Source of the DNA: Candidatus Eiseniibacteriota bacterium
GTDB taxonomy: Bacteria; Eisenbacteria; RBG-16-71-46; JABDJR01
Assembly: GCA_963762255.1 (NCBI GenBank)
Contig: CAVXKA010000001.1
Coordinates: 1,120,001-1,184,000 of the forward strand
Reading direction: 5' to 3'
DNA: 64,000 nt
Positions 1 through 64,000 of the stretch are shown piece after piece. The notes beneath the pieces were generated by a model, which had not been told where the DNA came from, did not search any database, and worked only from the letters and a program-made list of their open reading frames with translations. How positions within the stretch are numbered: the first letter of the stretch is position 1; each line of letters opens with the position of its first letter. The translations under genes were made by a program, and so were the position numbers.

Positions 1-166
1 CGCGATCAAGCCTGCGGAGGGCCGCCGAGGGGCCCATCCACGCGAAACTCGCCGCCGCGATCAGGAAGAGCAGGGCGAGCATGAGCGGCACCCACCGCGA
101 TCCCGAGGCCCCGGCGCGCCGGTGGCGGCGCGGCGTGGTGAGGGAGGGAAGTCGATAAGGTACCAT
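1..166 (-). CDS. 5' part of a divergently transcribed gene with an N-terminal signal/TM segment (runs off the window)
   Basis: Manual translation from ATG at 166: MVPYRLPSLTTPRRHRRAGASGSRWVPLMLALLFLIAAASFAWMGPSAALRRLDR, open to the edge. Basic region followed by a hydrophobic helix. Confidence 0.35.
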   Translation of the reverse strand, partial: MVPYRLPSLTTPRRHRRAGASGSRWVPLMLALLFLIAAASFAWMGPSAALRRLDR

Positions 167-323
167 CGGCTCGTGCAACAAGCCGCCTCATGGTTGGGCT
201 CGAGCGCCCCGGGGGCGATCTCGGCCGGAGGAAGTTGCGATACGATCCACCCCGAACTTGACCCCAAGACGAACTTGGCATTACATGGTAGCAGCCTCAC
301 TGTATGGGGGCAAACACCGCCGC

Positions 324-340
324 TTGGCATCCGTTCAGCG
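324..340 (+). promoter_or_regulatory. Possible sigma-54 (-24/-12) promoter for the T6SS operon
   Basis: TTGGCATCCGTTCAGCG has GG-N10-GC spacing, about 27 nt before the ATG at 367 and upstream of a GAAGGGGAG RBS. The -12 box (CAGC) deviates from TTGC. Confidence 0.25.
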
Positions 341-366
341 GCAACCCGGTGGAAGGGGAGCGCGCC

Positions 367-1050
367 ATGAACGGTGAAGGAATTGCATATCCGGGGGGCC
401 GGGGTAGGCCGCCGATTCCCCCGGAGATCCTCGCCTCGCTCCGCAAGCTGGTGGAGCTGCGGGGATCCGGGGTGCCTCCGCCCGGGGATGCGGGGGAATT
501 GGAGCGCTTTGCCGACCGGCTGGCGGAGGTAACCCACCTGCTCCTCGGCTTCTACCAGGATATGCAGCGTGGAATGGACGAATTTCATCGTGCCTATGGG
601 ATTCCCGGCCTCACGCCCGGCGCGGGGAGCCCCGAGGCGGCGGAGTTCATGCGCCGCCTTCTCGATGAGGACGGTGGGGAGGCTCGCGATCGACTGCGCG
701 AGGTCATCCAGGAACTCAAGGTGCACCACGCCGGACTTCTGGAGGGGTATCAGGAGGCGGCGCACGAGGGCGCCCGGCAGCTCCTCGAGGTGCTCGACCC
801 CGAGGCCATCCGCCGGGAGTACGCGGGATCCCGGATCGAAGTGGGTCCCTTCAAGGTATCGAGCCGTCTTCGGCCGGTCATGGTTCAGGTCGTGTGGGAG
901 GAGTTCCTCCGGCGCTTCGCCCAGTTGAAGGCCCTGGCGCCGGCGGACTATGAGCGCTTCCACCGGGACGGATTTCGCCGCGGCTATCGCGGGTTCCGCG
1001 ACGCCCGCCTCGGGCGCCGGTCCGGCGAGGCGGACCCGGTGAAGTCATGA
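367..1050 (+). CDS. tagH: T6SS-associated TagH/Fha C-terminal domain protein lacking the FHA domain
   Basis: Helical region 'LREVIQELKVHHAGLLEGYQEAAHEGARQLLEVLDPEAI...F...FRRGY' resembles the C-terminal domain of T6SS Fha/TagH. First gene before tssJ; RBS before ATG 367. Confidence 0.6.
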   Translation: MNGEGIAYPGGRGRPPIPPEILASLRKLVELRGSGVPPPGDAGELERFADRLAEVTHLLLGFYQDMQRGMDEFHRAYGIPGLTPGAGSPEAAEFMRRLLDEDGGEARDRLREVIQELKVHHAGLLEGYQEAAHEGARQLLEVLDPEAIRREYAGSRIEVGPFKVSSRLRPVMVQVVWEEFLRRFAQLKALAPADYERFHRDGFRRGYRGFRDARLGRRSGEADPVKS

Positions 1051-1091
1051 TGCTCCGGCGGACGGGGTCCGCCGGTAGGGAGGGGACGAGC

Positions 1092-1601
1092 ATGCAACGA
1101 GGAGGATCCCGGCGCCTGCGGGTCGGGTCACGTTGGGCCGCGATCGCGGCCGCCGCCGGCCTGATCGGGGGATGCGGTATCTTTGGCGGTGGCGGCGACA
1201 AGCCGGAGCCGGCGGCCGGACCGGAGTCGATCACCCTCACCCTGGTGGGGACGGAGCTTCTGAATTCCTGTGACGAGGGGGTCGGGAACGCGCTCGCGGT
1301 GAGGGTCTACCAGTTGTCGGGCGACGCTCGGATCTCCATGTCCGCGCTGGGCACCCTCTGGGGGAGCGAGGACGCCGAGCTTGGCAAGGAGCTGGTGGAC
1401 AAGTCCGAGCTGATCCTCGAACCTGGGGCCAGTGTCCCGGTCAAGGTGCGGCCGGTGCCCGGTGCTCAGTTCCTGGCGGTGGTGGGGAACTACTGCAAGT
1501 CCGACGGGGATTGCTGGCGATGGGTTCGTCCCCTGGAGGGGGTCCCATCCAAGATCAAGCTCTCGTTCGGCGAGTCCTGTATCGAAGCGGCGGCCAAGTA
1601 G
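1092..1601 (+). CDS. tssJ: T6SS outer-membrane lipoprotein TssJ
   Basis: Lipobox LIGGC; 'LNS...ALAVRVYQL', 'LILEPG', 'FLAVVGNY'; directly upstream of tssK. Confidence 0.85.
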   Translation: MQRGGSRRLRVGSRWAAIAAAAGLIGGCGIFGGGGDKPEPAAGPESITLTLVGTELLNSCDEGVGNALAVRVYQLSGDARISMSALGTLWGSEDAELGKELVDKSELILEPGASVPVKVRPVPGAQFLAVVGNYCKSDGDCWRWVRPLEGVPSKIKLSFGESCIEAAAK

Positions 1602-1623
1602 CCGCCGGGAGAGTGCGGGTAGG

Positions 1624-2973
1624 ATGAGCAAGCGCAGCCGCGTGGTCTGGAATGAGGGACTGCTACTGACTCCCCAGCATCTGCAGCACCTCGACCAGTA
1701 CCATGAAGAATCCGCGACGGAGCTGTTCCGGACCGCCCGCCCCCACGGGTTCGGTTTGACCACGCTGGAGCTGGATCAGGAGGCGATCCAGAACGGGCAA
1801 GTGCTGGTGCACGCGGCCTCCGGCGTGCTTCCCCTCGGCGGGGCCTTCTCCATGCCGGATCGGGATCTCGTTCCGCCTGGTCTTCAGATCGCGGATCGCT
1901 TTGCGCTCAGCGAGAGCCGGCTGCCCATCTACCTCGGGCTTCGCATCCACCGGCCGGGGGAGCGCCAGCTCGCCGACGGCGCCGCGATCGGGGCGGAGAC
2001 GAGGTACCGCGAGACGACGGTTCGGGCGGTGGACGAGACGAGCGGCGAGAACGAACGGGAGATCGTCGTCTCCCAGCGCAATTTCCGGCTTCTGCTGCAG
2101 GACGAGACCCTCGGCGATTACGACCATCTTCCCATCGGCATGGTGGTGCGCAAGCCCGAGGGCGGGTTCACCTTCCGCGAGGACTACATTCCGCCGTGCC
2201 TCAGCATCGGGGCCTCGGATGCGGTGCTCCGCATCCTGCGCCGGCTGCTCGAAATCCTGCTGGCCAAGTCCCGCGAGCTGTCCGAGCGGCGGCGTCACAG
2301 CGGGAGAGGCGTGGCGGAGTTCGGCCGCGACGACGTCGCCGGTTTCTGGCTCCTCGGCGTGGTCAACGGCGCCATCCCGGAGATCTCCCACTACCTGCGC
2401 GGCGCCAACGCGCATCCGGAAACGGTGTATACCTCGCTGGCCCGGTTGGCGGGAGCGCTGACCACCATGAGCGATCAGGACGTGCGCGATATCGCAGTCT
2501 ACGATCACGACCGGCCCGAGGCTGCTTTCTCAGACCTCGGAAGCCGGATTCCCAAGCTCATGGAAACGGTTCTACCCCGGCACTACACGCGCATCGCGCT
2601 CGAGAAGGGGGCGAACGACGTGTTCACCGGCCGTCTGGACGACGACCGCCTGCTGCCGGCGAAAGTCGGCTGGTATCTCGGGGTTTATGCCTCGATGCCG
2701 GTCGGGGAGATCCAGTCGAGCCTGCCGCCGAAGATCAAGATCGCCACCCCGGACAGGATCGAGTTCCTCATTTCCAATGCGCTCATGGGGGTGTCGGTGC
2801 GTCACGTGCAGACGGCGCCCGCCTCCCTGCCGGTTCAAGCCGGCTTCGTCTACTTCCAGGTGGAGAAGACCGGCGACGTCTGGGATCTCGTCGCGGGGGC
2901 GCACGCCATCGCGTTGTATGTGCCACCGGAATTCGCGAACATCCAGCTCGAACTCATCGCCCTCAACGACTGA
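1624..2973 (+). CDS. tssK: T6SS baseplate subunit TssK
   Basis: N-terminal 'VVWNEGLLLTPQHLQ', 'YIPPCL', 'HPETVY', 'YDHD', C-terminal 'LELIA'; AGG-ATG start at 1624. Confidence 0.95.
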   Translation: MSKRSRVVWNEGLLLTPQHLQHLDQYHEESATELFRTARPHGFGLTTLELDQEAIQNGQVLVHAASGVLPLGGAFSMPDRDLVPPGLQIADRFALSESRLPIYLGLRIHRPGERQLADGAAIGAETRYRETTVRAVDETSGENEREIVVSQRNFRLLLQDETLGDYDHLPIGMVVRKPEGGFTFREDYIPPCLSIGASDAVLRILRRLLEILLAKSRELSERRRHSGRGVAEFGRDDVAGFWLLGVVNGAIPEISHYLRGANAHPETVYTSLARLAGALTTMSDQDVRDIAVYDHDRPEAAFSDLGSRIPKLMETVLPRHYTRIALEKGANDVFTGRLDDDRLLPAKVGWYLGVYASMPVGEIQSSLPPKIKIATPDRIEFLISNALMGVSVRHVQTAPASLPVQAGFVYFQVEKTGDVWDLVAGAHAIALYVPPEFANIQLELIALND

Positions 2974-2981
2974 AGAAAACC

Positions 2982-3752
2982 ATGAGACTTCCGTTCTTGA
3001 AACGCGCGTCGCGTCGCTCCGGGCTCGCGCCGGCGCCTCGCCGGGCCGCAGGGGGAGGGGCATCGGCCGCCGCCCCCACGTCCCTCGGCGGGGCCTGCGC
3101 CGAGGTCTTCTCCCTCGTCCTCTCGCTCCGCTCCGCGGTGGACCTCGGCGACCCCGCCGAGTTCCGCAAGCGCGTGCTCAAGATGCTGGAGCAGATGGAG
3201 GAGGGAGGGCGCAAGGCGGGGGCCGCCTCCACCGGCATCGAGGAGGCGCGCTTCGCCCTCGTTGCGATGCTGGACGAGGTCATCCTCAACTCTCCGTGGA
3301 AGGGCAAGGACACCTGGCGGGTGAACCCGTTGCAGCTCGAACTCTTCAAGATCAACGTGGCCGGCGAGGAGTTCTTCAAGCGGCTGGAGCGCCTGCGCGC
3401 GAACTTCGCGGAGAACCGGGACGTGCTCGAGGTCTACTATGACTGCCTCGCGCTCGGGTTCGAGGGGCGGTACAAGATCTTCGGTCGGGAGAAGCTGGAG
3501 GTCGTGATCGCCGAACTCTCGCGGGAGCTGGCGCACGGCAAGGGGTGGAGCGCGGACGGGCTCTCCCCGCATGGCAAGCGACCGGACGACTTCTCCGAAG
3601 CGGTGGGGGAAGGCGTGCCCATCTGGGCGACCGCCGCCTTCTTCCTTCCCGGGGCCTTCATCCTCATCCTTCTGTTCGCCCTGTCCGCGCACGGGGCGGC
3701 CGGCAAGGTCGCCGACTCCATCCGCCAACTGCTGGCCGGGATGGGGCGGTGA
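2982..3752 (+). CDS. tssL: T6SS TssL/DotU without an OmpA domain
   Basis: 'ARFALVAMLDEVIL', 'PLQLELF...AGEEFF', 'LEVYYDCLALGFEGRY', single C-terminal TM helix. Confidence 0.93.
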   Translation: MRLPFLKRASRRSGLAPAPRRAAGGGASAAAPTSLGGACAEVFSLVLSLRSAVDLGDPAEFRKRVLKMLEQMEEGGRKAGAASTGIEEARFALVAMLDEVILNSPWKGKDTWRVNPLQLELFKINVAGEEFFKRLERLRANFAENRDVLEVYYDCLALGFEGRYKIFGREKLEVVIAELSRELAHGKGWSADGLSPHGKRPDDFSEAVGEGVPIWATAAFFLPGAFILILLFALSAHGAAGKVADSIRQLLAGMGR

Positions 3753-3768
3753 TCCGCGAGGCTTCGAC

Positions 3769-6700
3769 ATGCCGTTCGTGAAGCTGCTCTCCCGGCTCCT
3801 GCGGCCGGGTTCTCTAATCACCGGCGGCGCCGCCGGTATCATCCTCATCCTCGTCTGGGTCGGTCCCCAGTTCGGAGTGCGCGGCCCGTGGCTGGCCCTC
3901 GGCATCCTGGCCGTGCTCTTCATCTGGGTCATCGTCATGTTCCTGCTGCGGCTCCGGGCGCAGAAGGCGGGCGCGGCGCTCGAGGATTCCATCAAGGAGC
4001 AGGCCCAGGCCCAGCTCGTCTCGAGCCGCCCCGGCCGCGAGGAGGAGATCGAGCACCTGCGCGGCCAGCTCCTGGAAGCGATCCAGGCGCTCAAGACGTC
4101 CCGGGTCGGCAAGACCAAGGGCGGGGCCGGCGCGCTGTACGCGCTCCCCTGGTACATGATCATCGGGCCCCCCGCGTCCGGAAAGACGACGGTCCTCGCG
4201 AACTCCGGCCTCAACTTTCCCTACCTGGACCCAAGTCGCAACCGCCCCTCGGTGCGTGGCGTGGGGGGAACGAGGAACTGCGATTGGTGGTTCGCCGACG
4301 AGGCGGTGATCCTCGATACGGCCGGCCGCTACGTGCTGCCGGTGGAAGCCGACGACACCCAGGAGTGGCTGGCCTTCCTCGATCTGCTCCGCCGCAATCG
4401 GGGCAAGAAACCGATCAACGGTCTCATCGTTGGCGTCTCCATCCAGGATCTGGTCATGGGCGAAGAAGGGGACGTGGAGAGCCACGCCCAGAAGATCCGA
4501 TCCCGGGTCGACGAACTCATCCAGCGCCTCGGCATCAGCTTCCCGATCTACGTCGTCTTCACCAAGTGCGATCTCATCCGCGGGTTCGTCGAGTTCTACG
4601 GGGATCTCTCCAAGACCGACCGCGCGGCGACGTGGGGGGCGACCATCGCCCGCGACCGTTTCGCGCAGGAGCCCGCCGAGGACATCTTCCGCGCCGAGAT
4701 GGAGCAACTCACCGAGGCGCTTCGCGAAGCGCGCATCCCCCGCACCGCCGAGGCCACCAACCCGGCGAGCCGGCCGGAAATCCTCTTCTTCCCGCTGCAG
4801 TTCCACGCGCTGACCGACCGCCTGGCCACGTTCGTGGAGATCCTCTTCCGCGAGAACCCCTACCACGAGCGCCCGATCTTCCGGGGGTTCTACTTCACGA
4901 GCGGCACGCAGGAAGGAAGGCCCATCGACCAGGTCATCAACGCCATGCTCCGCGGTTTCGGCATCGCCGCCGCCGACGAAGGGATGACCGTCGCCCCCAG
5001 CCAGACCAAGAGCTACTTCATCGAGCACGTCTTCTCGCGCGTGATCTTCCCCGACCGGCATATCGCCGGGCCGTCGGCGGAAGGGGAGCGGCGCCGGCGT
5101 GCGAGCCGGGCCAAGGTCTTCGCGGCGGGGTGCGTCGGGCTCGCGCTCGTGACTGCGGCTCTCTTCGTTCTCTCCGCCAGCAACCGGCGTCTCCTGAACG
5201 ACGTGCGCTCCTTGAGCGACAAGGCCGCCGCCTCCGCACGCGGCGGACGGCTCGGCTTCGGCGTCGACGACCTGCACACGCTGGAGTCGCTGCGCTCCAA
5301 GCTCGAGGACATGGACAACCGCAGTCGTCCTCTGACCAAGGCGGTCCTGCTCGCCACCTATCAGGGGGAGAAGGCCGCGGATGAGGCGCGCCGGCTCTAC
5401 CTGGCCGCGCTGCACGACGCGGTGATGGTGCCGGTCCAGCCCTACCTCGCGCGGAATCTCGCCCAGCGCGCCGACAGCCTCGGGGTGACTTTCCCCCGTT
5501 ATTACGGGTGGTATCGCACGTGGCGCATCCTGCAGGATCCTGCGGTCAAGCTGCAGCCTCCGGACGCAGAGTCGGTGGCCGCGCAGCTCTCGGAGTACTG
5601 GGCGCCGATCACGGGGGTCCCGGACGGGAAGGACCGCCAGGAGTTCGATGCACTCTTCGTGAAGCAGATCGCCTACGCGAGCCGCTATCCGGAGATCCTC
5701 GCGGATCTTTTCCCGCCGGCGCCGTATCAGGACGAACGGGTGGAGAACCTGGCGCGGGGCGCCATTCATCGCTATTGGTCGGCGGAGGGGGTCTACTCCG
5801 GTCTGGTGGAGGCGGGAGGGACGGTGCCTCAGATCACCGTGGCGGCCATCCTGGGCGCCGACGTCGGGGTCTACGGAGACATGGCGGTTTCCGGCGCGTA
5901 CACCGACGCCGGCTGGAAGGGGCCGGTGAGCCGCTACATCGGCTGGCTCGAGACGGTGCGTGAGGACTGGGCGCTGCGCGAATGCTGGAACGGCACGCCG
6001 AGGGGCATCCAGGCCGATGTCCTCGCGCGCTACGGGCAGGAATACCTCGGCGAATGGCGGGACTTCATGGCCTCCATGCGCGTGCAGCCGGGCGCCGATC
6101 CGGAAGCCACCCGGGCCTTTCTTGAGCGCGCCGCCACCGAGGGGGGCCCCGTGCTGAAGGTGCTTCGCACGGTGGACGAGAACACGCGGTTCGATACGGA
6201 GTCGGCCAGCGGGCTCATGGCGGTGGCGCAGGATTTCGGCGTGCTGCACGAGTTCTTCCAGGCGCCGAGCGGCGGCGGACCGTTCAGGTTCCTGCGCGGC
6301 GGCGACTCGGGGGGCAAGGCCCCGTATCTGGAGTACATCGAGAAGGTGGGAGTCCTCGCCGCCGCCTACGCGTCGCTCGCCGCGGGAGGGGACCCGTCGC
6401 GGAGCGAACCGGTGCTGGGCGTGACGAGCTGGGTGGACACCCGCATCCCCGGCGGGGCCAGCCCCGTGTCGAGCGAGCTGGCCCGGGTGTTGAAGCTGCC
6501 GGCCTTCGTGGTCACCGGGTCGGTGCAGGCGGGAGTGGGGCGTGACCTCCAGGGAGGCTGGAGCCAGATCGTCCGTGAATTCCAGACGACGCTGGCCGGG
6601 CGCTACCCGCTCTCCGCGGGCGGCACGGATTGCGCGCTTGCCGACTTCGAGCAGTTCTTCGGCCCGGGCGGCACCTTCTGGTCGTACTACCAGGAGTCGC

Positions 6701-7257
6701 TCTCCGGTCTGGTGTCGGAGGACGGCCACGAGCTTCCCAACGCCGGCATCCGGTGCTCGCCCGGCTTCCTGGACTGCCTGCGGTCGGCGTATCGGATCCG
6801 CAGGGGGATGTTCCCCGATGGCGGAAACAAGGCTGGCTTCTCCTTCTCCGTGCAACCCGATCGCGTTCAACGCGAGAGTTCCATCGTCATGCGCGGCGTG
6901 CGGCTCGACGTCGGCGGGTCGTCCCTCATCTACCAGATGGGACAGCGCACGTGGACGCCCATGAGCTGGCCGGGGCAAAACCCGGAAGCCGGGGCCGCCC
7001 TGCGTCTCGACGCGGGAGACACCGCTACAATACCTTCCCTGAATTTCTCGGGAGCTTGGGGGTTTTTCCATCTCCTGAATCGGGCGAACATCGGCTCCGG
7101 AGGCTCCGATCAACCTAGCCTGACCTGGAAGCTGGCCGCCCAACCCTCGGAGGTGGCCGTCGCCTTCAACGTGAGCGGTCTCTCCTCGGTCCATCCGCTC
7201 GCCCCAGGGTTCTTCCGCTTCAGCCTTCCGTCGCAGATCGTGGCGGAGGGGCGATGA
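3769..7257 (+). CDS. tssM: T6SS membrane subunit TssM/IcmF
   Basis: N-terminal TMs, 'LYALPWYMIIGPPASGKTT' Walker A, 'TRNCDWWF', 'DTAGRY', 'RGFYFTSGTQEG', 'GAWGFFHL'; about 1160 aa. Confidence 0.97.
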   Translation: MPFVKLLSRLLRPGSLITGGAAGIILILVWVGPQFGVRGPWLALGILAVLFIWVIVMFLLRLRAQKAGAALEDSIKEQAQAQLVSSRPGREEEIEHLRGQLLEAIQALKTSRVGKTKGGAGALYALPWYMIIGPPASGKTTVLANSGLNFPYLDPSRNRPSVRGVGGTRNCDWWFADEAVILDTAGRYVLPVEADDTQEWLAFLDLLRRNRGKKPINGLIVGVSIQDLVMGEEGDVESHAQKIRSRVDELIQRLGISFPIYVVFTKCDLIRGFVEFYGDLSKTDRAATWGATIARDRFAQEPAEDIFRAEMEQLTEALREARIPRTAEATNPASRPEILFFPLQFHALTDRLATFVEILFRENPYHERPIFRGFYFTSGTQEGRPIDQVINAMLRGFGIAAADEGMTVAPSQTKSYFIEHVFSRVIFPDRHIAGPSAEGERRRRASRAKVFAAGCVGLALVTAALFVLSASNRRLLNDVRSLSDKAAASARGGRLGFGVDDLHTLESLRSKLEDMDNRSRPLTKAVLLATYQGEKAADEARRLYLAALHDAVMVPVQPYLARNLAQRADSLGVTFPRYYGWYRTWRILQDPAVKLQPPDAESVAAQLSEYWAPITGVPDGKDRQEFDALFVKQIAYASRYPEILADLFPPAPYQDERVENLARGAIHRYWSAEGVYSGLVEAGGTVPQITVAAILGADVGVYGDMAVSGAYTDAGWKGPVSRYIGWLETVREDWALRECWNGTPRGIQADVLARYGQEYLGEWRDFMASMRVQPGADPEATRAFLERAATEGGPVLKVLRTVDENTRFDTESASGLMAVAQDFGVLHEFFQAPSGGGPFRFLRGGDSGGKAPYLEYIEKVGVLAAAYASLAAGGDPSRSEPVLGVTSWVDTRIPGGASPVSSELARVLKLPAFVVTGSVQAGVGRDLQGGWSQIVREFQTTLAGRYPLSAGGTDCALADFEQFFGPGGTFWSYYQESLSGLVSEDGHELPNAGIRCSPGFLDCLRSAYRIRRGMFPDGGNKAGFSFSVQPDRVQRESSIVMRGVRLDVGGSSLIYQMGQRTWTPMSWPGQNPEAGAALRLDAGDTATIPSLNFSGAWGFFHLLNRANIGSGGSDQPSLTWKLAAQPSEVAVAFNVSGLSSVHPLAPGFFRFSLPSQIVAEGR

Positions 7258-7267
7258 CGAAGGCCTC

Positions 7268-8260
7268 GTGACCGGCCCCGCCGTCGAGCCTCGCCCCGGC
7301 GCATTCGGAAAGCTACCGCTCGCCGCGGACTTCGTGGCGGTCAACGCCGGAGGCCCCGGAGTGCGCGGCTTCACCGAGTGGCTGCAGGAGGGTGTCGGTC
7401 TCGGCCACGCCCGACTGGGAAGCTCGTGGGACACGACGTTTCCGCGCATGCCCGCCTGGCGCTTTCTCCTGACCATGGGCCCCGGCGGGATCGCGCTCGC
7501 CGGGGTTATGGTGGCGGGGCGGGACCGGAGCGGCCGACGGTTCCCGTTCACCCTCTTCGCCGGCGTGCCCCCGCTCGAAGCGGCGGGGTTGGGTGCGCGA
7601 TTGGCCGGCTTGCTTCCCTTCCTGGATCGGGCCGAGGGCGAGGCCCGGCGGTTGGTGGAGCTGGGCGAGGTGTCGGGGCCGTCGCCGTTGCGGCCAGTGT
7701 CCGAGGCCGTTGAAGGTCTCTCCGCCTCCCTCCCTGCTGGGGGCGCGGGGACCTCGTCGATGCCCGCGCCATGGCCCGCGATCTCGGCGCTCTCCGACCT
7801 CGACCCCGCCGGGGCGGGGCACCTGCTCACCCGGATCGGTGGGAATCTACTGGAGGTGGCGGCCCGGGCGGGATCGAACGGCGCAAGTGCCCCTGCATAC
7901 GGGCTTCGTACTCCGGTCCCCGCGCACGGTCCCGAGGCGATGGCGGTGGTGCGCTTCTGGGTGGAACTCGCCCGCCGGGCGATCGGGAAAGAGGGAACGC
8001 CGCGCGCGATTTTCTGGTCCCTGGCCGACGGGAACGGTCGGGGATCGCTCGATCTTTATTTTCGCCCCCCCGGGACCACGGCGTTCCTACACCTCGTAGA
8101 CCGGGCTTTCGAGAGCGACGCGCTTTATCTTCTGGACGAGGCGGATCCAACCCGCCCCGGACCGGCGGCGCGGTCCTGGGCAGATGCCGTCTCGGAACTC
8201 TGCGCGCGGGACGCGACCCTCGATGAGGTGCTCACCCGGCTGGACCCCCACCCGTGTTGA
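7268..8260 (+). CDS. tagF: T6SS-associated TagF/ImpM
   Basis: 'GAFGKLPLAADFV', 'WLQEG', 'WRF', 'GVMVAGRDRSGRRFPF'; follows tssM. Confidence 0.9.
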   Translation: MTGPAVEPRPGAFGKLPLAADFVAVNAGGPGVRGFTEWLQEGVGLGHARLGSSWDTTFPRMPAWRFLLTMGPGGIALAGVMVAGRDRSGRRFPFTLFAGVPPLEAAGLGARLAGLLPFLDRAEGEARRLVELGEVSGPSPLRPVSEAVEGLSASLPAGGAGTSSMPAPWPAISALSDLDPAGAGHLLTRIGGNLLEVAARAGSNGASAPAYGLRTPVPAHGPEAMAVVRFWVELARRAIGKEGTPRAIFWSLADGNGRGSLDLYFRPPGTTAFLHLVDRAFESDALYLLDEADPTRPGPAARSWADAVSELCARDATLDEVLTRLDPHPC

Positions 8261-8498
8261 CCGAGGATCGACCGGGGCCCGGAGCGCCGGCGCCGATGAG
8301 GTCCGGAGAGGCAGCTTCGGAGGCATTCCTGCGGGACTTGAATCCGGGAGTGGTCTCGCCTAGACTCGCTGACTTATACCTTACCGAATCGCCCGGAAGC
8401 GCTGAAGCGTGGGGAGCCACCTCTCCCCACCGGTGCCTCCAGATCTTCGTGTCGTGTCGTCAAACACTTAGTCTATCGGGAGAGGAACGACAAAGCTG

Positions 8499-10052
8499 GT
8501 GAGCGCAGCGGAGTTCCTGGACCTCGCGTCGAAACCCATTCGGGAAGATGCCCCCGCCGGAGTGTCGGTCAGGGACGAACCCGAATTCGAGAGCCTCCAG
8601 CAGGAGATGCGGAAGTTGGAGCTTCCCACCTTGCCGGAAGTGGCTTGGGGCGACGTCGTGCGTGGTGCGGGGGTGATCCTCGAAACCCGATCCAAGGATC
8701 TCCTGGTGGCGAGCTGGCTCTGCGTCGGCCTCTACGAGCGCGACGGAGCCGCCGGTCTCGCCGCCGGCCTCACCGTAATGCGGGACATCCTGACGAACTA
8801 CTGGGAGACCCTCTATCCCGAGATGAAGCGCATGCGCGGGCGGGCGGCCGCGATCGAGTGGCTGGGAGAGCGCGGCGCTCAGTGCCTTTCCGTCGCGGGA
8901 GCCAAGCGCGGGTCTCCCGACGATTTGAGGACATGCCAGGAGCGGGTTCGGGAGATCGGTGAGTTCCTCGCCGACAAGCTCGAGAGCGGCGGGACCCTTC
9001 TATCGGAGCTTCGACGAGCCCTGGATGACGCGGTCATGCGCCAGGCGGCACCGCCGGCGCCGGCGCAGCCCGCGGGCGGTGCGGCCGGCAAGTCCTCGGT
9101 GGAATCGGTGGCCTCTCTCGATGACGCGAACAAAGCCCTCGCCGAGATTCGCCGTCTTGCGCTGGCCGCCTCCGCGGTCTTGCGCGAAACCGAGCCCGCG
9201 AATCCGTCGGCCTATCGGCTGCCCCGGCAGGTGTTGTGGGCGCGGGTCACTCAGGCTCCTCCGCAATCGGACGGGCAGACCCAGATACCCGCTCCCGGCG
9301 ATTTGGGGGTCGAACTCCAGGCGGCCCTGGATCGCGCGGAGTGGAAGGGTGTGGTGATGCGTGCCGAGGACAAGTTGGCGACCAGCATCTTCTGGCTCGA
9401 TCTCCACCGCTATACGGTGACCGCTCTGGAAGCGATGGGAGAGTCCTTCGCCCCCGCGGCGGAGGCCGTGTGCGAAGAGCTGGCTTTGCTCTTGAGGCGC
9501 GTGCCCGAACTCCCGACGCTGCGCTTCGCCGACGGCAGCGGACTGGCCGACGACACCACGCGGAAGTGGATCCACACCCGGGTTGCGGGAGTTCTCGGCG
9601 GGGGCCACACGGCGGCGGCGCCTGCTCCGGTTCCCGTCGACGGCATGCCCGACCTGGAAGGGTTTGAGGAGGCCCGCGCAGAGGCAAGAAAGTTGAGCGG
9701 CAAGAAGCAGCTTCCGCAAGCGTTACGGCGTCTGGAAGAAGGCGCGGCGCGAGCCGGGCGCTTTCCGGCGCGTGCCCGCTGGAGACTGGAGATGGCCCGG
9801 CTCTGTCTTGAGCGGGGTCAGCCGGCGGCGGCGGAGGCCATGCTCGAGAACCTGGACCGGGAACTTTCCCGATCGACCTACGAGGACTGGGGCCCCGAAT
9901 TGTCCGCGGAGATTCTCAAGACGTTGCTTGCGTGCCGACGCAAGGCGGGGCGGGCCGCCGGTCCCGATGAGGCGGAGCGGAACCGCACTCTGTTGAATCG
10001 GCTCTATCGTCTCGACGTGATGGCGGCCATGGACGCGGATGGCCGGGGTTGA
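8499..10052 (+). CDS. tssA: T6SS protein TssA (ImpA N-terminal domain plus VasJ-like C-terminus)
   Basis: 'PIREDAPAGVSVRDEPEF', 'SKDLLVASWL', 'YWETLYP', 'FWLDLHR', 'LRFADGSGLAD..TRKWI'. Confidence 0.92.
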   Translation: MSAAEFLDLASKPIREDAPAGVSVRDEPEFESLQQEMRKLELPTLPEVAWGDVVRGAGVILETRSKDLLVASWLCVGLYERDGAAGLAAGLTVMRDILTNYWETLYPEMKRMRGRAAAIEWLGERGAQCLSVAGAKRGSPDDLRTCQERVREIGEFLADKLESGGTLLSELRRALDDAVMRQAAPPAPAQPAGGAAGKSSVESVASLDDANKALAEIRRLALAASAVLRETEPANPSAYRLPRQVLWARVTQAPPQSDGQTQIPAPGDLGVELQAALDRAEWKGVVMRAEDKLATSIFWLDLHRYTVTALEAMGESFAPAAEAVCEELALLLRRVPELPTLRFADGSGLADDTTRKWIHTRVAGVLGGGHTAAAPAPVPVDGMPDLEGFEEARAEARKLSGKKQLPQALRRLEEGAARAGRFPARARWRLEMARLCLERGQPAAAEAMLENLDRELSRSTYEDWGPELSAEILKTLLACRRKAGRAAGPDEAERNRTLLNRLYRLDVMAAMDADGRG

Positions 10053-10170
10053 CGCGGGGCGACTCATCGAACCGTTCTGATGTGGAGACTCGGCGGCACC
10101 GTGGAGTCGGGCAATCCCGGCTCCGAGAATCGGTTCCGCCTCTAACGCTACCAACGCCAAGGAGAGGACC

Positions 10171-10728
10171 ATGGCCAAGGAAGGATCGGTAGCTCCCAAG
10201 GAGCGAGTGAATATCGTCTACAAGCCCGCCACCGGCGGAGCCCAGGCGGAGATCGAGCTTCCGCTCAAACTCATGGTTCTGGGCGACTTCACCAACCGCA
10301 CGGACGAGACGCCCCTCGAGGAGCGGAAGGCGATCACGGTGGACAAGGACAATTTCAACGACGTGATGGCGCAGCACAATCTCGGGGTGACCATCAACGT
10401 GAAGAACACTCTGAGCGGAGGCCAGGGGGACGAGCTGAGCGCCAAGCTCCAGTTCAAGAACCTTCGGGATTTCGAGCCCGCCGCGATCGCCCGCCAGGTT
10501 CCGGAGCTCAACAAGCTGCTCGAACTGCGCGAGGCCCTCACCGCGCTGAAGGGTCCGCTGGCCAACGCCCCCGCCTTCCGCAAGAAGATCGAGGCGCTTC
10601 TGCAGGATCCGGCCCAGCGCGAGAGGATCATGAGGGAGTTGGGCCTGGGCGGCGGTGCCGCACCCGCTCCGGCGGACGCACCTCCCGAAGGGGGCGGCGG
10701 ACCCTCGAACCCCGAGACCGGTGCTTAG
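10171..10728 (+). CDS. tssB: T6SS contractile sheath small subunit TssB/VipA
   Basis: 'SVAPKERVNIVYK', 'ELPLKLMVLGDFT', 'DFEPAAIARQVPELNKLLELREAL'; strong AAGGAG RBS. Confidence 0.97.
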   Translation: MAKEGSVAPKERVNIVYKPATGGAQAEIELPLKLMVLGDFTNRTDETPLEERKAITVDKDNFNDVMAQHNLGVTINVKNTLSGGQGDELSAKLQFKNLRDFEPAAIARQVPELNKLLELREALTALKGPLANAPAFRKKIEALLQDPAQRERIMRELGLGGGAAPAPADAPPEGGGGPSNPETGA

Positions 10729-10808
10729 TACGGGCATTCGAATGAGCGAGTCCCAGGAACGGGTCGCCGCGGCTTCCGGGCCGGTCTGCGCGCCCTGGAG
10801 GAAAGACA

Positions 10809-12306
10809 ATGTCTGAGATGGAAAAGCAAGCACAGCCCGCGGCCGCAGGGGCGCAGGAGGCCGGTGGCTCGCTGCTCGACGAGATCGTCCTGACCACGAA
10901 GGTGAAGCCCACGGACGAGAGCTTCGCGGTGGCGAAGCGGGGGCTGGAGGCCTTCATCAAGGAGCTGGTCCGTCCCGGGGTGACGCTCCCCGGGTCCACC
11001 AGTCGGTGATCAACGAGATGATCGCCGAGCTGGACGAGAAGATGAGCGCGGCAGATCGACGACGATCCTCCATCATCCGCAGGTCCAGACGGTCGAGTCC
11101 GCCTGGCGCGGTCTCAAGCTCCTGGTCGACCGGACGGACTTCCGGGAGAACACCAAGATCGAGATCTTGAACGTCTCCAAGGAAGACCTCCTGAACGATT
11201 TCGAGGATTCCCCGGAGCTGGTGAAGTCCGGCCTCTACAAGCAGATCTACAGCGGCGGAGTACGGGCAGTTCGGCGGCGAGCCCATCGGGGCGATGATCG
11301 CCAACTACGAGTTCACGGCGCATCCGCAGGACATCAAGCTGCTGCAGTACGCGGCCGCCGTCGCCACCATGGCCCATGCGCCGTTCATCGCTGCGGCCAG
11401 CCCCAAGTTCTTCGGCGAGGACGACATTACGGACGCTGCCCAATCTCAAGGACCTGAAGTCGATCTTCGAGGCGCCGACAGTACGCCAAGTGGCGTTCCT
11501 TCCGCGAATCGGAGGACGCGCGGAACGTCGGGCTTGTCATGCCCCGATTCCTACTCCGGCTCCCCTACGGCGAGGAGACGGTGCCGGTCAAGGAGTTCAA
11601 CTACGACGAGCAGGTCGACGGGCAGCCACGACAAGTACCTCTGGGGGAACGCCGTCTTCACCTTCGCCACCCGGTTGACCGACAGCTTCGCCAAGTTCCG
11701 GTGGTGTCCCGAACATCATCGGCCCGCAGAGCGGCGGCGCGGTCGAGGACCTGCCGGTCCACGTCTACAAGGCGATGGGCGCGACCGAGCAGAAGATCCC
11801 CACCGAGGTGCTGATCTCCGAGCGGCGGGAGTTCGAGCTGGCCGAGGAGGGGTTCATCGCCGCTCACCATGCGCAAGGGGTCGCGACAATGCCGCCTTCT
11901 TCTCCGCGAACTCCTGCCAGAAGCCGAAGTTCTTCGGACAGAGCAAGGAAGGAAAGGACGCCGAGACCAACTACAAGCTCGGCACCCAGCTTCCCTACAT
12001 GTTCATCGTCAACCGCCTGGCTCACTACATCAAGGTGATCCAGCGGGAGAACATCGGGAGCTGGAAGGAGAGAGCGATCTCGAATCGCGAACTGAACAAC
12101 TGGATCAACCAGTACGTGGCGGAGATGGACGACGCGAGCGCGACGGTACGAGGCGCGGCGGCCGCTGCGGGAGGCCGAGATCATGGTCGAGGACGTCGAG
12201 GGCGATCCGGGCTGGTACAGGGTCGGACATGAAGGTGCGCCCCCACTTCAAGTACATGGGTGCGTTCTTCACGCTCTCCCTGGTCGGGAAGCTGGACAAG
12301 AAGTAA
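10809..12306 (+). CDS. tssC: T6SS contractile sheath large subunit TssC/VipB, broken by multiple frameshifts (probably assembly errors)
   Basis: Pieces in different frames give 'SLLDEIV', 'ESAWRGLK', 'PRFLLRLPYG', 'YLWGNAVF', 'KIPTEVLISERREFELAEEGFI', 'RLAHYIKVIQRENIGSWK', 'VRPHFKYMGAFFTLSLVGKLD'; about 1.5 kb. Confidence 0.93.
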
Positions 12307-12421
12307 CCGCGGTCCGGCCCGGCCGGCGCGCGGTCCCGAATCCGAAGGGCGGTCGCATCGAGGCGGCCAGGTGACCCGCCCGGACCTCTCACAACCCATC
12401 GTCACCAGGAGGCAACGGCTC

Positions 12422-12913
12422 ATGGCGGAGACCGTCCATCTGTAGCTGAAGGCGAACGGCGCGGACGTCCAGGGCGACAGCACCACACATCCATGGAGCG
12501 GGAGAATAGCATCGAGTGCGTGTACTTCGAGTCCTCGGTGCAGACCGCTCGTGAGGCGGGCAGCGGGGCCTCCACGGGCCGCCGGTCGCTACGAGCCGAT
12601 CGTGATCCGCAAGCGGATCGACAAGTCCACGCCACTCCTGTACAAGGCGCTCGCCAACAACGAGGTTATCGACGGGAACGTTCAAGTTCTTCGCCCGAAC
12701 CCGAGCGGCGACGGCACCACCGAGCAGTTCTACACCATCGAGTTCACGAACGGCAGGGTGGCCAGTTTCAAGGCTGTCAGCCCCGATTCCATCGATCCCG
12801 CCTCGGCGACGCATCCCCCACTGGAGGAGATCTCGTTCGTGTTCCAGACGATCTCCTGGACCTACGAGCCGAGCGGGGTGATGCACCAGGATAGCTGGAG
12901 AGCGCAAACCTAA
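12422..12913 (+). CDS. hcp: T6SS tube protein Hcp/TssD, with an in-frame TAG at 12443-12445 and about two frameshifts (probably errors)
   Basis: MAETVHL*LKANGADVQGDS / MERENSIECVYF / 'YEPIVIRKRIDKSTPLLYKAL..NE', 'EEISFVFQTISWTY'; AGGAGG RBS. Confidence 0.9.
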
Positions 12914-13010
12914 TCCGCCTCTGATCAATGTCCGGGGATCCGGTGGGAGGATGCTGCGAGGCGTCCTCCCACCCCATTCCGCCGTCCACTGAACCGCCAT
13001 CGGAGGGCCC

Positions 13011-13427
13011 GTGCCGCGGGATCGGAGCCTGTTCGAACGCCTGCGTGATCCGGGGAGCGAGGCCCCGCGGACCATCCACGAGAACACCGGTCGGCTGGCC
13101 GACTCGGTCCTGGCCAACCTGCGCAACCTGCTCAATTCCCGGCAGCGGATTGCTCCTGCTTTGCCTGACTACGGGATCCCCGACATGGTGGATCTCGCCA
13201 CCAGCTTCCCGGAGGGGGTGAGCGGCATGCGCCGGGCCATCAAGGATGTCATCGAGACTTACGAACCGCGGCTCCGGCGGGTGACCGTGAAGTACGTAGA
13301 AACTCCGGACGACCCGCTCGCCCTGCGGTTCGAGATCACCGCGGAGCTCGCCACCGCCGAGGAACGCGCCGCGGTCTGGTTCGAGACCCGCATCGATTCC
13401 TCGGGCGAAGTGGACGTCAAGGGATAG
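13011..13427 (+). CDS. tssE: T6SS baseplate subunit TssE (gp25-like)
   Basis: 'SLFERL', 'NLRNLLNSRQ', 'DYGIPD', 'YEPRL'. Confidence 0.93.
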   Translation: MPRDRSLFERLRDPGSEAPRTIHENTGRLADSVLANLRNLLNSRQRIAPALPDYGIPDMVDLATSFPEGVSGMRRAIKDVIETYEPRLRRVTVKYVETPDDPLALRFEITAELATAEERAAVWFETRIDSSGEVDVKG

Positions 13428-13430
13428 GCG

Positions 13431-15191
13431 ATGTTCAACAAGTACTACCAGGACGAACTCCTGTACCTGCGGGAACTCGGGGAAGAGTTTGCGCGCGCCC
13501 ATCCCGCCGCCGCCCACTTTCTGGGTCAGACCGGCAGCGATCCGGACGTGGAGCGGCTTCTCGAGGGCTTCGCCTTCCTCTCCGGGCGCATCCGCCAGAA
13601 GCTGGACGACGAACTTCCGGAGCTCACGCACTCGCTTATGGGCATGCTTTGGCCGCACTACCTGCGGCCGGTGCCGGCGCTGGCCGTGCTCGAGTTCTCC
13701 CCGGTCCTGGCCGCTCTGCGACAGTCCCAGCGCATCGCCCGCGGGGTGGAGGTCCAGTCGATTCCGGTGGAGGGGACGCCCTGCCGGTTTCGCACCGCCT
13801 ACGAGGTGCGCCTGAACCCCATCTCGCTGGAAGGTGTGAGCCTGGAGAGCCAGGCCACCGGACCGTCGCGGCTCTTCCTGGATTTCCGGGTCTGGAACCA
13901 AGCCCGCGTGGACACTCTGGATCTCCGCCGTCTGCGTCTCTTCCTCCACGGCGACCCCGCGGTGAGCACCACCCTCTATCACAATCTCTGTCGCCACGTG
14001 CGCGAGGCGACCGCCCGCGTCTCGAGCGCGACCGGGGAGGGGGACGGCCCCGGGGGGCGGGTGCCGGTGACCTTCGAGCCGGCCGGCTTTGCCGAAGAAG
14101 AAGCACTGCTCCCGTATCCGGCGCGGGCCTTTTCCGGATACCGCCTGATCCAAGAGTATTTTTCGTTGCCCGAGAAGTTTCTTTTCGTAGATGTGGTCGG
14201 CCTCGACAAGCTCGCCCACCTGCCGGTGCAGGATCGATTCCGGGTGGAAGTTCGATTCGATCAGGCGCTGCCGGTCAGTCTCCGGCCCACCCGGGATGAG
14301 ATCCGACTCTACTGCACGCCCATCGCCAACCTCTTCGCGCATGAGGCGGACCCGTTCCGGATCGATCGCACGCAGGCGGAGTATCGCCTGCGCCCCTCGG
14401 GAACCAATCCCATCCACTATGAGATCTTCTCGGTGGATCGGGTGACCGGGATCCTCCCAGGCACCGCCCAGGAGCGGGTCATCCCCGATTTCTACTCCTT
14501 CCGCCACGGCGGGACCTCGGGGGATTCCACGCATTATCACGACCGGGTGCGGGCGTCGGTGGTGGACGATCGTTCCGAGCACTACCTTTCCTTCGTGGAC
14601 GTGCGGGGGATCAGCGCGATCCCCCCGGTCGAGACGATCTCGGTGTCGCTGACCGCTACCAACCGCCGCCTACCCGAGGGCCTCCGTATCGGGGACGTGA
14701 GCGTGCCCACCGATTCCTCGCCGGAGTTCGTGCGGTTCAAGAATCTCACCGTCCCCACCCCCTCGGTGGCCCCTCCCCTTGAGGGCGATCTGCACTGGCG
14801 GCTCATCTCCCACCTGTCGCTGAACTACATTTCGCTCACCAGCGTGGAGGCGCTTCGGGGGATCCTCGAGCTGTACAACTTCCAGGCCATGCGCGACCCG
14901 CGGGCGGCGCGAGCCAATGCCATGCGGATCCGCGGCATCGAACGCCTGCGAAGCCGCCCCGCCATGGTTCTGGTCCGCGGGGCTCCGATCCGAGGGTGGG
15001 ACGTGGAGCTGGATCTCCTCGAGGACCACTACGCCGGCGACGGGGATCTGCATCTCTTCGCCGCGCTCGTGAACGAGTTCCTGAGCCTGCACACCACCAT
15101 CAATTCCTTCACGCGACTCCGCACGCGGGGGATCCAACACGGCGAGGAGATGACGTGGCCGTCGAAGATCGGACAGAAGACGCTGATCTGA
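13431..15191 (+). CDS. tssF: T6SS baseplate subunit TssF
   Basis: 'YYQDELLYLRELGEEFA', 'DPDVERLLEGFAFL', 'LYCTPIANLF', 'WRLISHLSLNY'. Confidence 0.97.
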   Translation: MFNKYYQDELLYLRELGEEFARAHPAAAHFLGQTGSDPDVERLLEGFAFLSGRIRQKLDDELPELTHSLMGMLWPHYLRPVPALAVLEFSPVLAALRQSQRIARGVEVQSIPVEGTPCRFRTAYEVRLNPISLEGVSLESQATGPSRLFLDFRVWNQARVDTLDLRRLRLFLHGDPAVSTTLYHNLCRHVREATARVSSATGEGDGPGGRVPVTFEPAGFAEEEALLPYPARAFSGYRLIQEYFSLPEKFLFVDVVGLDKLAHLPVQDRFRVEVRFDQALPVSLRPTRDEIRLYCTPIANLFAHEADPFRIDRTQAEYRLRPSGTNPIHYEIFSVDRVTGILPGTAQERVIPDFYSFRHGGTSGDSTHYHDRVRASVVDDRSEHYLSFVDVRGISAIPPVETISVSLTATNRRLPEGLRIGDVSVPTDSSPEFVRFKNLTVPTPSVAPPLEGDLHWRLISHLSLNYISLTSVEALRGILELYNFQAMRDPRAARANAMRIRGIERLRSRPAMVLVRGAPIRGWDVELDLLEDHYAGDGDLHLFAALVNEFLSLHTTINSFTRLRTRGIQHGEEMTWPSKIGQKTLI

Positions 15192-16255
15192 GCCGGCTCA
15201 TCTTCGAGGAGCCGTATCGGTTCTCGTTCCCTCAACTGGTGCGCCTGCTCCTGGACCGGCGGGAAGGGGCGGCCGCCCCCGGCGAGGGGGGACCGCCGGG
15301 GCGTGAGACCGTGCGGTTCCGTCCCGCGTTGAGCCTCGGCTTCGCCAACTCCGATGTGACCGCGGTGGATCGGAGCGAGGATCCCTCGGCCGAGATCCCG
15401 GTCCGGTATCGGGTGACCGTGAACTTCTTCGGTCTCTACGGGCCGTCCTCGCCCATGCCCAACCACTTCACCGAGGGCCTTCTATGGGATGGAGTCGAGG
15501 CCCAGGGTCTCCGCGACTTTCTCGATCTCTTCAACCACCGGTTCATCTCCTTTCTCTACCGCGGATGGGTGAAGTATCGCTACTCGGAGCAGTATGCGGC
15601 CGACGGAGGGGATTCCCTGACCGGCCGGATGCTCTGCTTGATCGGGCTGGGTACGCCCGGCATGAAGGAAGCGCTCGGGATTCCCTTCCCTCTCCTGTTA
15701 AGGGGCGCCGGGCTCCTCGGGCCGCACGGAAGATCCGCCGCCGCGCTTCGCGGGTTCCTGGAGGATCAGTTCGACGAGGTGCCCGTGGCGGTGGAAACCT
15801 TCCGCGAACGGATCACGCCTATCCCCCGCGAACAGCTCTGCCGCCTGGGGACGGGGACCGCGCGTCTCGGGGACAGCGCCTGCCTGGGGGAGAGCGTTTT
15901 GGATCACGCGGGCGCCTTCCGTTTGGTGCTGGGGCCGCTGGACGTCGCCGTCGCCGCCCGCTTCCTTCCCGGCCGCGACGCGTTCCGCCGTCTGGTGCGT
16001 CTCACCCGGTATTTCGTCACCGACCCTCTCGAATTCGATGTAGCCCTTCGGGTGAAGCCGGAGACCATTCCCCCCCTGCGTCTGGGCGGCGCCGATGACC
16101 AGCCTCTGGGAGAACTGAGCTGGATCGCACCGCGTGGAAGCGAGGAGGGCTTCGTGGTTCTCTCCACGCTCGGCGCCGATCCGGTGATCGGGGCGACGGG
16201 CCCATACCGAGACGAGGACGCTTATTCCGCCCCGACCGCGTGGGCGATTTCCTGA
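15155..16255 (+). CDS. tssG: T6SS baseplate subunit TssG
   Basis: 'PYRFSFPQLVRLL', 'VRFRPALSLGF', 'NFFGLYGPSSPMP', 'DFLDLFNHR'. Probable GTG start at 15155 overlaps the end of tssF. Confidence 0.93.
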   Translation: MAVEDRTEDADLSRLIFEEPYRFSFPQLVRLLLDRREGAAAPGEGGPPGRETVRFRPALSLGFANSDVTAVDRSEDPSAEIPVRYRVTVNFFGLYGPSSPMPNHFTEGLLWDGVEAQGLRDFLDLFNHRFISFLYRGWVKYRYSEQYAADGGDSLTGRMLCLIGLGTPGMKEALGIPFPLLLRGAGLLGPHGRSAAALRGFLEDQFDEVPVAVETFRERITPIPREQLCRLGTGTARLGDSACLGESVLDHAGAFRLVLGPLDVAVAARFLPGRDAFRRLVRLTRYFVTDPLEFDVALRVKPETIPPLRLGGADDQPLGELSWIAPRGSEEGFVVLSTLGADPVIGATGPYRDEDAYSAPTAWAIS

Positions 16256-16268
16256 AGGAGAGGCTCCC

Positions 16269-18951
16269 ATGGACGTCGACATCAAAGGTCTGATCAACAA
16301 GCTGAACGGCCCCAGTCGAAGGGCACTCGAAGCGGCGGCGGGGAACTGCGTTTCGCGCGGCCACTACGAGGTCACGGTGGAGCATCTCCTCCTGCAGTTC
16401 CTGGAGGACCCCGCCGGAGACGTCCAGGCCATCCTCCGCCACTTCGAGATCAACCCCGCCGCGCTTCTGCGCACGGTGCAGCATGTGCTGGAGCGGGTGC
16501 GCGCCGGGAACACCGGGCGCCCGGTCTTCTCGCCCCTCCTGCTGGGGTGGATCCAGGACGCGTGGCTGACGGTGTCGGTGGACTACGGCGACGATCGCGT
16601 CCGCTCCGGGGGGCTCTTGCTGGCCCTCGTGCAGAAGCCGGATCGATTCACCGACGAGGATCTCTCCGGCTACCTGGAGCCGATTCGCAAGGACGAACTC
16701 AAGCGGGATCTCTACCGCATCACCGCCTCCAGTTCCGAGCACGAGGCGGTCGGGGAAGGGGAGCCTCGACCCCAGGGGCCGGCCCGCCCCGCCGACGAGA
16801 CGGCGATCGGACGGTTCATGATCGACTTCACCGACCGGGCGCGAAAGGGCGAGATCGATCCGGTGTTCGGGCGCGACCGCGAGATCCGGCAGATGATCGA
16901 CATCCTGGCCCGGCGGCGGAAGAACAACCCGATCGTGGTGGGCGAGCCCGGCGTGGGGAAGACCGCGGTGGTCGAGGGGCTGGCGCTGCGCATCGTGGAA
17001 GGGGACGTCCCCGACGTCCTCAAGAACGTGCGACTTCTCTCGCTCGACCTTGGGCTGCTCCAGGCCGGCGCCGGGGTGAAGGGCGAGTTCGAGAACCGGC
17101 TCAAGGCGGTGATCACCGAGGTCAAGGCCTCGCCCACGCCGATCGTGACCTTCATCGACGAGGCCCACACGCTGATCGGCGCGGGGGGCTCCGCGGGCGG
17201 GAGCGACGCCGCCAACCTCCTGAAGCCGGCGCTCGCCCGCGGCGAGCTGCGCACCATCGCCGCCACCACCTGGTCCGAGTACAAGAAGTACTTCGAGAAG
17301 GACGCCGCGCTGGAGCGCCGCTTCCAGGTGGTCAAGCTGGACGAGCCGTCCGAGGAGGACGCGATCCTCATGATGCGCGGACTGCGCGAGAAGTACGAGG
17401 AGGCCCACGGCGTGCGGATCCGCGACGAGGCAGTGGAGGCGGCGGCCCGCCTCTCCAGCCGCTACATCTCCGGGCGGCAGCTCCCCGACAAGGCGGTCGA
17501 TCTCTTGGACACCGCGGCGGCCCGCGTCAAGATCGCCCAGGCCACCAAGCCCGAAGCCGGTGGACGACCTGGAGCGGCAGCATGCAGGCGCTCGAGCGCG
17601 AGCGCGACGCGCTCAACGGAGGACGAGGACCTGGCGGCGCGGGGGCGAAGCGCGCGACCGGCGCGCGAGGCGCTGACGCGCGAGCTGATCGCGCGCGTCG
17701 AAGACGCGAAGCCGTCGAAGGAGATGCGACCGACGCCGCTGGGAGGAGGAGCGGCGAAGCGGTCGACGCAGCGGTGCCGGCTCTGGCCGCGGCCGCGGTT
17801 CCTCGGCGAAGACCGCGCCGGCCGCGCCGCCGGTGGAAGGTCGCGCGCGGAGACTGGATGCGGCCCTGCGCCGCGCTGGCCGAAGCTCCAGGGCGCGAAC
17901 CCGCTCGTCCCGCTCGACGTGGACGCCGCGTGCTCGTCGCGGCCGTGGTCAGCGAGCTGGACCGGCATCCCGGTGGGCAAGATGATCCGCGACGAGGCCG
18001 CCCTCGTTCTTGACTTCCGCGATCGCATGGCCGAGCGGATCAAGGGTCAGGACCAGGCGCCATCGAAGCGGTCGATCGCGGGCTTCGGGCCTCCCGCGCC
18101 GGGCTCAAGAACCCGCAGCACGCCCATCGGCGTCTTCCTCTTCGTGGGGCCGAGCGGGGTCGGGAAGACCGAGACCGCGCTCGCGGTGGCCGACCTCATG
18201 TTCGGCGGCGAGCGCTTCATCACCACCATCAACATGTCCGAGTTCCAGGAGAAGCACACGGTGAGCCGGCTCATCGGCTCGCCGCCCGGCTACGTCGGCT
18301 ACGGCGAGGGCGGCGTGCTGACCGAGGCGGTCCGGCAGCGGCCCTACTCGGTGGTCCTCCTCGACGAGGTGGAGAAGGCCGATCCCGAGGTGATGAACAT
18401 CTTCTACCAGGTGTTCGACAAGGGCATGCTGGCCGACGGCGAAGGGCGGGTCATCGACTTCAAGAACACCGTCGTCTTCCTGACCAGCAATCTGGCCACC
18501 GACGTGATCATGCAGATGTGCGCCGGCCCGGTCCCGCCGACGCTGGACGAGGTCACCGGCGCCATTCGCCCGATCCTCTCCCAGCACTTCAAGCCGGCGC
18601 TGCTGGCCCGCATGGAGATCGTGCCCTTCTACCCGCTTGCGCGGCGATTTCCTGAAGGAGATCATCCGGCTCAAGCTGAGCAAGGTGGCCGGCCGTCTCT
18701 GGGACAGCCACCGCATGGTCCTCGCGACCGATCCGCGGGTGGAGGAAGTCATCGCCGCCCGGTGCACGGAGGTCGAGACGGGGGCCCGCAACATCGATCA
18801 CATCATCCAGCAGACGCTTCTCCCCATGCTCTCCACCGCGCTTCTGGAACGGATGTCGGAGGGCCCGCTCCCCGACCGAGTCCGGGTCACCGTGGGTGAG
18901 GACGAGAGCTTCGGACTCGAGTTCGGGGGACCGGCGGACAAGGAGGCGTAG
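16269..18951 (+). CDS. tssH: T6SS ATPase ClpV/TssH; garbled middle (about 17550-18110) and a frameshift near 18645
   Basis: 'GEPGVGKTAVVEG', 'FIDEAHTL', 'GRQLPDKAVDLLDTA', 'GPSGVGKTETA', 'LLDEVEKA'. The C-terminal 'GARNIDHII' lies in the next frame. Confidence 0.95.
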
Positions 18952-18953
18952 CC

Positions 18954-21065
18954 ATGGCAATCATCCGGTCCACGCGCCAGGCCGACTTTTCCCTCGAGGT
19001 GGACGGGTTGCCCGCCGACGAGTTCCTCGTCACGCGGTTCAGCGGTTACGAGGGCATCTCCACGCTCTATCGGTTCGAGGTGGATCTCGCCTCCCGGGAT
19101 CCCCAGATGGACTTCGACGCCGTGGTGGGCAAGAACACCCTCCTTTCGCTCCAGAGCCAGTTCGGGGAGCGGTTGGTGCATGGAATGATCTGTCGCTTCG
19201 AGCAGATCGGAAGGGGGCAGACCTATACGTACTACCGGGCCCGGCTGGTTCCGCGGCTCTGGCTCCTCAGGCTGCGCACGCAGAGCCGCATCTTCCAGAA
19301 CATGGATGTTCCCGCGATCGTCCAGGAAGTCCTGACCGGTGCGGGCATCCCATCGGACCACTACGATCCCCAACTGACCGGAAGCTATGCCACTCGGGAG
19401 TACTGCGTGCAGTACCGGGAGAGCGATTTCGATTTCTTGAGTCGGCTCCTGGAGGAAGAGGGCATCCACTACTTCTTCCGGCACGCCGAGGACTCGCATG
19501 TGCTGATCACCGGCGATGCCTCGGAGTGCCATCCCGACCTTCCCGGAGATCCCGCACTGGTCTTCCGCGAGACCTCGTTCGGGAGCGTCCCTGGAAATGA
19601 AGTCGGACGGTTCCGGTTCCGCCGCGAGATGCGCACCGGCAAGACCATGGTCCGCGACTACGACTTCAAGAAGCCGACCCTGGATCTTTCGGCCACCGCC
19701 CAGTTGGCGAATCCAGGCGACGAGGGGGACAACGAGGATTACGACTATCCGGGGCGATTCGTCGAGGTCGCCGTGGCCAAGGAGCGGGCCAAGATCCGCC
19801 TCGCCGAGCATCGCACCGAGCGCGACCGTGTCCAGGGCCAGAGCAACTGTCGCCGATCCGCGCCCGGCTATTGCTTCAGCCTGGAGGAGCATCCACGAGC
19901 CGACTTCAACCGGGAGTACCTCATCACCCGCGTGAACCACTGGGGAAACCAGCCCCAGGCGTTGGCCGAGGAATCCGGCGTGTCCGAGGGGGAGCCGGTC
20001 TACTCCAACACCTTCGACTGCATCCCCGCCGACGATCCGCTTCGTCCTCGTCGCCTGACGCCACGTCCTCGGCTGGAAGGACCCCAGACCGCGGTGGTCA
20101 CCGGGCCGGAGGGGGAGGAGATCTACCCCGACTCTTTCGGGCGCATCAAGGTGCAGTTCCACTGGGACCGCGACGGACAGCACGACGAGCGGACTTCCTG
20201 CTGGGTGCGGGTAGGGCAACCGTGGGCCGGGCCCGGGTGGGGATCGATGTTCATCCCTCGGATCGGCATGGAGGTGATGGTGAGCTTTCTGGAGGGGGAC
20301 CCCGACCAGCCGCTCGTCACCGGCTGCGTGTACAACGGGGACAACCCGCCTCCCTATCCCCTCCCCGACGAGAAGACCAAGAGCACGCTCCGTTCCGCCT
20401 CGTCCCCGGGAAGCGGGGGCTTCAACGAGTTCCGTTTCGAGGACGCGGCCGGGAGCGAGGAGATCTTTCTCCACGGGGAGAAGGACTGGAACGTGGTCAT
20501 CAAGCACGACGAATCCCAGAGCATCGGGAACGACGAGAACCGGAGTGTGGGGCACGACCAATCCATCACCGTGAAGAACAAGCAGACGATCAAGGTCTCG
20601 GAGGGCCCCGCCGAGCTGTTCGTGGACGGGAACAACCGTGTGGTGATCGTGGACCAGCAGTACTACCGGCTCTCCAAGACCTCCTACGAGGAGGACACCG
20701 AGAAGTCGGAGAAGCGGGTCGGCAACAACTGGATGACCACGGATCAGGGCAAGATCGAGCTGAAGGCCACCGCCAATACGATCACCATGGACGCGGGCAA
20801 GATCGAGCTCAAGGTGGGGGGAAGCACGATCACGCTCACCCCCGGCGGAATCGAGATCAAGGGCACGAAGGTCACGATCCAGGGAACTTCGGAAGCCAAG
20901 CTCGGCGGAGGAAAGGTCGCGGTGACCGCCGATACCGAGTGTAAGGTGGGTGGAGCCACGGTGGACGTCACCGCCACCGGCGCCGCCACGCTGGGAGGAG
21001 CCACGATCTCGGCCTCCGCGTCCGGGCCTCTCTCCCTGAGCGGCACGCCGGTCAAGGCCAACTGA
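18954..21065 (+). CDS. tssI: T6SS spike protein VgrG/TssI with a gp5-like beta-repeat C-terminus and no effector extension
   Basis: 'REYCVQYRESDFDFLSRLLEEEGIHYFF', 'GRIKVQFHWDR', 'IPRIGMEVMVSFLEGDPDQPLVTGCVYN', 'NEFRFED'. Confidence 0.97.
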   Translation: MAIIRSTRQADFSLEVDGLPADEFLVTRFSGYEGISTLYRFEVDLASRDPQMDFDAVVGKNTLLSLQSQFGERLVHGMICRFEQIGRGQTYTYYRARLVPRLWLLRLRTQSRIFQNMDVPAIVQEVLTGAGIPSDHYDPQLTGSYATREYCVQYRESDFDFLSRLLEEEGIHYFFRHAEDSHVLITGDASECHPDLPGDPALVFRETSFGSVPGNEVGRFRFRREMRTGKTMVRDYDFKKPTLDLSATAQLANPGDEGDNEDYDYPGRFVEVAVAKERAKIRLAEHRTERDRVQGQSNCRRSAPGYCFSLEEHPRADFNREYLITRVNHWGNQPQALAEESGVSEGEPVYSNTFDCIPADDPLRPRRLTPRPRLEGPQTAVVTGPEGEEIYPDSFGRIKVQFHWDRDGQHDERTSCWVRVGQPWAGPGWGSMFIPRIGMEVMVSFLEGDPDQPLVTGCVYNGDNPPPYPLPDEKTKSTLRSASSPGSGGFNEFRFEDAAGSEEIFLHGEKDWNVVIKHDESQSIGNDENRSVGHDQSITVKNKQTIKVSEGPAELFVDGNNRVVIVDQQYYRLSKTSYEEDTEKSEKRVGNNWMTTDQGKIELKATANTITMDAGKIELKVGGSTITLTPGGIEIKGTKVTIQGTSEAKLGGGKVAVTADTECKVGGATVDVTATGAATLGGATISASASGPLSLSGTPVKAN

Positions 21066-21071
21066 TCGCGG

Positions 21072-22304
21072 TCAGAGCGGGGACTTCCCGAGGTTCATCG
21101 GTCCGTGGGGGATCTCGCGCCCGTCGACGCGGATCTCCATGCCCTCGAGTTCGTCCACTTCCGGGGCCTCCCGTGTGGGGAGCGTGATCGGGAGCATTCT
21201 CGGCGGACGCGCCTGGGCGCTCCAGACCAGGGTCACTAGATCCTCATCCTTGCGGATCCACACCGTGTGAAGATGGATCCTCACTTCCAGCGGCTTTCCC
21301 TGAAACGACATGCTCACCGCCGGTACCTCTCCGGGAAGGCGGAAGCGCCGTTCTCCAGCGAGATCGAGCCCCACCAGAGCGACCGATTCGTCGCCGCGCA
21401 GGAGCGGCACCGCGAGGCCGGGAGAAGCTCCGTTGAAGAACTCGCGGCGCAGTCTGCGATCCAGATCCGGATCGGCGGCCCGGTCCGCGTGATCGGCGGG
21501 CGCGATCCCCAGCTCCACTTCGCGCAGTCGGGCCGGCTCGGCGGGGGGAAGCGGCGGAGCGAGGCCGCCCATCACCGACCGCGGGTACCAGTTCCGCCCG
21601 AACCACCCGAGCCCCGCGGGTAGCGGCTGCCGCCACCAGAGTCTTGCGTCCCCGACCACGATCCGCTCCGGCGTCAGCAGGTCGTCCGGGTCTTCGAAGT
21701 TGGGGAGCGGGCGTTCGAGAAGGAGCCACTTGTGGGCGTTCACCACGTACGCCGCACCCACCGGATTCCGGGGGTAGACGCCGGGATGGCGCTCGAGGGT
21801 GAGGTACTCCATCCACTCCAGGGCGGTCTTCGGATCCTCGTTGCGCGGCACCGAGGGATCGACGCCGCCGTAAGCGCGCGTGTACGTGAGCGGCATCTCG
21901 CTGAAGGGCTCAGGCTCCGAGAAACGCAGGGCGCCTTCCCCGTCCGCCTCGATCCGACGGTCACCGAAGACCCGGATCGCTTTTCCGAAGTGGCCGATGC
22001 GAATCCCTGCCAGCATGTCCCGCCGGGGATAGGCGTCGGGGGTGCGGATCGTTCCGGTCACCACCACATCGGTGCGGAGCTTGAACGGGACCAACTCGCA
22101 CTCGGCGACCGGATAGTTGCCGGGCTCGTCTCCTTTGGGCTCGAGCACGTCCTCGGCGGCGAAGTCCACCGCATCCGGCGCGGGGGCGAGCCCCCCCTTC
22201 GGCTCGAGGACATAGGCGAGCTTCACCAGCAGCGTCACCGCCTCGTTGCCCTCGGCGTCCTTGGCCAAGTAGGGCGCAACCTTCATCGCGTGTTGGCTCA
22301 CCAT
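21072..22304 (-). CDS. DUF2169 family T6SS accessory/chaperone protein
   Basis: 'ELVPFKLRTDVVVTG', 'IRVFGDR', 'PEPFSEMPLTYTRAYGG', 'NPVG', 'LPNFEDP', 'PAGLGW...W.PR', 'FFNGASPG'. Start ATG at 22304 is coupled to the upstream stop. Confidence 0.85.
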   Translation of the reverse strand: MVSQHAMKVAPYLAKDAEGNEAVTLLVKLAYVLEPKGGLAPAPDAVDFAAEDVLEPKGDEPGNYPVAECELVPFKLRTDVVVTGTIRTPDAYPRRDMLAGIRIGHFGKAIRVFGDRRIEADGEGALRFSEPEPFSEMPLTYTRAYGGVDPSVPRNEDPKTALEWMEYLTLERHPGVYPRNPVGAAYVVNAHKWLLLERPLPNFEDPDDLLTPERIVVGDARLWWRQPLPAGLGWFGRNWYPRSVMGGLAPPLPPAEPARLREVELGIAPADHADRAADPDLDRRLRREFFNGASPGLAVPLLRGDESVALVGLDLAGERRFRLPGEVPAVSMSFQGKPLEVRIHLHTVWIRKDEDLVTLVWSAQARPPRMLPITLPTREAPEVDELEGMEIRVDGREIPHGPMNLGKSPL

Positions 22305-23194
22305 GATTCTCCAAGGACGGGCACTCCGCTCGTGGCCTGCTGCGCGGGGGAAGAGCCGCTCGGAGCGGCCGACGGCTGCTGCGCGCTGTCGACGAGACCA
22401 CCCACGGAGTAGTTCTGGACCGGCGCCCAGTGCGGGCCGCCGACATTCCAATAGAAGACCTTTACCTGGCCCGTGGTGAGATCGAGTTCGCCGATCTGGT
22501 AGGGGAGGGAGATCTTTCCCTCCATGATCGGGCTCAGGATCAGCCCCTTGGCCAGGTCCTCGGCCGCGGTGCCCAGGAGCGCGTTTCCCATCGCTCCGGC
22601 GAACGTACCGGCTCCGAATCGTTCCCCCAGTTTTCCGACCCACTGCCAGGCCTGGCCCAGGCTGCCGTTCGACTTCCCCAACTTGTTGAAGATGAGCGCG
22701 ATCACGATGGCGATGGCGATGCGAACGAGGCCCATGAGGATGTCGAGCGCGGTCAACCCCACGAACACCGTGTTCATCACCAGCAGGTACCCGCCGATCG
22801 GAAGCGGAACGGGGACGAAGCACTGGAGGAGGTTGATGAGGGGCGGGAAGTGTCCCGCGGTGGGCTTCCCTTCCGAGAGCACCGTTCCCGCGGCGAACAC
22901 GACCTTGCAGGACGACGTGGCGATGGCCACCGGACAAAGCGGGCCCACCGGAATGTCGACGTGGATGATCCCGATTCCGCTGTCGTGACCGATCTGCGCG
23001 GGGGTGAAGTTGTCGCTGAGGACCTTGGGCGAGGTGACCGCCGCCCCCGGCCCCCAGAAAAGGATGTGGGGCACCTCCACGAAGGGCAGGGGAACGGGGG
23101 GCGCAGTGTAGGGCGGCGGGATGTCCATGTGGGTCGCATACAGGAAGGCCAGCCGGACGTTCACGGTGTGGATGGCGAAGGTGGGGATGCTCAA
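22298..23194 (-). CDS. Divergent PAAR-like spike-tip protein with hydrophobic/TM C-terminal extension
   Basis: 'GHDSGIGIIH', 'SSCKVVFAAGTVLSEGKP', 'NTVFVG', then the hydrophobic helix 'LDILMGLVRIAIAIVIALIF'. Lies between two DUF2169 genes with a TTGA overlap. Confidence 0.5.
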   Translation of the reverse strand: MSIPTFAIHTVNVRLAFLYATHMDIPPPYTAPPVPLPFVEVPHILFWGPGAAVTSPKVLSDNFTPAQIGHDSGIGIIHVDIPVGPLCPVAIATSSCKVVFAAGTVLSEGKPTAGHFPPLINLLQCFVPVPLPIGGYLLVMNTVFVGLTALDILMGLVRIAIAIVIALIFNKLGKSNGSLGQAWQWVGKLGERFGAGTFAGAMGNALLGTAAEDLAKGLILSPIMEGKISLPYQIGELDLTTGQVKVFYWNVGGPHWAPVQNYSVGGLVDSAQQPSAAPSGSSPAQQATSGVPVLGESW

Positions 23195-24222
23195 GCCGCG
23201 GCCCCCGCGCTCCCCACGACGAGACGCGCGATGCGGATCTCCTCCGGCACCACCCGATACTTGAACGGGGTCCGGTGGACGAGCACGAAGCGCCCTTCCT
23301 CCGGATGGATGGTGATCGTGTCCACCTTGCCCTCGGGGTGGTACTCCTTGTCCCCCAGACGCACCGTTACTGCCGCCCGCAGATCGGGAACCGCGAACGC
23401 GAACCGCCCGCCGGCGTTCATGCCGGTGAGAACGATCGGTGTGCCGGGGAGGAGCGAGGGAAAGACCAGGTCGGGGTGGGCGTTCTGGAACACCTCGGGG
23501 CGAACGGTCTGCTCCCCCTTCTCCGCATCGTGAACCACCCCGCGTTCGACGGTGAAGAGCGTGCCGAGGGGAAGCGGAGCGAAGCCCGCGGGTCGCGGCT
23601 GATCCTGCCAGCTCGCGATGAGGCTCCTGGGATCCTCGATGTTGGGAAGATAGATCCCCTCGGCTTGTTCCACCTCCAGGCAGTAGCCCTTCCCCTCCAG
23701 GTTGTAGGGATTGGGCGCGTCGTAGACGCCGATCTTCGCCTTACCGCCGTAGGCGTTGGCGTAGGTCAAGGGGATGGCGGTGAAGGGCTCGGGCAAGGAC
23801 GCCGCAAAGGTCGGCGGCGGCTCCGGCTCGTTCTTCTTCCTCTTCTTCGGCTTGCCCTCGGGCTCGCGCTTCACCCAGCGACGGTCCCCGAACACCGCCA
23901 ACTCCCGCACCGCGTCGCCGACTTCCATGCGTACGGCCATCCGAGGCATCGGCTTGCCCTGCGGCGCAAGCGCCCGACCGACCACGAGCACGTCGACTCC
24001 CGGTTTGACCGGCGCCGTGTCGGGCGGGAGCACCCCGAGATCGGTTTCCTCGGCCTCGAACCGAAAGGGATCCTGCTCGGGGGCCAGCCGGATCTCCCCC
24101 GCATCGCTCACCGCATAGCTGACCTTGAGCACGACAAACGCCAGCATCGGCTCGCTCTCGTCCGGGGAGAGAGCGCTTCGCACGAGCTCGGCGGGAAAGG
24201 CGGATTCGTTCTCGAAGTCCAT
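23191..24222 (-). CDS. DUF2169 family T6SS accessory/chaperone protein (second copy)
   Basis: 'FENESAFPA', 'VVLKVSY', 'DTAPVKPGVDVLVVGRA', 'LAVFGDRRW', 'PEPFTAIPLTYANAYGG', 'LPNIEDP', 'FQNAHP'. Confidence 0.87.
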   Translation of the reverse strand: MDFENESAFPAELVRSALSPDESEPMLAFVVLKVSYAVSDAGEIRLAPEQDPFRFEAEETDLGVLPPDTAPVKPGVDVLVVGRALAPQGKPMPRMAVRMEVGDAVRELAVFGDRRWVKREPEGKPKKRKKNEPEPPPTFAASLPEPFTAIPLTYANAYGGKAKIGVYDAPNPYNLEGKGYCLEVEQAEGIYLPNIEDPRSLIASWQDQPRPAGFAPLPLGTLFTVERGVVHDAEKGEQTVRPEVFQNAHPDLVFPSLLPGTPIVLTGMNAGGRFAFAVPDLRAAVTVRLGDKEYHPEGKVDTITIHPEEGRFVLVHRTPFKYRVVPEEIRIARLVVGSAGAAA

Positions 24223-24229
24223 TCGTGCC

Positions 24230-24760
24230 TCAGCAGTTGAGCTTGATCCGCTCCCCGCGGACCCGGACATCATCGTTGGCTTTCAGATCCAGGCTGCCCC
24301 GCCGGGACCGCACCTCCACGGCGTGACCTTCGACCCGCGTCGCTCCCCCGGCGCGCATCACCGCCTCTCCATCCGCCGCCGCCTCGATGTTCCCCGCCGA
24401 ATGCAGCACGACCGATTCGGTCGCCTCCACCCGGAAGCGTTCGCACGCCACAGTGATCTCGCCCGGGCTCCCCAGCCTGAGGCCCGCCGCCTCGAACGAG
24501 AGGACGGGGCCGGCCGCGGTGAAGCGGACGCTCAGTTCCACGCGTCCATCGACCGCGGAAACGGTGAGGACGTCATCGCCATCGCGCCGCGTGAACTCGG
24601 CGCGGCGCCCGGATGCGAGGCGTAGCGGGGGGAGAGGAGCACCAGGGGGAGGCGCATCCACCACCAGCCCGGCTCCGATCTCGACCGAGTCGTCGGCGTG
24701 TTCCACCTCGAGCTCGACGGCGGGGGAGGCGTCGTCCTGGAATCGGCGTTCGATGCTCAT
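24230..24760 (-). CDS. Small beta-strand-repeat protein resembling an isolated gp5/VgrG spike needle (DUF6484/DUF3540-like context)
   Basis: C-terminal run of about 8-residue alternating strands ending 'GERIKLNC'; sits in a T6SS accessory operon. Confidence 0.5.
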   Translation of the reverse strand: MSIERRFQDDASPAVELEVEHADDSVEIGAGLVVDAPPPGAPLPPLRLASGRRAEFTRRDGDDVLTVSAVDGRVELSVRFTAAGPVLSFEAAGLRLGSPGEITVACERFRVEATESVVLHSAGNIEAAADGEAVMRAGGATRVEGHAVEVRSRRGSLDLKANDDVRVRGERIKLNC

Positions 24761-24770
24761 GGATGCTCCC

Positions 24771-26114
24771 TCAGTCCCGCTCCACGGGAAGCAGGAACGT
24801 GAATGTGATGGGTTTTCCCTCGAGGGGAACCGCCGAGCGGACCTGGATCTCGGCCATGGCGCGCGGGCCTTCGGGGCCCTCCACGGACGTCGCCTTCACG
24901 GCGACCGCCTCGTCGCCGCCGAGCGGGCCCAGGAACTTGCTCAGTTCGTCGCGGAAGAAGGTGGCAACCTCCTCAGGAGATCCGCCGGGCATCGCGTCGA
25001 GGAGGTTTCCGCAGAAGCGGGCTATGCGGCCGGCGGTGATCTGGTGGGCGAGCATCCCTTCCACGGTCAGCCGACCCGGAGCGAGGCGGGACACCGTGAC
25101 CGCGATCGGAATCATCGCGGTCCCCGCGCGCAACTGTCCGATGACCGGCGTGAACGCCGCGCGGGAGAGTTCCTGCGCCTTCATGTCCGGCATCGGGACC
25201 TCGGTCGAGAGGAGTGCGGTCTCGTTGGCCGCGACCGGATACGCCCGCGCAGGCAGGCTCTCGAACCGCCCCCCCCTGCCTCCGGACATGTCCAGCGCGT
25301 GCCCGAACACGCGGGCACTCCGCGCCAACGCCGCCGCGACGAGCCATCCGCCGCGCGCCCAGAGGAACGTCTCCGGCTTGGCCTCGGTCGTTCCTTCCGC
25401 ATAGTCCTCCGTCCGGTACGGTGCGCGCTCGAGGTGGCGGTTCAACGTGAGCGAGAACCAGCGCGCCTCTTCGGTGGCCTGGAACGCGGTCCACGCGGCG
25501 TGGGCAGGGTCGTTCAGCCGCCCCACCATGTCGGGCAGCGTGAGCACGTGCGCGAGGTGGCGCATGTCGAAGAAGCCCGCGCCGGCCGCGGCCACTGCTG
25601 GAGCCTGAAGCACCTTGGCCACGGCCGCCACCTCGCGCATCAACGCCAGGTCGGCCGCCTTGTGCGTGAAGTCGTAGTCGAGGAGCAGCAGCGTGGGGGG
25701 GGCGTCGCTGAGCATGCCCGGAGCGAGGACCGTCTCGCGCAGATGCTCCGCCAGCGACGCGCGAGAGACGGAGGCGACTTCGACCGCTACGTCCTCTCCG
25801 GCCTCGGACAGCAGCCGCGCCAGTCCACGCCACGCCGCCTCCAGTTGCTGGAGCGCGGGAGCGTGGAGGACCGCGTCGAGGGCTCCGCCGTCATCGCCGG
25901 TCAGCCCCAGCCTCTTTCTGAGAGCGCCCGGGGCCAGGTCGTCCAGCGAAGACGGGGTGAGCGTGACCATGCCCTTGCCGGGAACGGGGACCGCCGCCGA
26001 GGCGCCGATCTCGCGCAGGCGCTCTCCCAGGTCGGCGGCGCGCACGCGCAACGGCGGGGCGGGGTCGCCTCCCAGATCGGACAACACCGTGATCTTCCAG
26101 GGCAGAGATTCCAT
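24771..26114 (-). CDS. Single-chain TssB-TssC-like sheath protein (copy 2, 447 aa)
   Basis: N-terminal 'LPWKITVLSDLG...SLDDLAP' is TssB-like. 'VLHAPALQQLEAAWRGL', 'WTAFQATEEARWFSL', 'FLWARG' are TssC-like. GAGGAG RBS before ATG 26114. Confidence 0.75.
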   Translation of the reverse strand: MESLPWKITVLSDLGGDPAPPLRVRAADLGERLREIGASAAVPVPGKGMVTLTPSSLDDLAPGALRKRLGLTGDDGGALDAVLHAPALQQLEAAWRGLARLLSEAGEDVAVEVASVSRASLAEHLRETVLAPGMLSDAPPTLLLLDYDFTHKAADLALMREVAAVAKVLQAPAVAAAGAGFFDMRHLAHVLTLPDMVGRLNDPAHAAWTAFQATEEARWFSLTLNRHLERAPYRTEDYAEGTTEAKPETFLWARGGWLVAAALARSARVFGHALDMSGGRGGRFESLPARAYPVAANETALLSTEVPMPDMKAQELSRAAFTPVIGQLRAGTAMIPIAVTVSRLAPGRLTVEGMLAHQITAGRIARFCGNLLDAMPGGSPEEVATFFRDELSKFLGPLGGDEAVAVKATSVEGPEGPRAMAEIQVRSAVPLEGKPITFTFLLPVERD

Positions 26115-26166
26115 GACGACTCCTCGGTGTCCACGCGGCAGGCGGGGGGCCCGCCGCGATCCGCGG

Positions 26167-26643
26167 TCAAGGGATGGTGATGATCGTTCCCGGCGGCGGT
26201 CGCCGCCCGTGGTCGACGGAGACATCGAAGGCGTTGTTCTCCTCCTGCATCGTCTGTTTGCCTGCCTGGAATCGCGTCTCCAGGTCGGTGGCTCGAGTTC
26301 GGGCCAGACGATCGTGGACTCGGCGGGCCCCGGCCCGGATCCGGGAAGCATGCTCCCGTTCGTGAGCCAGGAGCGCAGCGTAGAAGCGGTCCCACTCCCG
26401 CTGCTCCGCCTCGGTGGCGGCATCCCGGTCGAGCCACCGCGGCATCGTGATGTCGATCGTCACGTTCACCACGAGGTTCTGGGCCAGACCCCGCGCGCTC
26501 ACGCCGTCGTACTCGTACCAGATGTTGTACTCGCAGCGCCCATCCTCGCCACCCGCGAGCCCCAGGTTGTTGCTCGCCGCCTCCAGCGTGGTCCCGGAGA
26601 CATCGTACGTGGCGAGTTGAGTCGGGGAGATGTTCAGGCTCAC
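26167..26643 (-). CDS. DUF922-family putative zinc metallopeptidase without a signal peptide
   Basis: 'YDVSG.T', 'ITMPRW', 'WDRFYAALLAHEREH' (HExxH), 'FD...HG'. Confidence 0.75.
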   Translation of the reverse strand: MSLNISPTQLATYDVSGTTLEAASNNLGLAGGEDGRCEYNIWYEYDGVSARGLAQNLVVNVTIDITMPRWLDRDAATEAEQREWDRFYAALLAHEREHASRIRAGARRVHDRLARTRATDLETRFQAGKQTMQEENNAFDVSVDHGRRPPPGTIITIP

Positions 26644-26646
26644 GGG

Positions 26647-28335
26647 TCAGTGCCCGCCGAGGGGAAGGCGCAACTCGAGCGGAGGAAGACCGCGCACCGG
26701 CTCGCCTCTTGGGGTCACGCGCAGGACGAGAGTCGCCCCGTCCTCGGCGATTGCGGCGGTGACCGCCACCTCCGCGCCCTCCGAGGTCGCGGTGAGAACC
26801 TCGAGGCCGGCGGCAAGCTGCACCGCCGTTTCCTCCGGACCTTGCGTCGGTCCCATCCAGTGCAGCAGGTGATCGATGAGCGCAGTGACGCGGGCGGTGA
26901 AGACCTGATAGGGGAGGGAGACCCGGAGCGCCTGCGCGCGCCGGTCCGAGCTCCCGTCGGGCGCGCTCGCCGCCGCGACCGAGGGAGCGGTCGGGAGAAA
27001 GGCCCGGTCGCGGTTCCGCGCGCAGGCCAGGGGCGCAAGCCCCGCGCGCGAAAGCTCCAGCACTCGATTCTCGGGCAGGAGCATCTCCAGCGGAATCTGC
27101 ACCGGTTCGCCGCCGCGCAACGCCAGAAGCCGTACGGGCAGATCGTTCACCTCGGCGGCGGCAGCCGGGCCGGTGATTGCCGCGCCCCACCCGTCCCGGA
27201 TCGCGGCCTCGGCGATCAGGGAGCCAACGATCCATGCCGGCCTCCCCCACAGGTAGACCGGCTCACGATCGGGCGGATTCTCCTCGAAGGCGAACCCCTT
27301 CACCCGATCCTGCTCCGCGCCGTAGGGAAGACGCAGGAGGAACGGGTTGGCCGCGAGCGTGAGCCACCGCGCGGCGGGGTCCGATCGCAGCGCCGTCCAT
27401 CCCGGGGGCGGGGATTCGTTCAGCAGCTCGTCGACCGCTCCGAGCGACTGGATCTCCTTCCAGGAGCTCAGCCCCAGGAGCCGGGGGTCGGCCGAAGCCA
27501 CCACCGGGATGCGGGCTTCCTCGGCGACGCCGGCCAGCTCCCTGGCCTCGGCCAGAGACGCCTCGTCCCCGCCGAAATCCGCATCCACCAGCGCCACCAC
27601 AGTACGTGCCTCGGCGCGCATCTCCACGGCGAGCGGAAGCAGGATGTTTCTGAAAGCATCCACGCGCTCGCCGGCGGGCGCGCTCAACACGTGCACACGG
27701 AAGCCGGAGCGCGAGTCGAGCCGGCGAAGCAGGAAGGCGAGCCCGCGCCACGCCGACTCCAGCGCGCGAAGACGCGGTTCGTGCAGCGTCTGTCGCAGCC
27801 CCTCGGCGGCGGCCGCGTCCTGGCTTGCGCTCTGTTCCGAGGGCTGGGTTGGGTTGCGGACCACGCCTCCGCCCGCGATTTCCTGGATCAGCCGGTCGAG
27901 AGACCGCAACGCATCCTGTGTTTCCGTTGCGCCCGTTTCCGCCGTCGAGCCGTCCACGTCCACGAGGTCGAAGAGTTCGCCTGCCTTGGGAGGTTGGGGC
28001 GAAGGCGAAGTCTGAGGCGGCGGCGCGGCCGGCGGTGGCGCTGAAGGCGGCGCGGCCTCCGGCAGCGCGGCGGGCGGCACGGATACGACACGGCGCGGGA
28101 GCGCTTCCGGGCGGAAGGCGCGGAGTTCATCGAAACGCAGGCTGACCGCCTTGCCGCCACCGATGTCGATCGACAGGGTGGGCGCGGCCTCCTTCAGCAA
28201 ATCCCCGAAGCTTGCCGCGTCGACCCGATGCGGTCGCAGGCGCAGCGGTGCATCTGCCGGGCCTTCGGGGAGGAAATCGGCCAGGACCAGGAGATCGAAG
28301 GGGGTCTCGCGTCCCGAGGGCCCGATCGCGCTCAT
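26647..28335 (-). CDS. Single-chain TssB-TssC-like sheath protein (copy 1, 562 aa) with a Pro-rich linker
   Basis: 'PFDLLVLADF...VDAASF...LRFDELRAFRPEAL' aligns by eye with the local TssB. 'LESAWRGL', 'PFLLRLPYG', 'YLWG' align with the local TssC. Confidence 0.82.
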   Translation of the reverse strand: MSAIGPSGRETPFDLLVLADFLPEGPADAPLRLRPHRVDAASFGDLLKEAAPTLSIDIGGGKAVSLRFDELRAFRPEALPRRVVSVPPAALPEAAPPSAPPPAAPPPQTSPSPQPPKAGELFDLVDVDGSTAETGATETQDALRSLDRLIQEIAGGGVVRNPTQPSEQSASQDAAAAEGLRQTLHEPRLRALESAWRGLAFLLRRLDSRSGFRVHVLSAPAGERVDAFRNILLPLAVEMRAEARTVVALVDADFGGDEASLAEARELAGVAEEARIPVVASADPRLLGLSSWKEIQSLGAVDELLNESPPPGWTALRSDPAARWLTLAANPFLLRLPYGAEQDRVKGFAFEENPPDREPVYLWGRPAWIVGSLIAEAAIRDGWGAAITGPAAAAEVNDLPVRLLALRGGEPVQIPLEMLLPENRVLELSRAGLAPLACARNRDRAFLPTAPSVAAASAPDGSSDRRAQALRVSLPYQVFTARVTALIDHLLHWMGPTQGPEETAVQLAAGLEVLTATSEGAEVAVTAAIAEDGATLVLRVTPRGEPVRGLPPLELRLPLGGH

Positions 28336-28369
28336 CGCCGCCTCGCTTCCCGAACGCCGCTCGCGCGCA

Positions 28370-31300
28370 TCACTTCACCGGCTTCGCGGACTCGGAATAA
28401 GTCGCGGTGCAGAAGATGGTCGGGCAATTCGGCCCCAGACCCACGTTGCAGGTCCAGGTCCCGCTCGTAGCCGGAGGCGTGAACCAGACCACGAAGGTGT
28501 AGGACTGCCCCGGTCCCAGCGAGAAGGGCTCAGCCGGGAACTCGTAGGTGTCGTCGGTGAGCGAGTAATTGGGGCAGTTCACTGTCGGGAAACCGCTAAG
28601 GATTCCCGATCCGGTATTGGTGACCGTGACCTCTTCGGTAAGGGAGAAGTCGTAGGTGGTCCCCATATCGATATAGGTCCCGGGGTAGATCGAGCAGACC
28701 GCCGCGGACCCCGTGACCGGCACGGGTTGGCACTGAGTGCCGGTCGCGAGGGAGCAGGCGTACGTACCTCCGGCGTCCGGCTGGAACCGCACGGTCACGT
28801 TGCGCGACTGGCCCGCGCTCAGGTCGTACTTGCCCCCCCCCGAGACGATCCGGAATCCCGTGCAACTCTCCGTGACATCCCCGCTCAGGACGCCCCCTCC
28901 GATGTTCGTGATGGTCAGGTAGCCGTCCCGGTAGTAGCCGACCGTCACGGTGCCGAAGTCCAGGTTCTCGGTGCTGAGTGAACAGACCGGCGGGGGCTCG
29001 GCGGTGCACGCCACCTGACCGCAATCGCTTCCCAGGTTGATGTTGCAGTCGCCACCGGTGCCGGAGGCGCTGAAGTACTGCACGACCACGTCGCGGCTCG
29101 CTCCGGCACCCAGGCTGAACGACCCGCCGCCGCTGACGATGGAGTACGTGAAGCAGCTCTCGACGATCAAGCCGGTCACGAACCCGCCGCCGATGTTGGT
29201 AATCGTGAAGCTCCGTTGCACCGCCACCCCGGCAGGGGGAGCGCCGAAGTCGAGGCTTGTGGTGCTGAGCGAGCAGGCGGGTGCGGGTTGGGCGGTGCAC
29301 GCCACCTGGCCGCAATCGCTTCCCAGGCTCAAGTTGCAGTCGCCGCCGCTGCCGGATGAACTCAGGTACTGCACGATCACGTCGCGGCTTGCCTGCGCGC
29401 CGAGGCTGAACGAGCCGCCGCCGCTGACGATGCTGAAGTCGGGGCAGCTCTCGACGATCGAGCCGGTCACGAAGCCGCTGCCGATGTTGGTGATCGTGAA
29501 GCTCCGTTGCACCGCCGCCCCGGCAAGGGGAGCGCCGAAGTCGAGGCTTGTGGTGCTGAGCGAGCAGACCGGTGCGGGCTGGGCGGTGCACGCCACCTGG
29601 CCGCAATCGCTTCCCAGGCTGATGCTGCAGTTACCACCGGTGCCGGAGGCGCTGGAGTACTGCACGATTACGTCGCGGCTTGCCTGCGCGCCGAGGCTGA
29701 ACGACCCGCCGCCGCTGACAATGCTGAAGTCGGAGCAGCTCTCGACGATCGAGCCGGTCACGAAGCCGCCGCCGATGTTGGTGATCGTGAAGCTCCGTTG
29801 CACCGCCACCCCGGCAGGAGGAGCGCCGAAGTCGAGGCTTGTGGTGCTGAGCGAGCAATCCGCCGGTGCCGTGCCGACGCCGGAGAGGGGAACCCCTTCG
29901 CACGCGGTGCCGGTGGACACCGTGCAGGCGAACGCCCCGACCTCAACAGGCGCGAAGCGCACGGTCACGCTGACCGATTGGCCCGCCCCCAGGCTGAAGC
30001 CGCCGCCGCCCGAAACGAGAGTGAAGCCCGCGCACTGGGAAAGGCTCACCGTGCCGGTGAGCGTGCCGCTGCCGTCGTTGGTGATGACGAAGGTCTTCGA
30101 CGTTTCGGTCCGCACTTCCATCGCGTCGAAGTCGAGCGCCGACGGTCTGATCAGGCACTTCGGTGAGATCTCCCCGACCCCGGCAAGCTGGACCGCGGTG
30201 CAGGCGGTGCCCAGCTCGAGCTGGCAGGAGTAGGGGCCGGCGGCAGTCGGGAAGAAACGGACCGTGATCGAACGCGATTGATCCGCCCCCAGGCTGAAGT
30301 CGCCGCCGCCCGAAACGAGCGTGAAGCCCGCGCACTGGGAAAGGCTCACTGTGCCGGTGAGCGTGCCGCCGCCAGTGTTGGTGAGCTGAAGGGTGGTGGT
30401 ACTTTCCGTCCCCGCTTCGACGATTCCGAAGTCGAACCCGGGCGGTTGGACAACGCAGGCGGAAAGCGCCTCCCCCGTTCCAGTGAGAGAAACTGCGTCG
30501 CACTGCGTGCCCAACCCCACTTCGCAGGCGTGCGAGCCGACGTCGTCGGGGGAGAACTCCACGGTGACGGAGCGCGACTGCCCCTGTGTCAGGGAGAAGC
30601 TCCCGGCGCCGGAGAGCACGGAGTATCCCGCGCAATTCCCCAGGGACACCTCCCCGGTCAGGATGCCGCCGCCGGTGTTGGTCAAGGTGAAACTCCAGGT
30701 CGACCTGCTTCCCACCGCGCGCGGGCCGAAGTCGTGGCTCCCTTCCGAGAGCGAGCAGACAGGCGAAAGCTCCAGCGTCGAGCGCGTGGCCTCGGGGGTC
30801 CACGCGGACGTGTCGGCCCCGTCGAAAGCGCGCAGCCGATAGGTGTAGCTTGTCCCCGGTTGGAGATCGCCGTCGTCGAAGCTCCGGTCCGAGGGATCGG
30901 GGAGCCCGGCACGAATCCAGGGTCTGTCGCCCTGGCGCCGGTCGAGCTGAAACCCGGCCGGGTCGCGACTCGCAAAGGCCCACGTGATCCGGATCCCGGA
31001 AGACGAGAGCGTGACCGCCGTCAAGTTCTCCGGAGTCGGGATCGGGGTGTGGCCAACAGCGATGTTGGACCAATCCGAAACCCCGGCCGAGCCCTCGGCC
31101 CGCCCCCGGTACTCGTAGGTAGTCCGGTCGGCGAGGCCGGCATCGGTGTAGCTCACCTCACCCGAGAAACTCCCGGTGAGATGGGTGACCTCGGTGAACG
31201 TCTCCTCTCCCGCAACTCGCCGCAGGAGGCGGTAGCTGGTCTCGTTCTCCGCGTTGTCCTGCCAGGTGAGAAGGATCGAGGTTGCCGAAATCGGCTGCGC

Positions 31301-31789
31301 AACAAGCTCGCTGGGGGCGAGTGGAGGCTGAGCGTCGACGAGCATGAGCGTCACGGTGGCCGTCTCCCCCGAGCCCACCCCTTCGATCCCGGCTTCCCCC
31401 TCGTAGAGAACCACCCCGCCCCCCAGCGCCTCCACCCGCACGCGGTAGAGGTCGGCCGGAGGGACCTGGAGTTCCAGGCTGAAGGTGGAGTCCTCAGGGG
31501 CGATGTCATCGTTGGCCTGCGCCTGGAGCACCTCGGATTCGTCGGGCAATACCTCCCATGCGAAGGCCCGCACCCGATCGATCGGGGCCGCCTGTGCAAG
31601 AGGCTGGACCGGGGTCTCATCGAGGAAGACCACCTGCAATCGGAGCGACGCGACCGCCCCCGGCCTCGCCGCGTTGTGGTCCCCGCAGCCGAGGGAGAGC
31701 CACAGCATCGCCAGGATCGCGATCGAGATCCCGAAGTAGTGACGGGAGCGCATGGTGATAGGCCTTCCGATGTGCATCGCGCGCTTCAC
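28370..31789 (-). CDS. Large surface lipoprotein with two FN3 domains and eight Cys-containing ASH/HYDIN-like (choice-of-anchor D) Ig domains
   Basis: Lipobox LSLGC; FN3 motifs 'LTWQDNAENETSY', 'YTDAGL..TTYEYR'; eight 'C...DFG...TITNxGGG.LTG' units. Confidence 0.8.
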   Translation of the reverse strand: MKRAMHIGRPITMRSRHYFGISIAILAMLWLSLGCGDHNAARPGAVASLRLQVVFLDETPVQPLAQAAPIDRVRAFAWEVLPDESEVLQAQANDDIAPEDSTFSLELQVPPADLYRVRVEALGGGVVLYEGEAGIEGVGSGETATVTLMLVDAQPPLAPSELVAQPISATSILLTWQDNAENETSYRLLRRVAGEETFTEVTHLTGSFSGEVSYTDAGLADRTTYEYRGRAEGSAGVSDWSNIAVGHTPIPTPENLTAVTLSSSGIRITWAFASRDPAGFQLDRRQGDRPWIRAGLPDPSDRSFDDGDLQPGTSYTYRLRAFDGADTSAWTPEATRSTLELSPVCSLSEGSHDFGPRAVGSRSTWSFTLTNTGGGILTGEVSLGNCAGYSVLSGAGSFSLTQGQSRSVTVEFSPDDVGSHACEVGLGTQCDAVSLTGTGEALSACVVQPPGFDFGIVEAGTESTTTLQLTNTGGGTLTGTVSLSQCAGFTLVSGGGDFSLGADQSRSITVRFFPTAAGPYSCQLELGTACTAVQLAGVGEISPKCLIRPSALDFDAMEVRTETSKTFVITNDGSGTLTGTVSLSQCAGFTLVSGGGGFSLGAGQSVSVTVRFAPVEVGAFACTVSTGTACEGVPLSGVGTAPADCSLSTTSLDFGAPPAGVAVQRSFTITNIGGGFVTGSIVESCSDFSIVSGGGSFSLGAQASRDVIVQYSSASGTGGNCSISLGSDCGQVACTAQPAPVCSLSTTSLDFGAPLAGAAVQRSFTITNIGSGFVTGSIVESCPDFSIVSGGGSFSLGAQASRDVIVQYLSSSGSGGDCNLSLGSDCGQVACTAQPAPACSLSTTSLDFGAPPAGVAVQRSFTITNIGGGFVTGLIVESCFTYSIVSGGGSFSLGAGASRDVVVQYFSASGTGGDCNINLGSDCGQVACTAEPPPVCSLSTENLDFGTVTVGYYRDGYLTITNIGGGVLSGDVTESCTGFRIVSGGGKYDLSAGQSRNVTVRFQPDAGGTYACSLATGTQCQPVPVTGSAAVCSIYPGTYIDMGTTYDFSLTEEVTVTNTGSGILSGFPTVNCPNYSLTDDTYEFPAEPFSLGPGQSYTFVVWFTPPATSGTWTCNVGLGPNCPTIFCTATYSESAKPVK
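28968..29857. repeat. Three near-identical 291-bp (97-aa) tandem units inside the ASH-domain gene
   Basis: GTGGTGCTGAGCGAGCA occurs at 29259, 29550 and 29841 (period 291), with a diverged copy at 28968. Confidence 0.9.
29985..30370. repeat. Partial direct repeat with a 300-bp period (ASH domains 2 and 3)
   Basis: CGCCGCCGCCCGAAACGAG.GTGAAGCCCGCGCACTGGGAAAGGCTCAC.GTGCCGGTGAGCGTGCCGC occurs at 30001 and 30301. Confidence 0.8.
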
Positions 31790-32934
31790 AGCGTTCGCAT
31801 CGACAGGGTGAGCCCCACCGAGGTGCCGGTGAGCTTGTCGTCGGGTTCCCCTTCCCCACCTCCATCCAACTTGCCGCCGAGCCGCATCGCTTCAAGACGG
31901 AGCCGTCCACGGGTGCCGAGTTGGAACTCCAGCATCGGGCCTACCCCGTAGGTGTGGCCGTCCCAGGTCGGCGTATCGCTTCCGGTGATCTGGTTCCACT
32001 CGGAGGTCACCCCGGCTCGCACGCGCGTTCCGAGGGGCAGGCTGGCCTGCATGCGCGCCTGGACCGCGTTGCCGGAACTCGCCTTGAGTTCCTCCACGCT
32101 CTCCCCCCCGCTCGCCCGGACGGTGTTCTCCGCCTTGAGGACGGTCAGGGCCAGCGCCTCCACGCGCACACCGTTGCCTCCGCTCCGGCCCGCGGCCTGG
32201 AGCTCGAGCTGGTTGCCTTCCTCGAACAAGGTCGCGCCGTCGAGTTCGTCCTTTCCATAGATGCGATACACCGCATCCAGGCGAAGGAGGGCGGCGGGAC
32301 GATCCGCCGAGCCTCCCCCGAGATCGAGGCCGGCGGATGCCGAGACCTCGGGAGCGGGGCGGTAGTCACCGCCCCCCGCGAAAAGCGTGTAGCTCCCGCG
32401 GCGCACGAACCCTCCGCCCAGAGCGAATCGCGCGCGCGGAGCCAGCGGGAACGCGACGGCGAGTCCGCCGCTCAGGTTTAACCCTGCGCCGTAGTCCTTG
32501 GCGCGGAAGCCGAGGACCGGCAGCGCCAGCGTGCGCGCCACGGCGAACTCCTCCGTGTCGAGCTCGGTCGACCCGGTCGGAAAGCCGGCGCCGGCCTGCA
32601 CGAGGAGCCGGTCGTGCAGCAGGCGGATGAAGAGCTGCGCGTTGAGATCGGCGGCGCCGCCCAGCGAGGACGAGGATCCCTCGGCGGGGTCCACCGAGGC
32701 GAACGCACCGGATCCGGAGAGGACGAGGTCGGCTTGGCGGCCGATGCCGACCGTGGCCACAACCGGAAGATGGAGTTGGTCGATCGTGCCGGTCTCCGCG
32801 CCCCCGCGTTTCACGGTCCAACTCCGGTAGCTCCCGGGAATGCGCAAGGTGCCCGATGCATCCGCCAACGCGGGCATCATAGCGACGAGGAGCGCGGGCA
32901 GGAGAAGCGCGACGATGCTATAGCGCCGAATCAT
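31786..32934 (-). CDS. Putative outer-membrane beta-barrel protein
   Basis: Sec signal peptide (MIRRYSIVALLLPALLVAMMPALA) and amphipathic beta-strands throughout. ATGA and GTGA coupling to both neighbours. Confidence 0.65.
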   Translation of the reverse strand: MIRRYSIVALLLPALLVAMMPALADASGTLRIPGSYRSWTVKRGGAETGTIDQLHLPVVATVGIGRQADLVLSGSGAFASVDPAEGSSSSLGGAADLNAQLFIRLLHDRLLVQAGAGFPTGSTELDTEEFAVARTLALPVLGFRAKDYGAGLNLSGGLAVAFPLAPRARFALGGGFVRRGSYTLFAGGGDYRPAPEVSASAGLDLGGGSADRPAALLRLDAVYRIYGKDELDGATLFEEGNQLELQAAGRSGGNGVRVEALALTVLKAENTVRASGGESVEELKASSGNAVQARMQASLPLGTRVRAGVTSEWNQITGSDTPTWDGHTYGVGPMLEFQLGTRGRLRLEAMRLGGKLDGGGEGEPDDKLTGTSVGLTLSMRTL

Positions 32935-34565
32935 CGCTGCCTCCTCGGGAGGTCCCCGCCGATGAGAATGGTCCCGGTCAGGCCGTCTCCCTCGCCGAAC
33001 TTCTCGGTCTGCGTCACGGTGGGATCCCGGTCCGCCCATCGATCGAGGTCCGGCCCGGGCCCGAGGCCGGTCCATGCGCCGGTGCGCAGGAGCCGGTCGG
33101 CATCGCCTGCAGGAGCGGATGGCATCGTCTGCTCGAGTTCGGCGTGATCGACGCGGGTCTGGTCGTCGGGGGTAACCTCGGCGACATCGCGCGACTCGCG
33201 GGCTTCCTGGAACCCCGGGTCCCTGCTCAGGGCTTCCTTGAACGCGGCCAGCGCCTCCTCACTGCGGCCCTGATCTTCGAGCACCAATCCCTGAGACCAA
33301 GCCATGAACGCGCCGAAGTTGTCGGTGGCGATCCGCGAGATCGCGCGGCGCTCCTCCTCGGTGGGGGTCACGCCGAGGGCGGCCAGGATCTGCGCGAGAA
33401 GGTCCTTTTCCAGATGCAGGATACGGTTGAGCGGTCCGCTCACCGGGTTTCCCGCCGGCGCAAGAGTCCCTTCGCGCGTCGCCACGAGCGACGCGTCGAG
33501 GCGAACGTCACGTTCGCCCAACGGGGTGAAGGCCCCCTGCACGAAACGCCGGGCGCCGAGGATCTTCCCGAGCCGGGGCGCGGAGTCGGGGGCCACCGCG
33601 GTGACGATGGGAGCCTCGGCCGGCGCGAGCGCATCCATCGCCGACTTCATCGTAGCTTCGGTGCGCGGCCCGACGAGGCCGTCCGCGGTCAATCCGTGAT
33701 CGGTCTGGAACGCGCGCACCGACTCCACGAGCGCGGGGCTGCCCTGATCGTCCATGGCGCCGGTGAAATAGGGCTTCCCGGTGTCGGGGTCGATCAGCGC
33801 GGCGAGGCGCTCCTTGAGCCCCATCGCGGTGTCGATCGCATGCAACCGCGACGGGGTGGTAGCGGCCATTGCTGGCGGCTGCGCAAGGTCCAACTCGTCC
33901 AGCAGCACCTGCAGGCGGTCGCGCTCGAGCACGCGGAACTCGCCCACCTTGGAGAGATCGGTGACGAGGATCGCGGCCAGGCCCCGGGACAATGGGGCCA
34001 GGGTGTCGCTCGCCGCCACGTTGACGAAGTCCGGGACGGCCAGCGTGTTCTCGGGGATGGAACTCGCCGAGAGGCTCGCCTCCCGGGCCACCGCCGCCTT
34101 CACCTCGGCTTGCGCGCGCCGCCGGCTGATCTCGTTCAACCGCGCGCGCACCGCGGACGCATATTTGCCGTCTAGGTCGAGATACGCGCCGTATGCCTTG
34201 GCCGATCGGTCCAGTTGCCCGGTCGCCTCTGCGGCCCGCCCCAGATGGAACGCGGTCATGGAGTCCTTGGGATTTGCCTGCCAGGCCTTCTCCAAGGTCG
34301 TCACCGCCTCCTTGGTCTGTCCGGTTTCGAGAAGGGCGATGCCCAGGTTTCGGTTGAGAATCGCGTCGTCGGGCCGGGTCGCCAGCGCTTCGCGGAGCAC
34401 CGGCACCGCGGCCGTGTAATCGCCGCGGCGGAGGAGGTCGTCGCCGGGGCCTTGGGGGGCGGTCGCGCAGCCGGCGGCGAGGAGGCCGACCGCGAGGAGG
34501 GAGATCCGGATCGCGTTTGGGCCCCGCCACAGGATCGGACGCGGGTGATGCGTAGGCGACATCAC
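32931..34565 (-). CDS. TPR-repeat lipoprotein with a CsgG/TolB-N-like domain containing an inserted peptidoglycan-binding domain
   Basis: Lipobox LAAGC; TPRs; 'TLAVPDF.N...GLAAILVTDL...VLERDRLQVLLDEL...APRLGKILGA'; PG_binding_1-like 'VRAFQTDHGLTADGLVGPRT'; C-terminal TPR. Confidence 0.75.
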   Translation of the reverse strand: MMSPTHHPRPILWRGPNAIRISLLAVGLLAAGCATAPQGPGDDLLRRGDYTAAVPVLREALATRPDDAILNRNLGIALLETGQTKEAVTTLEKAWQANPKDSMTAFHLGRAAEATGQLDRSAKAYGAYLDLDGKYASAVRARLNEISRRRAQAEVKAAVAREASLSASSIPENTLAVPDFVNVAASDTLAPLSRGLAAILVTDLSKVGEFRVLERDRLQVLLDELDLAQPPAMAATTPSRLHAIDTAMGLKERLAALIDPDTGKPYFTGAMDDQGSPALVESVRAFQTDHGLTADGLVGPRTEATMKSAMDALAPAEAPIVTAVAPDSAPRLGKILGARRFVQGAFTPLGERDVRLDASLVATREGTLAPAGNPVSGPLNRILHLEKDLLAQILAALGVTPTEEERRAISRIATDNFGAFMAWSQGLVLEDQGRSEEALAAFKEALSRDPGFQEARESRDVAEVTPDDQTRVDHAELEQTMPSAPAGDADRLLRTGAWTGLGPGPDLDRWADRDPTVTQTEKFGEGDGLTGTILIGGDLPRRQR

Positions 34566-35740
34566 CGGCCTCCTCCCGAATTCATGGCCAGGTAGGCGCT
34601 GAGCCCCTGGGCACGGCCGGTGGCCGCCTCATCTCCAGGGTTTATCCGGCTCACCTCAGCCCAGGCGGTTCGCGCCGCGGCCAGGTCCCCGCGATCCTCG
34701 GCCAGGATGGCTTCGCCGGTCTTGAGCAGGAGATCCATGTAGGCCGTGTCCTTGAGGAGTGCCTTCCGCTTGTCCTCCAGATAGGGCTTCATCGACTTCT
34801 CGAGGTCCTCCTTACCTCCCGCGCTGCCCAGGAGCTTCTGCAGCCGCGGAACGAGGTGCTCCAGCAGTACCCGGCGCTCGAGCTTGAATAGATCGTCGGA
34901 GGAGCCCAACGATCCCTCCACGCCCTCGGCGAGGAGGATCTCCCCGGTGGAGGTGTCCACCCAGCGCAGGTCGAGCCGCACCTTCTTCTCATCCACCTGC
35001 ATGAGGCTACCGAAGAGAAAGGACTGCGCGCCGGTCAGCTTGCCCAGCGGGACCCGGTAACGCGGGTCGGTGATCTGCGCGTTCTGGCTCATCTGGATCT
35101 CTTCGCGGAGAACGTTCAGGCGCTGGCGATCCACCAGGGTAAGCGGCGTGGCCTCCTGCAGATCCGTGATCATGATCTGCGTGAGCCCCTTGGCGAACGC
35201 GTTCAGGTTGTACTTGCCGGTCACGATCGAGTTGTTCTCGATGTCTCCCACCGCCAGGGTCCGGATGTCGAGCCGTGAAGTCCCGATCCCGTCGGCGCCG
35301 CCGGCGAGGAGCAGGCTGTCCCGGAGCCCATAGAAGAGCGTCACCAGCGGGGGGGGCAGGACCTCGGGTCGTTCGAGTTCCGCACCGGGATCGTCGCGCA
35401 GGATCTCCAGAATGGCCGCCCTTGCTTGCGGGGCGCGCCCCGAGGCCAGGTGCACCGCAGCGAGGGCGGAGAGGACCCGGCGCCGCTCGCCGGCGGCCAC
35501 CGAGGCGTCGGCCAGGACGACCTGCCCGCACGCAATAGCCTCCGTCTGGCGTAGGTCGAAGAAGAAACTCATGGGGTCTTGCCGGAAAGAGGCCAGCGTG
35601 GTGGGGTCGGCGGGCTGTGCCGAGGCACACGGAGGCATCGCCGCCGCCGCGGTGAGGAGCGCCAGGACCGAGAGGAGGCTTATAAAGTGTCCGCGCGCCG
35701 CGGACGGGATGCGTGTCGAGGTCACAATCGTTTGGAGCAT
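34562..35740 (-). CDS. Secreted CsgG/HfaB-family protein
   Basis: Signal peptide; 'TLAVGDIEN...GLTQIMITDL...LVDRQRLNVLREE...LGKLTGAQSFLFGS...RLDLRWVDTSTGEI'. Start codon uncertain. Confidence 0.75.
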   Translation of the reverse strand: MLQTIVTSTRIPSAARGHFISLLSVLALLTAAAAMPPCASAQPADPTTLASFRQDPMSFFFDLRQTEAIACGQVVLADASVAAGERRRVLSALAAVHLASGRAPQARAAILEILRDDPGAELERPEVLPPPLVTLFYGLRDSLLLAGGADGIGTSRLDIRTLAVGDIENNSIVTGKYNLNAFAKGLTQIMITDLQEATPLTLVDRQRLNVLREEIQMSQNAQITDPRYRVPLGKLTGAQSFLFGSLMQVDEKKVRLDLRWVDTSTGEILLAEGVEGSLGSSDDLFKLERRVLLEHLVPRLQKLLGSAGGKEDLEKSMKPYLEDKRKALLKDTAYMDLLLKTGEAILAEDRGDLAAARTAWAEVSRINPGDEAATGRAQGLSAYLAMNSGGGR

Positions 35741-36029
35741 GGCTCGGATTCTCCGTCTGGGTTTAGAAGATGATGCGACGGTGAGCGCCGAGGATCTCAA
35801 CTGGAACCGAGACACTAGCACCAGAAGGTGACCTGCTCAAGCGAGCCCGCACCCCGGCATTCAGCGCCCCGGCCCCCTGCGGCAAACTTCCCACCCGTCC
35901 CACCGCGCCGCTGTACGCGGCTCATCCGCCGGTCTCCTTCCGCCGATCTCTCTCCCGAGCGGGTCCGAAACGGCTGACCGACCCGTTTCAACGCCGCCCG
36001 TTCCCGCCGGCGCCACCAGGGAGATCACC

Positions 36030-37139
36030 ATGAAGCCCGCACCGATCGCATGCACGCTCGCGCTCTTCCTCGGGGCCCTCGCCCTCGTCGCGCCTGCCGC
36101 TCGCGCCCAGGCCACCTTCGAGGATCAGGTCATGGAGATCGTGAACCAGGAGCGCTGGAACAACGGCCAGCTCGCGCCGCTCAGGCGCTGCGGTCTTCTC
36201 GACAACTCGACCGGTTTGCAAAGCGAGAACATGTCCGCGCGGGAATTCTTCGCTCACTGCGATCCGGATACGAAGACCCTGCCCTGGAATCGCATGAACG
36301 CCGCCGGCTACATGTACAACTCCGCCGCGGAGAACATCGCCGCAGGGCAGACGACGCCGAGCTCGGTCATGGCCGCCTGGATGGGGAGCAGCGGCCACCG
36401 CGCCAACATCCTCTCGACCAGCTACCGGGAGCTCGGAATCGGCTACGTCTATCAATCCGGCGACTTGGCCAACATCCGCAGCGATGCCAACGGCGACTGC
36501 ACCTCCGACACGTTCAACGGCGGTCCCTACCGGCACTACTGGACCCAGAACTTCGGCCGCCGCAACTTCGTCTATCCGGTCGTCATCAACCGCGAGGCCT
36601 ACGAGAGTTCGAGCCGCGACGTGAGCCTCTACATCTACGGCATCGGGTTCGCGGTGGACATGCGCATCCGCAACGACGCCGGGACCTGGTCCGAGTGGAT
36701 GCCCTACGTCACCGACACGAGCTGGACCTTGAGCGCCATCAACGGCGTCCGCACGGTCGAGGTCGAGATTCGTAACGGCACCACCGTGTTCAGCGCGAGC
36801 GACACCATCCTTCTCGACGCGGTCTTGACCGCGGTCCCCGGTGACGGTCTCGCCGCGATCCCGGGCCCGACGCTGCGCGCTCCGTCCCCGAACCCCACGC
36901 GCGCCGGCGCGCGCTTGAGCTTCGAGCTCCCGCGCGAGGGGGCGGTCCAGCTCGCGGTGTACGACCTCGCCGGCCGCCGCGTGCGCCTCCTGTCCGAGGG
37001 GGTACGCCCGGCGGGCGCCCACGAGATCCTCTGGGACGGCCGCAGCGACGTCGGCACGCGCCCCGCGCGAGGGATCTACTTCGTGCGACTCTCGGCGCTC
37101 GGAGAGGTCCGCACCACGAAGATCCTCTTAGGCGACTGA
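36030..37139 (+). CDS. Secreted CAP/SCP-domain protein with a C-terminal FlgD-Ig/T9SS-like sorting domain
   Basis: Signal peptide; 'VNQER', 'AAENIAAGQ', 'WMGSSGHRANIL', 'YWTQNFG'; CTD 'PNP...VYDLAGRRVR...WDGR...GIYFVRL'. Confidence 0.88.
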   Translation: MKPAPIACTLALFLGALALVAPAARAQATFEDQVMEIVNQERWNNGQLAPLRRCGLLDNSTGLQSENMSAREFFAHCDPDTKTLPWNRMNAAGYMYNSAAENIAAGQTTPSSVMAAWMGSSGHRANILSTSYRELGIGYVYQSGDLANIRSDANGDCTSDTFNGGPYRHYWTQNFGRRNFVYPVVINREAYESSSRDVSLYIYGIGFAVDMRIRNDAGTWSEWMPYVTDTSWTLSAINGVRTVEVEIRNGTTVFSASDTILLDAVLTAVPGDGLAAIPGPTLRAPSPNPTRAGARLSFELPREGAVQLAVYDLAGRRVRLLSEGVRPAGAHEILWDGRSDVGTRPARGIYFVRLSALGEVRTTKILLGD

Positions 37140-37295
37140 CGTCGGGCGCAAGCCAGAGGGGGTGGACTCGACATACCCCCCTTGCGCTATCATCCTGCCA
37201 CGGTCGCACCCCCGGCCGCATGTATCCCGTGGTCGCGTCCGCACGTGCGGGCGTGATCGTCGTTTAGTGACACCTCATGCCCCAGGAGTCTATCC

Positions 37296-37957
37296 ATGAT
37301 GACGCCATCATCCGGCGCTTTGCGCCGGGTAGGGCGGCGCGTGTTGTCTTCCGCCGCTCTGCTCGCAATCGTTTCCTTCGCTCTTGTCGCCTCTCTCGCC
37401 GCCTGCCAGGGCGGCGCGCCGCAGCAGCAGACTCAGACCCCCGCGGCGCAGCCCGCTGCCATGAGCCCGGTCGTGCAAGGCAAGCATCTCGTTACGACCA
37501 TGGGCTGCAACGACTGTCACACACCGTGGAAGATGGGGCCGAGCGGCCCGGAGCCCGACATGTCGTTGATGCTGTCGGGGCATCCGCAGGCGCTCGTCAT
37601 GCCTCCGCCGCCGAAGTTCCCCGAGGGTCCGTGGATGTGGGCGGGCTCGGGCACGATGACCGCGTTTGCGGGACCGTGGGGAGTGAGCTTCTCCGCGAAC
37701 CTCACGCCCGACACCACCACCGGTCTCGGCGCGTGGGACGAGGACGATGTTCGCCGAGACGTCTTCGAAACGGTAAGCACATGGGCACCGGGCGTCCGAT
37801 CCTGCCCCCCATGCCGTGGAGTTGGTACGGGCAGTTGACCGATGATGAGTTGAAGGCGATCTTCGCCTATCTGCGGTCGATTCCGCCCATCGAGAACCAG
37901 GTTCCCGCACCCCTCATCGCCGCAGGCCCGCCCGGCGGCGCGGGCGCGGGGAAGTAA
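37296..37957 (+). CDS. c-type cytochrome lipoprotein (cytochrome c-553-like), frameshifted near 37750
   Basis: CxxCH 'CNDCHTP', 'GPWGVSFSANLTPD..TGLGAW'; continues in another frame as 'GRPILPPMPW...DELKAIFAYL'. Confidence 0.8.
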
Positions 37958-38036
37958 CCGCCGCCGTGCCGGCGGGGCGCGTCACGTGGGTGAAGGCCCG
38001 CGTGCACGCCCGCCGCCGCGCGCGGAGGAGAGCATC

Positions 38037-38342
38037 ATGAGAGTCATCGCCGATCTGTGCGTCGTCCCCGTGGGGGTGGGCGTGTCGGTCTCGAAATACG
38101 TCGCCGCCTGCGAGAAGGTCCTTCGGGAGGCGGGTCTGAACCCGCGCCTCCACGCCTACGGCACCAACGTCGAGGGTGAGTGGGACGAGGTGTTCGCCGC
38201 CATCCGGCGCTGCCACGAGGTGGTGCATGCGATGGGCGCGCCGCGCATTTCGAGTACGCTCCGGTTCGGCACGCGCACGGATCGCGAACAATCGATGCAG
38301 GACAAGATCGAGAGCGTGGAACGCAAGCTCGGGGATCGCTGA
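38037..38342 (+). CDS. MTH1187/YkoF-like thiamine-binding family protein
   Basis: 'VIADLCVVPVG..SVSKYVA', 'HAYGTNVEGEWDEV', 'GTRTDR'; GGAGGAG RBS. Confidence 0.9.
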   Translation: MRVIADLCVVPVGVGVSVSKYVAACEKVLREAGLNPRLHAYGTNVEGEWDEVFAAIRRCHEVVHAMGAPRISSTLRFGTRTDREQSMQDKIESVERKLGDR

Positions 38343-38395
38343 AGCGACCGCGATCCCCGAGCGCCCACCTCGCTCTCGTGGAGAGGAGGCCGTTC

Positions 38396-39142
38396 GTGGC
38401 TCCCACCGTTCTGACCGTAAGCCTCGACTTCTTCGTGACCCCGCTGCCGCCGTGGGCCGGCCCCGGCGACAAGCGGCTTTCCGACGATCATTACCGCGTC
38501 TGGCCGGAGGCCGACGTGCGGCACTTCCTCGAGGACAAGTGCCGGCTGGGCACCTCGGATCCGCTTCCGGGCCGCGTCGTGGACGAGCACGACGGCCCGT
38601 TCCATGTCTGGCGCGACCTCGTGCGGCGCGGGGAGTTGGAAACGCCCTTCGATCTCGTTCAGGTGGACGCGCACACGAACCTCGGCAGCCACGACACCGG
38701 TTGGGTGTACGTTCTGGGCACGCTCATGCACCTGCCGGTGGCACGGCGCGCCGAGGCGCTCAACTCCAAACGCATCACGCCGGAGAACTACCTCCTCTTC
38801 GCCGCGGCCTGCGGGTGGCTGCGCTCGATCACGCTCGTCACGCACCCGCAGTGGGAGCCGGACGCGCTCGACATCCTGTTCAAGGAGCGGAACCCCGCCA
38901 CCGGCGAACTCGAGCTGCGGGCCTACGACCGCAACCAGCTCCACATGGCCTTCGAGATGGAGGGGATGGAGCTGCCCCCGCCGTTGCATGTGGACCCGGT
39001 GGTGCCGGTGTGGACGGTGGACGTGCGGGAGTACGCCGAGGAGCGCCCGTTCGACCACGTGATCGTGACGCGGGCGATGAGTCACACCCCGTCCGAGGCG
39101 GACAGCCTGCGCCGCCTCCCCAAGGAATACGTTCGGGATTGA
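38396..39142 (+). CDS. UPF0489 family protein
   Basis: 'SLDFFV', 'EHDG', 'VQVDAHTNL', 'ENYLLFA'; GAGGAGG RBS before GTG 38396. Confidence 0.7.
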   Translation: MAPTVLTVSLDFFVTPLPPWAGPGDKRLSDDHYRVWPEADVRHFLEDKCRLGTSDPLPGRVVDEHDGPFHVWRDLVRRGELETPFDLVQVDAHTNLGSHDTGWVYVLGTLMHLPVARRAEALNSKRITPENYLLFAAACGWLRSITLVTHPQWEPDALDILFKERNPATGELELRAYDRNQLHMAFEMEGMELPPPLHVDPVVPVWTVDVREYAEERPFDHVIVTRAMSHTPSEADSLRRLPKEYVRD

Positions 39143-39350
39143 TCCCCCGGCGACCTCCCCGTGATGAGCGTTTCGGAGGTCTTCGGCCGACCTGGATTTC
39201 GCTCGCCCCTTGGGCATTGTGATAGGCTATCGGTCCTCAGATCCTTCCTTTGAACCCCTCTCAGCCATTGTCGCCCGGTTCGCCCGTTCGCCGCGACTTC
39301 CGCGGCCGGCGTCCCGGCGGCCCTCGTTCGCACGATGAGGATTTCGTTTC

Positions 39351-40487
39351 ATGCTGCCTGAACTCCGTCCCGTTGCCCGGTCGCTCACCGTGATCCTGGT
39401 CCTGGCCCTCGTTGCCGGCTGCGGCAAGAAGAACCCGGCCCCCGGTCCGGGCGGGGCGCGCGCCGAGGCCGCCCCCGGCGCCCCCGGGCGCGGCGGCCCG
39501 CCGCCGGCACCCGCCATCCCGGTCGCGGTCGAACCCGCCCACCGCGGTCCCATCGCGAGCTACTACGCCGCCACCGCCAGCCTCGAGCCGGACAAGGCCG
39601 CGCAGATTCTCGCCCGCGTCTCCGGCATCATCACCGCGGTTCGCGCCGAAGAGGGCGACGTGGTGCGCAAGGGGGAGGAACTCCTCGTCATCGAGGACGA
39701 CCAGTATCGGTTGCGGCTGGCGCAGGCCGAGGCCGAGGCGGCCAAGCAGAAGATGAAGTTCGACCGGCTGCAGAAGATGTTCGAGGGAAGCCTCGTCTCG
39801 GCGGAAGAATTCGAATCCGGCCAGAACGACTTCAAGTCGGCCGATGCCGCGCGCGATCTCGCGCAGCTCGAGCTCTCCTACACGCACGTCACCGCGCCCA
39901 TCGGCGGGCGCGTCGTGGAGCGGCTGGTCGACCTCGGCCAGAGCGTCAACAACAACACGCCTCTCTTTTCGATCGCCGATCTGCACCGGCTGCTGGCCCG
40001 GGTGCACGTGCCGGCCAAGGAATTCGGCAAGCTGAAGCCCGACCAGCCGGTGGATCTCAGCGTCGACTCCAACGGCGCGAAGCTCCAGGGACGGATCACG
40101 CTCGTGAGCCCGGTCATCGACGCCGCCACCGGCACCATCAAGGTCACGGTGGAGGTGCCCGAGTACCCGGCCTCGGTGCGCCCCGGCGATTTCGCCCAGG
40201 TGCGCATCGTGACCGAGCGCCACCCCGAAGCGCTCCTCGTCCCCTCCATCGCCGTGATCAGCGACAAGGGCGAGCAAGTCGTGTACGTCGTCGCCGATTC
40301 CACCGCCGAGCGCCGCGTCGTCGCACTCGGCCTTCAGGACGAGGAGCACACCGAGGTCTTGAACGGGGTGCGCGACGGCGATCGCGTGGTGGTGCAGGGA
40401 CAGCGCTCGCTCAAGCATGGAGCGCCGATCAAGCTGCTCGACCGCGTGATCTTCGAGACCGCCAAGCCGGAGAGCGCGGGGGCCTGA
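39351..40487 (+). CDS. RND efflux periplasmic adaptor (MFP) lipoprotein
   Basis: Lipobox LVAGC; 'EEGDVVRKGE', 'APIGG', 'SPVIDAATGTIKV'. Confidence 0.92.
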   Translation: MLPELRPVARSLTVILVLALVAGCGKKNPAPGPGGARAEAAPGAPGRGGPPPAPAIPVAVEPAHRGPIASYYAATASLEPDKAAQILARVSGIITAVRAEEGDVVRKGEELLVIEDDQYRLRLAQAEAEAAKQKMKFDRLQKMFEGSLVSAEEFESGQNDFKSADAARDLAQLELSYTHVTAPIGGRVVERLVDLGQSVNNNTPLFSIADLHRLLARVHVPAKEFGKLKPDQPVDLSVDSNGAKLQGRITLVSPVIDAATGTIKVTVEVPEYPASVRPGDFAQVRIVTERHPEALLVPSIAVISDKGEQVVYVVADSTAERRVVALGLQDEEHTEVLNGVRDGDRVVVQGQRSLKHGAPIKLLDRVIFETAKPESAGA

Positions 40488-43400
40488 TGCGCTCTTTCAT
40501 CGCGCTCGCCGTCCGCCGCCGCGTGACGGTGCTCATGACCGCGCTGGCGGTGGTGGCCTTCGGCATCGTGGGCTACCAGCGCCTGGCCCTCGATCTGCTT
40601 CCCGACATCAGCTATCCCTCGCTCACCGTGCAGACCGACTTTCCCGACACCGCCCCCGCCGAGGTGGAGAACCTGGTCACGCGGCCCGTGGAAGAGGCGG
40701 TGGGAGTTCTCAAGGGTCTCAAGACCGTGCACTCCGTCTCCCGCTCCGGCGTCTCCGAGGTCACCCTCGAGTTCGAGTGGGGCTCGGACATGGATGTCCT
40801 CTCCATGGACGTGCGGGACAAGTTGGATCGTCTGGTGCTGCCCGCCGAGGCCGAAGATCCCATCGTGCTGCGCTTCGATCCCTCGCTCGATCCGGTCATG
40901 CGCCTCGCCCTGTCCGGTCCCTCCGACTTGACCGTGCTCCGCCAGATCGCGGACAAGCAGCTCAAACAGGAGTTCGAGACGATCAAGGGAGTGGCCGCGG
41001 CGCAGATCAAGGGCGGCCTCGAGGAAGAGATCCAGATCGACGTCGACCAGGAGCGACTGGCCGCGATGGGCGTGCCGCTCGAGCCGCGTCGGTGAGGTGG
41101 TGGGGGTCTCCAACATCAACCTTCCGGGCGGCTCGCTGCGAGGATCAGCAGAGCCAGTACCTCATCCGCACCGTGAACGAGTACGACACGGTGGAGGAGA
41201 TCGGCGAACTCATCCTCCGCCAGGACGAGACGCGGCAGCGTGCGGCTCAAGGATGTGGCCGACGTACTGCGGGGCGCCAAGGAGCGCGAGGAGATCACCC
41301 GCGTCAACGGCGTGGAGAGCGTCGAGATCGCCATCTTCAAGGAGGGCGACGCCAACACCGTCAGCACCGCGCGCTCGGTGCACGCGCGCATCGCCGAACT
41401 CGGAGAGAAGCTGCCCGCCCGACCACCGCGTCTCCGTTCTCTTCGACCAGTCCCGCTTCATCGACCAGGCGGTGAGCGAGGTGCGCAACTCCGCGCTCCT
41501 GGGCGGACTGCTCGCCATCCTCGTTCTCTTCGCTTTCCTGCGCGACCTGCGCAGCACGTTGATCATCGCGATCTCGATCCCGCTGTCGCTGGTCGCCGCA
41601 TTTCTGTTCATGTACCGGATGGACATCTCGCTCAACGTCATGTCCCTGGGCGGGCTCACGCTCGGGGTCGGCATGCTCGTCGACAACTCGATCGTCGTGC
41701 TGGAGTCCATCTTCCGAAAACGCCAGGAAGGGCTCCCGCATCGTGAAGGCCACCGTCGAGGGCACCCACGAGGTGGCCGGCGCGGTGATCGCGTCCACGC
41801 TCACCACCGTCGCCGTCTTCCTGCCCATCGTGTTCGTCGAAGGGATCGCCGGCCAGCTCTTCAAGGACCAGGCGCTCACGGTGACCTTGAGCCTGCTCGC
41901 GTCCCTGGTCGTGGCGATCACCATGATCCCGATGCTGGCCGCGCTCGGCCGTCAGAAGAGCGCCGACAAGCTCTCCATGCCCGATTTCGAGCAATCGCCG
42001 CAGACCCTCGGCGCGTTCTCGCGAGCCTACGACCGAATCGTGCGTGCCGCGCTGCGGCGCAAATGGGCCACGATCGCGATCGCTTTCGGCATCTTCGCCG
42101 CATCTCTCGCCGGGGTCCGTCTGCTCGGCACCCAGCTCATCCCCCAGATCAGCGAGGGCGAGTTCTTCTTCGAGGTGAACATGCCCGAGGGCACGCCGCT
42201 CACCGCCACCGACCAGGTCATGAAGACCATGGAGACGGCTGCCGCAGCGGAGCCCGGCGTGGAAACCGTCTTCAGCACCGTCGGGAGCCGCCTCGTCGCC
42301 GGAGGGCATGTCGCTCAACACCAAGGCCGAGAACCTGGGGCAGGTCAACGTGGTCATGAAGAACCGCTCCGACGCCGCCGGGCGAGCTGGCCGCCACGGA
42401 CCGCCTCCGGGGGCGCTTCGAAGGCGTTCCCGACCTCGAGGTGAAGATCGGGAAGCCCACCTACTTCAGCCTCAAGACCCCGGTCGAGGTCGTGCTCTAC
42501 GGGGAGAGCCTTGAAGAGCTGCGCGACTATTCGCTCGAGCTGGCACAGGATCTCGAACGCGTGCCCGGGCTGGTCGACGTGCGGTCCTCGCTCGAGGCCG
42601 GCAAGCCCCGAGCTGCAGATCGTCTTCGACCGTGCGCGACTGGCCACGCTCGGCCTCGACATGCGCACGCTCTCCGAGACGCTGCGCGACCGCGTGCAGG
42701 GGACGGTGCCCACGCGGTTCAAGGAAGAAGATCGTCAGATCGACATCCGCGTGCGCAACCAGGATTCCGACCGCGCCACCGCCCAGGACGTGCGCAATCT
42801 CGTGCTTCCCGGGCCGAACGGCGAGCCGATCCGGCTCACCACCGTCGCCGACGTACGTGTGGGGCGAGGCCCCGCCGAGATCCATCGCTTGCAGCAGCAG
42901 CGCGCCGCGATCGTCAGCGCGAACGTCGAAGACCGAAGCCTGGGCGCGGTGATGGGCGACATTCGCGAGACCCTGCGGAACGATCCGCCCCCCGGCGGGC
43001 ATCTCCGCGGAGCTCGGCGGCCAGGACGAGGAGATGCGGGTCTCCTATCGCCAGCCTGCGTTTCGCCATCGCGCTCGCGATCTTCCTCGTCTATCTCGTC
43101 ATGGCCGCGACCTTCGAGTCGTTCGTCCATCCCTTCGTCGTCATGTTCACCATCCCGCTCGCGCTGGTGGGCGTGGTCCTCGGGCTTCTCGTCACCGGCA
43201 CCGAGATCAGCGTGATCGTGCTCATCGGCGCGGTGATGCTGGTGGGGATCGTCGTCAACAACGCGATCGTTCTCGTCGACAAGGTGAACCAGCTTCGCCG
43301 CGCAGGGCGTCGCCAAGGAAGAGGCTCTGGTGCTCGCGGGGCACATCCGGCTTCGTCCGATCCTCATGACGACGCTCACCACCGTGCTGGGGCTCGTGCC

Positions 43401-43604
43401 GATGGCGCTCTCCTTGGGCGAGGGCTCGGAGCTGCGCTCGCCGCTGGCCATCACGGTGGCGTTCGGGCTCGCTCGAGCACGCTCCTCACGCTGGTGGTCA
43501 TCCCGGCCGTGTACATGGCGGTACCCTCGCACGTCGCGGTCGAAGAGCCGGAGCCGCTGGCCCTTCCCGCGCGCGGCGCCGCCGCGGAGGGCCCGGCGTC
43601 ATGA
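40487..43604 (+). CDS. RND efflux permease (AcrB family) 1, with many frameshifts
   Basis: 'DLLPDISYP', 'LNVMSLGGLTLGVGMLVDNSIVVLE', 'GIVVNNAIVLVD', 'RLRPILMTTLTT' spread over several frames; about 3.1 kb. Confidence 0.9.
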
Positions 43605-46600
43605 CCCTCCCCGAGATCGCGATTCGGCGGCCCATCACCACCCTCATGCTCCTCGTGAGCCTCGTGGTGCTGGGGATCGTCGCGATGTTCCGGTTGCCGC
43701 TGGGGTTCCTCCCCGAGGTGAATCGGCCGTACCTGTTCGTGCACGTGCCCTATCCCAACGCGACCCCCGAGCAGGTCGAGCGCACCATCGTCCGTCCGCT
43801 GGAGGAGGGCCTCGGTTCGGTCAAGGGCCTCCAGAACATGTGGTCCAACTGCGACCGCGAAGACGGGATGGTGCGGCTCGAGTTCGACTGGTCCCGCAAC
43901 ATGAACCTGGCCCGGGTCGAAGTGCAGGAGAAGGTGGATCGCCTGAAGCGCGATCTCCCCGAGGACATCGGCGACGTCACCGTGGGCTCGAGCTGGGACT
44001 CGCGTGAGGCCGACGAGACGATCCTGGAGGGACGTCTCTCCTCCAACCGCGATCTCAGCGAAAGCTACGATCTGCTCGATCGCAAAGTCGTGAAGCCGCT
44101 GGAGCGCGTTCCCGGCGTGGCGCTGGTGCGCATGGACGGGGTGAACCCCCGCGAGGTGCGCGTCAACCTGCGCGTGCAGGATCTGGAGTCGCATGCGATG
44201 GACATCCGCGAGGTCACGCGGATGCTGCGCGGCACGAATTTCGATCAGAGCCTGGGGAAACTGCGCGAGCCCTCGATGTCGTACACCCTGCGCACCGTGG
44301 GAACGTTCGGCTCGCTGGAAGAGATCCAGAACCTGGTGCTTCGCGGCGACGGTCTCCGCCTGCGCGACGTGGCCGACGTCGTCTACGAGGAGCCGCCGCT
44401 CGAGTACGGCCGTCACCTGGACGGCGAGTTCGCGGTCGGCATCATCGGTCAGCAAGGACGCGAGCGCCAACACGGTGGAAGTCTGCCGCCAGGTGCGCAA
44501 GCGCGTCGCGGAGATGGGCAAGGACCCGGAGCTGGAGGGGGTGAACTTCCTGGTCTGGTTCGTCAGGGCAAGGAGATCCAGAAGACGCTCCGCGACCTGG
44601 CGATGACCGGCGTCTTCGGCGCCCTCTTCGCAGCGCGGTGCTCTTCTTCTTCCTGCGGCGTCTCTCCATGACGCTGGTGTGCGTCCCTGTGCATCCCGTT
44701 CTCCCTGATCGTGACCTGCGGCTGGCGATCTGGGCTCAGGGCAAGACGCTCAACACGCTCTCGCTGCTCGGCCTCATCGTCGGCGTCGGGATGCTGGTGG
44801 ACAACGCGGTGGTGGTGATGGAGAACATCTTCCGCCACCGGGAAGAAGGGCTGGACCGCACCGAGGCCACCCGGGTCGGCGCGCGCGAGGTGGCGCTGGC
44901 TGTGACCGCCGCCACGCTGACCTCGGTCATCGTGTTCCTCCCGCGTCATCTTCAACAAGCCGAGCGAGATGAACATCTATCTCACGCGAGCTCGGCCTGA
45001 CCGTGTGCATGACGCTCCTGGCGTCGCTCTTCATCAGCCAGACCCTCATCCCGCTCGCCACCTCGCGGCTCATCCATACCCCGCCCAAACCCAAGGGCAA
45101 GCTCATGCGCAGGGCTGGAAGACCGCTACGTGAAGACCCTGCGCTTCAGCCTGCGCCATCGCTGGTTGACCCCGATCGTCGGGTTGGCGGTCACGGCTTC
45201 CGCCGTCTACCCCTTCATGAAGATCGACAAGAACTTCGACGCGACGGAAGCGGAGGCGTTCGTGCAGGTCCTCTACGAATTCAGCGAGGAGCTGAACCTC
45301 GACCGCAAGAAGGTGATCGTGGAGAAGGTCGAAGCGATTCTGGATCCGCACCGCGAGGATCTCTCGGCGAAGTCCATCTACAGTTTCTGGAGCAACGAAT
45401 GGGCCATGACGCGCATCTACATGGAGGAGGGCAAGGCCAACGAGAAGGTCATGAACCGCACGCGTGCGACGCTGCGCACGCTGCTTCCCGAGATCCCCGG
45501 GCTCAAGCTCGAGGTTCAGGACTCGGGCAACATGTGGCGGCAGGACCGCGGCAAGCGCATCGCGTTCCAGGTGGTGGGCGAGGACTCCGAGGTTCTCGCG
45601 CGCCTCGGCGAGGAGGCGAAGCAGCGGCTGTCGGAGATCCCCGGCCTCACCGAGGCGTTCACGAGCGCGGAAGCGGGGCGCCAGGAGCTCTACGTCGACC
45701 TCGACCGCGAGCTGGCCACGCGCTATGGAGTGCCTCTGAACCAGCCCGCGCAGGTCGTCGGGCTCACCTACCGCGGCCAGCGGCTGCCGCGCTATCGCAC
45801 GCCGGACGGCGAGCGCGAGATGCGTCTCACCCTCGACGAGACGGCGGACGAGAGCCTTTCCCAGCTCAGGAACCTCCCCCTGTGGACCACCGACGGAGAG
45901 AAGGTTCCGCTGGCGTCGCTGGCCAACTTCCGGGTGGTGCCGGGTCCGGATCGCATCCAGCGCCAGAATCGCGTGACCAGCATCTGGGTGGGTGCGCGCT
46001 ACGAAGAAGGAAACCGCCAGGACTACGTCCCGATGGTGACGGCGGCCCTGGAGGGCATGGACTTTCCCTACGGCTACACGTGGACCTTCTTCAACGTGGA
46101 GCAGCGGCGTCAGGAGCAATCGCGCGAGTTTCTCGTGAACCTCCTTCTCGCGTTGCTCCTCGTGTACGCCGTGATGGCGGGGCTCTTCGAGTCGGCGCGC
46201 CAGGCGCTGGCGCTCATGGTGGCGCTGCCGTTCGCGCTGGCCGGCGCCATCTGGACGCTCTTCTTCACCAAGACCGACTTCGACCAGCCCGCGGCGATCG
46301 GACTCCTGCTTCTGATCGGCATCGTGGTCAACAACGGCATCGTGATGATCGAGCACATCAACGGCTACCGCCGGGCCGGCATGCCCCGCGAGGAGGCGAT
46401 GGTGCGGGGCGGTCGCGAGCGCCTGCGCCCCATCCTCATGACCGCGATCACCACCCTCATGGGACTCACCCCCATCGTGGTGCAGCGCCCCGCTCTGGCC
46501 GGCGTGTACTACTACTCGATGGCGCTGGTCATCATGGGCGGGCTCGCCGTGTCGGCCTTCCTCACCTCGGTGCTCCTGCCGACGACGGCCTGTCTCTCCG

Positions 46601-46683
46601 AAGACATCTTCGCCTGGATGGGGCGGATGGCCCTGCGGGCAGTGCGATTCCGCCGTCGTCGCCCATTGCGTAATGCCGCTTGA
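43601..46683 (+). CDS. RND efflux permease (AcrB family) 2, with frameshifts at about 44440-45120
   Basis: 'IRRPITTLM', 'GMLVDNAVVVMENI', 'GIVVNNGIVMIEH', 'RLRPILMTAITT'; ATGA overlap with permease 1. Confidence 0.9.
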
Positions 46684-46748
46684 GAAATAGTCTGTCTATG
46701 GCTACCCTCTGACCTGTCCACGTTCGAGCACACAGGAAGGAGGCACTG

Positions 46749-47645
46749 ATGCGAGGCTGGAAGTGGGTTGGGCTCCTTGCCGTGGCGGTGGCCGTGCTCT
46801 ATGGCACCCCCGCCAACGCGCAATTGGAGGACAACCTGGGCGCTTACACCGACGACACCGCCAAGGGTTATCTGAAGCCGCTGCAGGAAGCCTTTGGTCA
46901 GGCCCTCAACAGCAATTTCTTTACCACCGCCGCCATCCCCAGGACGGGCTTTCGCGCCCGGCTTGAAGTGCGGGCGATGTCGGTGATGTTCAAGGATGAG
47001 GACGACTTCTTCAAGGCGACCACCGGCGGGGACTTCACTCCGCCACAAGAGGTGGATGCTCCGACGGCGGTCGGGCCGGGCGAGTCGGTCGTCGTTACCG
47101 GTGCCGGCGGCACCGCGTACGTCTTCCCCGGCGGATTCGACCTGAAGTCCTTCACGCTCGGTGTGCCGCAGCTCACGATCGGTGGCGTGGCCGGCACCGA
47201 GGCCATGGTGCGATGGGTCGCGGTGGATCTTGGGGACAGCGATTTCGGCAAGCTGTCTCTGCTCGGTCTCGGCCTTCGGCACAGCCTCTCCCAGTACATG
47301 ATGACGCCGCCCCTCGACCTCGCTGTTGCGGGCTACTATCAGACGTTCTCCGTCGGTGATGACTTCATCGATTCGAAGGCGTACTCCCTGGGCCTGCAAG
47401 CCAGCAAGAGCTTCGGGATGCTCGTCCCATACGCCGGACTCGCCTACGACATGTCGTCCATGACCGTCCAGTACACCGCGACCAGCGGCGCCGAGGACCG
47501 GGAAGTGGAACTCGACATGGATTCCGACAGCACCATGCATCTCACGCTCGGTCTCGGGCTCCAACTCGGCGTTCTTCACCTCAACGCATCCGGAGAACTG
47601 GCCAAGCGGACCGGGTTCTCCGCAGGCGTGGGCTTCGGGTTTTAG
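46749..47645 (+). CDS. Outer-membrane beta-barrel protein, DUF6588-like
   Basis: Signal peptide; 'GYLKPL..AFG..LNS', 'VPQLTIG', 'GLGLRHSLSQY'; terminal Phe (GVGFGF). Confidence 0.65.
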   Translation: MRGWKWVGLLAVAVAVLYGTPANAQLEDNLGAYTDDTAKGYLKPLQEAFGQALNSNFFTTAAIPRTGFRARLEVRAMSVMFKDEDDFFKATTGGDFTPPQEVDAPTAVGPGESVVVTGAGGTAYVFPGGFDLKSFTLGVPQLTIGGVAGTEAMVRWVAVDLGDSDFGKLSLLGLGLRHSLSQYMMTPPLDLAVAGYYQTFSVGDDFIDSKAYSLGLQASKSFGMLVPYAGLAYDMSSMTVQYTATSGAEDREVELDMDSDSTMHLTLGLGLQLGVLHLNASGELAKRTGFSAGVGFGF

Positions 47646-47654
47646 GAGGCAGCC

Positions 47655-48257
47655 ATGAAAACCAAACTATTGATCTTTCTTGCGCTCGCTGCGGCGATGG
47701 TGACCTTCACCGCCGAGAGCTGCTTCATCTCGACGAAAGAGGTCGAGGTGCCGGTGCGCGGCGAAGGGGACCTCGAGTTCCACGCCACGGGCACGTCCGA
47801 CTCGAGGCAGGAGACCATCGACTTCACGGCTCTCATGGAGGATCTGGAGAACGACTCCGACTTCGACAAGCTGGTCAGCGCCCACATCGAGAACGGCTAC
47901 TGGCGCGTGACCCGGAACTTGGGAAGTGCAAGCACGGTGATGAGCGGAAACCTCACCGTGCAGCGGGAAGGCTCGGCGGCCCCGGCGGTCGCGCTCATCG
48001 CATACACCAGCATCGACATCGCCGATGTGAGCGGCGACTTCGTCGTGGCGCCCCTCACCGCGGCCGGTGTGAGCCTCCTCAATGCCGGGTTCGACGAGTA
48101 CTTGCTGGCCAAGGCCAACGAGACGGCTCTTCCGAACCTCCGCTTCGTATTCACGTGGAACAGCTCGGCGACCCCCGCCCCGGTGGACTTCTACTGGGAG
48201 GGGAAGGTGAAGTTCACCATGGTGGGTCTCACCGTGGTGGACGTGCCGGAGCTCTAG
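47655..48257 (+). CDS. Hypothetical lipoprotein/exported protein
   Basis: Signal peptide followed by Cys (TAESC); AGGAGG RBS; beta-rich. Confidence 0.65.
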   Translation: MKTKLLIFLALAAAMVTFTAESCFISTKEVEVPVRGEGDLEFHATGTSDSRQETIDFTALMEDLENDSDFDKLVSAHIENGYWRVTRNLGSASTVMSGNLTVQREGSAAPAVALIAYTSIDIADVSGDFVVAPLTAAGVSLLNAGFDEYLLAKANETALPNLRFVFTWNSSATPAPVDFYWEGKVKFTMVGLTVVDVPEL

Positions 48258-48283
48258 CTCCGGTTCAGTTCGACGCGTGCTTT

Positions 48284-48322
48284 GACGCCCCCGGGGCCCG
48301 CCAGCCTCGGGGGCGTCTTCTT
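48284..48322 (+). terminator. Rho-independent terminator
   Basis: 13-bp stem GACGCCCCCGGGG / CCTCGGGGGCGTC followed by TTCTT, just after the stop at 48257. Confidence 0.7.
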
Positions 48323-48504
48323 CCCTGCGATCGGCTGACGGGCGTCACAAGATATGACGCTCGCCGCACAAGGGTGTGACGACTCAAGTCTTGTTGCAGC
48401 AATCGGATATCTGCCATCAACAGGCGGACCTGTCACGATAGATGACGGATCTCCGTCGCAACCGGACACGAACCCGAACTCGCCGCAGGCGTAACCCACT
48501 AATA

Positions 48505-48518
48505 TGTAATCGATTACA
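48505..48518. promoter_or_regulatory. Perfect 14-bp palindrome, candidate operator
   Basis: TGTAATCGATTACA in an AT-richer intergenic region about 80 bp upstream of the DUF5916 gene. Confidence 0.45.
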
Positions 48519-48596
48519 GCGCAGCGAATCCCCCGGCACGCGGATTGCTCGGTCGTCTTGTACCTCCACCCTCAGTCCCCCAAGATCGGGGGATCT

Positions 48597-50957
48597 ATGC
48601 GTTCCAAGTTCGCCCGCCTCGCGGTCCTGGTTTCGCTCGCCTCGGTACTTTCTTGCCTGGCGGCTCCCTCCGAAGCCGCATTCGATCCTGTCATCAATCC
48701 AAAGCTCGAGTCGGTGCGGTCGGCCGGCGAGATTCGCGTCGACGGCAAGCTGGATGAGGCGGCCTGGGGCGGCGCCGCCCGCGCCGCGAACTTCGTCGAG
48801 CGCTTTCCCGGCGATAACCTCGAGCCGGTGGTGCAGACCGAAGCCCTCGTGACCTACGACGACGAGAACTTCTACGTCGGCTTCATCTGCCGCGACGATC
48901 CCGAGCGGATCCGGGCCACCATGAGCCAGCGCGACCAGTACGGCAGCGACGACGAGGTGATCCTCTGTCTCGACACCTACGGCGAAGCTGCGTGGGCCTA
49001 CGAGCTCTGCGTCAACCCCTACGGGGTCCAGAAGGACATGCTCTGGACCAAGACGCACGGGGAGGACGCGGGGTTCGATCTCGTGTGGAACTCGGCGGCC
49101 CATGTCAACGACACCGGCTACACCGTGGAGATTGCCGTGCCCTTCGCGAGTTTGCGCTTTCCGAACCGGGACGTGCAGACCTGGCGCGTCGACTTCCAGC
49201 GCAACCATCCGCGCGAGTCCTACCGGGTCTTCTCCTGGTCGGCCAACACCCACGACGAACAGTGCTGGCCGTGCCAGTGGGGCACCGTGAACGGGATCTC
49301 GGGCGTGCGCTCGGGCAAGGGGCTCGAGATTCTCCCCTCGTTCGTCTCCACCCAGGCCGGAGAGATGGCCGGACTGCGCTCGATGTCCGCTTCGCGGATC
49401 AACCCGGACACCACGTTCGCGAACGGCGACGTGCTCGGGCAGGCGTCGATCGGCGCCAAGTACTCGGTCAACTCCGACGTCACCCTCGAAGGCACCTACA
49501 ACCCCGACTTCAGCCAGATCGAGGCCGATGCCGCCCAGGTTGACGTGAACACCACGATCTCGCTCATGTATCCCGAGAAGCGCCCGTTCTTCCAGGAGGG
49601 GAGCGACCTCTTCATCACCCCCTTCAACTCGTTCTACACCCGGATGGTGAACGATCCGAACATGGCGGCGAAGGCCACCGCGCGCTGGGGCAAGTTCAGC
49701 CTGGCCTACACGGCGGCGCATGACGAGCAATCGCCGTACTCGATCCCGGTCGAGGAGCGGGGGTGGACGCCGGTGATCGGCGGGAGCACCGTGAACGTCG
49801 TGCGCGGTCTCGGCAACGTCGGCAACGGCTCCACGATCGGCTTCCTCGCCTCGCAGCGCTCCTACGACCGTGGCGGCGCGGGGACGATCCTCTCCGCGGA
49901 CGGAGAGCTTCGCTTGAGCTCCAGCTACAGCGTCGTGGGCCAGGGGATCGTCAGCCACACGCGGGAGCCCGAGGGTTTCTCCGTGGACTCCACCGCCACC
50001 TTCGACAGCGGGAAATACACGGCGGATCTGGACGGGGAAACGTACTGGGGCACCGCATTCATCACCGAGTTCCGGCGCCGCTCGCGCCACTGGAACTTCA
50101 CGCTGGACTACAACCAGCTCACTCCCACCTACCGCACCCAGATCGGCTACGACCCCTGGAACGACCAGCGCAACGGCTTCTTCTTCACCACCTATCACTT
50201 CCGTCCCGCCACCGGGCTCTTCGAACGCATCTCGCCTCAGGTAGGCATCGACCGGCGCTGGAGCTTTAACGAAGGCGAGAACGGATTCATCCGCAAGTGG
50301 GCGCACGGCTATGCCAACCTCAGCGCGAACCTGCGGTGGGCGCAGACGCAGCTCGGCGTCGGCTATACCCGGGGGTCCGAACGCTGGTTCGGGGCGGAAT
50401 ATCGGGATCTCTGGTCGGTCCACGCCGAGGCCTACAGCCGGCCGCACGACAAGCTCGCGGTCAACCTGTCGACCGTCTGGGGCCGCAGCCCGGCGGTGTA
50501 CGCCGATGCCGTGGGCAAGGAGATGAACGTCGCCGCGGACCTGGAGATCAAGCCGATCGACCGGTTCGTCATCGAGCCGAGCTACAACTACTCCCGGAGC
50601 GCGCACTTCGACACGGACCGGGAACTCTTCAAGGAAGTGATCTGGCGCACCCGCTTCCGGTTCCAGGTGAACCCGCAGTTCTCGCTACGGCTGGTCGGGC
50701 AGTACGACGACTACGACGTGAACGTGGCGGTGGGCGCTCCCGAGTACTATCACGTGAGCGGCCGGACCTGGGAGTTCGATCCGCTCCTGACCTACCGCGT
50801 GAATTCCTTTTCGATGCTCTACTTCGGGTCCACCCATGATCTCAGCGATTTCGGCGTGCCCACCGACGGATTCAATTTGCCCCGTCAGACGCGCTCGATC
50901 TGGCGCCAGAGTCAGCGGCAGTTCTTCATCAAGCTGCAGTATTTGTTCCAGGTCTAG
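48597..50957 (+). CDS. CBM9-like/DUF5916 outer-membrane protein
   Basis: Signal peptide; 'IRVDGKLDEAAW', 'VNPYGVQ', 'TVEIAVPFASLRF', 'NPDFSQIEAD', 'EKRPFFQEG'; barrel-type end 'FFIKLQYLF'. Confidence 0.85.
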   Translation: MRSKFARLAVLVSLASVLSCLAAPSEAAFDPVINPKLESVRSAGEIRVDGKLDEAAWGGAARAANFVERFPGDNLEPVVQTEALVTYDDENFYVGFICRDDPERIRATMSQRDQYGSDDEVILCLDTYGEAAWAYELCVNPYGVQKDMLWTKTHGEDAGFDLVWNSAAHVNDTGYTVEIAVPFASLRFPNRDVQTWRVDFQRNHPRESYRVFSWSANTHDEQCWPCQWGTVNGISGVRSGKGLEILPSFVSTQAGEMAGLRSMSASRINPDTTFANGDVLGQASIGAKYSVNSDVTLEGTYNPDFSQIEADAAQVDVNTTISLMYPEKRPFFQEGSDLFITPFNSFYTRMVNDPNMAAKATARWGKFSLAYTAAHDEQSPYSIPVEERGWTPVIGGSTVNVVRGLGNVGNGSTIGFLASQRSYDRGGAGTILSADGELRLSSSYSVVGQGIVSHTREPEGFSVDSTATFDSGKYTADLDGETYWGTAFITEFRRRSRHWNFTLDYNQLTPTYRTQIGYDPWNDQRNGFFFTTYHFRPATGLFERISPQVGIDRRWSFNEGENGFIRKWAHGYANLSANLRWAQTQLGVGYTRGSERWFGAEYRDLWSVHAEAYSRPHDKLAVNLSTVWGRSPAVYADAVGKEMNVAADLEIKPIDRFVIEPSYNYSRSAHFDTDRELFKEVIWRTRFRFQVNPQFSLRLVGQYDDYDVNVAVGAPEYYHVSGRTWEFDPLLTYRVNSFSMLYFGSTHDLSDFGVPTDGFNLPRQTRSIWRQSQRQFFIKLQYLFQV

Positions 50958-50973
50958 GGAGGCAGGGGAATCG

Positions 50974-51004
50974 GGGGTGGCGCCGCCGTTGCCGGCGCCG
51001 CCCC
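50974..51004. terminator. GC hairpin between convergent genes (possible bidirectional terminator)
   Basis: GGGGTGGCGCCG ... CGGCGCCGCCCC between the stops at 50957 and 51004; no U-tract. Confidence 0.45.
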
Positions 51005-52446
51005 TATCCCTTCACCACCGCGATCGGCCGCAACCGCGCCACGACGACGCTCAAACCGGCCATGGCGACCGCGTCGACCACTTCGGCCACATCCTTGTAG
51101 GCCGCGGCCGTCTCCTCCTGCTGGGTACGCACGCTTGCCGCGCGCACCAGGATCCCCGCGCGCTCCATCTCGCGTTGGATCGAGCGACTTCGAGCCTGCT
51201 CCCGGGCCTTGGTGCGGGAGAGTCGCCGTCCCGCGCCGTGGCAGCTCGATCCGAAGGTGTGCTGCATCGCGCCCGGACGTCCCGCGAGCACGAAGCTGTA
51301 GCGCTCCATGTCGCCGGGAATGAGCACGGGCTGGCCGACGTCGCGATAGTCGGCGGGGACATCCCGATGCCCCGGCGGGAATGCGCGCGTGGCTCCCTTG
51401 CGGTGCACGCAGACCCGCCGCTTCGCGCCATCGATCTCGTGGGTCTCCAACTTGGCGATGTTGTGCGCCACCTCGTACACGGTACGCACTCCGAGCGACT
51501 CGATCCTGTCTCCCAGCGCGCGCGCCAGAGCCTGCACCGCTCGCGCGGCCAGGATCTGCCGGTTGGCGAAGGCGAAGTTCACCGCGGCGTTCATGGCCCC
51601 GAAGTACGCCTTCCCCTCCGGCGATGCCAGCGGCACGCAGCAGAGCTGCGGATCGGGGACGTGAATGTCGTAGCGGTGCATCGCCCCCTTCATGCGCTTC
51701 AAAGAATCCGTGCAGACCTGGTGGCCGAGGCCTCGGCTCCCGCTGTGGAGCAGGAGCGTCAATTGGCCCCGGGAGAGCCCGAAGGCCCGCGCGGCTTCGG
51801 GCTCGAGGATCTCATCCACCACGCCCAGTTCCAGAAAATGATTTCCCGATCCCAAGGTGCCGAGTTGGTCCTTCCCCCGGGCCATCGCCGTCTCGCTCAC
51901 CTCGCCCGGGTCGGCACCCTCGATGCAGCTTTGCTCCTCGACGTGTTCCAGATCGCGTGCCGTGCCGTAGCCGTGCTCGATCGCCCAACGGCCGCCGTGC
52001 AGCAGCACCTCGCGCATCTCCCGCGGACCCGCCTTGACGTCGCCGCCGCGTCCCAGGCCGCAGGGAATCTCGTTGAAGAGCACGTCGGCGATCTCGGCGA
52101 GGCGCGGCCGCACATCCTCCTCGCGCAACGAGAACGCCAGGAGCCGCACTCCACAATTGATGTCGTAGCCCACGCCGCCGGGGCTGATCACGCCCGTCTC
52201 CGGGTCGGTCGCGGCCACGCCCCCGATCGGAAAGCCGTAGCCCATGTGCATGTCGGGCATGGCCCACGCAGAGCCCACGATGCCTGGAAGCGTGGCCACG
52301 TTCTGAAGCTGGCGAAGCGATTGTTCGTCCTCGCGGATCTGCGGGAGTAAGTCGGGTGACGCCACAAGGCGGGCGGGGACACGGGCGTCGGGTCGGGCTT
52401 CCACCTCCCAAAGGCATTCCCCGACCGCGCGAATCTTGATCGCCAT
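51004..52446 (-). CDS. rtcB: RNA ligase RtcB
   Basis: 'MPDMHMGYGFPIGGV', 'VGYDINCG', 'LGSGNHF', 'HSGSRG', 'HRKGATRAF', 'CHGAGR'. Confidence 0.97.
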   Translation of the reverse strand: MAIKIRAVGECLWEVEARPDARVPARLVASPDLLPQIREDEQSLRQLQNVATLPGIVGSAWAMPDMHMGYGFPIGGVAATDPETGVISPGGVGYDINCGVRLLAFSLREEDVRPRLAEIADVLFNEIPCGLGRGGDVKAGPREMREVLLHGGRWAIEHGYGTARDLEHVEEQSCIEGADPGEVSETAMARGKDQLGTLGSGNHFLELGVVDEILEPEAARAFGLSRGQLTLLLHSGSRGLGHQVCTDSLKRMKGAMHRYDIHVPDPQLCCVPLASPEGKAYFGAMNAAVNFAFANRQILAARAVQALARALGDRIESLGVRTVYEVAHNIAKLETHEIDGAKRRVCVHRKGATRAFPPGHRDVPADYRDVGQPVLIPGDMERYSFVLAGRPGAMQHTFGSSCHGAGRRLSRTKAREQARSRSIQREMERAGILVRAASVRTQQEETAAAYKDVAEVVDAVAMAGLSVVVARLRPIAVVKG

Positions 52447-52460
52447 GGATCTCCCCCGAA

Positions 52461-52937
52461 TCAGATGTCGAGCAGCACGTAGGCCTCGTAACCTCTCTCG
52501 GTGCGGCGCACCGAGAGGTCGTGCCAGGTCACCGCCTTCACCTCGATCCGCAGTTCGTGGCGGGTGGGATCGATCGGCTCACCTTCCGCCCGTGCCCGGA
52601 GCAGAAACCTGCCCGCGGCGGCCATGTGCGGCTCGCCTGCGTCGGAAGCGTGCGCCGAGTCCTCGACGCGGACGTCGAAATCCCTGTAGAGCTCGCCGTG
52701 CACCTGGTGCAGCGTGTTGAGCGCTTCGAGCCAATCGTGCAGGAGTTCGTCGATCGTCTCGGCGCGCAGCGCGATGGCGCGCCCCCGCACGGTTTCGACG
52801 GAGTCCGCGCGGGCGATCACGTCGAAGAGCCCGCGGGCCATGGCGGCGAACAATTCGGAGAGATCGCGGCCCCAGCCCCGAATCGCGGCGTCGGCGGTGT
52901 GATCGACCGGCTCGAAGCCGAAAGGGGGGCGGTCCAC
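52461..52937 (-). CDS. Archease
   Basis: 'FEPVDHTAD', 'EVKAVTWHDL', C-terminal 'LLDI'; immediately upstream of rtcB; GTG start at 52937. Confidence 0.92.
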   Translation of the reverse strand: MDRPPFGFEPVDHTADAAIRGWGRDLSELFAAMARGLFDVIARADSVETVRGRAIALRAETIDELLHDWLEALNTLHQVHGELYRDFDVRVEDSAHASDAGEPHMAAAGRFLLRARAEGEPIDPTRHELRIEVKAVTWHDLSVRRTERGYEAYVLLDI

Positions 52938-52941
52938 GCCT

Positions 52942-54990
52942 CTACCTGCCGCCGGGCAGAAGCACCACGCGCATCGCCTGCGCGGCTCCCGCGGGACGCA
53001 GGAAGTAGGCGCCGGGAGCCAACCGCATACCGCTTGCGTCGCGGCCATCCCATACCAGATCACCGGCTGCGCCGGTCGACAACGAGCGCACCCGCCGCCC
53101 ACGCACGTCGAACACGTCGATCCGCACCCACGGCGCGGCACCGGCAAGGTTCAGGCGATCGCGGAACGGGTTGGGCCACGCGGCGAGCCGCGCGGGCAGG
53201 ATGGGCTCCACGGCGGTGGTCGCGTCGAGGATGTTCTCGTCCAGCATCTTGTTCGCTGGATCGAGCACCACCGAGATCGGCGAGGCTGAAACCGGGAACG
53301 AGAGCACCTGGCTCTGGCTCTCGATCCAGCCCGTCACCAGCGTATCGCCGGCGGTCGTGGTGATGCGCACCTCGAGCGGGTATCGGAAGATCGTCCCGCT
53401 GGTCTGCATCTGGTGCGCAACGATCTGCACCAGCCATTGCTCCCCGATCTGCGCGAACATCGGGGTGTAGTAGAGCTTGGGGTGTCCCTTCCCATAGAGC
53501 CATTGATCGAAGAACCACTGGAGCGACGCGCCGTAGTGCGGCTCCATGGCCGCCTGAAAGTCCGCGCTGGTCGCGGCGCCGAAGGCATGCGCGTTCAGGT
53601 AATCCGTGATACCCGCGTCGAACGGCGCCTTTCCCATGAGGTGGCGCAACATGTTCAGCACCCAGCCGCCCTTGTAGTACTCGATGCGGCTGAAGAGGTA
53701 CTGCGGCGGGGGATCGATGATGGGATGATCCTGGCCGGCATTCTCCGCGCTGAACACCTGGTTCTGCGCGTTCTGCATGCGACTCGCGAACGTGGCGGGG
53801 CCGTAGAAGTTCTCCTGCCAGACCGCCTCATAGAAGGTGGCGAACCCCTCGTTGAGCCAGATATGCGCCCAGCCGCCGCAGGTCACCAGGTCACCGAACC
53901 ACTGATGGGCGAGTTCATGGGCGGTCACCCATTCGTAGGTGAGGCCGCTGGTGAAGATGAACGAGGCCATCAGGGTCGCGCTCTGGTGCTCCATCCCGCC
54001 GCCGAAGTTCGCCTCGCACATCGCGTACTTGTCGAAGGGGTAGGGGACGACGGTGGAGTCGTAGAAGGCGATCATCTCGTCGACATGCTGGAACGCGACG
54101 GTGGCCTGTGGGACGTGTGCCGGGTACGTGTACCAGACGAGCGGCGTGACCGAGAACGCCGGCGTCACCGTCGAGTAGTTGGAGATCGCCGCCGCCATCA
54201 GGTAGGTGGCGAGCGGATGGTCCTCGCGCCAGTGATAGACCAGGTCGCTCCCGGCCACGGTCGTGGAGTCGAGCACCCCGTTGCCGGCCAGGATCTTCCC
54301 CGCGGGTACGCGCCCGTGGAGCGAGAGCGTCGCCTTGTCCCAGGGGACGTCGCGGCAGGGGAACCAGTAGCGCGAGCCCTCGGGTTCGGTGAACGTGTAC
54401 GCGGCGTCGGCATAGTTGTAGAACGCGCTCGTCGGGTGCCCACCGTAGTCGATTGCCACGGTCACCGTATCGCCCGGTGTCGGAGTGGGCGACACGGTGA
54501 TGGTGATGCCGGTGCCGTCCTGCACGAACGAGAGCGGCGCACCGGCACCGTTGCGCACGGCCGACGCGGCGAGCCCCACCAAGTCGAGGCGCAGCGTGTT
54601 CCCAGCGGTGCTTCCCCAGAGTACGGTCAACGTCGCGTTGCCCTGGATCGTGGTGTCACTGAGTCCGAAGGTGAGGGCGAGATCGTAGTGCAGCGCGTCC
54701 GCGGGAGGATCGGTTTCGACGGGGGGCCAAACGGACAGGCTCCGCAGCCGTCCGGATTCCCATGCGCCCAGGTCGAAATCCGCGGCAGGGGCGCCCTGGT
54801 CGAGAGGGCCGGCATGGTTGGAGTCGGTGACCCGACTCTGGACCAGCGGCAGGTGCCAGTCCTTCACGGGAACTTCCGCGGGATCGAACGGCGTTTCTTC
54901 CTGGATCTCCACAGGAGAGAGGCCGAGCAGCGGGATCAGCAGGAGGAACGGCAGCGCTACGCGTCGGAGCGAAGTTGCGATCATGGCCAC
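52942..54990 (-). CDS. Secreted M1-family aminopeptidase with a C-terminal FlgD-Ig/T9SS-like sorting domain
   Basis: Signal peptide; 'GGMEHQ', 'HELAHQWFG...WLNEGFAT', 'YYKG'; CTD 'WPNPF...FDVRGRRVR...WDGRD..G...PGAYF'. Confidence 0.93.
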   Translation of the reverse strand: MAMIATSLRRVALPFLLLIPLLGLSPVEIQEETPFDPAEVPVKDWHLPLVQSRVTDSNHAGPLDQGAPAADFDLGAWESGRLRSLSVWPPVETDPPADALHYDLALTFGLSDTTIQGNATLTVLWGSTAGNTLRLDLVGLAASAVRNGAGAPLSFVQDGTGITITVSPTPTPGDTVTVAIDYGGHPTSAFYNYADAAYTFTEPEGSRYWFPCRDVPWDKATLSLHGRVPAGKILAGNGVLDSTTVAGSDLVYHWREDHPLATYLMAAAISNYSTVTPAFSVTPLVWYTYPAHVPQATVAFQHVDEMIAFYDSTVVPYPFDKYAMCEANFGGGMEHQSATLMASFIFTSGLTYEWVTAHELAHQWFGDLVTCGGWAHIWLNEGFATFYEAVWQENFYGPATFASRMQNAQNQVFSAENAGQDHPIIDPPPQYLFSRIEYYKGGWVLNMLRHLMGKAPFDAGITDYLNAHAFGAATSADFQAAMEPHYGASLQWFFDQWLYGKGHPKLYYTPMFAQIGEQWLVQIVAHQMQTSGTIFRYPLEVRITTTAGDTLVTGWIESQSQVLSFPVSASPISVVLDPANKMLDENILDATTAVEPILPARLAAWPNPFRDRLNLAGAAPWVRIDVFDVRGRRVRSLSTGAAGDLVWDGRDASGMRLAPGAYFLRPAGAAQAMRVVLLPGGR

Positions 54991-55114
54991 ATCCTCGGTG
55001 AAGGGATCGAAACAGGCACGTTGAGTATAGCCGATCCTCGCCCCCCACCCGCTGGAACCGAGGCAGCGGCGGCGCTAAAGTTGAGGGCGTCCCCACTGAC
55101 AGATGGAGGTTGCC

Positions 55115-55831
55115 ATGTCGCGTCACCCGGTTCTGCCCCTCACTTGCAGCATCTGCGGTCGCACCTTCCCGCGTCCGCAGCTTGTCCCCGCAGAGACCCT
55201 GCGCGCGGGCATCGTAGCGGAGATCGAGCGCGAACGGTCGGGGTGGCTCGCGGACGGCTTCGTGTGTCGGGACGATCTCATCCGGTTTCGCGAGCGCTAC
55301 ATCGAGGGCCTGGTGGAGACCGAGAAGGGTGAGCTGACCACGCTCGAGCAGGAAGTCGTCGAGAGTCTCAAGCAGCACGAGATTCTCTCCCGGAACATCG
55401 ACGACGAATTCGACCGGGATCTGAGCCCCGGGGACCGCCTCGCCGACGGTCTCGCAAGCTTCGGAGGAAGCTGGCGGTTCATCATCCTCTTCGGGGCGGT
55501 CATCGTGGTCTGGATAGCGCTCAACGCCGTTCTTCTTATCCGCAAACCCTTCGATCCCTATCCTTTCATTCTTCTCAACCTTGTGCTCTCCTGCCTCGCC
55601 GCCATCCAGGCCCCCGTCATCATGATGAGCCAGAACCGCCAGGAGTGGCGCGACCGCCTGCGCGCGAAGCACGACTACCAGGTGAACATGAAGGCCGAAC
55701 TGGAGATCCGCCAGCTTCACGAGAAACTGGATCACTTGCTGTCCCATCAATGGGAACGGCTGGTCGAGATTCAACAGGTTCAGCTCGAGCTGATGAGCGA
55801 GATGGCGTCGCCGAAGCCCAAGAAGGAGTAG
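55115..55831 (+). CDS. DUF1003 membrane protein with an N-terminal Cys cluster
   Basis: 'GGSWRFI', 'FDPYPFILLNLVLSCLAAIQAPVIMMSQNRQ', 'KAELEI'; N-terminal CSIC...C. Confidence 0.92.
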   Translation: MSRHPVLPLTCSICGRTFPRPQLVPAETLRAGIVAEIERERSGWLADGFVCRDDLIRFRERYIEGLVETEKGELTTLEQEVVESLKQHEILSRNIDDEFDRDLSPGDRLADGLASFGGSWRFIILFGAVIVVWIALNAVLLIRKPFDPYPFILLNLVLSCLAAIQAPVIMMSQNRQEWRDRLRAKHDYQVNMKAELEIRQLHEKLDHLLSHQWERLVEIQQVQLELMSEMASPKPKKE

Positions 55832-55835
55832 AGCC

Positions 55836-56564
55836 ATGCGCGTGACGACGCGATGGGGATGGATGGCCGCAGTGTTCGGCGGGCTCGTGCTTCTCGCCGC
55901 TGCCGCCCCGCCCTCCGCGGAGCGCCGCGAGGAAAGGAACGCCATGGTCGTGGATATCCTGAGTCGTTATCCGAGTCCCGGCGTTGACGATCCCCGCGTT
56001 CTGGCCGCGATGGCCGCGGTGCCTCGGCACCGGTTCGTGCCGGAAGGAGTCCGTGACCGGGCGTACGAAGACATGCCGCTACCCATCGGCTACGGGCAGA
56101 CGATTTCGCAGCCCTACATTGTCGGTCTCATGACGCAGCTCGCCGATGTGGACTCCGGGATGAAGGTGCTCGAGATCGGCACCGGCTCGGGGTATCAGGC
56201 GGCGATCCTCGCCGAGCTGACACCCGACGTGTACACGATCGAGATCCTGGCGCCGCTGGCGGCGCAAGCGAAGGCCGTGCTGCTGGAACTCGGCTATACG
56301 ACGGTGCACTGCAGGACGGGGGACGGATACGCGGGTTGGCCTGAGGCCGCGCCCTTCGACCGCATCCTCGTCACCGCCGCGCCGGACCATGTGCCGCCGG
56401 CTCTGGTGGAGCAGCTCGCACCGGGCGGGCGCATGATCATTCCGGTCGGTCCGCGCTGGGGCGCGCAGTCGTTGGTGCGGCTCACCAAGGACGATACGGG
56501 AAAGGTACGCACCGAGAAGGTGCTGCCGGTTGCGTTCGTGCCTCTGGTGCGCGAGGAGAAGTAG
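55836..56564 (+). CDS. pcm: Protein-L-isoaspartate O-methyltransferase with an N-terminal hydrophobic leader
   Basis: 'VPRHRFV', 'GQTISQPYIV', 'VLEIGTGSGYQAA', 'APFDRILVTAA', 'FVPL'. Confidence 0.95.
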   Translation: MRVTTRWGWMAAVFGGLVLLAAAAPPSAERREERNAMVVDILSRYPSPGVDDPRVLAAMAAVPRHRFVPEGVRDRAYEDMPLPIGYGQTISQPYIVGLMTQLADVDSGMKVLEIGTGSGYQAAILAELTPDVYTIEILAPLAAQAKAVLLELGYTTVHCRTGDGYAGWPEAAPFDRILVTAAPDHVPPALVEQLAPGGRMIIPVGPRWGAQSLVRLTKDDTGKVRTEKVLPVAFVPLVREEK

Positions 56565-56632
56565 CCGACCGCAAAATGCTCACCCGGGTGAGCATCGGGC
56601 CTAACCACTCGTTGCATCCCACGCGAGGTGGA

Positions 56633-57685
56633 TCAGTGATCGTGCCGGTGGTGCAGGTCCGGCCAGTGCGGATGAGCGTGCGCGAGCGGCTGGTGCGTGT
56701 GCCAATGCGTGTGCGCCCCGTCGCGGGGCGGTTCCGCGTGCTCGTGGAGGTGATGCGCATCGTCGTGCCGGTGCCGATGCACGTGCTCCTGCTGTCCGTG
56801 AACGTGCTCGTGTCCGTGGCCGCTGCGGAATAGCACGGTCACGGAGGCCGCCAGAACGACCGCGGCGGCGATCTCGATGATCCCGATCGGTTCGTGGAGG
56901 GCCAGCACCGAGACGGCTGCGCCCATGAAAGGCGCGGTCGCGAACAGGGCCTGGGCCCTCGTCGCGCCCAACTCCTGCGCCGATCCGATGTAGAGCAAGA
57001 TGCTGATGCCGTACGACACCGCCCCGAGGCCGATGGCCCCGGCGATCGCAGCGGGCGGGGCATGGAGTGGACTCAACAGCGCGCCGAGCCCGAGGTTCAC
57101 CAGGCCCGCGACGATTCCCTTCCACAGCGTACTTCGGGCGGGGGTGATGCCATCGATGAGCGCGGTGAGCTGATTGTCGAGTCCCCAGCACAGACACGCC
57201 CCGGCCACGAGAGCTCCGGAGAGTAGACCCGGATTTCCGCCGTGCCCGGAAAGGAGTGCGGCGGCCAACGTGATCCCCGTCACCCCGAACCACCCCAGGC
57301 GGTGAAGGTGGTCCCGGAAGAAAATGACCCCCAGCGCCGCGGTGGCAGCCATCTCGAGGTTCAGGACCAGTGCCACCGAACTCGCCGCTGCGATGCGCAG
57401 TCCCGAGAGAAGAAGGACCGGGGCAAGCACGCCACCGAAGAGAATCGCGAGGGTCAGACGGCCGCCGCCGCCGCGGCGCGCCCGACCGGAGGCTCGACGC
57501 GTTTCCATCGCGACCACGGGGAGAACCCCGACCGCTGCGCCGAGGTAGAGAAGACCCGCGAGTTGGAGCGGCGCCAAGTGACGCAACAGGATCTTGCTTG
57601 CGGGCGTGGAGACGCCGAAGAGCAAAGCCGATGTCAAAGCGAGCATGACCGCGCTCGCGGGCGCGCCCCCGCGAACGCGCGGCAA
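56633..57685 (-). CDS. EamA/DMT transporter with a His-rich C-terminal tail
   Basis: About 10 TM helices; 'LYLGA', 'WGLDN'; tail 'HGHEHVH...HPHWPDLHHRHDH'. Start uncertain (TTG 57685 or ATG 57646). Confidence 0.88.
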   Translation of the reverse strand: MPRVRGGAPASAVMLALTSALLFGVSTPASKILLRHLAPLQLAGLLYLGAAVGVLPVVAMETRRASGRARRGGGGRLTLAILFGGVLAPVLLLSGLRIAAASSVALVLNLEMAATAALGVIFFRDHLHRLGWFGVTGITLAAALLSGHGGNPGLLSGALVAGACLCWGLDNQLTALIDGITPARSTLWKGIVAGLVNLGLGALLSPLHAPPAAIAGAIGLGAVSYGISILLYIGSAQELGATRAQALFATAPFMGAAVSVLALHEPIGIIEIAAAVVLAASVTVLFRSGHGHEHVHGQQEHVHRHRHDDAHHLHEHAEPPRDGAHTHWHTHQPLAHAHPHWPDLHHRHDH

Positions 57686-58138
57686 CTACACCGTCCCCTT
57701 GAAGAGAGCCTTGTAGTCGATCGACGGAGCCTTGATCTGCGTGGCCAGGGACACGTACTTGCGGGCGAGAGCGTCCTTGCCCATGCCGAGCACTGTGCCC
57801 ACCAGTCCGAGCGCCTCGGCGAAATCGCGCGGATCGAGCCCCTTGAGCACCCGCGTCCAGATCGCCTCTTCCAGAACGTTGAACGCGGTCTGCACTTCGA
57901 GGAGATCGAATCCGGCGGTGAAGCGCTCTTCCGCGATGCGCCCGGCGTACTGCACCATCGGTTCGGCGTTGCGGCTCGCCATCGTCTCGCGCGCAAGATC
58001 GAAGAGGCGCTGCAGCCTCTCCCGCGCGGCGGCCTCGCCCTCCGCTTCATAGTGCTTGAGGTGGCAGCGTCCAAGCGACTCAAGCGCTTCGCGGACGATG
58101 TCGTCCCGATGGCGGTCCAGCAAGTCGAATACGGTCAT
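57686..58138 (-). CDS. Stand-alone RsbRD-N-like (globin-fold) helical protein
   Basis: 'IAEERFTAGFDLLEVQTAFNVLEEAIW' pattern; all-alpha, 150 aa; GGGAGGG RBS. Confidence 0.55.
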   Translation of the reverse strand: MTVFDLLDRHRDDIVREALESLGRCHLKHYEAEGEAAARERLQRLFDLARETMASRNAEPMVQYAGRIAEERFTAGFDLLEVQTAFNVLEEAIWTRVLKGLDPRDFAEALGLVGTVLGMGKDALARKYVSLATQIKAPSIDYKALFKGTV

Positions 58139-58214
58139 CTCACATCCCCTCCCATTCCTCGGCGCGAGGCGCGCGCCGCGCCGAGGCCCCAGACTGGCTC
58201 TCTGCGACCGCAGG

Positions 58215-61200
58215 TCAGGGCAGGAGCACCATCCGCCGCGCGGTTTCCTGGTTCTCCGCGGTGATCCGGTAGAAGTACACGCCCGCGCTCACCCTCCGGC
58301 CCCGTTCATCGCGGCCGTCCCAGACTTTCTCGTGCGAACCGGCCGTGCTCAGCTCCGCTCTAGCCAAGGTGCGCACCAGGCGGCCCTGGTAGTCGAAGAC
58401 GCGCAGCGTCACCGGGCAATCCTGCTCGAGGCGATAGCCGATCGTGGTCTGCGGGCGGAACGGGTTCGGCGCGTTGCCGAGATACGACACCATGCCCGCG
58501 TCCCGCTCGTCGTCCACCGGCGGGGTCGTGCCCCCTAGCGGCTTGAGGCGAATGTCGGCCAGTACCGCCGCGGTGTGGTCGTTGAGTTCGATCGGGGTTG
58601 GCGTCCCGCTTGCATCCAAGCTGAAGTAGGCCGGTGCGAAGCCGGGCCGGTCGGCGAACGCGTAGTACGTCCCCGCGGGAAGACCGGTGAGGACCAGCGT
58701 GCCGTTGTCGCTGCTCGAGCCGCCCGCACCCGGGATCTCGACCGGAGACATCGAGAGCGCGTTCACCAGATAGAAGAACGCGCCGCGCAGGTTCTCGCGG
58801 TGCAAGGCCATGACGAGGCTTCGCACGCTCGCGCTCGCCATGCCGGCACCCGCGCCGGGTTCGGTGCCCGCGCCGCCGTCGGTGCCGCCACCGTTGCCGT
58901 CGCCCACGCTGATCGAGTCCTCGCCCCCGCCGGAACCGGTCGAGTCACCGACCGCCACGCGCACGCGGCCGGCCTGAATGAACGGACCGCCGTTCAGCGC
59001 GGCACGCAACGTCATCGCCAACGGCGCCAGACGGATCCAGGGTCCGCCTGTCCCCACGCGCTGGGAAGCTTCCCACTTGTGGACATTCGGGTAGTACGCG
59101 GGCACGAAACCCTCGGCTTCCGCCGACAAGAGCACCTGCACCCCGACGGGAAGCCCGCCGACGTGGAACTGCCCCTCAGGGCCGGTCAGGACCGAGAACA
59201 CGGGACCATAGGGGCTTTCGGGATCTACGAACACGCGCACCAGCGCACCGGGGACGGGCGCTCCCGACGGATCGAAGATGCTGCCGGAGACGAAGCCGTC
59301 GTCGGGAGGCGTGACGACTTTGCCCACGAAGATACGACCGGCGTCGACCGGCATGCCCGGAAAGACCGAGAGCGGCACGGCCTGATCATAGGGAACGCCG
59401 CCCGGGTAGTACGCGGGCGCGGAATTCTCCAACTCCGCGGAAACGTAGTACGCGAGGCTTCCGTCCTCGCTCGCGGTGATCCCATCGACATAGAAGTGGC
59501 CGTCGGGCCCGACGATCGTGCGCAGCTCGTATGGTGCAAACGTCGGATAGGCTGCGGAAATCCGCACGACCGCCCCCGCGGCGGGCACGAGGCAGCGTTC
59601 TCCGTTGGGATCGCCGTCGGCACAGCGCACGTCGCCTCGGTACACCCATCCCTCGATGGCGCCATTCGGACCGGGGCCGACGAACGGGTAGAGAATGAAG
59701 TCGATCCCGCTCGTCGTCTCCCCCGGCGCCACGTCCACCCATTGCGTACCGTCCGCGCGGAAGGCGCCGCTGAAGTACTGGAGACCGTAGCCTTCCTTAT
59801 AGACGCTCACTACGTAGGGCGTGTCGGGCGGCAGCCGCAACGCGTACTTGCCGCTCGCGTCGGTCACGGCGCGATAGCCGATCGCGTTGGCGGTCATGTC
59901 GGGCAGGATCGGCGTGGCCACCACCTCGGCATCGGCCAGCGGTTGCGGCGGCCCATCGTTGGTCGGATGCATCGCAAGCACCGTCCCCGCGATGAGCGGC
60001 CGGTGCCGACGGGTCCGAGGGTGCGAGGTCGAAGCGAATCGGCTGAGGCAGGACCGCTGCGTCCATGCTGGGATCGGGTACCTGGATCAACGTGGCGTCA
60101 GCGATCAGTGCGGCATGGTTCCAGTACTGGTAACGATGCGCCCCGCCCCGCCCGGCGATCAATCGATAGGTGCCGGGAGGCGCGTCCATGTGGAAACTGC
60201 CATCCGGCCCGGTGTACGCAAGAATGCGAGAAGGAACCCCAGGGAACGGCGGCCAGGACCCATCGCCTGAACTATCCTCTCCCTTGTCCGGCGGCACCGA
60301 CCCGGTGTCCGTCAGCGTGTAGATCACCGGAATCGCGACCACCAACGCTCCGTCCACCGGCATTCCCTCGGGAATGGCCGACAGCGCGAAGACCGAGCCG
60401 TCGATGGGGTAAGTCTCGGGCGGCGGGGGAGGCTCGTTGCCGGGGAGTTTGAGCACGATGTCGTCGCGGTAGACGCCGGGAGCGAGATCGATCGGCAGCG
60501 CCTGCGCGGGATCGGTCACGCCGGGATACCAGACGACGCGTCGGGTGTTCGCTCCCGTCGCATCCCAGACGCTGCCCACCTCCACGCGAAGGTAGTGCCG
60601 GCCGGGCGTGACGTTTCCAAAGAGGAACCAGCCTTCCGGCCCGATCGGCGCGCCGTACTCCGGTGCGGTCGACGGCGTGAGAATGCTGTCGTTGGTGCCG
60701 TAGCTCAGCATCGCAACGCCGTCCAGCATCTGTCCGTCGAACTCGCCGACCACGCGGCCCGCGAGCGCGGCCACGTTGGGATCCAACGCGCGCACCTCGA
60801 AGGGCACCTGCAAGCGTCCCACCTCGCGGATGAAAAGCGTCGCGACGTGGGGGCCCGGACTCAGCGGATACTGCGCGGGATCGTGCAGGAGTTGCGGGTC
60901 GTTCTCGGGATCGAAGGTGATGCTCTCGCCGGGTGCGAGCGTGATCTGCCGCGCGAACTCCGCGCAGGCCCACATCGGGGTGTAGATGCCGTCGATCGTG
61001 TAGTGAACGGGGCATCCGTCCACGACGAACGTCGCGGTCGAGTCGCCGGAGTTGGTGACGGTAATATGGAAGCCCATCGGTTCGCCGACATCGGCCACCC
61101 GCGGCTCCGCCCATCCGTTCATTGCGAACGAGTTCGAGACCGTTCCCTGCACCGTGATCCGCGTCTGCGCGCGGGCGTGACCGAGGATTTCGCCGGTGAT

Positions 61201-61599
61201 GACGTGGGGTCCGGGCGTGAGACGATAGTCGTTGGAGGTGTGCGTGAACCGGCCGAGGATCTTGTCCTCGCCGGGAGCCAGCGTCACATAGGTGACTAGC
61301 AAGGTGCACCCGACGTGGTTGATCGAGTTGTAAGCATCGTCGATGCGGTAGGCGGCGTGGCATCCGCTCCTGAAATCGAGCGTCACCGACTCCTGCGTCG
61401 CGTTGATCGCGTGAACCGCAATCTCTATCGCTTCATCCGGCGCGTAGGCGAACTTGTCGGTGACAACCCGCGCGAAGATGCCGCTGGTGCTGTCGGGAGG
61501 CTCCCCGGGCGGCAGTTGGGCTGACGCGGGCAGAGTAGCGGCCAGCATCAGCGTCGCAATCACGAAGGCGATAGTGAGACGGGGTCGGTTGCGCAACAT
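58215..61599 (-). CDS. Large secreted protein with two BsuPI-like domains, repeated carboxypeptidase-regulatory-like beta-sandwiches and a FlgD-Ig sorting domain; frameshift near 59997
   Basis: Signal peptide; 'VTDKFAYAP...LDFRSGC'; repeated 'xYPG/YFSG/YYPN' modules; CTD 'PNPFRPQT...FDYQGRLVR...WDGRDERG...GVYFY'. The two ORFs join across one indel. Confidence 0.75.
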
Positions 61600-61846
61600 G
61601 ACGGCACCCCCTTGCGCCTTATGGACCCGGGCGGCGTGAAGCCGCGGAATCGTTCGAGGGGTATCCTCCGGGTTGCTGGGCGCTTACGGAGGAATTGTAC
61701 CGCAGTCGGCGCGCGCTGGTTTCGTGGCGTGTAATGGGTTACAAGATAACGAGTTGCTGGAATGTCGGCGAGGTCGGACTCCTGGTCCCCCTCAAGACCG
61801 CGCCCCCGGCTGCCAGGGTTGTGCCGCACAGGATAAGCTTCCCCCC

Positions 61847-62947
61847 ATGAACGCACAGACCCTCATCCTCTTCATCGCCGGGCTTGGGCTCCTCATCGTG
61901 GGCGCGGAATTGCTGGTGCGCGGGGCCTCGCGACTCGCCGCACTGCTCGGGATCTCGCCGCTTGCCATCGGTCTCACCGTCGTGGCGTTCGGCACCAGCG
62001 CGCCCGAGCTCGCTGTGTCCGTTCAATCCGCGATCTCCGGCCAGGCGGACCTCGCTCTCGGAAACGTGGTGGGGAGCAACATCTTCAACGTGCTCTTCAT
62101 CCTCGGCATCGCGGCGATCATTACCCCGCTCGTCGTATCGGTGCAGCTCGTGCGGCTGGACGTGCCGGTCATGATCGCAGCATCCGTCGCTCTGTTCCTT
62201 TGCGGGCTCGGTGGCGCCGTCACACGCATCGAAGGACTGTTCTTCGTGGCCGTCCTCATCGCCTACACCGTCTTCCTCCTGCGCAAGAGCCGCAAGGAAG
62301 CGCCAATCCTCCAGGACGAGGGACCCCATTTCGCTCCGCCCAAGCCGGGGACCTTGCCTCGCGCGGTGACGCTCAACGCGGTGCTCGTGCTCGGCGGCCT
62401 GGCCCTTCTCGTTCTGGGTTCGCGCTGGCTCGTGAACGGGGCGGTGAGCCTCGCCGAGTCACTCGGCGCAAGCAAGCTTGTGATCGGTCTCACGATCGTG
62501 GCCGCCGGCACCTCGCTCCCGGAACTCGCCACCTCGGTGTTGGCCGGCATCCGCGGACAGCGGGATATCGCGGTGGGCAACGTGGTGGGGAGCAACATCT
62601 TCAACGTGCTGGGCGTGCTGGGGCTTTCCGCGGCCATCTCTCCGGGAGGTGTGACCGTTTCGACTTCCGCGCTTCACTTCGATATCCCAGTCATGATCGC
62701 GGTGGCGGTGGCGTGTCTGCCGATCTTCTTCACCGGATCGAGAATCAACCGCTGGGAGGGTATCCTTTTCCTGGGTTTCTACGTCTCCTACGTGACGTAT
62801 CTGATCCTGCACGCCGCAGATCATGACGCGCTTCACGTTTACGGCCGTACCATGGCGTTCCTGGTGATCCCGCTGACCGCGATCACCCTGATCACGGTGG
62901 CGGCGCGGGAGCACCGAGCTAGGCGGGTTCCCGTCCCGGGGAAGTAG
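61847..62947 (+). CDS. Calcium/sodium antiporter (YrbG/CaCA family)
   Basis: Two alpha-repeats 'GTSAPEL...[10 protein letters not shown]' and 'GTSLPEL...[10 protein letters not shown]'. Confidence 0.95.
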
Positions 62948-63061
62948 TTGGCCTGGCGTCCGGCATTCGGTACACTTTTCGACTCTCAAACTAAACCATC
63001 AGCCCGCCCGCGGATTTCCGGTCCTTTTAGCGCCGAGCCGCGCGGCTCCAGGAGGAGTTTC

Positions 63062-63679
63062 ATGCAGGAACAGACCCCGTCCATCAGCAGCATCGTCGGG
63101 AAGAAGGCCCCGGATTTCGAGGTGATGGGCTATTTCAAGGGCGAGCTCAAGACCTTCAAGCTCTCCGACTACACGAGCAAGGGCAAGTGGGTGTACTTGC
63201 TGTTCTACCCGCTCGACTTCACATTCGTCTGCCCCACCGAGGTGCTCAGCTTCTCCAAGCACGCGGCTGAGTTCGAGAAGCGCGGCTGTCAGCTCCTCGG
63301 CTTCTCCGTCGACTCGCAGTTCACGCACAAGGCGTGGGTCGATTCCAAGGCGGAAGACGGCGGCCTCGGCGGGAGCCTCAACTACCCGCTGCTCGCCGAC
63401 ATCAACAAGACGGTGGCGGCTTCCTATGGGACGCTGAACGAGGCGGCGGGGGTGGCCCTTCGCGGTCTCTTCCTCATCGACCCGACCGGTCTGGTGCAGC
63501 AGGCCACGATCAACAACCTCTCGGTCGGGCGCTCGGCCACCGAGGCGCTGCGCATCCTCAAGGCCTTCCAGTACGTGGCGGCCCACGATGGTGAGGTCTG
63601 CCCCGCGGACTGGGACGAGGGCGAGGACACGATGAAGGCCAGCTCGAAGGGCATGCAGGAGTACCTCAAGAGCCACTAG
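63062..63679 (+). CDS. Typical 2-Cys peroxiredoxin (AhpC/Prx1)
   Basis: 'FYPLDFTFVCPTE', 'GEVCPADW'; AGGAGG RBS. Confidence 0.96.
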   Translation: MQEQTPSISSIVGKKAPDFEVMGYFKGELKTFKLSDYTSKGKWVYLLFYPLDFTFVCPTEVLSFSKHAAEFEKRGCQLLGFSVDSQFTHKAWVDSKAEDGGLGGSLNYPLLADINKTVAASYGTLNEAAGVALRGLFLIDPTGLVQQATINNLSVGRSATEALRILKAFQYVAAHDGEVCPADWDEGEDTMKASSKGMQEYLKSH

Positions 63680-63706
63680 GCCCGCATCGCAGCATCGGGT
63701 ACCTTC

Positions 63707-63740
63707 GGGGCGGGCCACCACGGCCCGCCCCTTTCTTTTT
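63707..63740 (+). terminator. Rho-independent terminator
   Basis: Stem GGGGCGGGCC / GGCCCGCCCC followed by TTTCTTTTT. Confidence 0.85.

Positions 63741-64000: not shown

What the first reader, a model, noticed from the sequence alone, without database searches (positions are those of the whole stretch)
21072..35740. Candidate new system: 11-gene operon linking a surface adhesin/export module to single-chain sheath proteins and a non-canonical spike-tip module
Seen: 11 co-directional genes with overlapping or very short junctions (GTGA, ATGA, GTGA, 34, 3, 52, 10, 7 bp, TTGA, 7-nt overlap). Order: CsgG-like, TPR/CsgG/PG-binding lipoprotein, beta-barrel, FN3+8xASH lipoprotein, TssB-C fusion, DUF922 peptidase, TssB-C fusion, mini-spike, DUF2169, PAAR-like TM protein, DUF2169. 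It has no Hcp, baseplate or ClpV of its own, so it is not a stand-alone T6SS. I do not recognise this combination from described T6SS, eCIS or tailocin loci. Inference: an add-on module that modifies the neighbouring T6SS with alternative sheath subunits and tip, and couples it to target attachment through a long surface adhesin.
Basis: partly seen in the sequence, partly recalled or inferred. Interest (0 to 1): 0.88.

Follow-up and report, generated by a model that had tools for sequence, protein, structure and literature searches.

The report
T6SS accessory arm, fused sheath paralogs
The eleven genes are real, but they are the second arm of one ordinary type VI secretion locus in an uncultured soil bacterium, built from three separable modules, and its two single-chain copies of the contractile sheath belong to a widespread protein family that no paper I could search describes.

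Summary
Observation confirmed. Eleven co-directional minus-strand genes (21072-35740) have exactly the stated junctions and nearly all the stated domains.

Interpretation partly supported. This is not a separate system. It is the convergent accessory arm of the genome's only, complete T6SS-i locus (phylum Candidatus Eisenbacteria).

The arm is made of three modules with different ranges:
- **G8-G11** fit the Tvp-type spike-loading sets published in 2026: a mini-VgrG, two DUF2169 proteins and a tip protein. They are a variant of these, not a member.
- **G5 and G7** are single-chain TssB-TssC sheath paralogs. In some relatives a DUF922 zincin gene lies between them. All 31 relatives fetched carry at least one such paralog, and other phyla carry them beside T6SS genes too. 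They lack the N-terminal arm of TssB and the first ~57-81 residues of TssC. My searches found no description of them.
- **G1-G4** are an envelope module that also occurs in relatives without a TssF match. It nevertheless sits directly upstream of whichever fused paralog is present in 9 of 31 relatives.

Most likely the arm holds T6SS accessory factors: tip loading, a special sheath layer or firing factor, and an anchor or contact module. All functions are inferred. No expression or experimental data exist.

The parts
34562..35740 (-). G1: secreted (type-I signal peptide by eye) TPR plus partial CsgG/LpoB-like domain protein, 392 aa
   Evidence: Pfam CsgG E 1.3e-12 (profile positions 10-104 of 210) and LpoB 1.9e-4. 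Solved CsgG scores only E 0.48. Orthologs lie next to T6SS genes in relatives.
32931..34565 (-). G2: lipoprotein (LAAGC lipobox by eye) with TPR, partial CsgG-like, PG_binding_1 and TPR domains, 544 aa
   Evidence: Pfam. Single copy in the genome. It carries the only peptidoglycan-binding domain found in this locus; no OmpA domain lies in the window.
31786..32934 (-). G3: outer-membrane beta-barrel, 382 aa, no named family
   Evidence: No Pfam or NCBIfam hit. AF2 model pLDDT 82.2, all-beta barrel. Foldseek gives only generic barrels (FadL, porins; TM 0.35-0.45). Homologs in 36 of 206 genomes of the phylum.
28370..31789 (-). G4: lipoprotein with 2 fn3 and 8 ASH/HYDIN-type Ig repeats, 1139 aa
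   Evidence: Pfam. Eight repeat motifs. A 291-bp unit repeated 3.1 times at 88% matches, 28952-29857.
26647..28335 (-). G5: single-chain TssB-TssC sheath paralog ('G5-type', long form with a disordered Pro/Ala linker at 84-137), 562 aa
   Evidence: Pfam and NCBIfam, below the TssC equivalog cut-off. Alignment to solved TssC begins at TssC residues 57-76. AF2 pLDDT 89.8, pTM 0.86. Foldseek against 5urw TssC: TMt 0.80 over 414 of 414 columns.
26167..26643 (-). G6: DUF922 predicted zincin metallopeptidase, no signal peptide by eye, 158 aa
   Evidence: Pfam 1.7e-24. HExxH invariant in 6 of 6 orthologs aligned. DUF922 is classed as zincin-like in PMC3650047 (passages read). Lies between the G5 and G7 orthologs in 5 of the 14 relatives that carry the pair.
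24771..26114 (-). G7: single-chain TssB-TssC sheath paralog ('G7-type', short, no long linker), 447 aa
   Evidence: Pfam VipB 2.2e-38. Aligns to solved TssC from residue 77-82. 28% identical to G5 over G5 180-533. Start conserved as M-x-x-x-P-W-K/R in orthologs.
24230..24760 (-). G8: mini-spike, candidate TvpC-like trimer, 176 aa
   Evidence: Weak DUF2345 (8.4e-6) and DUF3540 (0.023) hits, both below cut-off. hhalign to a DUF6484 protein of another phylum: probability 60.6, E 8.3e-5. No match to the window's own VgrG. In the predicted complex its C-terminal tip, 169-176, touches G10.
23191..24222 (-). G9: DUF2169 (TvpA-like) protein, 343 aa
   Evidence: Pfam 4.2e-57.
22298..23194 (-). G10: candidate spike-tip protein with invariant IP[PA]PY motif (25-29), hydrophobic segment about 135-172 and a C-terminal part of unknown fold, 298 aa
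   Evidence: No Pfam family at E up to 1. hhalign to a DUF4150 protein negative. Motif conserved in 4 of 4 orthologs. Hydropathy. Predicted to cap the G8 trimer: ipSAE 0.65 against a best control of 0.00.
21072..22304 (-). G11: second DUF2169 (TvpA-like) protein, 410 aa
   Evidence: Pfam 1.3e-53.
18954..21065 (+). VgrG, the only one in the genome, convergent with G11
   Evidence: Pfam Phage_GPD 2.4e-97, Gp5_trimer_C, Phage_base_V. One Phage_GPD match in the genome.
1227..18899 (+). T6SS-i core arm: TssJ, TssK, TssL, TssM, TagF, TssA, TssB, TssC (reading frame broken), Hcp (broken), TssE, TssF, TssG, ClpV
   Evidence: Pfam and genome searches. The breaks are described.

Best explanation
The 11 genes are the convergent accessory arm of a single, complete T6SS-i locus, not a machine of their own. 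They form three modules.

**(i) G8-G11, a Tvp-type spike-loading set.**
- G8 is a small VgrG-like trimer.
- G9 and G11 are two DUF2169 chaperone-like proteins.
- G10 is a tip protein with a membrane segment and is probably itself the cargo.
- By analogy with the published Tvp pre-complex, G10 is first held on the G8 trimer and then handed to the one VgrG.

**(ii) G5 and G7, single-chain TssB-TssC paralogs, with the DUF922 zincin G6 between them in some lineages.**
- They keep the sheath core fold.
- They lack the N-terminal arm of TssB, the C-terminal third of TssB and the first ~57-81 residues of TssC. By my recall these are the mesh-linking arm and the ClpV-recognised domain.
- They therefore most likely join the normal TssBC/Hcp tail as a special end layer or assembly/firing factor. 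They are unlikely to build a sheath alone.

**(iii) G1-G4, an envelope module.**
- It comprises a periplasmic TPR/CsgG-like protein, a TPR/CsgG-like/PG-binding lipoprotein, an outer-membrane barrel and an Ig-repeat lipoprotein.
- It can stand alone, and in several Eisenbacteria lineages it has been kept in one operon with the fused paralog.
- It most likely acts as a cell-wall/outer-membrane anchor or contact-site factor for the T6SS.

**Shown:** gene order, domains, folds of G5 and G3, conservation and distribution. **Inferred:** every function and every physical interaction.
For: **Locus.**
- A full T6SS-i core faces the arm.
- The genome has a single Hcp match and a single VgrG match.

**Synteny.**
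- 11-gene colinearity in 3 of 31 relatives fetched.
- G1-G2-G3 directly upstream of a fused paralog in 9 of 31, and G2-G3 in 2 more.
- The adjacent paralog is the G5+G7 pair, G7-type alone or S-type, depending on lineage.
- In one further genome G1-G2-G3 follow ClpV co-directionally.

**Fused paralogs.**
- All 31 relatives fetched have at least one. These relatives were chosen because they had a second sheath match.
- 45 of the 53 genomes with any sheath match have two or more matches.
- G5 model: pLDDT 89.8, TMt 0.80 to TssC of 5urw.
- An iterated TssB profile hits 88 of 101 rows and none of the 10 canonical TssC rows.
- Canonical TssB has about 30 residues before the first core strand. G5-type has 8-11 and G7-type 3-4.
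- Alignments to TssC start at residues 57-82, while canonical VipB-N starts at residue 71 of a 495-aa TssC.
- The same architecture lies beside T6SS genes in Nitrospirota, Acidobacteriota and Acetobacteraceae contigs. A Planctomycetota contig carries the G5/G7-type pair, but no T6SS core gene was seen in the stretch held.

**Tip set.**
- DUF2169 twice.
- G8 resembles a DUF6484 TvpC-type protein by hhalign (probability 60.6, E 8.3e-5).
- Predicted G8 trimer plus G10(1-140): median ipSAE 0.65, best of 3 controls 0.00. That mark was reached by 58 of 80 solved complexes and 2 of 110 mismatched pairs. Runs agree in at least 80% of contacts. Partner pLDDT is 49-60. The contact is at the G8 C-terminal tip.
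- The Tvp scheme comes from PMC13373197 (abstract and sections 8, 9, 12 read).

**Envelope.**
- G2 holds the only PG-binding domain of the locus.
- The DotU match in TssL reaches to about 23 residues from the end of the protein, and Pfam reports no other domain in it.
Against: - No expression or experimental data exist. No RNA run holds the stretch.
- G10 has no PAAR, DUF4150 or DUF4280 hit at E up to 1. hhalign to a DUF4150 protein is negative.
- The complex score may reflect likeness to solved VgrG-PAAR structures. The partner's own fold is uncertain (pLDDT under 50 in one run). The job used three copies and my own 4-row alignments, unlike the calibration.
- G8 matches only below cut-offs and does not match the window's own VgrG.
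- In described Tvp clusters the genes lie downstream of vgrG. Here they are on the opposite strand.
- The envelope module occurs in genomes with no TssF match: 0 of 5 searched, 92-99% complete. It also occurs away from the T6SS contig in one T6SS-bearing genome.
- 15 of 31 relatives have none of G1-G4 in the stretch fetched next to their fused paralog. Adjacency may therefore be history rather than function.
- That the missing N-terminal arm and domain 3 mean 'end layer, ClpV-blind' rests on my recall of sheath structure papers, not on a call.
- The paralog tree is FastTree only, with long branches.
Confidence: 0.55

Rival explanations
1. All 11 genes form one integrated add-on system. A surface adhesin (G4), exported by G1-G3, attaches the cell to its target. 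This is mechanically or regulatorily coupled to an alternative sheath (G5/G7) and an alternative tip (G8-G11).
For: - The operon is tight: the largest gap is 52 bp and five junctions overlap.
- Full colinearity in 3 of 31 relatives. The envelope trio is kept directly upstream of whichever fused paralog type a lineage has, in 9 of 31.
- G4 is a lipoprotein with 8 Ig-like repeats.
- Known T6SS target-recognition accessories (TslA with OmpA, TagM1, TagQRST) give a precedent for envelope proteins directing assembly to contact sites (PMC13584744, section 7 read).
Against: - The three parts occur separately. The envelope module is found without T6SS.
- Fused paralogs occur without envelope genes, both in 15 of 31 relatives and in other phyla.
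- DUF2169 genes lie downstream of vgrG, on the other arm, in more distant relatives.
- G4 is missing or replaced in several lineages that keep G1-G3 plus a paralog.
- The arm encodes no inner-membrane component that could connect periplasmic G1-G4 to cytoplasmic G5/G7.
Confidence: 0.2
2. The envelope module G1-G4 is an unrelated neighbour, a general outer-membrane/cell-wall or surface-protein system. It merely shares a transcription unit with T6SS accessory genes by descent. Only G5-G11 concern the T6SS.
For: - G2-G3 or G1-G2-G3 occur in 3 genomes where TssF was sought and not found. Two further G3-bearing genomes also lack a TssF match (0 of 5 searched).
- A second module copy (G1,G1,G2,G3,G4,G4) lies on a contig other than the T6SS contig in one genome.
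- G3 homologs occur in 36 of 206 genomes, and 11 of those have no sheath match.
- An Atlas lead suggests G3-like clusters in other phyla (a lead only).
Against: - The module is adjacent to T6SS genes in at least four arrangements and four families. It lies upstream of the pair, of G7-type alone and of S-type paralogs, and downstream of ClpV. G1 alone lies between VgrG and ClpV or directly before G5.
- In the window genome the only copy of G2 is this one.
Confidence: 0.22
3. The canonical sheath and tube genes are dead in this genome, and G5/G7 have taken over as the working sheath.
For: In the window, tssC carries about 12 single-base indels and hcp about 4 relative to the closest relative. 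Flanking genes are intact.
Against: - Relatives with the same 11 genes have an intact 495-aa TssC with both Pfam domains.
- Contigs of four public runs (two studies) lack the three hcp indels at 12588, 12673 and 12690.
- One contig over tssC differs from the window by 20 gaps, while most other listed pieces show 0-2. This points to consensus errors in this assembly.
- There is no second Hcp.
Confidence: 0.03

Closest known systems
Tvp accessory complexes of T6SS (TvpA = DUF2169, TvpC = mini-VgrG, DUF4150/PIPY PAAR-like protein; classes I-III; PMC13373197, EMBO J 2026)
   Same: - DUF2169 proteins sit next to a small VgrG-like protein and a tip-protein gene, beside the vgrG gene.
- The G8 trimer is predicted to carry G10 on its C-terminal tip.
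- G8 weakly resembles DUF6484- and DUF3540-type TvpC.
   Different: - Two DUF2169 genes flank the tip gene.
- There is no pentapeptide-repeat TvpB and no TvpD.
- The tip protein has no DUF4150 or PAAR signature beyond an IP[PA]PY motif, and it carries a membrane segment.
- The genes are on the strand opposite to vgrG.
- The paper's appendix figures on other phyla could not be seen.
Canonical T6SS sheath TssB/TssC (VipA/VipB)
   Same: - Same core fold: TMt 0.80 to TssC of 5urw, with TssB-like strands at the N-terminus.
- Encoded in a T6SS locus.
   Different: - One polypeptide instead of two.
- Scores 161 and 125 bits against the 271.5-bit TssC equivalog cut-off.
- G5 and G7 lack the ~20-27 N-terminal residues of TssB.
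- G5 lacks the C-terminal third of TssB; for G7 this was not measured.
- Both lack the first ~57-81 residues of TssC.
- At least three deep clades separate from canonical TssC.
Multi-paralog sheaths of extracellular contractile injection systems (Afp2/3/4, Pvc2/3/4). Recalled, not tested here.
   Same: Several sheath paralogs in one machine, some confined to particular layers. This is the model for the 'special layer' reading.
   Different: - Those systems have their own tube and baseplate genes next to the paralogs. This arm has none.
- Foldseek similarity of G5 to AFP/PVC sheaths is much weaker (TM about 0.3).
T6SS firing coordinators and structural accessories (TssA, TsmA/TagA, TsmB/TagB, TagJ; TagL as peptidoglycan anchor). 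Review PMC13584744 and listing of PMC8253398.
   Same: - Accessory proteins that act on sheath assembly, residence time or recycling, or that tie the membrane complex to the cell wall.
- G5/G7 and G2 would fit these roles.
   Different: - No sequence relation.
- None of the described ones is a sheath homolog.
- G2 binds the wall, if at all, through PG_binding_1, not an OmpA-like domain.
T6SS target-recognition factors (TslA with OmpA, TagM1, TagQRST). Review PMC13584744, section 7.
   Same: Periplasmic or outer-membrane lipoproteins plus an outer-membrane protein, encoded in T6SS loci, which place assembly at cell contacts.
   Different: - No homology tested or found.
- The G1-G3 module also exists without T6SS.

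Membership tests
T6SS-i locus (whole region) | Core genes TssA-M, Hcp, VgrG and ClpV present in one locus | tested here: met
   TssJ. TssK, M, A, F, G and TagF. TssL and Hcp. TssB and TssE. TssC (frame broken). ClpV and VgrG.
Stand-alone contractile injection system (eCIS, tailocin or second T6SS) for 21072-35740 | Own tube, baseplate and spike hub genes | tested here: not met
   None among the 11 products. One Hcp match and one Phage_GPD match in the whole genome, both in the other arm.
TssC (NCBIfam TIGR03355 equivalog) | Score at or above the curated cut-off of 271.5 bits | tested here: not met
   G5 scores 161.4 bits and G7 125.2 bits.
TssC/VipB fold | Sheath core fold including the C-terminal gp25-like domain | tested here: met
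   - G5 model against 5urw TssC: E 4.5e-22, TMt 0.80, 414 of 414 columns.
- Pfam VipB_2 itself was not detected.
- G7 was not modelled. It aligns to G5 through G5 residue 533.
Canonical two-gene sheath protomer | Separate TssB with a full N-terminal arm, and TssC with its N-terminal ~70 residues | tested here: not met
   Fused architecture. N-terminal arm absent. TssC-like part starts at TssC residues 57-82.
Tvp accessory complex | DUF2169 (TvpA) protein | tested here: met
   G9 4.2e-57, G11 1.3e-53.
Tvp accessory complex | DUF4150/PAAR-containing partner | tested here: inconclusive
   No Pfam hit and hhalign negative. However, the IP[PA]PY motif is invariant in 4 of 4 orthologs, and the tip contact is predicted at ipSAE 0.65 against a best control of 0.00.
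Tvp accessory complex, classes II/III | TvpC: trimeric OB-fold plus beta-prism mini-VgrG (DUF6484 or DUF3540) | tested here: inconclusive
   DUF3540 E 0.023 and DUF2345 8.4e-6, both below cut-off. hhalign to a DUF6484 protein: probability 60.6 over 52 columns. No separate structure model was made.
Tvp accessory complex | Genes downstream of their vgrG on the same strand | tested here: not met
   Opposite strand, stop codons 6 bp apart. Co-directional in more distant relatives.
CsgG curli channel | Full-length CsgG domain with transmembrane hairpins, and a lipoprotein | tested here: not met
   G1 matches profile positions 10-104 of 210 and G2 positions 13-82. Solved CsgG scores E 0.48. G1 has no lipobox by eye.
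Slam-type surface-lipoprotein translocon | TPR domain plus DUF560 barrel | tested here: not met
   G3 has no Pfam family at E up to 1. G2's TPR_Slam hit is below cut-off (31.7 against 35.2 bits). The functional analogy is not excluded.
DUF922 zincin | Family match above cut-off and a conserved HExxH | tested here: met
   87.1 bits against a cut-off of 27. H94, E95 and H98 invariant in 6 of 6 orthologs.

The most novel reading that the evidence does not exclude
Single-chain TssB-TssC paralogs are a new class of T6SS component: at least three ancient clades, in Eisenbacteria and several other phyla. They keep the sheath core but lack the strand-donating N-terminal arm and the ClpV-recognised domain. 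They would form a dedicated terminal ring or collar of the sheath that ClpV cannot strip, so that the baseplate-proximal or distal end persists between firings. In Eisenbacteria this would be co-expressed with an envelope contact or anchor module that fixes where the tail is built. The DUF922 zincin between the two paralogs would process or regulate them.
Probability: 0.22. Interest if true: 0.8.

Novelty: new variant of a known kind. Interest (0 to 1): 0.6.

Why it matters
- **A possible missing part class.** T6SS sheaths are thought to be built from one TssB/TssC pair, and accessory 'firing coordinators' known so far are not sheath homologs. Here a conserved family of fused sheath paralogs sits in T6SS loci of several poorly studied phyla. 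Of the 170 related sequences retrieved, at least 115 carry the TssB-like N-terminus. If they form a special sheath layer, this would link T6SS to the multi-paralog sheaths of extracellular injection systems. It would also give a handle on how sheath ends are defined and spared from recycling.
- **A wider range for Tvp-like sets.** The locus extends the newly described Tvp spike-loading scheme to a phylum outside those named in that paper, in a new arrangement.
- **A testable envelope link.** A TPR/CsgG-like/barrel envelope module is repeatedly linked to T6SS, which makes it a testable candidate for anchoring or contact sensing.

Tried and rejected
- **Rfam:** no RNA family in the window.
- **PADLOC:** no defence-family hit for G1, G3, G5, G6 or G7.
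- **Promoter and terminator consensus scans:** 0 promoters and 1 plus-strand terminator-like site, fewer than in shuffles. Uninformative for this organism.
- **RNA:** no RNA holder was listed for the stretch. Co-transcription across 28336-28369 could not be tested.
- **Contigs:** they show only that the junction exists as DNA in three runs of one study.
- **First search for related loci attempt:** failed with the 14-sequence alignment A1, which had no conserved stretch. It was repeated with the 7 closest sequences (A2).
- **G10 as a DUF4150 protein:** hhalign negative. Atlas features gave only sub-threshold PAAR-type leads at 0.80-0.83.
- **G8 against the window's own VgrG:** no similarity.
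- **G3:** no specific barrel family by Foldseek. The word-based homolog search found only 6 proteins.
- **G6:** no solved relative by sequence.
- **G5/G7 as replacement for a dead canonical sheath:** rejected.
- **Envelope module as a TssJ substitute:** rejected, because TssJ is present.
- **Literature:**
  - No paper in the held library describes fused TssB-TssC paralogs.
  - No paper combines DUF922 with type VI secretion.
  - Neither of the two papers holding both 'Eisenbacteria' and 'type VI secretion' has either term in its title or abstract. In the one I checked by passages the two are unrelated.
  - The 2026 review of accessory factors has no occurrence of 'paralog', 'CsgG' or 'adhes'.
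- **Not seen:** subscription-only papers and all supplementary files. The appendix figures of PMC13373197 may show Tvp arrangements in other phyla.

Full report
**Observation.**
- The 11 minus-strand ORFs exist at the stated coordinates.
- Pfam and NCBIfam confirm most labels:
  - G1: partial CsgG-like domain plus weak TPR.
  - G2: TPR, partial CsgG-like domain and PG_binding_1.
  - G4: two fn3 and ASH/HYDIN Ig repeats, eight by motif count.
  - G5 and G7: VipB N-domain. G5 also has a weak VipA hit.
  - G6: DUF922. G9 and G11: DUF2169. G8: sub-threshold DUF2345 and DUF3540.
- G3 and G10 have no family. G3 folds as a beta-barrel (AF2 pLDDT 82.2) with only generic barrel neighbours in the PDB.
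- Corrections. G1 has a type-I-like signal peptide rather than a lipobox (by eye). The CsgG matches cover only the first half of the profile, and solved CsgG is not a significant match. 'PAAR-like' for G10 has no family-level support.

**Context.**
- The plus strand upstream holds a complete T6SS-i core: TssJ, K, L, M, TagF, TssA, B, C, Hcp, E, F, G, ClpV and VgrG.
- VgrG ends 6 bp from the G11 stop, in convergent orientation.
- The 4.14-Mb genome has one Hcp match and one VgrG match. There is therefore one T6SS, and the 11 genes are its second arm.
- Record titles of the closest loci name the phylum Candidatus Eisenbacteria.

**Conservation.**
- G5 finds sheath-type matches in 53 of 206 genomes of the phylum. 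45 of those 53 have two or more matches (matches are not copy numbers).
- I fetched the neighbourhood of the second match in 31 relatives and laid the window's proteins on them. These relatives were chosen because they had a second match, so they are not a random sample.
- The second match was a fused TssB-TssC-type paralog in all 31.
- All 11 genes plus the convergent core are colinear in 3 of 31, all of one genus in the window's family.
- How the 31 split:

| Envelope genes next to the fused paralog | Relatives |
|---|---|
| G1-G2-G3 directly upstream | 9 |
| G2-G3 upstream | 2 |
| G1 alone next to G5 | 2 |
| Only a G4-like gene at a contig end | 3 |
| None of G1-G4 in the stretch held | 15 |

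- In one further genome G1-G2-G3 follow ClpV on the same strand. In another, G2-G3 lie 6 kb from a DUF2169-VgrG pair.
- The module is not bound to T6SS:
  - G3 homologs occur in 36 of 206 genomes, and 11 of these have no sheath match.
  - G2-G3 or G1-G2-G3 are present in three genomes in which, as in two more, TssF was not found (0 of 5; 92-99% complete).
  - One T6SS-bearing genome has a full G1,G1,G2,G3,G4,G4 set on another contig.

**The fused sheath paralogs.**
- G5 aligns to solved TssC from TssC residues 57-76 to about 404. G7 aligns from residues 77-82.
- Both score below the TssC equivalog cut-off (161 and 125 bits against 271.5).
- With a 68-sequence alignment, AF2 gives a confident G5 model (pLDDT 89.8, pTM 0.86) with a disordered Pro/Ala linker at 84-137.
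- Foldseek puts the model on TssC of the Myxococcus sheath over the whole 414-residue target (TMt 0.80). The C-terminal domain is therefore present although Pfam VipB_2 misses it.
- G7 is 28% identical to G5 through that region.
- The N-terminal 70-83 residues are TssB-like:
  - Weak Pfam VipA hit in G5.
  - Precomputed VipA plus VipB domains in homologs.
  - A Nitrospirota member scores VipA 2.6e-18 and VipB 2.5e-74.
  - An iterated TssB profile hits 88 of 101 rows, including G5 and G7, and none of the 10 canonical TssC rows.
- Family size. 3614 representatives at E up to 1e-3, most of them presumably canonical TssC, and 159 at 1e-30. Of the 170 sequences retrieved, 115 show a TssB-like stretch to a single-sequence search, 114 of them at the N-terminus.
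- A FastTree of 101 rows was built. 16 of the 70 sheath-like ORFs found were left out as fragments, frameshifted or over-extended frames, or a duplicate. 45 representatives were drawn at random. The tree separates:
  - a tight canonical TssC clade;
  - a short 'S-type' fused clade beside it;
  - a G7-type clade;
  - a G5-type clade inside a larger group of long fused forms from Nitrospirota, Acidobacteriota and Thermodesulfobacteriota.
- Planctomycetota carry a G5-type/G7-type pair as well.
- Types among the 31 relatives:

| Fused paralog type | Relatives |
|---|---|
| G5+G7 pair | 14 |
| G7-type alone | 7 |
| Divergent G7-like form | 2 |
| S-type alone | 7 |
| Another long form | 1 |

- Every relative with a G5-type also has a G7-type.
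- The envelope trio sits upstream of each of the three main configurations.
- Canonical TssB has about 30 residues, including a KERVNIVYK segment, before the first core strand. G5-type proteins have 8-11 and G7-type 3-4. Other fused clades keep longer N-termini.
- From my recall of the sheath structure papers (not tested here):
  - The TssB N-terminal arm is one of the two strands that knit protomers into the mesh.
  - The TssB C-terminal helices together with the TssC N-terminus form the surface domain that ClpV recognises.
- G5 and G7 lack the N-terminal arm and the TssC N-terminus. For G5 the C-terminal third of TssB is also missing. I did not measure this for G7.

**The tip set.**
- A 2026 paper defines Tvp complexes. 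A DUF2169 protein (TvpA) stabilises a DUF4150/PAAR protein. In classes II and III a trimeric mini-VgrG (TvpC; DUF6484 or DUF3540) holds a pre-complex that VgrG later replaces (PMC13373197; abstract and sections 8, 9, 12 read).
- G8-G11 resemble this:
  - Two DUF2169 proteins.
  - A 176-aa protein with sub-threshold DUF2345/DUF3540 hits and hhalign probability 60.6 to a DUF6484 protein.
  - A tip candidate, G10.
- The predicted complex of three G8 chains with G10(1-140) scored a median ipSAE of 0.65 against 0.00 for the best of three controls.
  - That mark was reached by 58 of 80 solved complexes and 2 of 110 mismatched pairs.
  - Runs agree in at least 80% of contacts. Partner pLDDT is 49-60.
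  - G8 residues 169-176 of the three copies touch G10 55-65 and 102-112.
  - The pass may reflect likeness to solved VgrG-PAAR structures. The partner's own fold is uncertain, and the job differed from the calibration.
- G10 has an invariant IP[PA]PY motif. This recalls the PIPY motif that gives DUF4150 its newer name (PMC13584744, section 12). Even so, hhalign to a DUF4150 protein is negative.
- G10 also has a hydrophobic segment at about 135-172.
- The set departs from the described classes: two TvpA-like genes, no TvpB or TvpD, and the strand opposite to vgrG. In more distant relatives DUF2169 lies downstream of vgrG on the same strand.

**DUF922.**
- G6 has an invariant HExxH. Its family was classed as zincin-like (PMC3650047, passages read).
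- It lies between the G5 and G7 orthologs in 5 of the 14 relatives that carry the pair. It is therefore optional.
- Its position beside a protein with a long exposed linker suggests processing, but nothing tests this.

**How it most likely works.**
- *Shown:* one T6SS; an operon-like arm; the domain and fold assignments above; the distribution.
- *Inferred, from most to least secure:*
  1. G8-G11 load the tip of the single VgrG in a Tvp-like two-step way, with G10 as tip and probably as membrane-acting cargo.
  2. G5 and G7 act on or within the TssBC/Hcp tail, because they are sheath-fold proteins kept in T6SS loci across phyla. Without the N-terminal arm and the ClpV-recognised domain they are unlikely to propagate a normal sheath. 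They more likely form an end layer or act as an assembly or firing factor.
  3. G1-G3, with G4 where present, serve the T6SS as a wall/outer-membrane anchor or contact-site module in the lineages that keep them in the same operon. G2 carries the only peptidoglycan-binding domain of the locus, and TssL shows no domain beyond DotU. The closest functional precedents are TagL and the TslA/OmpA and TagQRST target-recognition factors (PMC13584744, sections 7 and 8, by passages; PMC8253398, listing only).

**Novelty.**
- Eight full-text searches were made. None found a paper on fused TssB-TssC paralogs, on DUF922 with T6SS, or on a CsgG-like envelope module in T6SS loci.
- On T6SS in Eisenbacteria, two papers hold both terms. 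Neither has them in its title or abstract, and in the one whose passages I read the two terms are unrelated.
- The 2026 review of accessory factors does not contain 'paralog', 'CsgG' or 'adhes'.
- The tip set is a variant of a described kind. The locus as a whole is a new variant of T6SS-i. The fused paralog family is the element that deserves follow-up.

**Side finding.**
- In the window, tssC (10809-12306) differs from the closest relative by about 12 single-base indels and hcp by about 4. Neighbouring genes are intact.
- Contigs of four public runs from two studies lack the hcp indels at 12588, 12673 and 12690. One contig across tssC shows 20 gaps against the window, while most other listed pieces show 0-2.
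- These populations are a few per cent diverged, so this is not proof. Localised consensus error in this assembly is the simplest reading.

**Limits.**
- There are no transcripts, no experiments, and only two single-chain models and one complex prediction.
- The relatives were sampled because they had a second sheath match.
- Kin are not independent.
- The tree is a quick one with long branches.

Noticed in passing
window 10809-12913 (+): Canonical tssC and hcp are broken by about 12 and about 4 single-base indels relative to the closest relative, while the flanking T6SS genes are intact. Contigs of four public runs lack the three hcp indels listed. The likely cause is local consensus error in this assembly.
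   Followed up: partly
window 28952-29857: A 291-bp unit repeated 3.1 times at 88% matches inside G4. This means three of the eight Ig-like repeats are recent near-copies, and the number and order of G4-like repeats vary between relatives.
   Followed up: partly
window 36030-37139 (+): A CAP (cysteine-rich secretory) domain protein with a C-terminal FlgD_ig domain is transcribed divergently from G1. Its C-terminal domain finds matches near the T6SS or envelope loci of many relatives. These may simply be a common sorting or Ig domain.
   Followed up: no
L066 98-11821 (Nitrospirota contig): The order is VgrG, DUF6484, DUF2169, Tox-PAAR-like, three unknown ORFs, a HEAT-repeat protein, then a 633-aa fused VipA+VipB protein. 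A class-II-like Tvp set is thus followed by a fused sheath paralog in another phylum.
   Followed up: partly
L042/L043 and L101 (relatives' loci): Several T6SS and accessory genes appear split into pieces in different frames in two relatives' assemblies (G5, G7, G9 and TssG in one; TssC, TssF and ClpV in the other). This suggests frameshift errors are common in these assemblies.
   Followed up: no
L089 and L090/L074 (relatives of a sister family): A divergent G7-like fused paralog follows TagF directly in the TssK-TssM-TagF arm, where the window has TssA. I did not check whether those genomes have a TssA.
   Followed up: no
L103 3427-5040: A genome with no TssF match has a weak VgrG-like hit (E 7e-19) 5 kb from its G2-G3 pair.
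   Followed up: no

Follow-up and report, generated by a model that had tools for sequence, protein, structure and literature searches.

Two genes on the minus strand of the window (the whole 64 000-nucleotide stretch of DNA that was analyzed) encode the proteins FusA and FusB, and sequence comparison and structure models support the conclusion that both join TssB and TssC in a single chain that has no TssB N-terminal handshake strand. A TssB-like region followed by TssC motifs in one reading frame, as in the original prediction, was found in each, and each has the middle and inner (handshake) sheath domains, including the acceptor hairpin. The genes and their parts are as follows.

26647..28335, minus strand: FusA, 562 residues, TssB core, linker, and full TssC-like region (ORF, Pfam, hhalign, AF2, VIA)
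28087..28335, minus strand: FusA residues 1-83, TssB-like core with no N-terminal donor strand (hhalign, DSSP)
27922..28086, minus strand: FusA residues 84-138, Pro/Ala-rich disordered linker (pLDDT <50, alignment)
27955..27978, minus strand: FusA residues 120-127, ELFDLVDV motif at the place of the TssC ClpV helix (conservation, alignment)
24771..26114, minus strand: FusB, minimal single-chain sheath protomer, 447 residues (translation, Pfam, AF2, VIA, hhalign)
25905..26114, minus strand: FusB residues 1-70, degenerate TssB-like core (hhalign, FusA homology, start conservation)
24774..24905, minus strand: FusB residues 404-447, handshake hairpin and C-terminal donor strand (DSSP on the model, hhalign -glob)

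Relationship to TssC and TssB

Both proteins score far above the Pfam cut-off of 27 bits for VipB (PF05943), a check proposed with the original prediction, FusA with 154.4 bits (4.6e-45) and FusB with 131.4 bits (4.5e-38). PDB TssC chains match them with E values of 1e-29 and 5e-23, respectively. Neither reaches the TIGR03355 equivalog cut-off of 271.5 bits (FusA, 161.4; FusB, 124.2). In the tree, they form their own clades, with SH-aLRT values of 100 for FusA, 99 for FusB, and 91 for their joint separation from canonical TssC. Thus, judged from sequence, FusA and FusB are paralogues rather than orthologues of TssC, and they are old ones, in a clade separate from the canonical protein.

FusA matches the whole of TssC 1-495 (hhalign, E 2e-55). 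Its AF2 model has a pLDDT of 77, falling below 50 across residues 84-138, and shows the VipB/TssC1 fold with a VIA Z of 32, FusA 136-550 aligning on TssC1 38-478. FusB is a TssB-like core joined straight to TssC ~80-495, without the outer domain 3 (recycling); its model (pLDDT 93.6, pTM 0.93) aligns to VipB 67-479 with a Z of 33. The two proteins align end to end, FusB 3-446 with FusA 10-561 (hhalign, E 3.5e-50). FusA has all of the motifs originally named within a single ORF (PFDLLVLADF 12-21, FDELRAFRP 68-76, ESAWRGL 193-199, FLLRLPYG 332-339, and YLWG 361-364); FusB, also in one ORF, has PWKITVLSDL at 5-14, but the variants EAAWRGL and FLWA.

The likeness to TssB is clear for FusA and weaker for FusB. 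The N-terminus of the FusA family aligns with TssB 26-125 (hhalign, 98.1%, E 9.6e-14), and the negative control, canonical TssC against the TssB profile, gives 0.13% and E 0.45. The VipA model (PF05591) matches FusA slightly below its cut-off of 24 bits, with 21.4 bits (2.4e-4) by hmmscan and 23.4 bits in the genome scan, or 24.2 with neighbours, and orthologues score 45.7, 33.5, and 31 bits, each starting at profile position 20-26. The core of the FusA model has the order strand-strand-helix-strand-strand-helix (E15-18, E35-37, H40-50, E53-57, E63-67, and H71-74 by DSSP). FusB has no Pfam match to VipA, and its sequence match to TssB 29-110 is weak (hhalign, 37.7%, E 3.4e-4), so its TssB likeness follows from homology to the FusA N-terminus (FusA 10-83) and from the fold.

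The claim that both proteins begin beyond the TssB strand ERVNIVY agrees with these alignments. Since FusA and FusB begin at the equivalents of TssB 26 and 29, that strand (TssB 11-18) is absent; both lack the counterpart of TssB 1-25, which comprises the donor strand at the N-terminus and its linker. The first core strand comes after only 12 residues in FusA and five in FusB. The start position is common to all members of the two families (40/40 for FusB and 8/8 for FusA), and 16 of the 17 full-length long-type representatives begin no more than 5 residues from the profile start. Upstream of the FusA ATG, there are only 13 in-frame codons (an open frame of 575 residues), and a Shine-Dalgarno-like GAGG lies 6 nt 5' of it.

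The second gene is shorter than originally thought. The 550-residue ORF from 26423 was wrong, being ruled out by homologue coverage, the GAGGAG at 26114, and GC3: the 447-residue form starting at 26114 is at least 97% covered by 36 of 42 homologues, the Shine-Dalgarno-like GAGGAG stands 5 nt 5' of its ATG, and the coding GC3 pattern is missing from 26115-26423. Furthermore, M1 and W6 are invariant in 40/40 family members. The original prediction had overlooked this start, as well as the missing outer domain of FusB and a DUF922 gene between the two fusions. A frame split into separate tssB and tssC genes was seen neither in independent short-read contigs, which cover 24359-26628 with one gap and 24041-25582 with none, nor in other assemblies, where the orthologues of FusA and FusB are single frames.

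Handshake domain, outer domain, and ClpV motif

No Pfam match to PF18945, the C-terminal handshake domain, was found in FusA or FusB at E up to 1. Both align through the last residue of TssC with hhalign -glob, the VIA alignments of their models to VipB extend to residue 474-481, and both models show the hairpin and the C-terminal strand (in FusB, E404-413 and E416-426 for the hairpin and E437-443 for the donor strand, by DSSP). Alignments and models thus indicate that FusA and FusB keep the gpW/gp25-like handshake domain together with its C-terminal donor strand. In Vibrio cholerae, the VipB acid D333 is needed for contraction, and mutation of VipB K223 impaired sheath assembly. The equivalent of D333 is kept in 40/40 FusB and 8/8 FusA sequences. 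At the K223 position, FusB has G, A, N, P, S, or H (40/40), and FusA has G or A in 7/8 and R in 1/8; this loss is weak evidence, since A also occurs there in 4 of 7 canonical TssC from the loci examined.

The C-terminal helix of TssB, which forms the outer domain 3 with TssC, is absent from FusB and deleted in this FusA. About 30-45 residues of it are missing here and kept in FusA orthologues (alignment columns 119-180); we sought them in the other frames and found them encoded in none. Some relatives retain the helix, with PF05591 matches extending to profile position 137-153. The TssC N-terminal helix is bound by ClpV (PMC5048182). By alignment, FusA appears to retain the TssC N-terminal helices, together with a candidate motif resembling a ClpV handle on the disordered Pro/Ala tether. 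F122, V125, and V127 of ELFDLVDV are invariant in 8/8 FusA orthologues; hhalign aligns it with SLLDEIV of canonical TssC at low alignment confidence. No ClpV-type motif region was found in FusB in the hhalign alignments to TssC and FusA.

Genomic context

The window also contains a canonical T6SS cluster and, around FusA and FusB, the following minus-strand genes.

304..21065, plus strand: canonical T6SS cluster (Pfam, genome searches)
10171-10728, plus strand: TssB (Pfam, genome searches)
about 10805-12232, plus strand: tssC, frame-broken in this assembly (Pfam, genome searches)
12458-12865, plus strand: hcp (Pfam, genome searches)
about 21072-22300, minus strand: second DUF2169, downstream (Pfam)
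22298-23194, minus strand: conserved hydrophobic ORF, downstream (GC3 pattern, conservation)
23191-24273, minus strand: DUF2169, downstream (Pfam)
24230-24760, minus strand: DUF2345/DUF3540-like, downstream (Pfam)
26167..26643, minus strand: DUF922 HExxH protein, 158 residues, between FusA and FusB (Pfam PF06037, 1.7e-24; coding GC3)
28370-31789, minus strand: Ig-rich lipoprotein, upstream (Pfam; lipoprotein peptide by eye)
31786-33075, minus strand: exported protein with no assigned family, upstream (signal peptide by eye)
32931-34565 and 34562-35821, minus strand: two TPR/CsgG-like proteins, upstream (Pfam; signal peptides by eye)

The canonical cluster has genes for FHA-C, TssJ, TssK, TssL, TssM, TagF, TssA, TssB, tssC, hcp, TssE, TssF, TssG, ClpV, and VgrG. 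Its tssC and hcp carry many 1-nt indels in this assembly. Genome-wide searches found one hcp, one tssE (gp25-like), and one tssF, all inside this cluster; they found no tube or baseplate genes belonging to FusA and FusB themselves. A self-contained second machine is unlikely, because there is a single set of these genes and because one of the two linkers that mesh a sheath is missing.

The gap between the FusB and DUF922 genes is 52 nt, and four of the 18 related loci (L020, L021, L022, and L024) likewise have DUF922 between the two fusions. The genes downstream (21072..24760) show the GC3 pattern and are conserved in L020-L022, where the upstream order (28370..35821) and the operon are also the same. 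The FusA-FusB pair, syntenic among other Eisenbacteria, is found in L023, L024, L026, and L031 too, and the upstream envelope genes recur in L024 and L025. In L023, L024, and L026, the DUF2169 gene is on the opposite strand with vgrG, so that adjacency alone, not the operon, is conserved. A fused gene follows tagF in L036 and clpV in L032 and L035.

Every one of the 13 relatives in which a sheath match was found has both canonical TssC and at least one fused paralogue, 10-48 kb apart where they share a contig, and in 7 of the 13 the fused paralogue is apparently single. There is one tssK in each of the genomes G003, G008, G009, and G013. Fused homologues are also present at two Desulfobacterales loci (L033 and L034), with no T6SS gene of the query set within the fetched DNA, so the wider family may act free of a T6SS. 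Automatic annotation labels FusA and FusB as 'sheath large subunit'. Our literature searches found no paper on these fused single-chain T6SS sheath paralogues.

Possible roles of FusA and FusB

In the handshake, TssB donates its N-strand and TssC its C-strand (PMC5807055). Both linkers reach the ring nearer the baseplate, with TssE proposed as an acceptor (PMC5813253), and the VipA N-linker was critical for contraction in V. cholerae (PMC5797969). Our tentative explanation, based on the sequences and models, is that FusA and FusB are old, conserved single-chain sheath-protomer paralogues that may be accessory to the adjoining canonical T6SS, forming an end layer or modulating contraction. Such a role fits because the hairpin and the C-strand are kept, the N-linker is lost, and the genes are conserved beside one canonical T6SS. 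FusA and FusB would enter the sheath on the Hcp tube at low copy alongside TssB/TssC, making up one or two distinct layers. A layer of this kind could take both linkers from the ring above, and its own attachment to the ring (or TssE) below would consist of six C-terminal linkers, not twelve. With the N-linker missing, it could not be pulled through that linker, the proposed ring-to-ring contraction relay. It would suit a baseplate-proximal position, or gating or stopping contraction, and the tethered FusA motif could allow ClpV to act on it. Against this explanation, the K223 equivalent is lost in FusB and most FusA, which is weak evidence; co-transcription with exported envelope proteins and genes for DUF2169-type spike adaptors could mean another role; the L033 and L034 homologues lack T6SS query genes nearby in the fetched DNA; and the alignment of the FusA motif with the ClpV helix is low in confidence.

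It is somewhat unlikely that FusA and FusB are instead non-polymerizing soluble regulators or decoys, which tune assembly or recycling by titrating ClpV, TssA, TagJ-like factors, or free TssB/TssC. One of the two polymerization linkers is gone, and ELFDLVDV is conserved at the place of the TssC ClpV-binding helix; a mere decoy, however, would not need the complete handshake domain, the C-terminal donor strand, and the D333 equivalent that are kept, and FusB is entirely without a ClpV-type motif. The 'ClpV decoy' role is thus a lead for FusA only, suggested by its conserved motif.

FusA and FusB might also be a natural contraction lock, an N-linker-free layer near the baseplate that ClpV or a protease can release to license firing, which we consider unlikely. 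The low-copy layer could neither take up nor pass on the contraction pull. ClpV would remove or loosen it through the handle-like motif of FusA, or the DUF922 HExxH protein would cut the FusA Pro/Ala linker and so free it. The layer would serve as an inbuilt safety catch and be a natural equivalent of the engineered non-contractile VipA-N3 sheath.

A heteromeric second sheath, in which FusA and FusB form their own tube-wrapping polymer on the common Hcp and baseplate or on a different scaffold, is quite unlikely. Sheath paralogues are conserved in extracellular contractile systems, the FusA-FusB pair is conserved, and both have full sheath-protomer folds. Against it stand the single hcp, tssE, and tssF and the 7 of 13 relatives in which one fused paralogue apparently stands alone; furthermore, without the N-strand, 6 of the 12 inter-ring links would be missing, those that cross protofilaments as described in PMC5807055 and PMC5813253.

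A spike, effector-loading, or envelope module, such as a cargo ring with DUF2169 and the DUF3540-like protein or a cytoplasmic envelope anchor, is very doubtful. The DUF2345/DUF3540-like and DUF2169 genes are tightly packed downstream, four exported proteins are encoded upstream, and the envelope genes accompany the pair in two other loci, but DUF2169 is on the other strand in three loci, a fused gene follows tagF or clpV in three more, and we know of no precedent.

Finally, an artefact or relic, in which assembly frameshifts merged tssB with tssC or functionless duplicates are decaying, is barely credible and is refuted to the limit of sequence data: despite the numerous 1-nt indels that this assembly carries in the canonical tssC and hcp genes, canonical tssB and tssC are also present separately, orthologues of the same architecture with invariant columns throughout occur in many independent assemblies, the GC3 pattern is that of coding DNA, and FusB has coverage by independent contigs with 0-1 gaps and very high AF2 confidence.

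What holds a T6SS sheath extended, how the baseplate initiates firing, and by what route contraction travels between rings are still unsettled, having so far been addressed mainly with engineered linker mutants. FusA and FusB are natural, conserved sheath subunits missing exactly that linker, FusB pared to a pyocin-like core and FusA with a putative ClpV handle. Should they prove to be sheath components, they would show that a T6SS sheath can mix subunit types, as extracellular contractile systems do, and would offer a natural way into contraction control; otherwise, they would represent a new group of regulators that arose from the sheath. In both cases, the annotation label hides them.

Comparison with known sheath systems

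Like canonical TssB/TssC (VipA/VipB and HsiB1/HsiC1; 3J9G, 5N8N, 5URW, and 5MXN), FusA and FusB have the middle and inner domain fold (Z 32-34), the motifs ESAWRGL, LRLPYG, and YLWG, the acceptor hairpin, the C-terminal donor strand, the D333-equivalent acid, and a gene beside a T6SS. They differ in being one chain, not two, in having lost the TssB N-terminal strand and linker, and in missing domain 3 partly (FusA) or wholly (FusB). Their identity to canonical TssC is 22-30%.

The sheaths of R-type pyocins, contractile phages, and extracellular contractile injection systems (3J9Q, 6J0B, and 6RBN) are likewise single chains, with two sheath domains that align with FusB 2-435 at VIA Z 20-25 (from model residue 2-5 to ~435) and with FusA 9-551 at Z 15-19. 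FusB, like the pyocin sheath as described in PMC5807055, is reduced to the two conserved domains. These sheaths, however, carry an N-terminal arm (the alignment begins at their residue ~22-25) and have their own tube and baseplate genes, whereas FusA and FusB have neither; by sequence, their kin is T6SS TssC, not phage sheaths. In Afp/PVC particles, paralogous sheath proteins occupy special layers.

Short-type fused TssB-TssC paralogues, named by NCBI 'type VI secretion system contractile sheath large subunit' or 'contractile sheath domain-containing protein', form a large family (~129 of the best 150 representatives). They too have a TssB core and TssC in one chain, are linked to T6SS, and have a ClpV-handle-like motif in the same alignment column as that of FusA. 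However, they keep an N-terminal strand-like segment and end near TssC position 385 with no handshake domain. FusA and FusB are the reverse, with the N-strand gone and the handshake domain present, and the tree places them in separate clades.

The V. cholerae mutants VipA-N2 to N7 share with FusA and FusB an altered N-terminal inter-subunit link. Sheaths of VipA N-linker mutants form but fail to contract, and the mutant subunits, which are dominant, are built in together with wild-type ones (PMC5797969). In these mutants, the linker is longer than normal and continues to bind a neighbour, whereas FusA and FusB, which have neither linker nor strand, are natural, conserved genes.

Gene order around FusA and FusB

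The two fused genes lie in a tightly packed minus-strand run that converges on vgrG. The G+C content of the 64-kb window is about 68%, and the closest named relatives are Candidatus Eisenbacteria MAGs. The features are given here with the minus-strand run in transcription order.

304-21065, plus strand: canonical T6SS cluster (FHA-C, TssJ, TssK, TssL, TssM, TagF, TssA, TssB, tssC, hcp, TssE, TssF, TssG, ClpV, VgrG)
Minus strand, before FusA: two TPR/CsgG-like genes, an unknown exported protein gene, and an Ig-rich lipoprotein gene (1139 aa)
26647-28335, minus strand: FusA, a 562-aa single-chain TssB-core and TssC protein
26167-26643, minus strand: DUF922 HExxH protein gene (Pfam 1.7e-24)
24771-26114, minus strand: FusB, 447 aa
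Minus strand, after FusB: DUF2345/DUF3540-like gene, DUF2169 gene, conserved hydrophobic ORF (22298-23194), and second DUF2169 gene

The four exported-protein genes upstream of FusA (28370-35821, minus strand) have 4-bp overlaps or short gaps between them. They encode two TPR/CsgG-like proteins (one of which has a peptidoglycan-binding domain), an unknown protein, and the Ig/fn3-rich lipoprotein, and they accompany the FusA-FusB pair in other Eisenbacteria too; they might serve the T6SS as an envelope accessory. The DUF922 protein, whose gene lies between the two sheath paralogues, has no obvious signal peptide. That it cleaves the Pro/Ala linker of FusA is only an idea. The 621-aa 'DUF2169' ORF (21072-23194, minus strand) is two genes, a split backed by GC3 periodicity: the hydrophobic 298-aa ORF at 22298-23194, with no Pfam hit and 66-86% identity in three related loci (L020-L022), and a DUF2169 gene that begins near 22300 and encodes about 400 aa. 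A sequence scan of 20500-36500 found no promoter-like sites and one terminator-like site, where seven are expected by chance.

The fusions are genuine

The motifs quoted in the original prediction of two TssB-TssC fusions were found, and each protein is encoded in a single open frame. The start of FusB at 26423, which is only the ORF start, was wrong, and the gene begins at 26114. This start follows from four observations: the 447-aa form is covered to at least 97% by 36 of 42 homologues, M1 and W6 are common to all 40 aligned members, GAGGAG precedes the ATG at 26114, and the coding GC3 pattern, which every real gene in the run shows, is not seen in 26115-26423. The latter stretch overlaps the DUF922 gene, which uses another frame.

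The source assembly carries many 1-nt indels in the canonical tssC and hcp genes (10805-12865), with tssC spread over about 10 frame pieces and three such indels in hcp. Within these two genes, the window has 13 additional bases and lacks 5 relative to a genome of the same family; most of these are single bases outside homopolymers. Short-read contigs of close relatives show 10-20 gaps against the window over tssC and hcp and 0-2 elsewhere, and they differ from it at the same hcp sites, 12588, 12673, and 12690. Real decay of tssC and hcp is the alternative reading of these breaks; they are probably consensus errors, concentrated in the most conserved genes. We also considered FusA and FusB as substitutes for a dead canonical tssC, and we think this can be set aside, since the breaks are judged to be assembly noise.

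Over FusB, the short-read contigs have one gap in 24359-26628 and none in 24041-25582, and both FusB and the DUF922 gene are well covered. FusA is covered by one contig piece (26309-27024) among the pieces listed, beyond which there are 960 further pieces. FusA and FusB each align in one piece to L020 and L022, and identical architectures recur in many independent assemblies. Thus, with 0-1 contig gaps over FusB, single-piece alignment, and recurrence elsewhere, the fusions are real and not frame-split artefacts. In another related MAG (L021), FusA, FusB, both DUF2169 genes, and the Ig-rich gene are each in two or three frame pieces, which looks like assembly indel noise.

The TssC and TssB parts

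The TssC part is clear in both proteins. The Pfam VipB profile scores 154 bits for FusA and 131 bits for FusB, against a cut-off of 27, and PDB TssC chains are matched with E values of 1e-29 and 5e-23, respectively; both proteins score far below the TIGR03355 equivalog cut-off. In global profile alignments, FusA 94-560 aligns over the whole canonical TssC, 1-495 (E 2e-55), and FusB 78-447 aligns on TssC 83-495. Thus, FusA contains an essentially complete TssC, while FusB is without the first 80 or so TssC residues.

The TssB likeness of FusA is supported by profile comparison, and that of FusB is weak by sequence. PF05591 is borderline on FusA (21.4 bits; 23.4 bits in the genome scan) and scores 45.7, 33.5, and 31 bits on its orthologues in related genomes. 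Against a TssB profile made with 23 canonical TssB sequences from related genomes, the FusA family profile gives a probability of 98.1% (E 9.6e-14; FusA 7-96 on TssB 26-125), with canonical TssC as a negative control at 0.13%. FusB matches TssB 29-110 at 37.7% (E 3.4e-4), but it aligns with FusA end to end, FusB 3-446 on FusA 10-561 in one piece (E 3.5e-50), with high confidence through the N-terminal 70 residues and a single large gap facing FusA 90-169. In the structure models, both N-termini are predicted to have the TssB core order, strand-strand-helix-strand-strand-helix.

The first residue of each protein corresponds to TssB residue 26-29, so both are missing the linker and the ERVNIVY strand (TssB 11-18), the handshake donor that the original prediction held to be lost. 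No room for upstream coding sequence was found at either start. The TssB C-terminal helix is absent from FusA of the window and kept in its orthologues. A frameshift hiding this helix was ruled out, as it is encoded in no other frame.

Relatives and phylogeny

Precomputed PF05591 and PF05943 are both present on 17 of 23 FusA hits. When 1.84 billion representatives were searched with a profile, 9061 matched at E ≤1e-3, presumably including canonical TssC. The best 150 of these, all at E <1e-121, comprise 17 full-length long-type proteins like FusA, 16 of them without an N-terminal extension, and about 129 shorter proteins, the short type, some 500 aa in length. Unlike FusA and FusB, the short type carries extra N-terminal sequence and stops near TssC position 385, before the handshake domain; FusA and FusB have that domain and are without the N-strand. 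Among long-type fused paralogues, the commonest phyla named by Atlas clusters are Myxococcota and Pseudomonadota. One match (P0130) is a 2151-aa protein with a fused sheath module at 1014-1420.

A quick, unrooted IQ-TREE tree was made from 76 hand-picked rows (8 FusA, 12 FusB, 16 short, 13 long, 2 others, 7 canonical TssC, and 18 locus ORFs). The FusA-like and FusB-like clades have SH-aLRT values of 100 and 99. Together with Nitrospirota and Desulfobacterales forms they group (91) separately from canonical TssC and the short type (100). The tree pattern suggests that the fusion predates the FusA/FusB divergence.

Three Eisenbacteria MAG loci share the synteny of the entire operon. The FusA-FusB pair occurs in 7 of 18 related loci (L020-L024, L026, L031), four of which have the DUF922 gene in between, and L030 has two fused genes in tandem. 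Any sheath match was found in 13 of 40 relatives, and all 13 have canonical TssC and at least one fused paralogue. In a tblastn search of PLSDB with FusA, the fused form was not found on plasmids at this sensitivity; the 483 matching records are all canonical tssC, and none covers ≥80% of the query. Fused homologues in L033 and L034 (Desulfobacterales) and L028 (Manganitrophaceae) are near Ser/Thr kinase- and FHA-like genes, as judged by eye, and the query-set T6SS genes were not found in the fetched DNA of L033 and L034. One related genome (G013) has a second full-length TssC-like gene directly after canonical tssC (C1:1560124-1561065; PF05943 2.9e-96, 511-aa frame), 18 kb from a fused paralogue.

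Possible role

The handshake sheet receives one donor strand from the TssB N-terminus and one from the TssC C-terminus (PMC5807055). Both linkers reach the ring nearer the baseplate, with TssE proposed as acceptor for the first ring (PMC5813253). PMC5797969 describes the VipA N-linker as critical for contraction and proposes that it pulls the next ring; in it, contraction requires VipB D333, and altered sheath subunits assemble together with wild-type ones and act dominantly. FusA and FusB retain the acceptor hairpin and the C-terminal donor and cannot donate the N-strand. The D333-equivalent acid is present in 40 of 40 FusB and 8 of 8 FusA. The VipB K223 equivalent was tried as a marker of assembly competence and is not discriminating, as a basic residue is likewise missing from this position in 4 of 7 canonical TssC.

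We infer that FusA and FusB form special layers within the sheath. Such a layer would make six links to the ring below, not twelve, would be insensitive to the N-linker pull, and might lie close to the baseplate or act as a gate for contraction. ClpV would not see FusB, and FusA is possibly ClpV-addressable. FusA ELFDLVDV, with three positions invariant in 8 of 8 orthologues, appears to fall at the place of TssC SLLDEIV, albeit with low alignment confidence; PMC5048182 describes that region as bound by the ClpV N-domain in other systems.

As rivals to incorporation as special layers, the proteins may be soluble regulators or decoys, form a sheath of their own, or be part of a spike or envelope module. 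A self-contained second machine is unlikely, as the source genome has one gene each for hcp, gp25-like, and TssF. This single set, with the synteny and co-occurrence with canonical TssC, indicates that the pair is an accessory of one T6SS. TssK is likewise present once each in four related genomes (G003, G008, G009, G013).

Databases name these proteins 'sheath large subunit' or 'contractile sheath domain-containing protein'. Our search of openly available article texts turned up GFP-type fusions and unrelated uses but no paper on sheath paralogues that are fused in nature.

Comparison with known sheaths

The FusB model (40 sequences, no templates) has pLDDT 93.6 and pTM 0.93, and the FusA model (15 sequences) has pLDDT 77, with predicted disorder at 1-12, 84-138, and 153-164. 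Modelled FusB 67-435 resembles VipB/TssC chains with Z 32-34, and modelled FusA from residue 136 aligns to TssC1 38-478 with Z 32. Domain 3 is absent from FusB, and the TssC N-terminal helices are kept in FusA. The handshake hairpin and the final C-terminal strand are predicted in both. Modelled FusB 2-435 also resembles the single-chain sheaths of pyocin, PVC, AFP, and phages (Z 20-25), and the alignment of the FusA model to these starts at residue 9-14. The FusB match begins at residue 22-25 of the single-chain sheaths, directly after their N-terminal arm.
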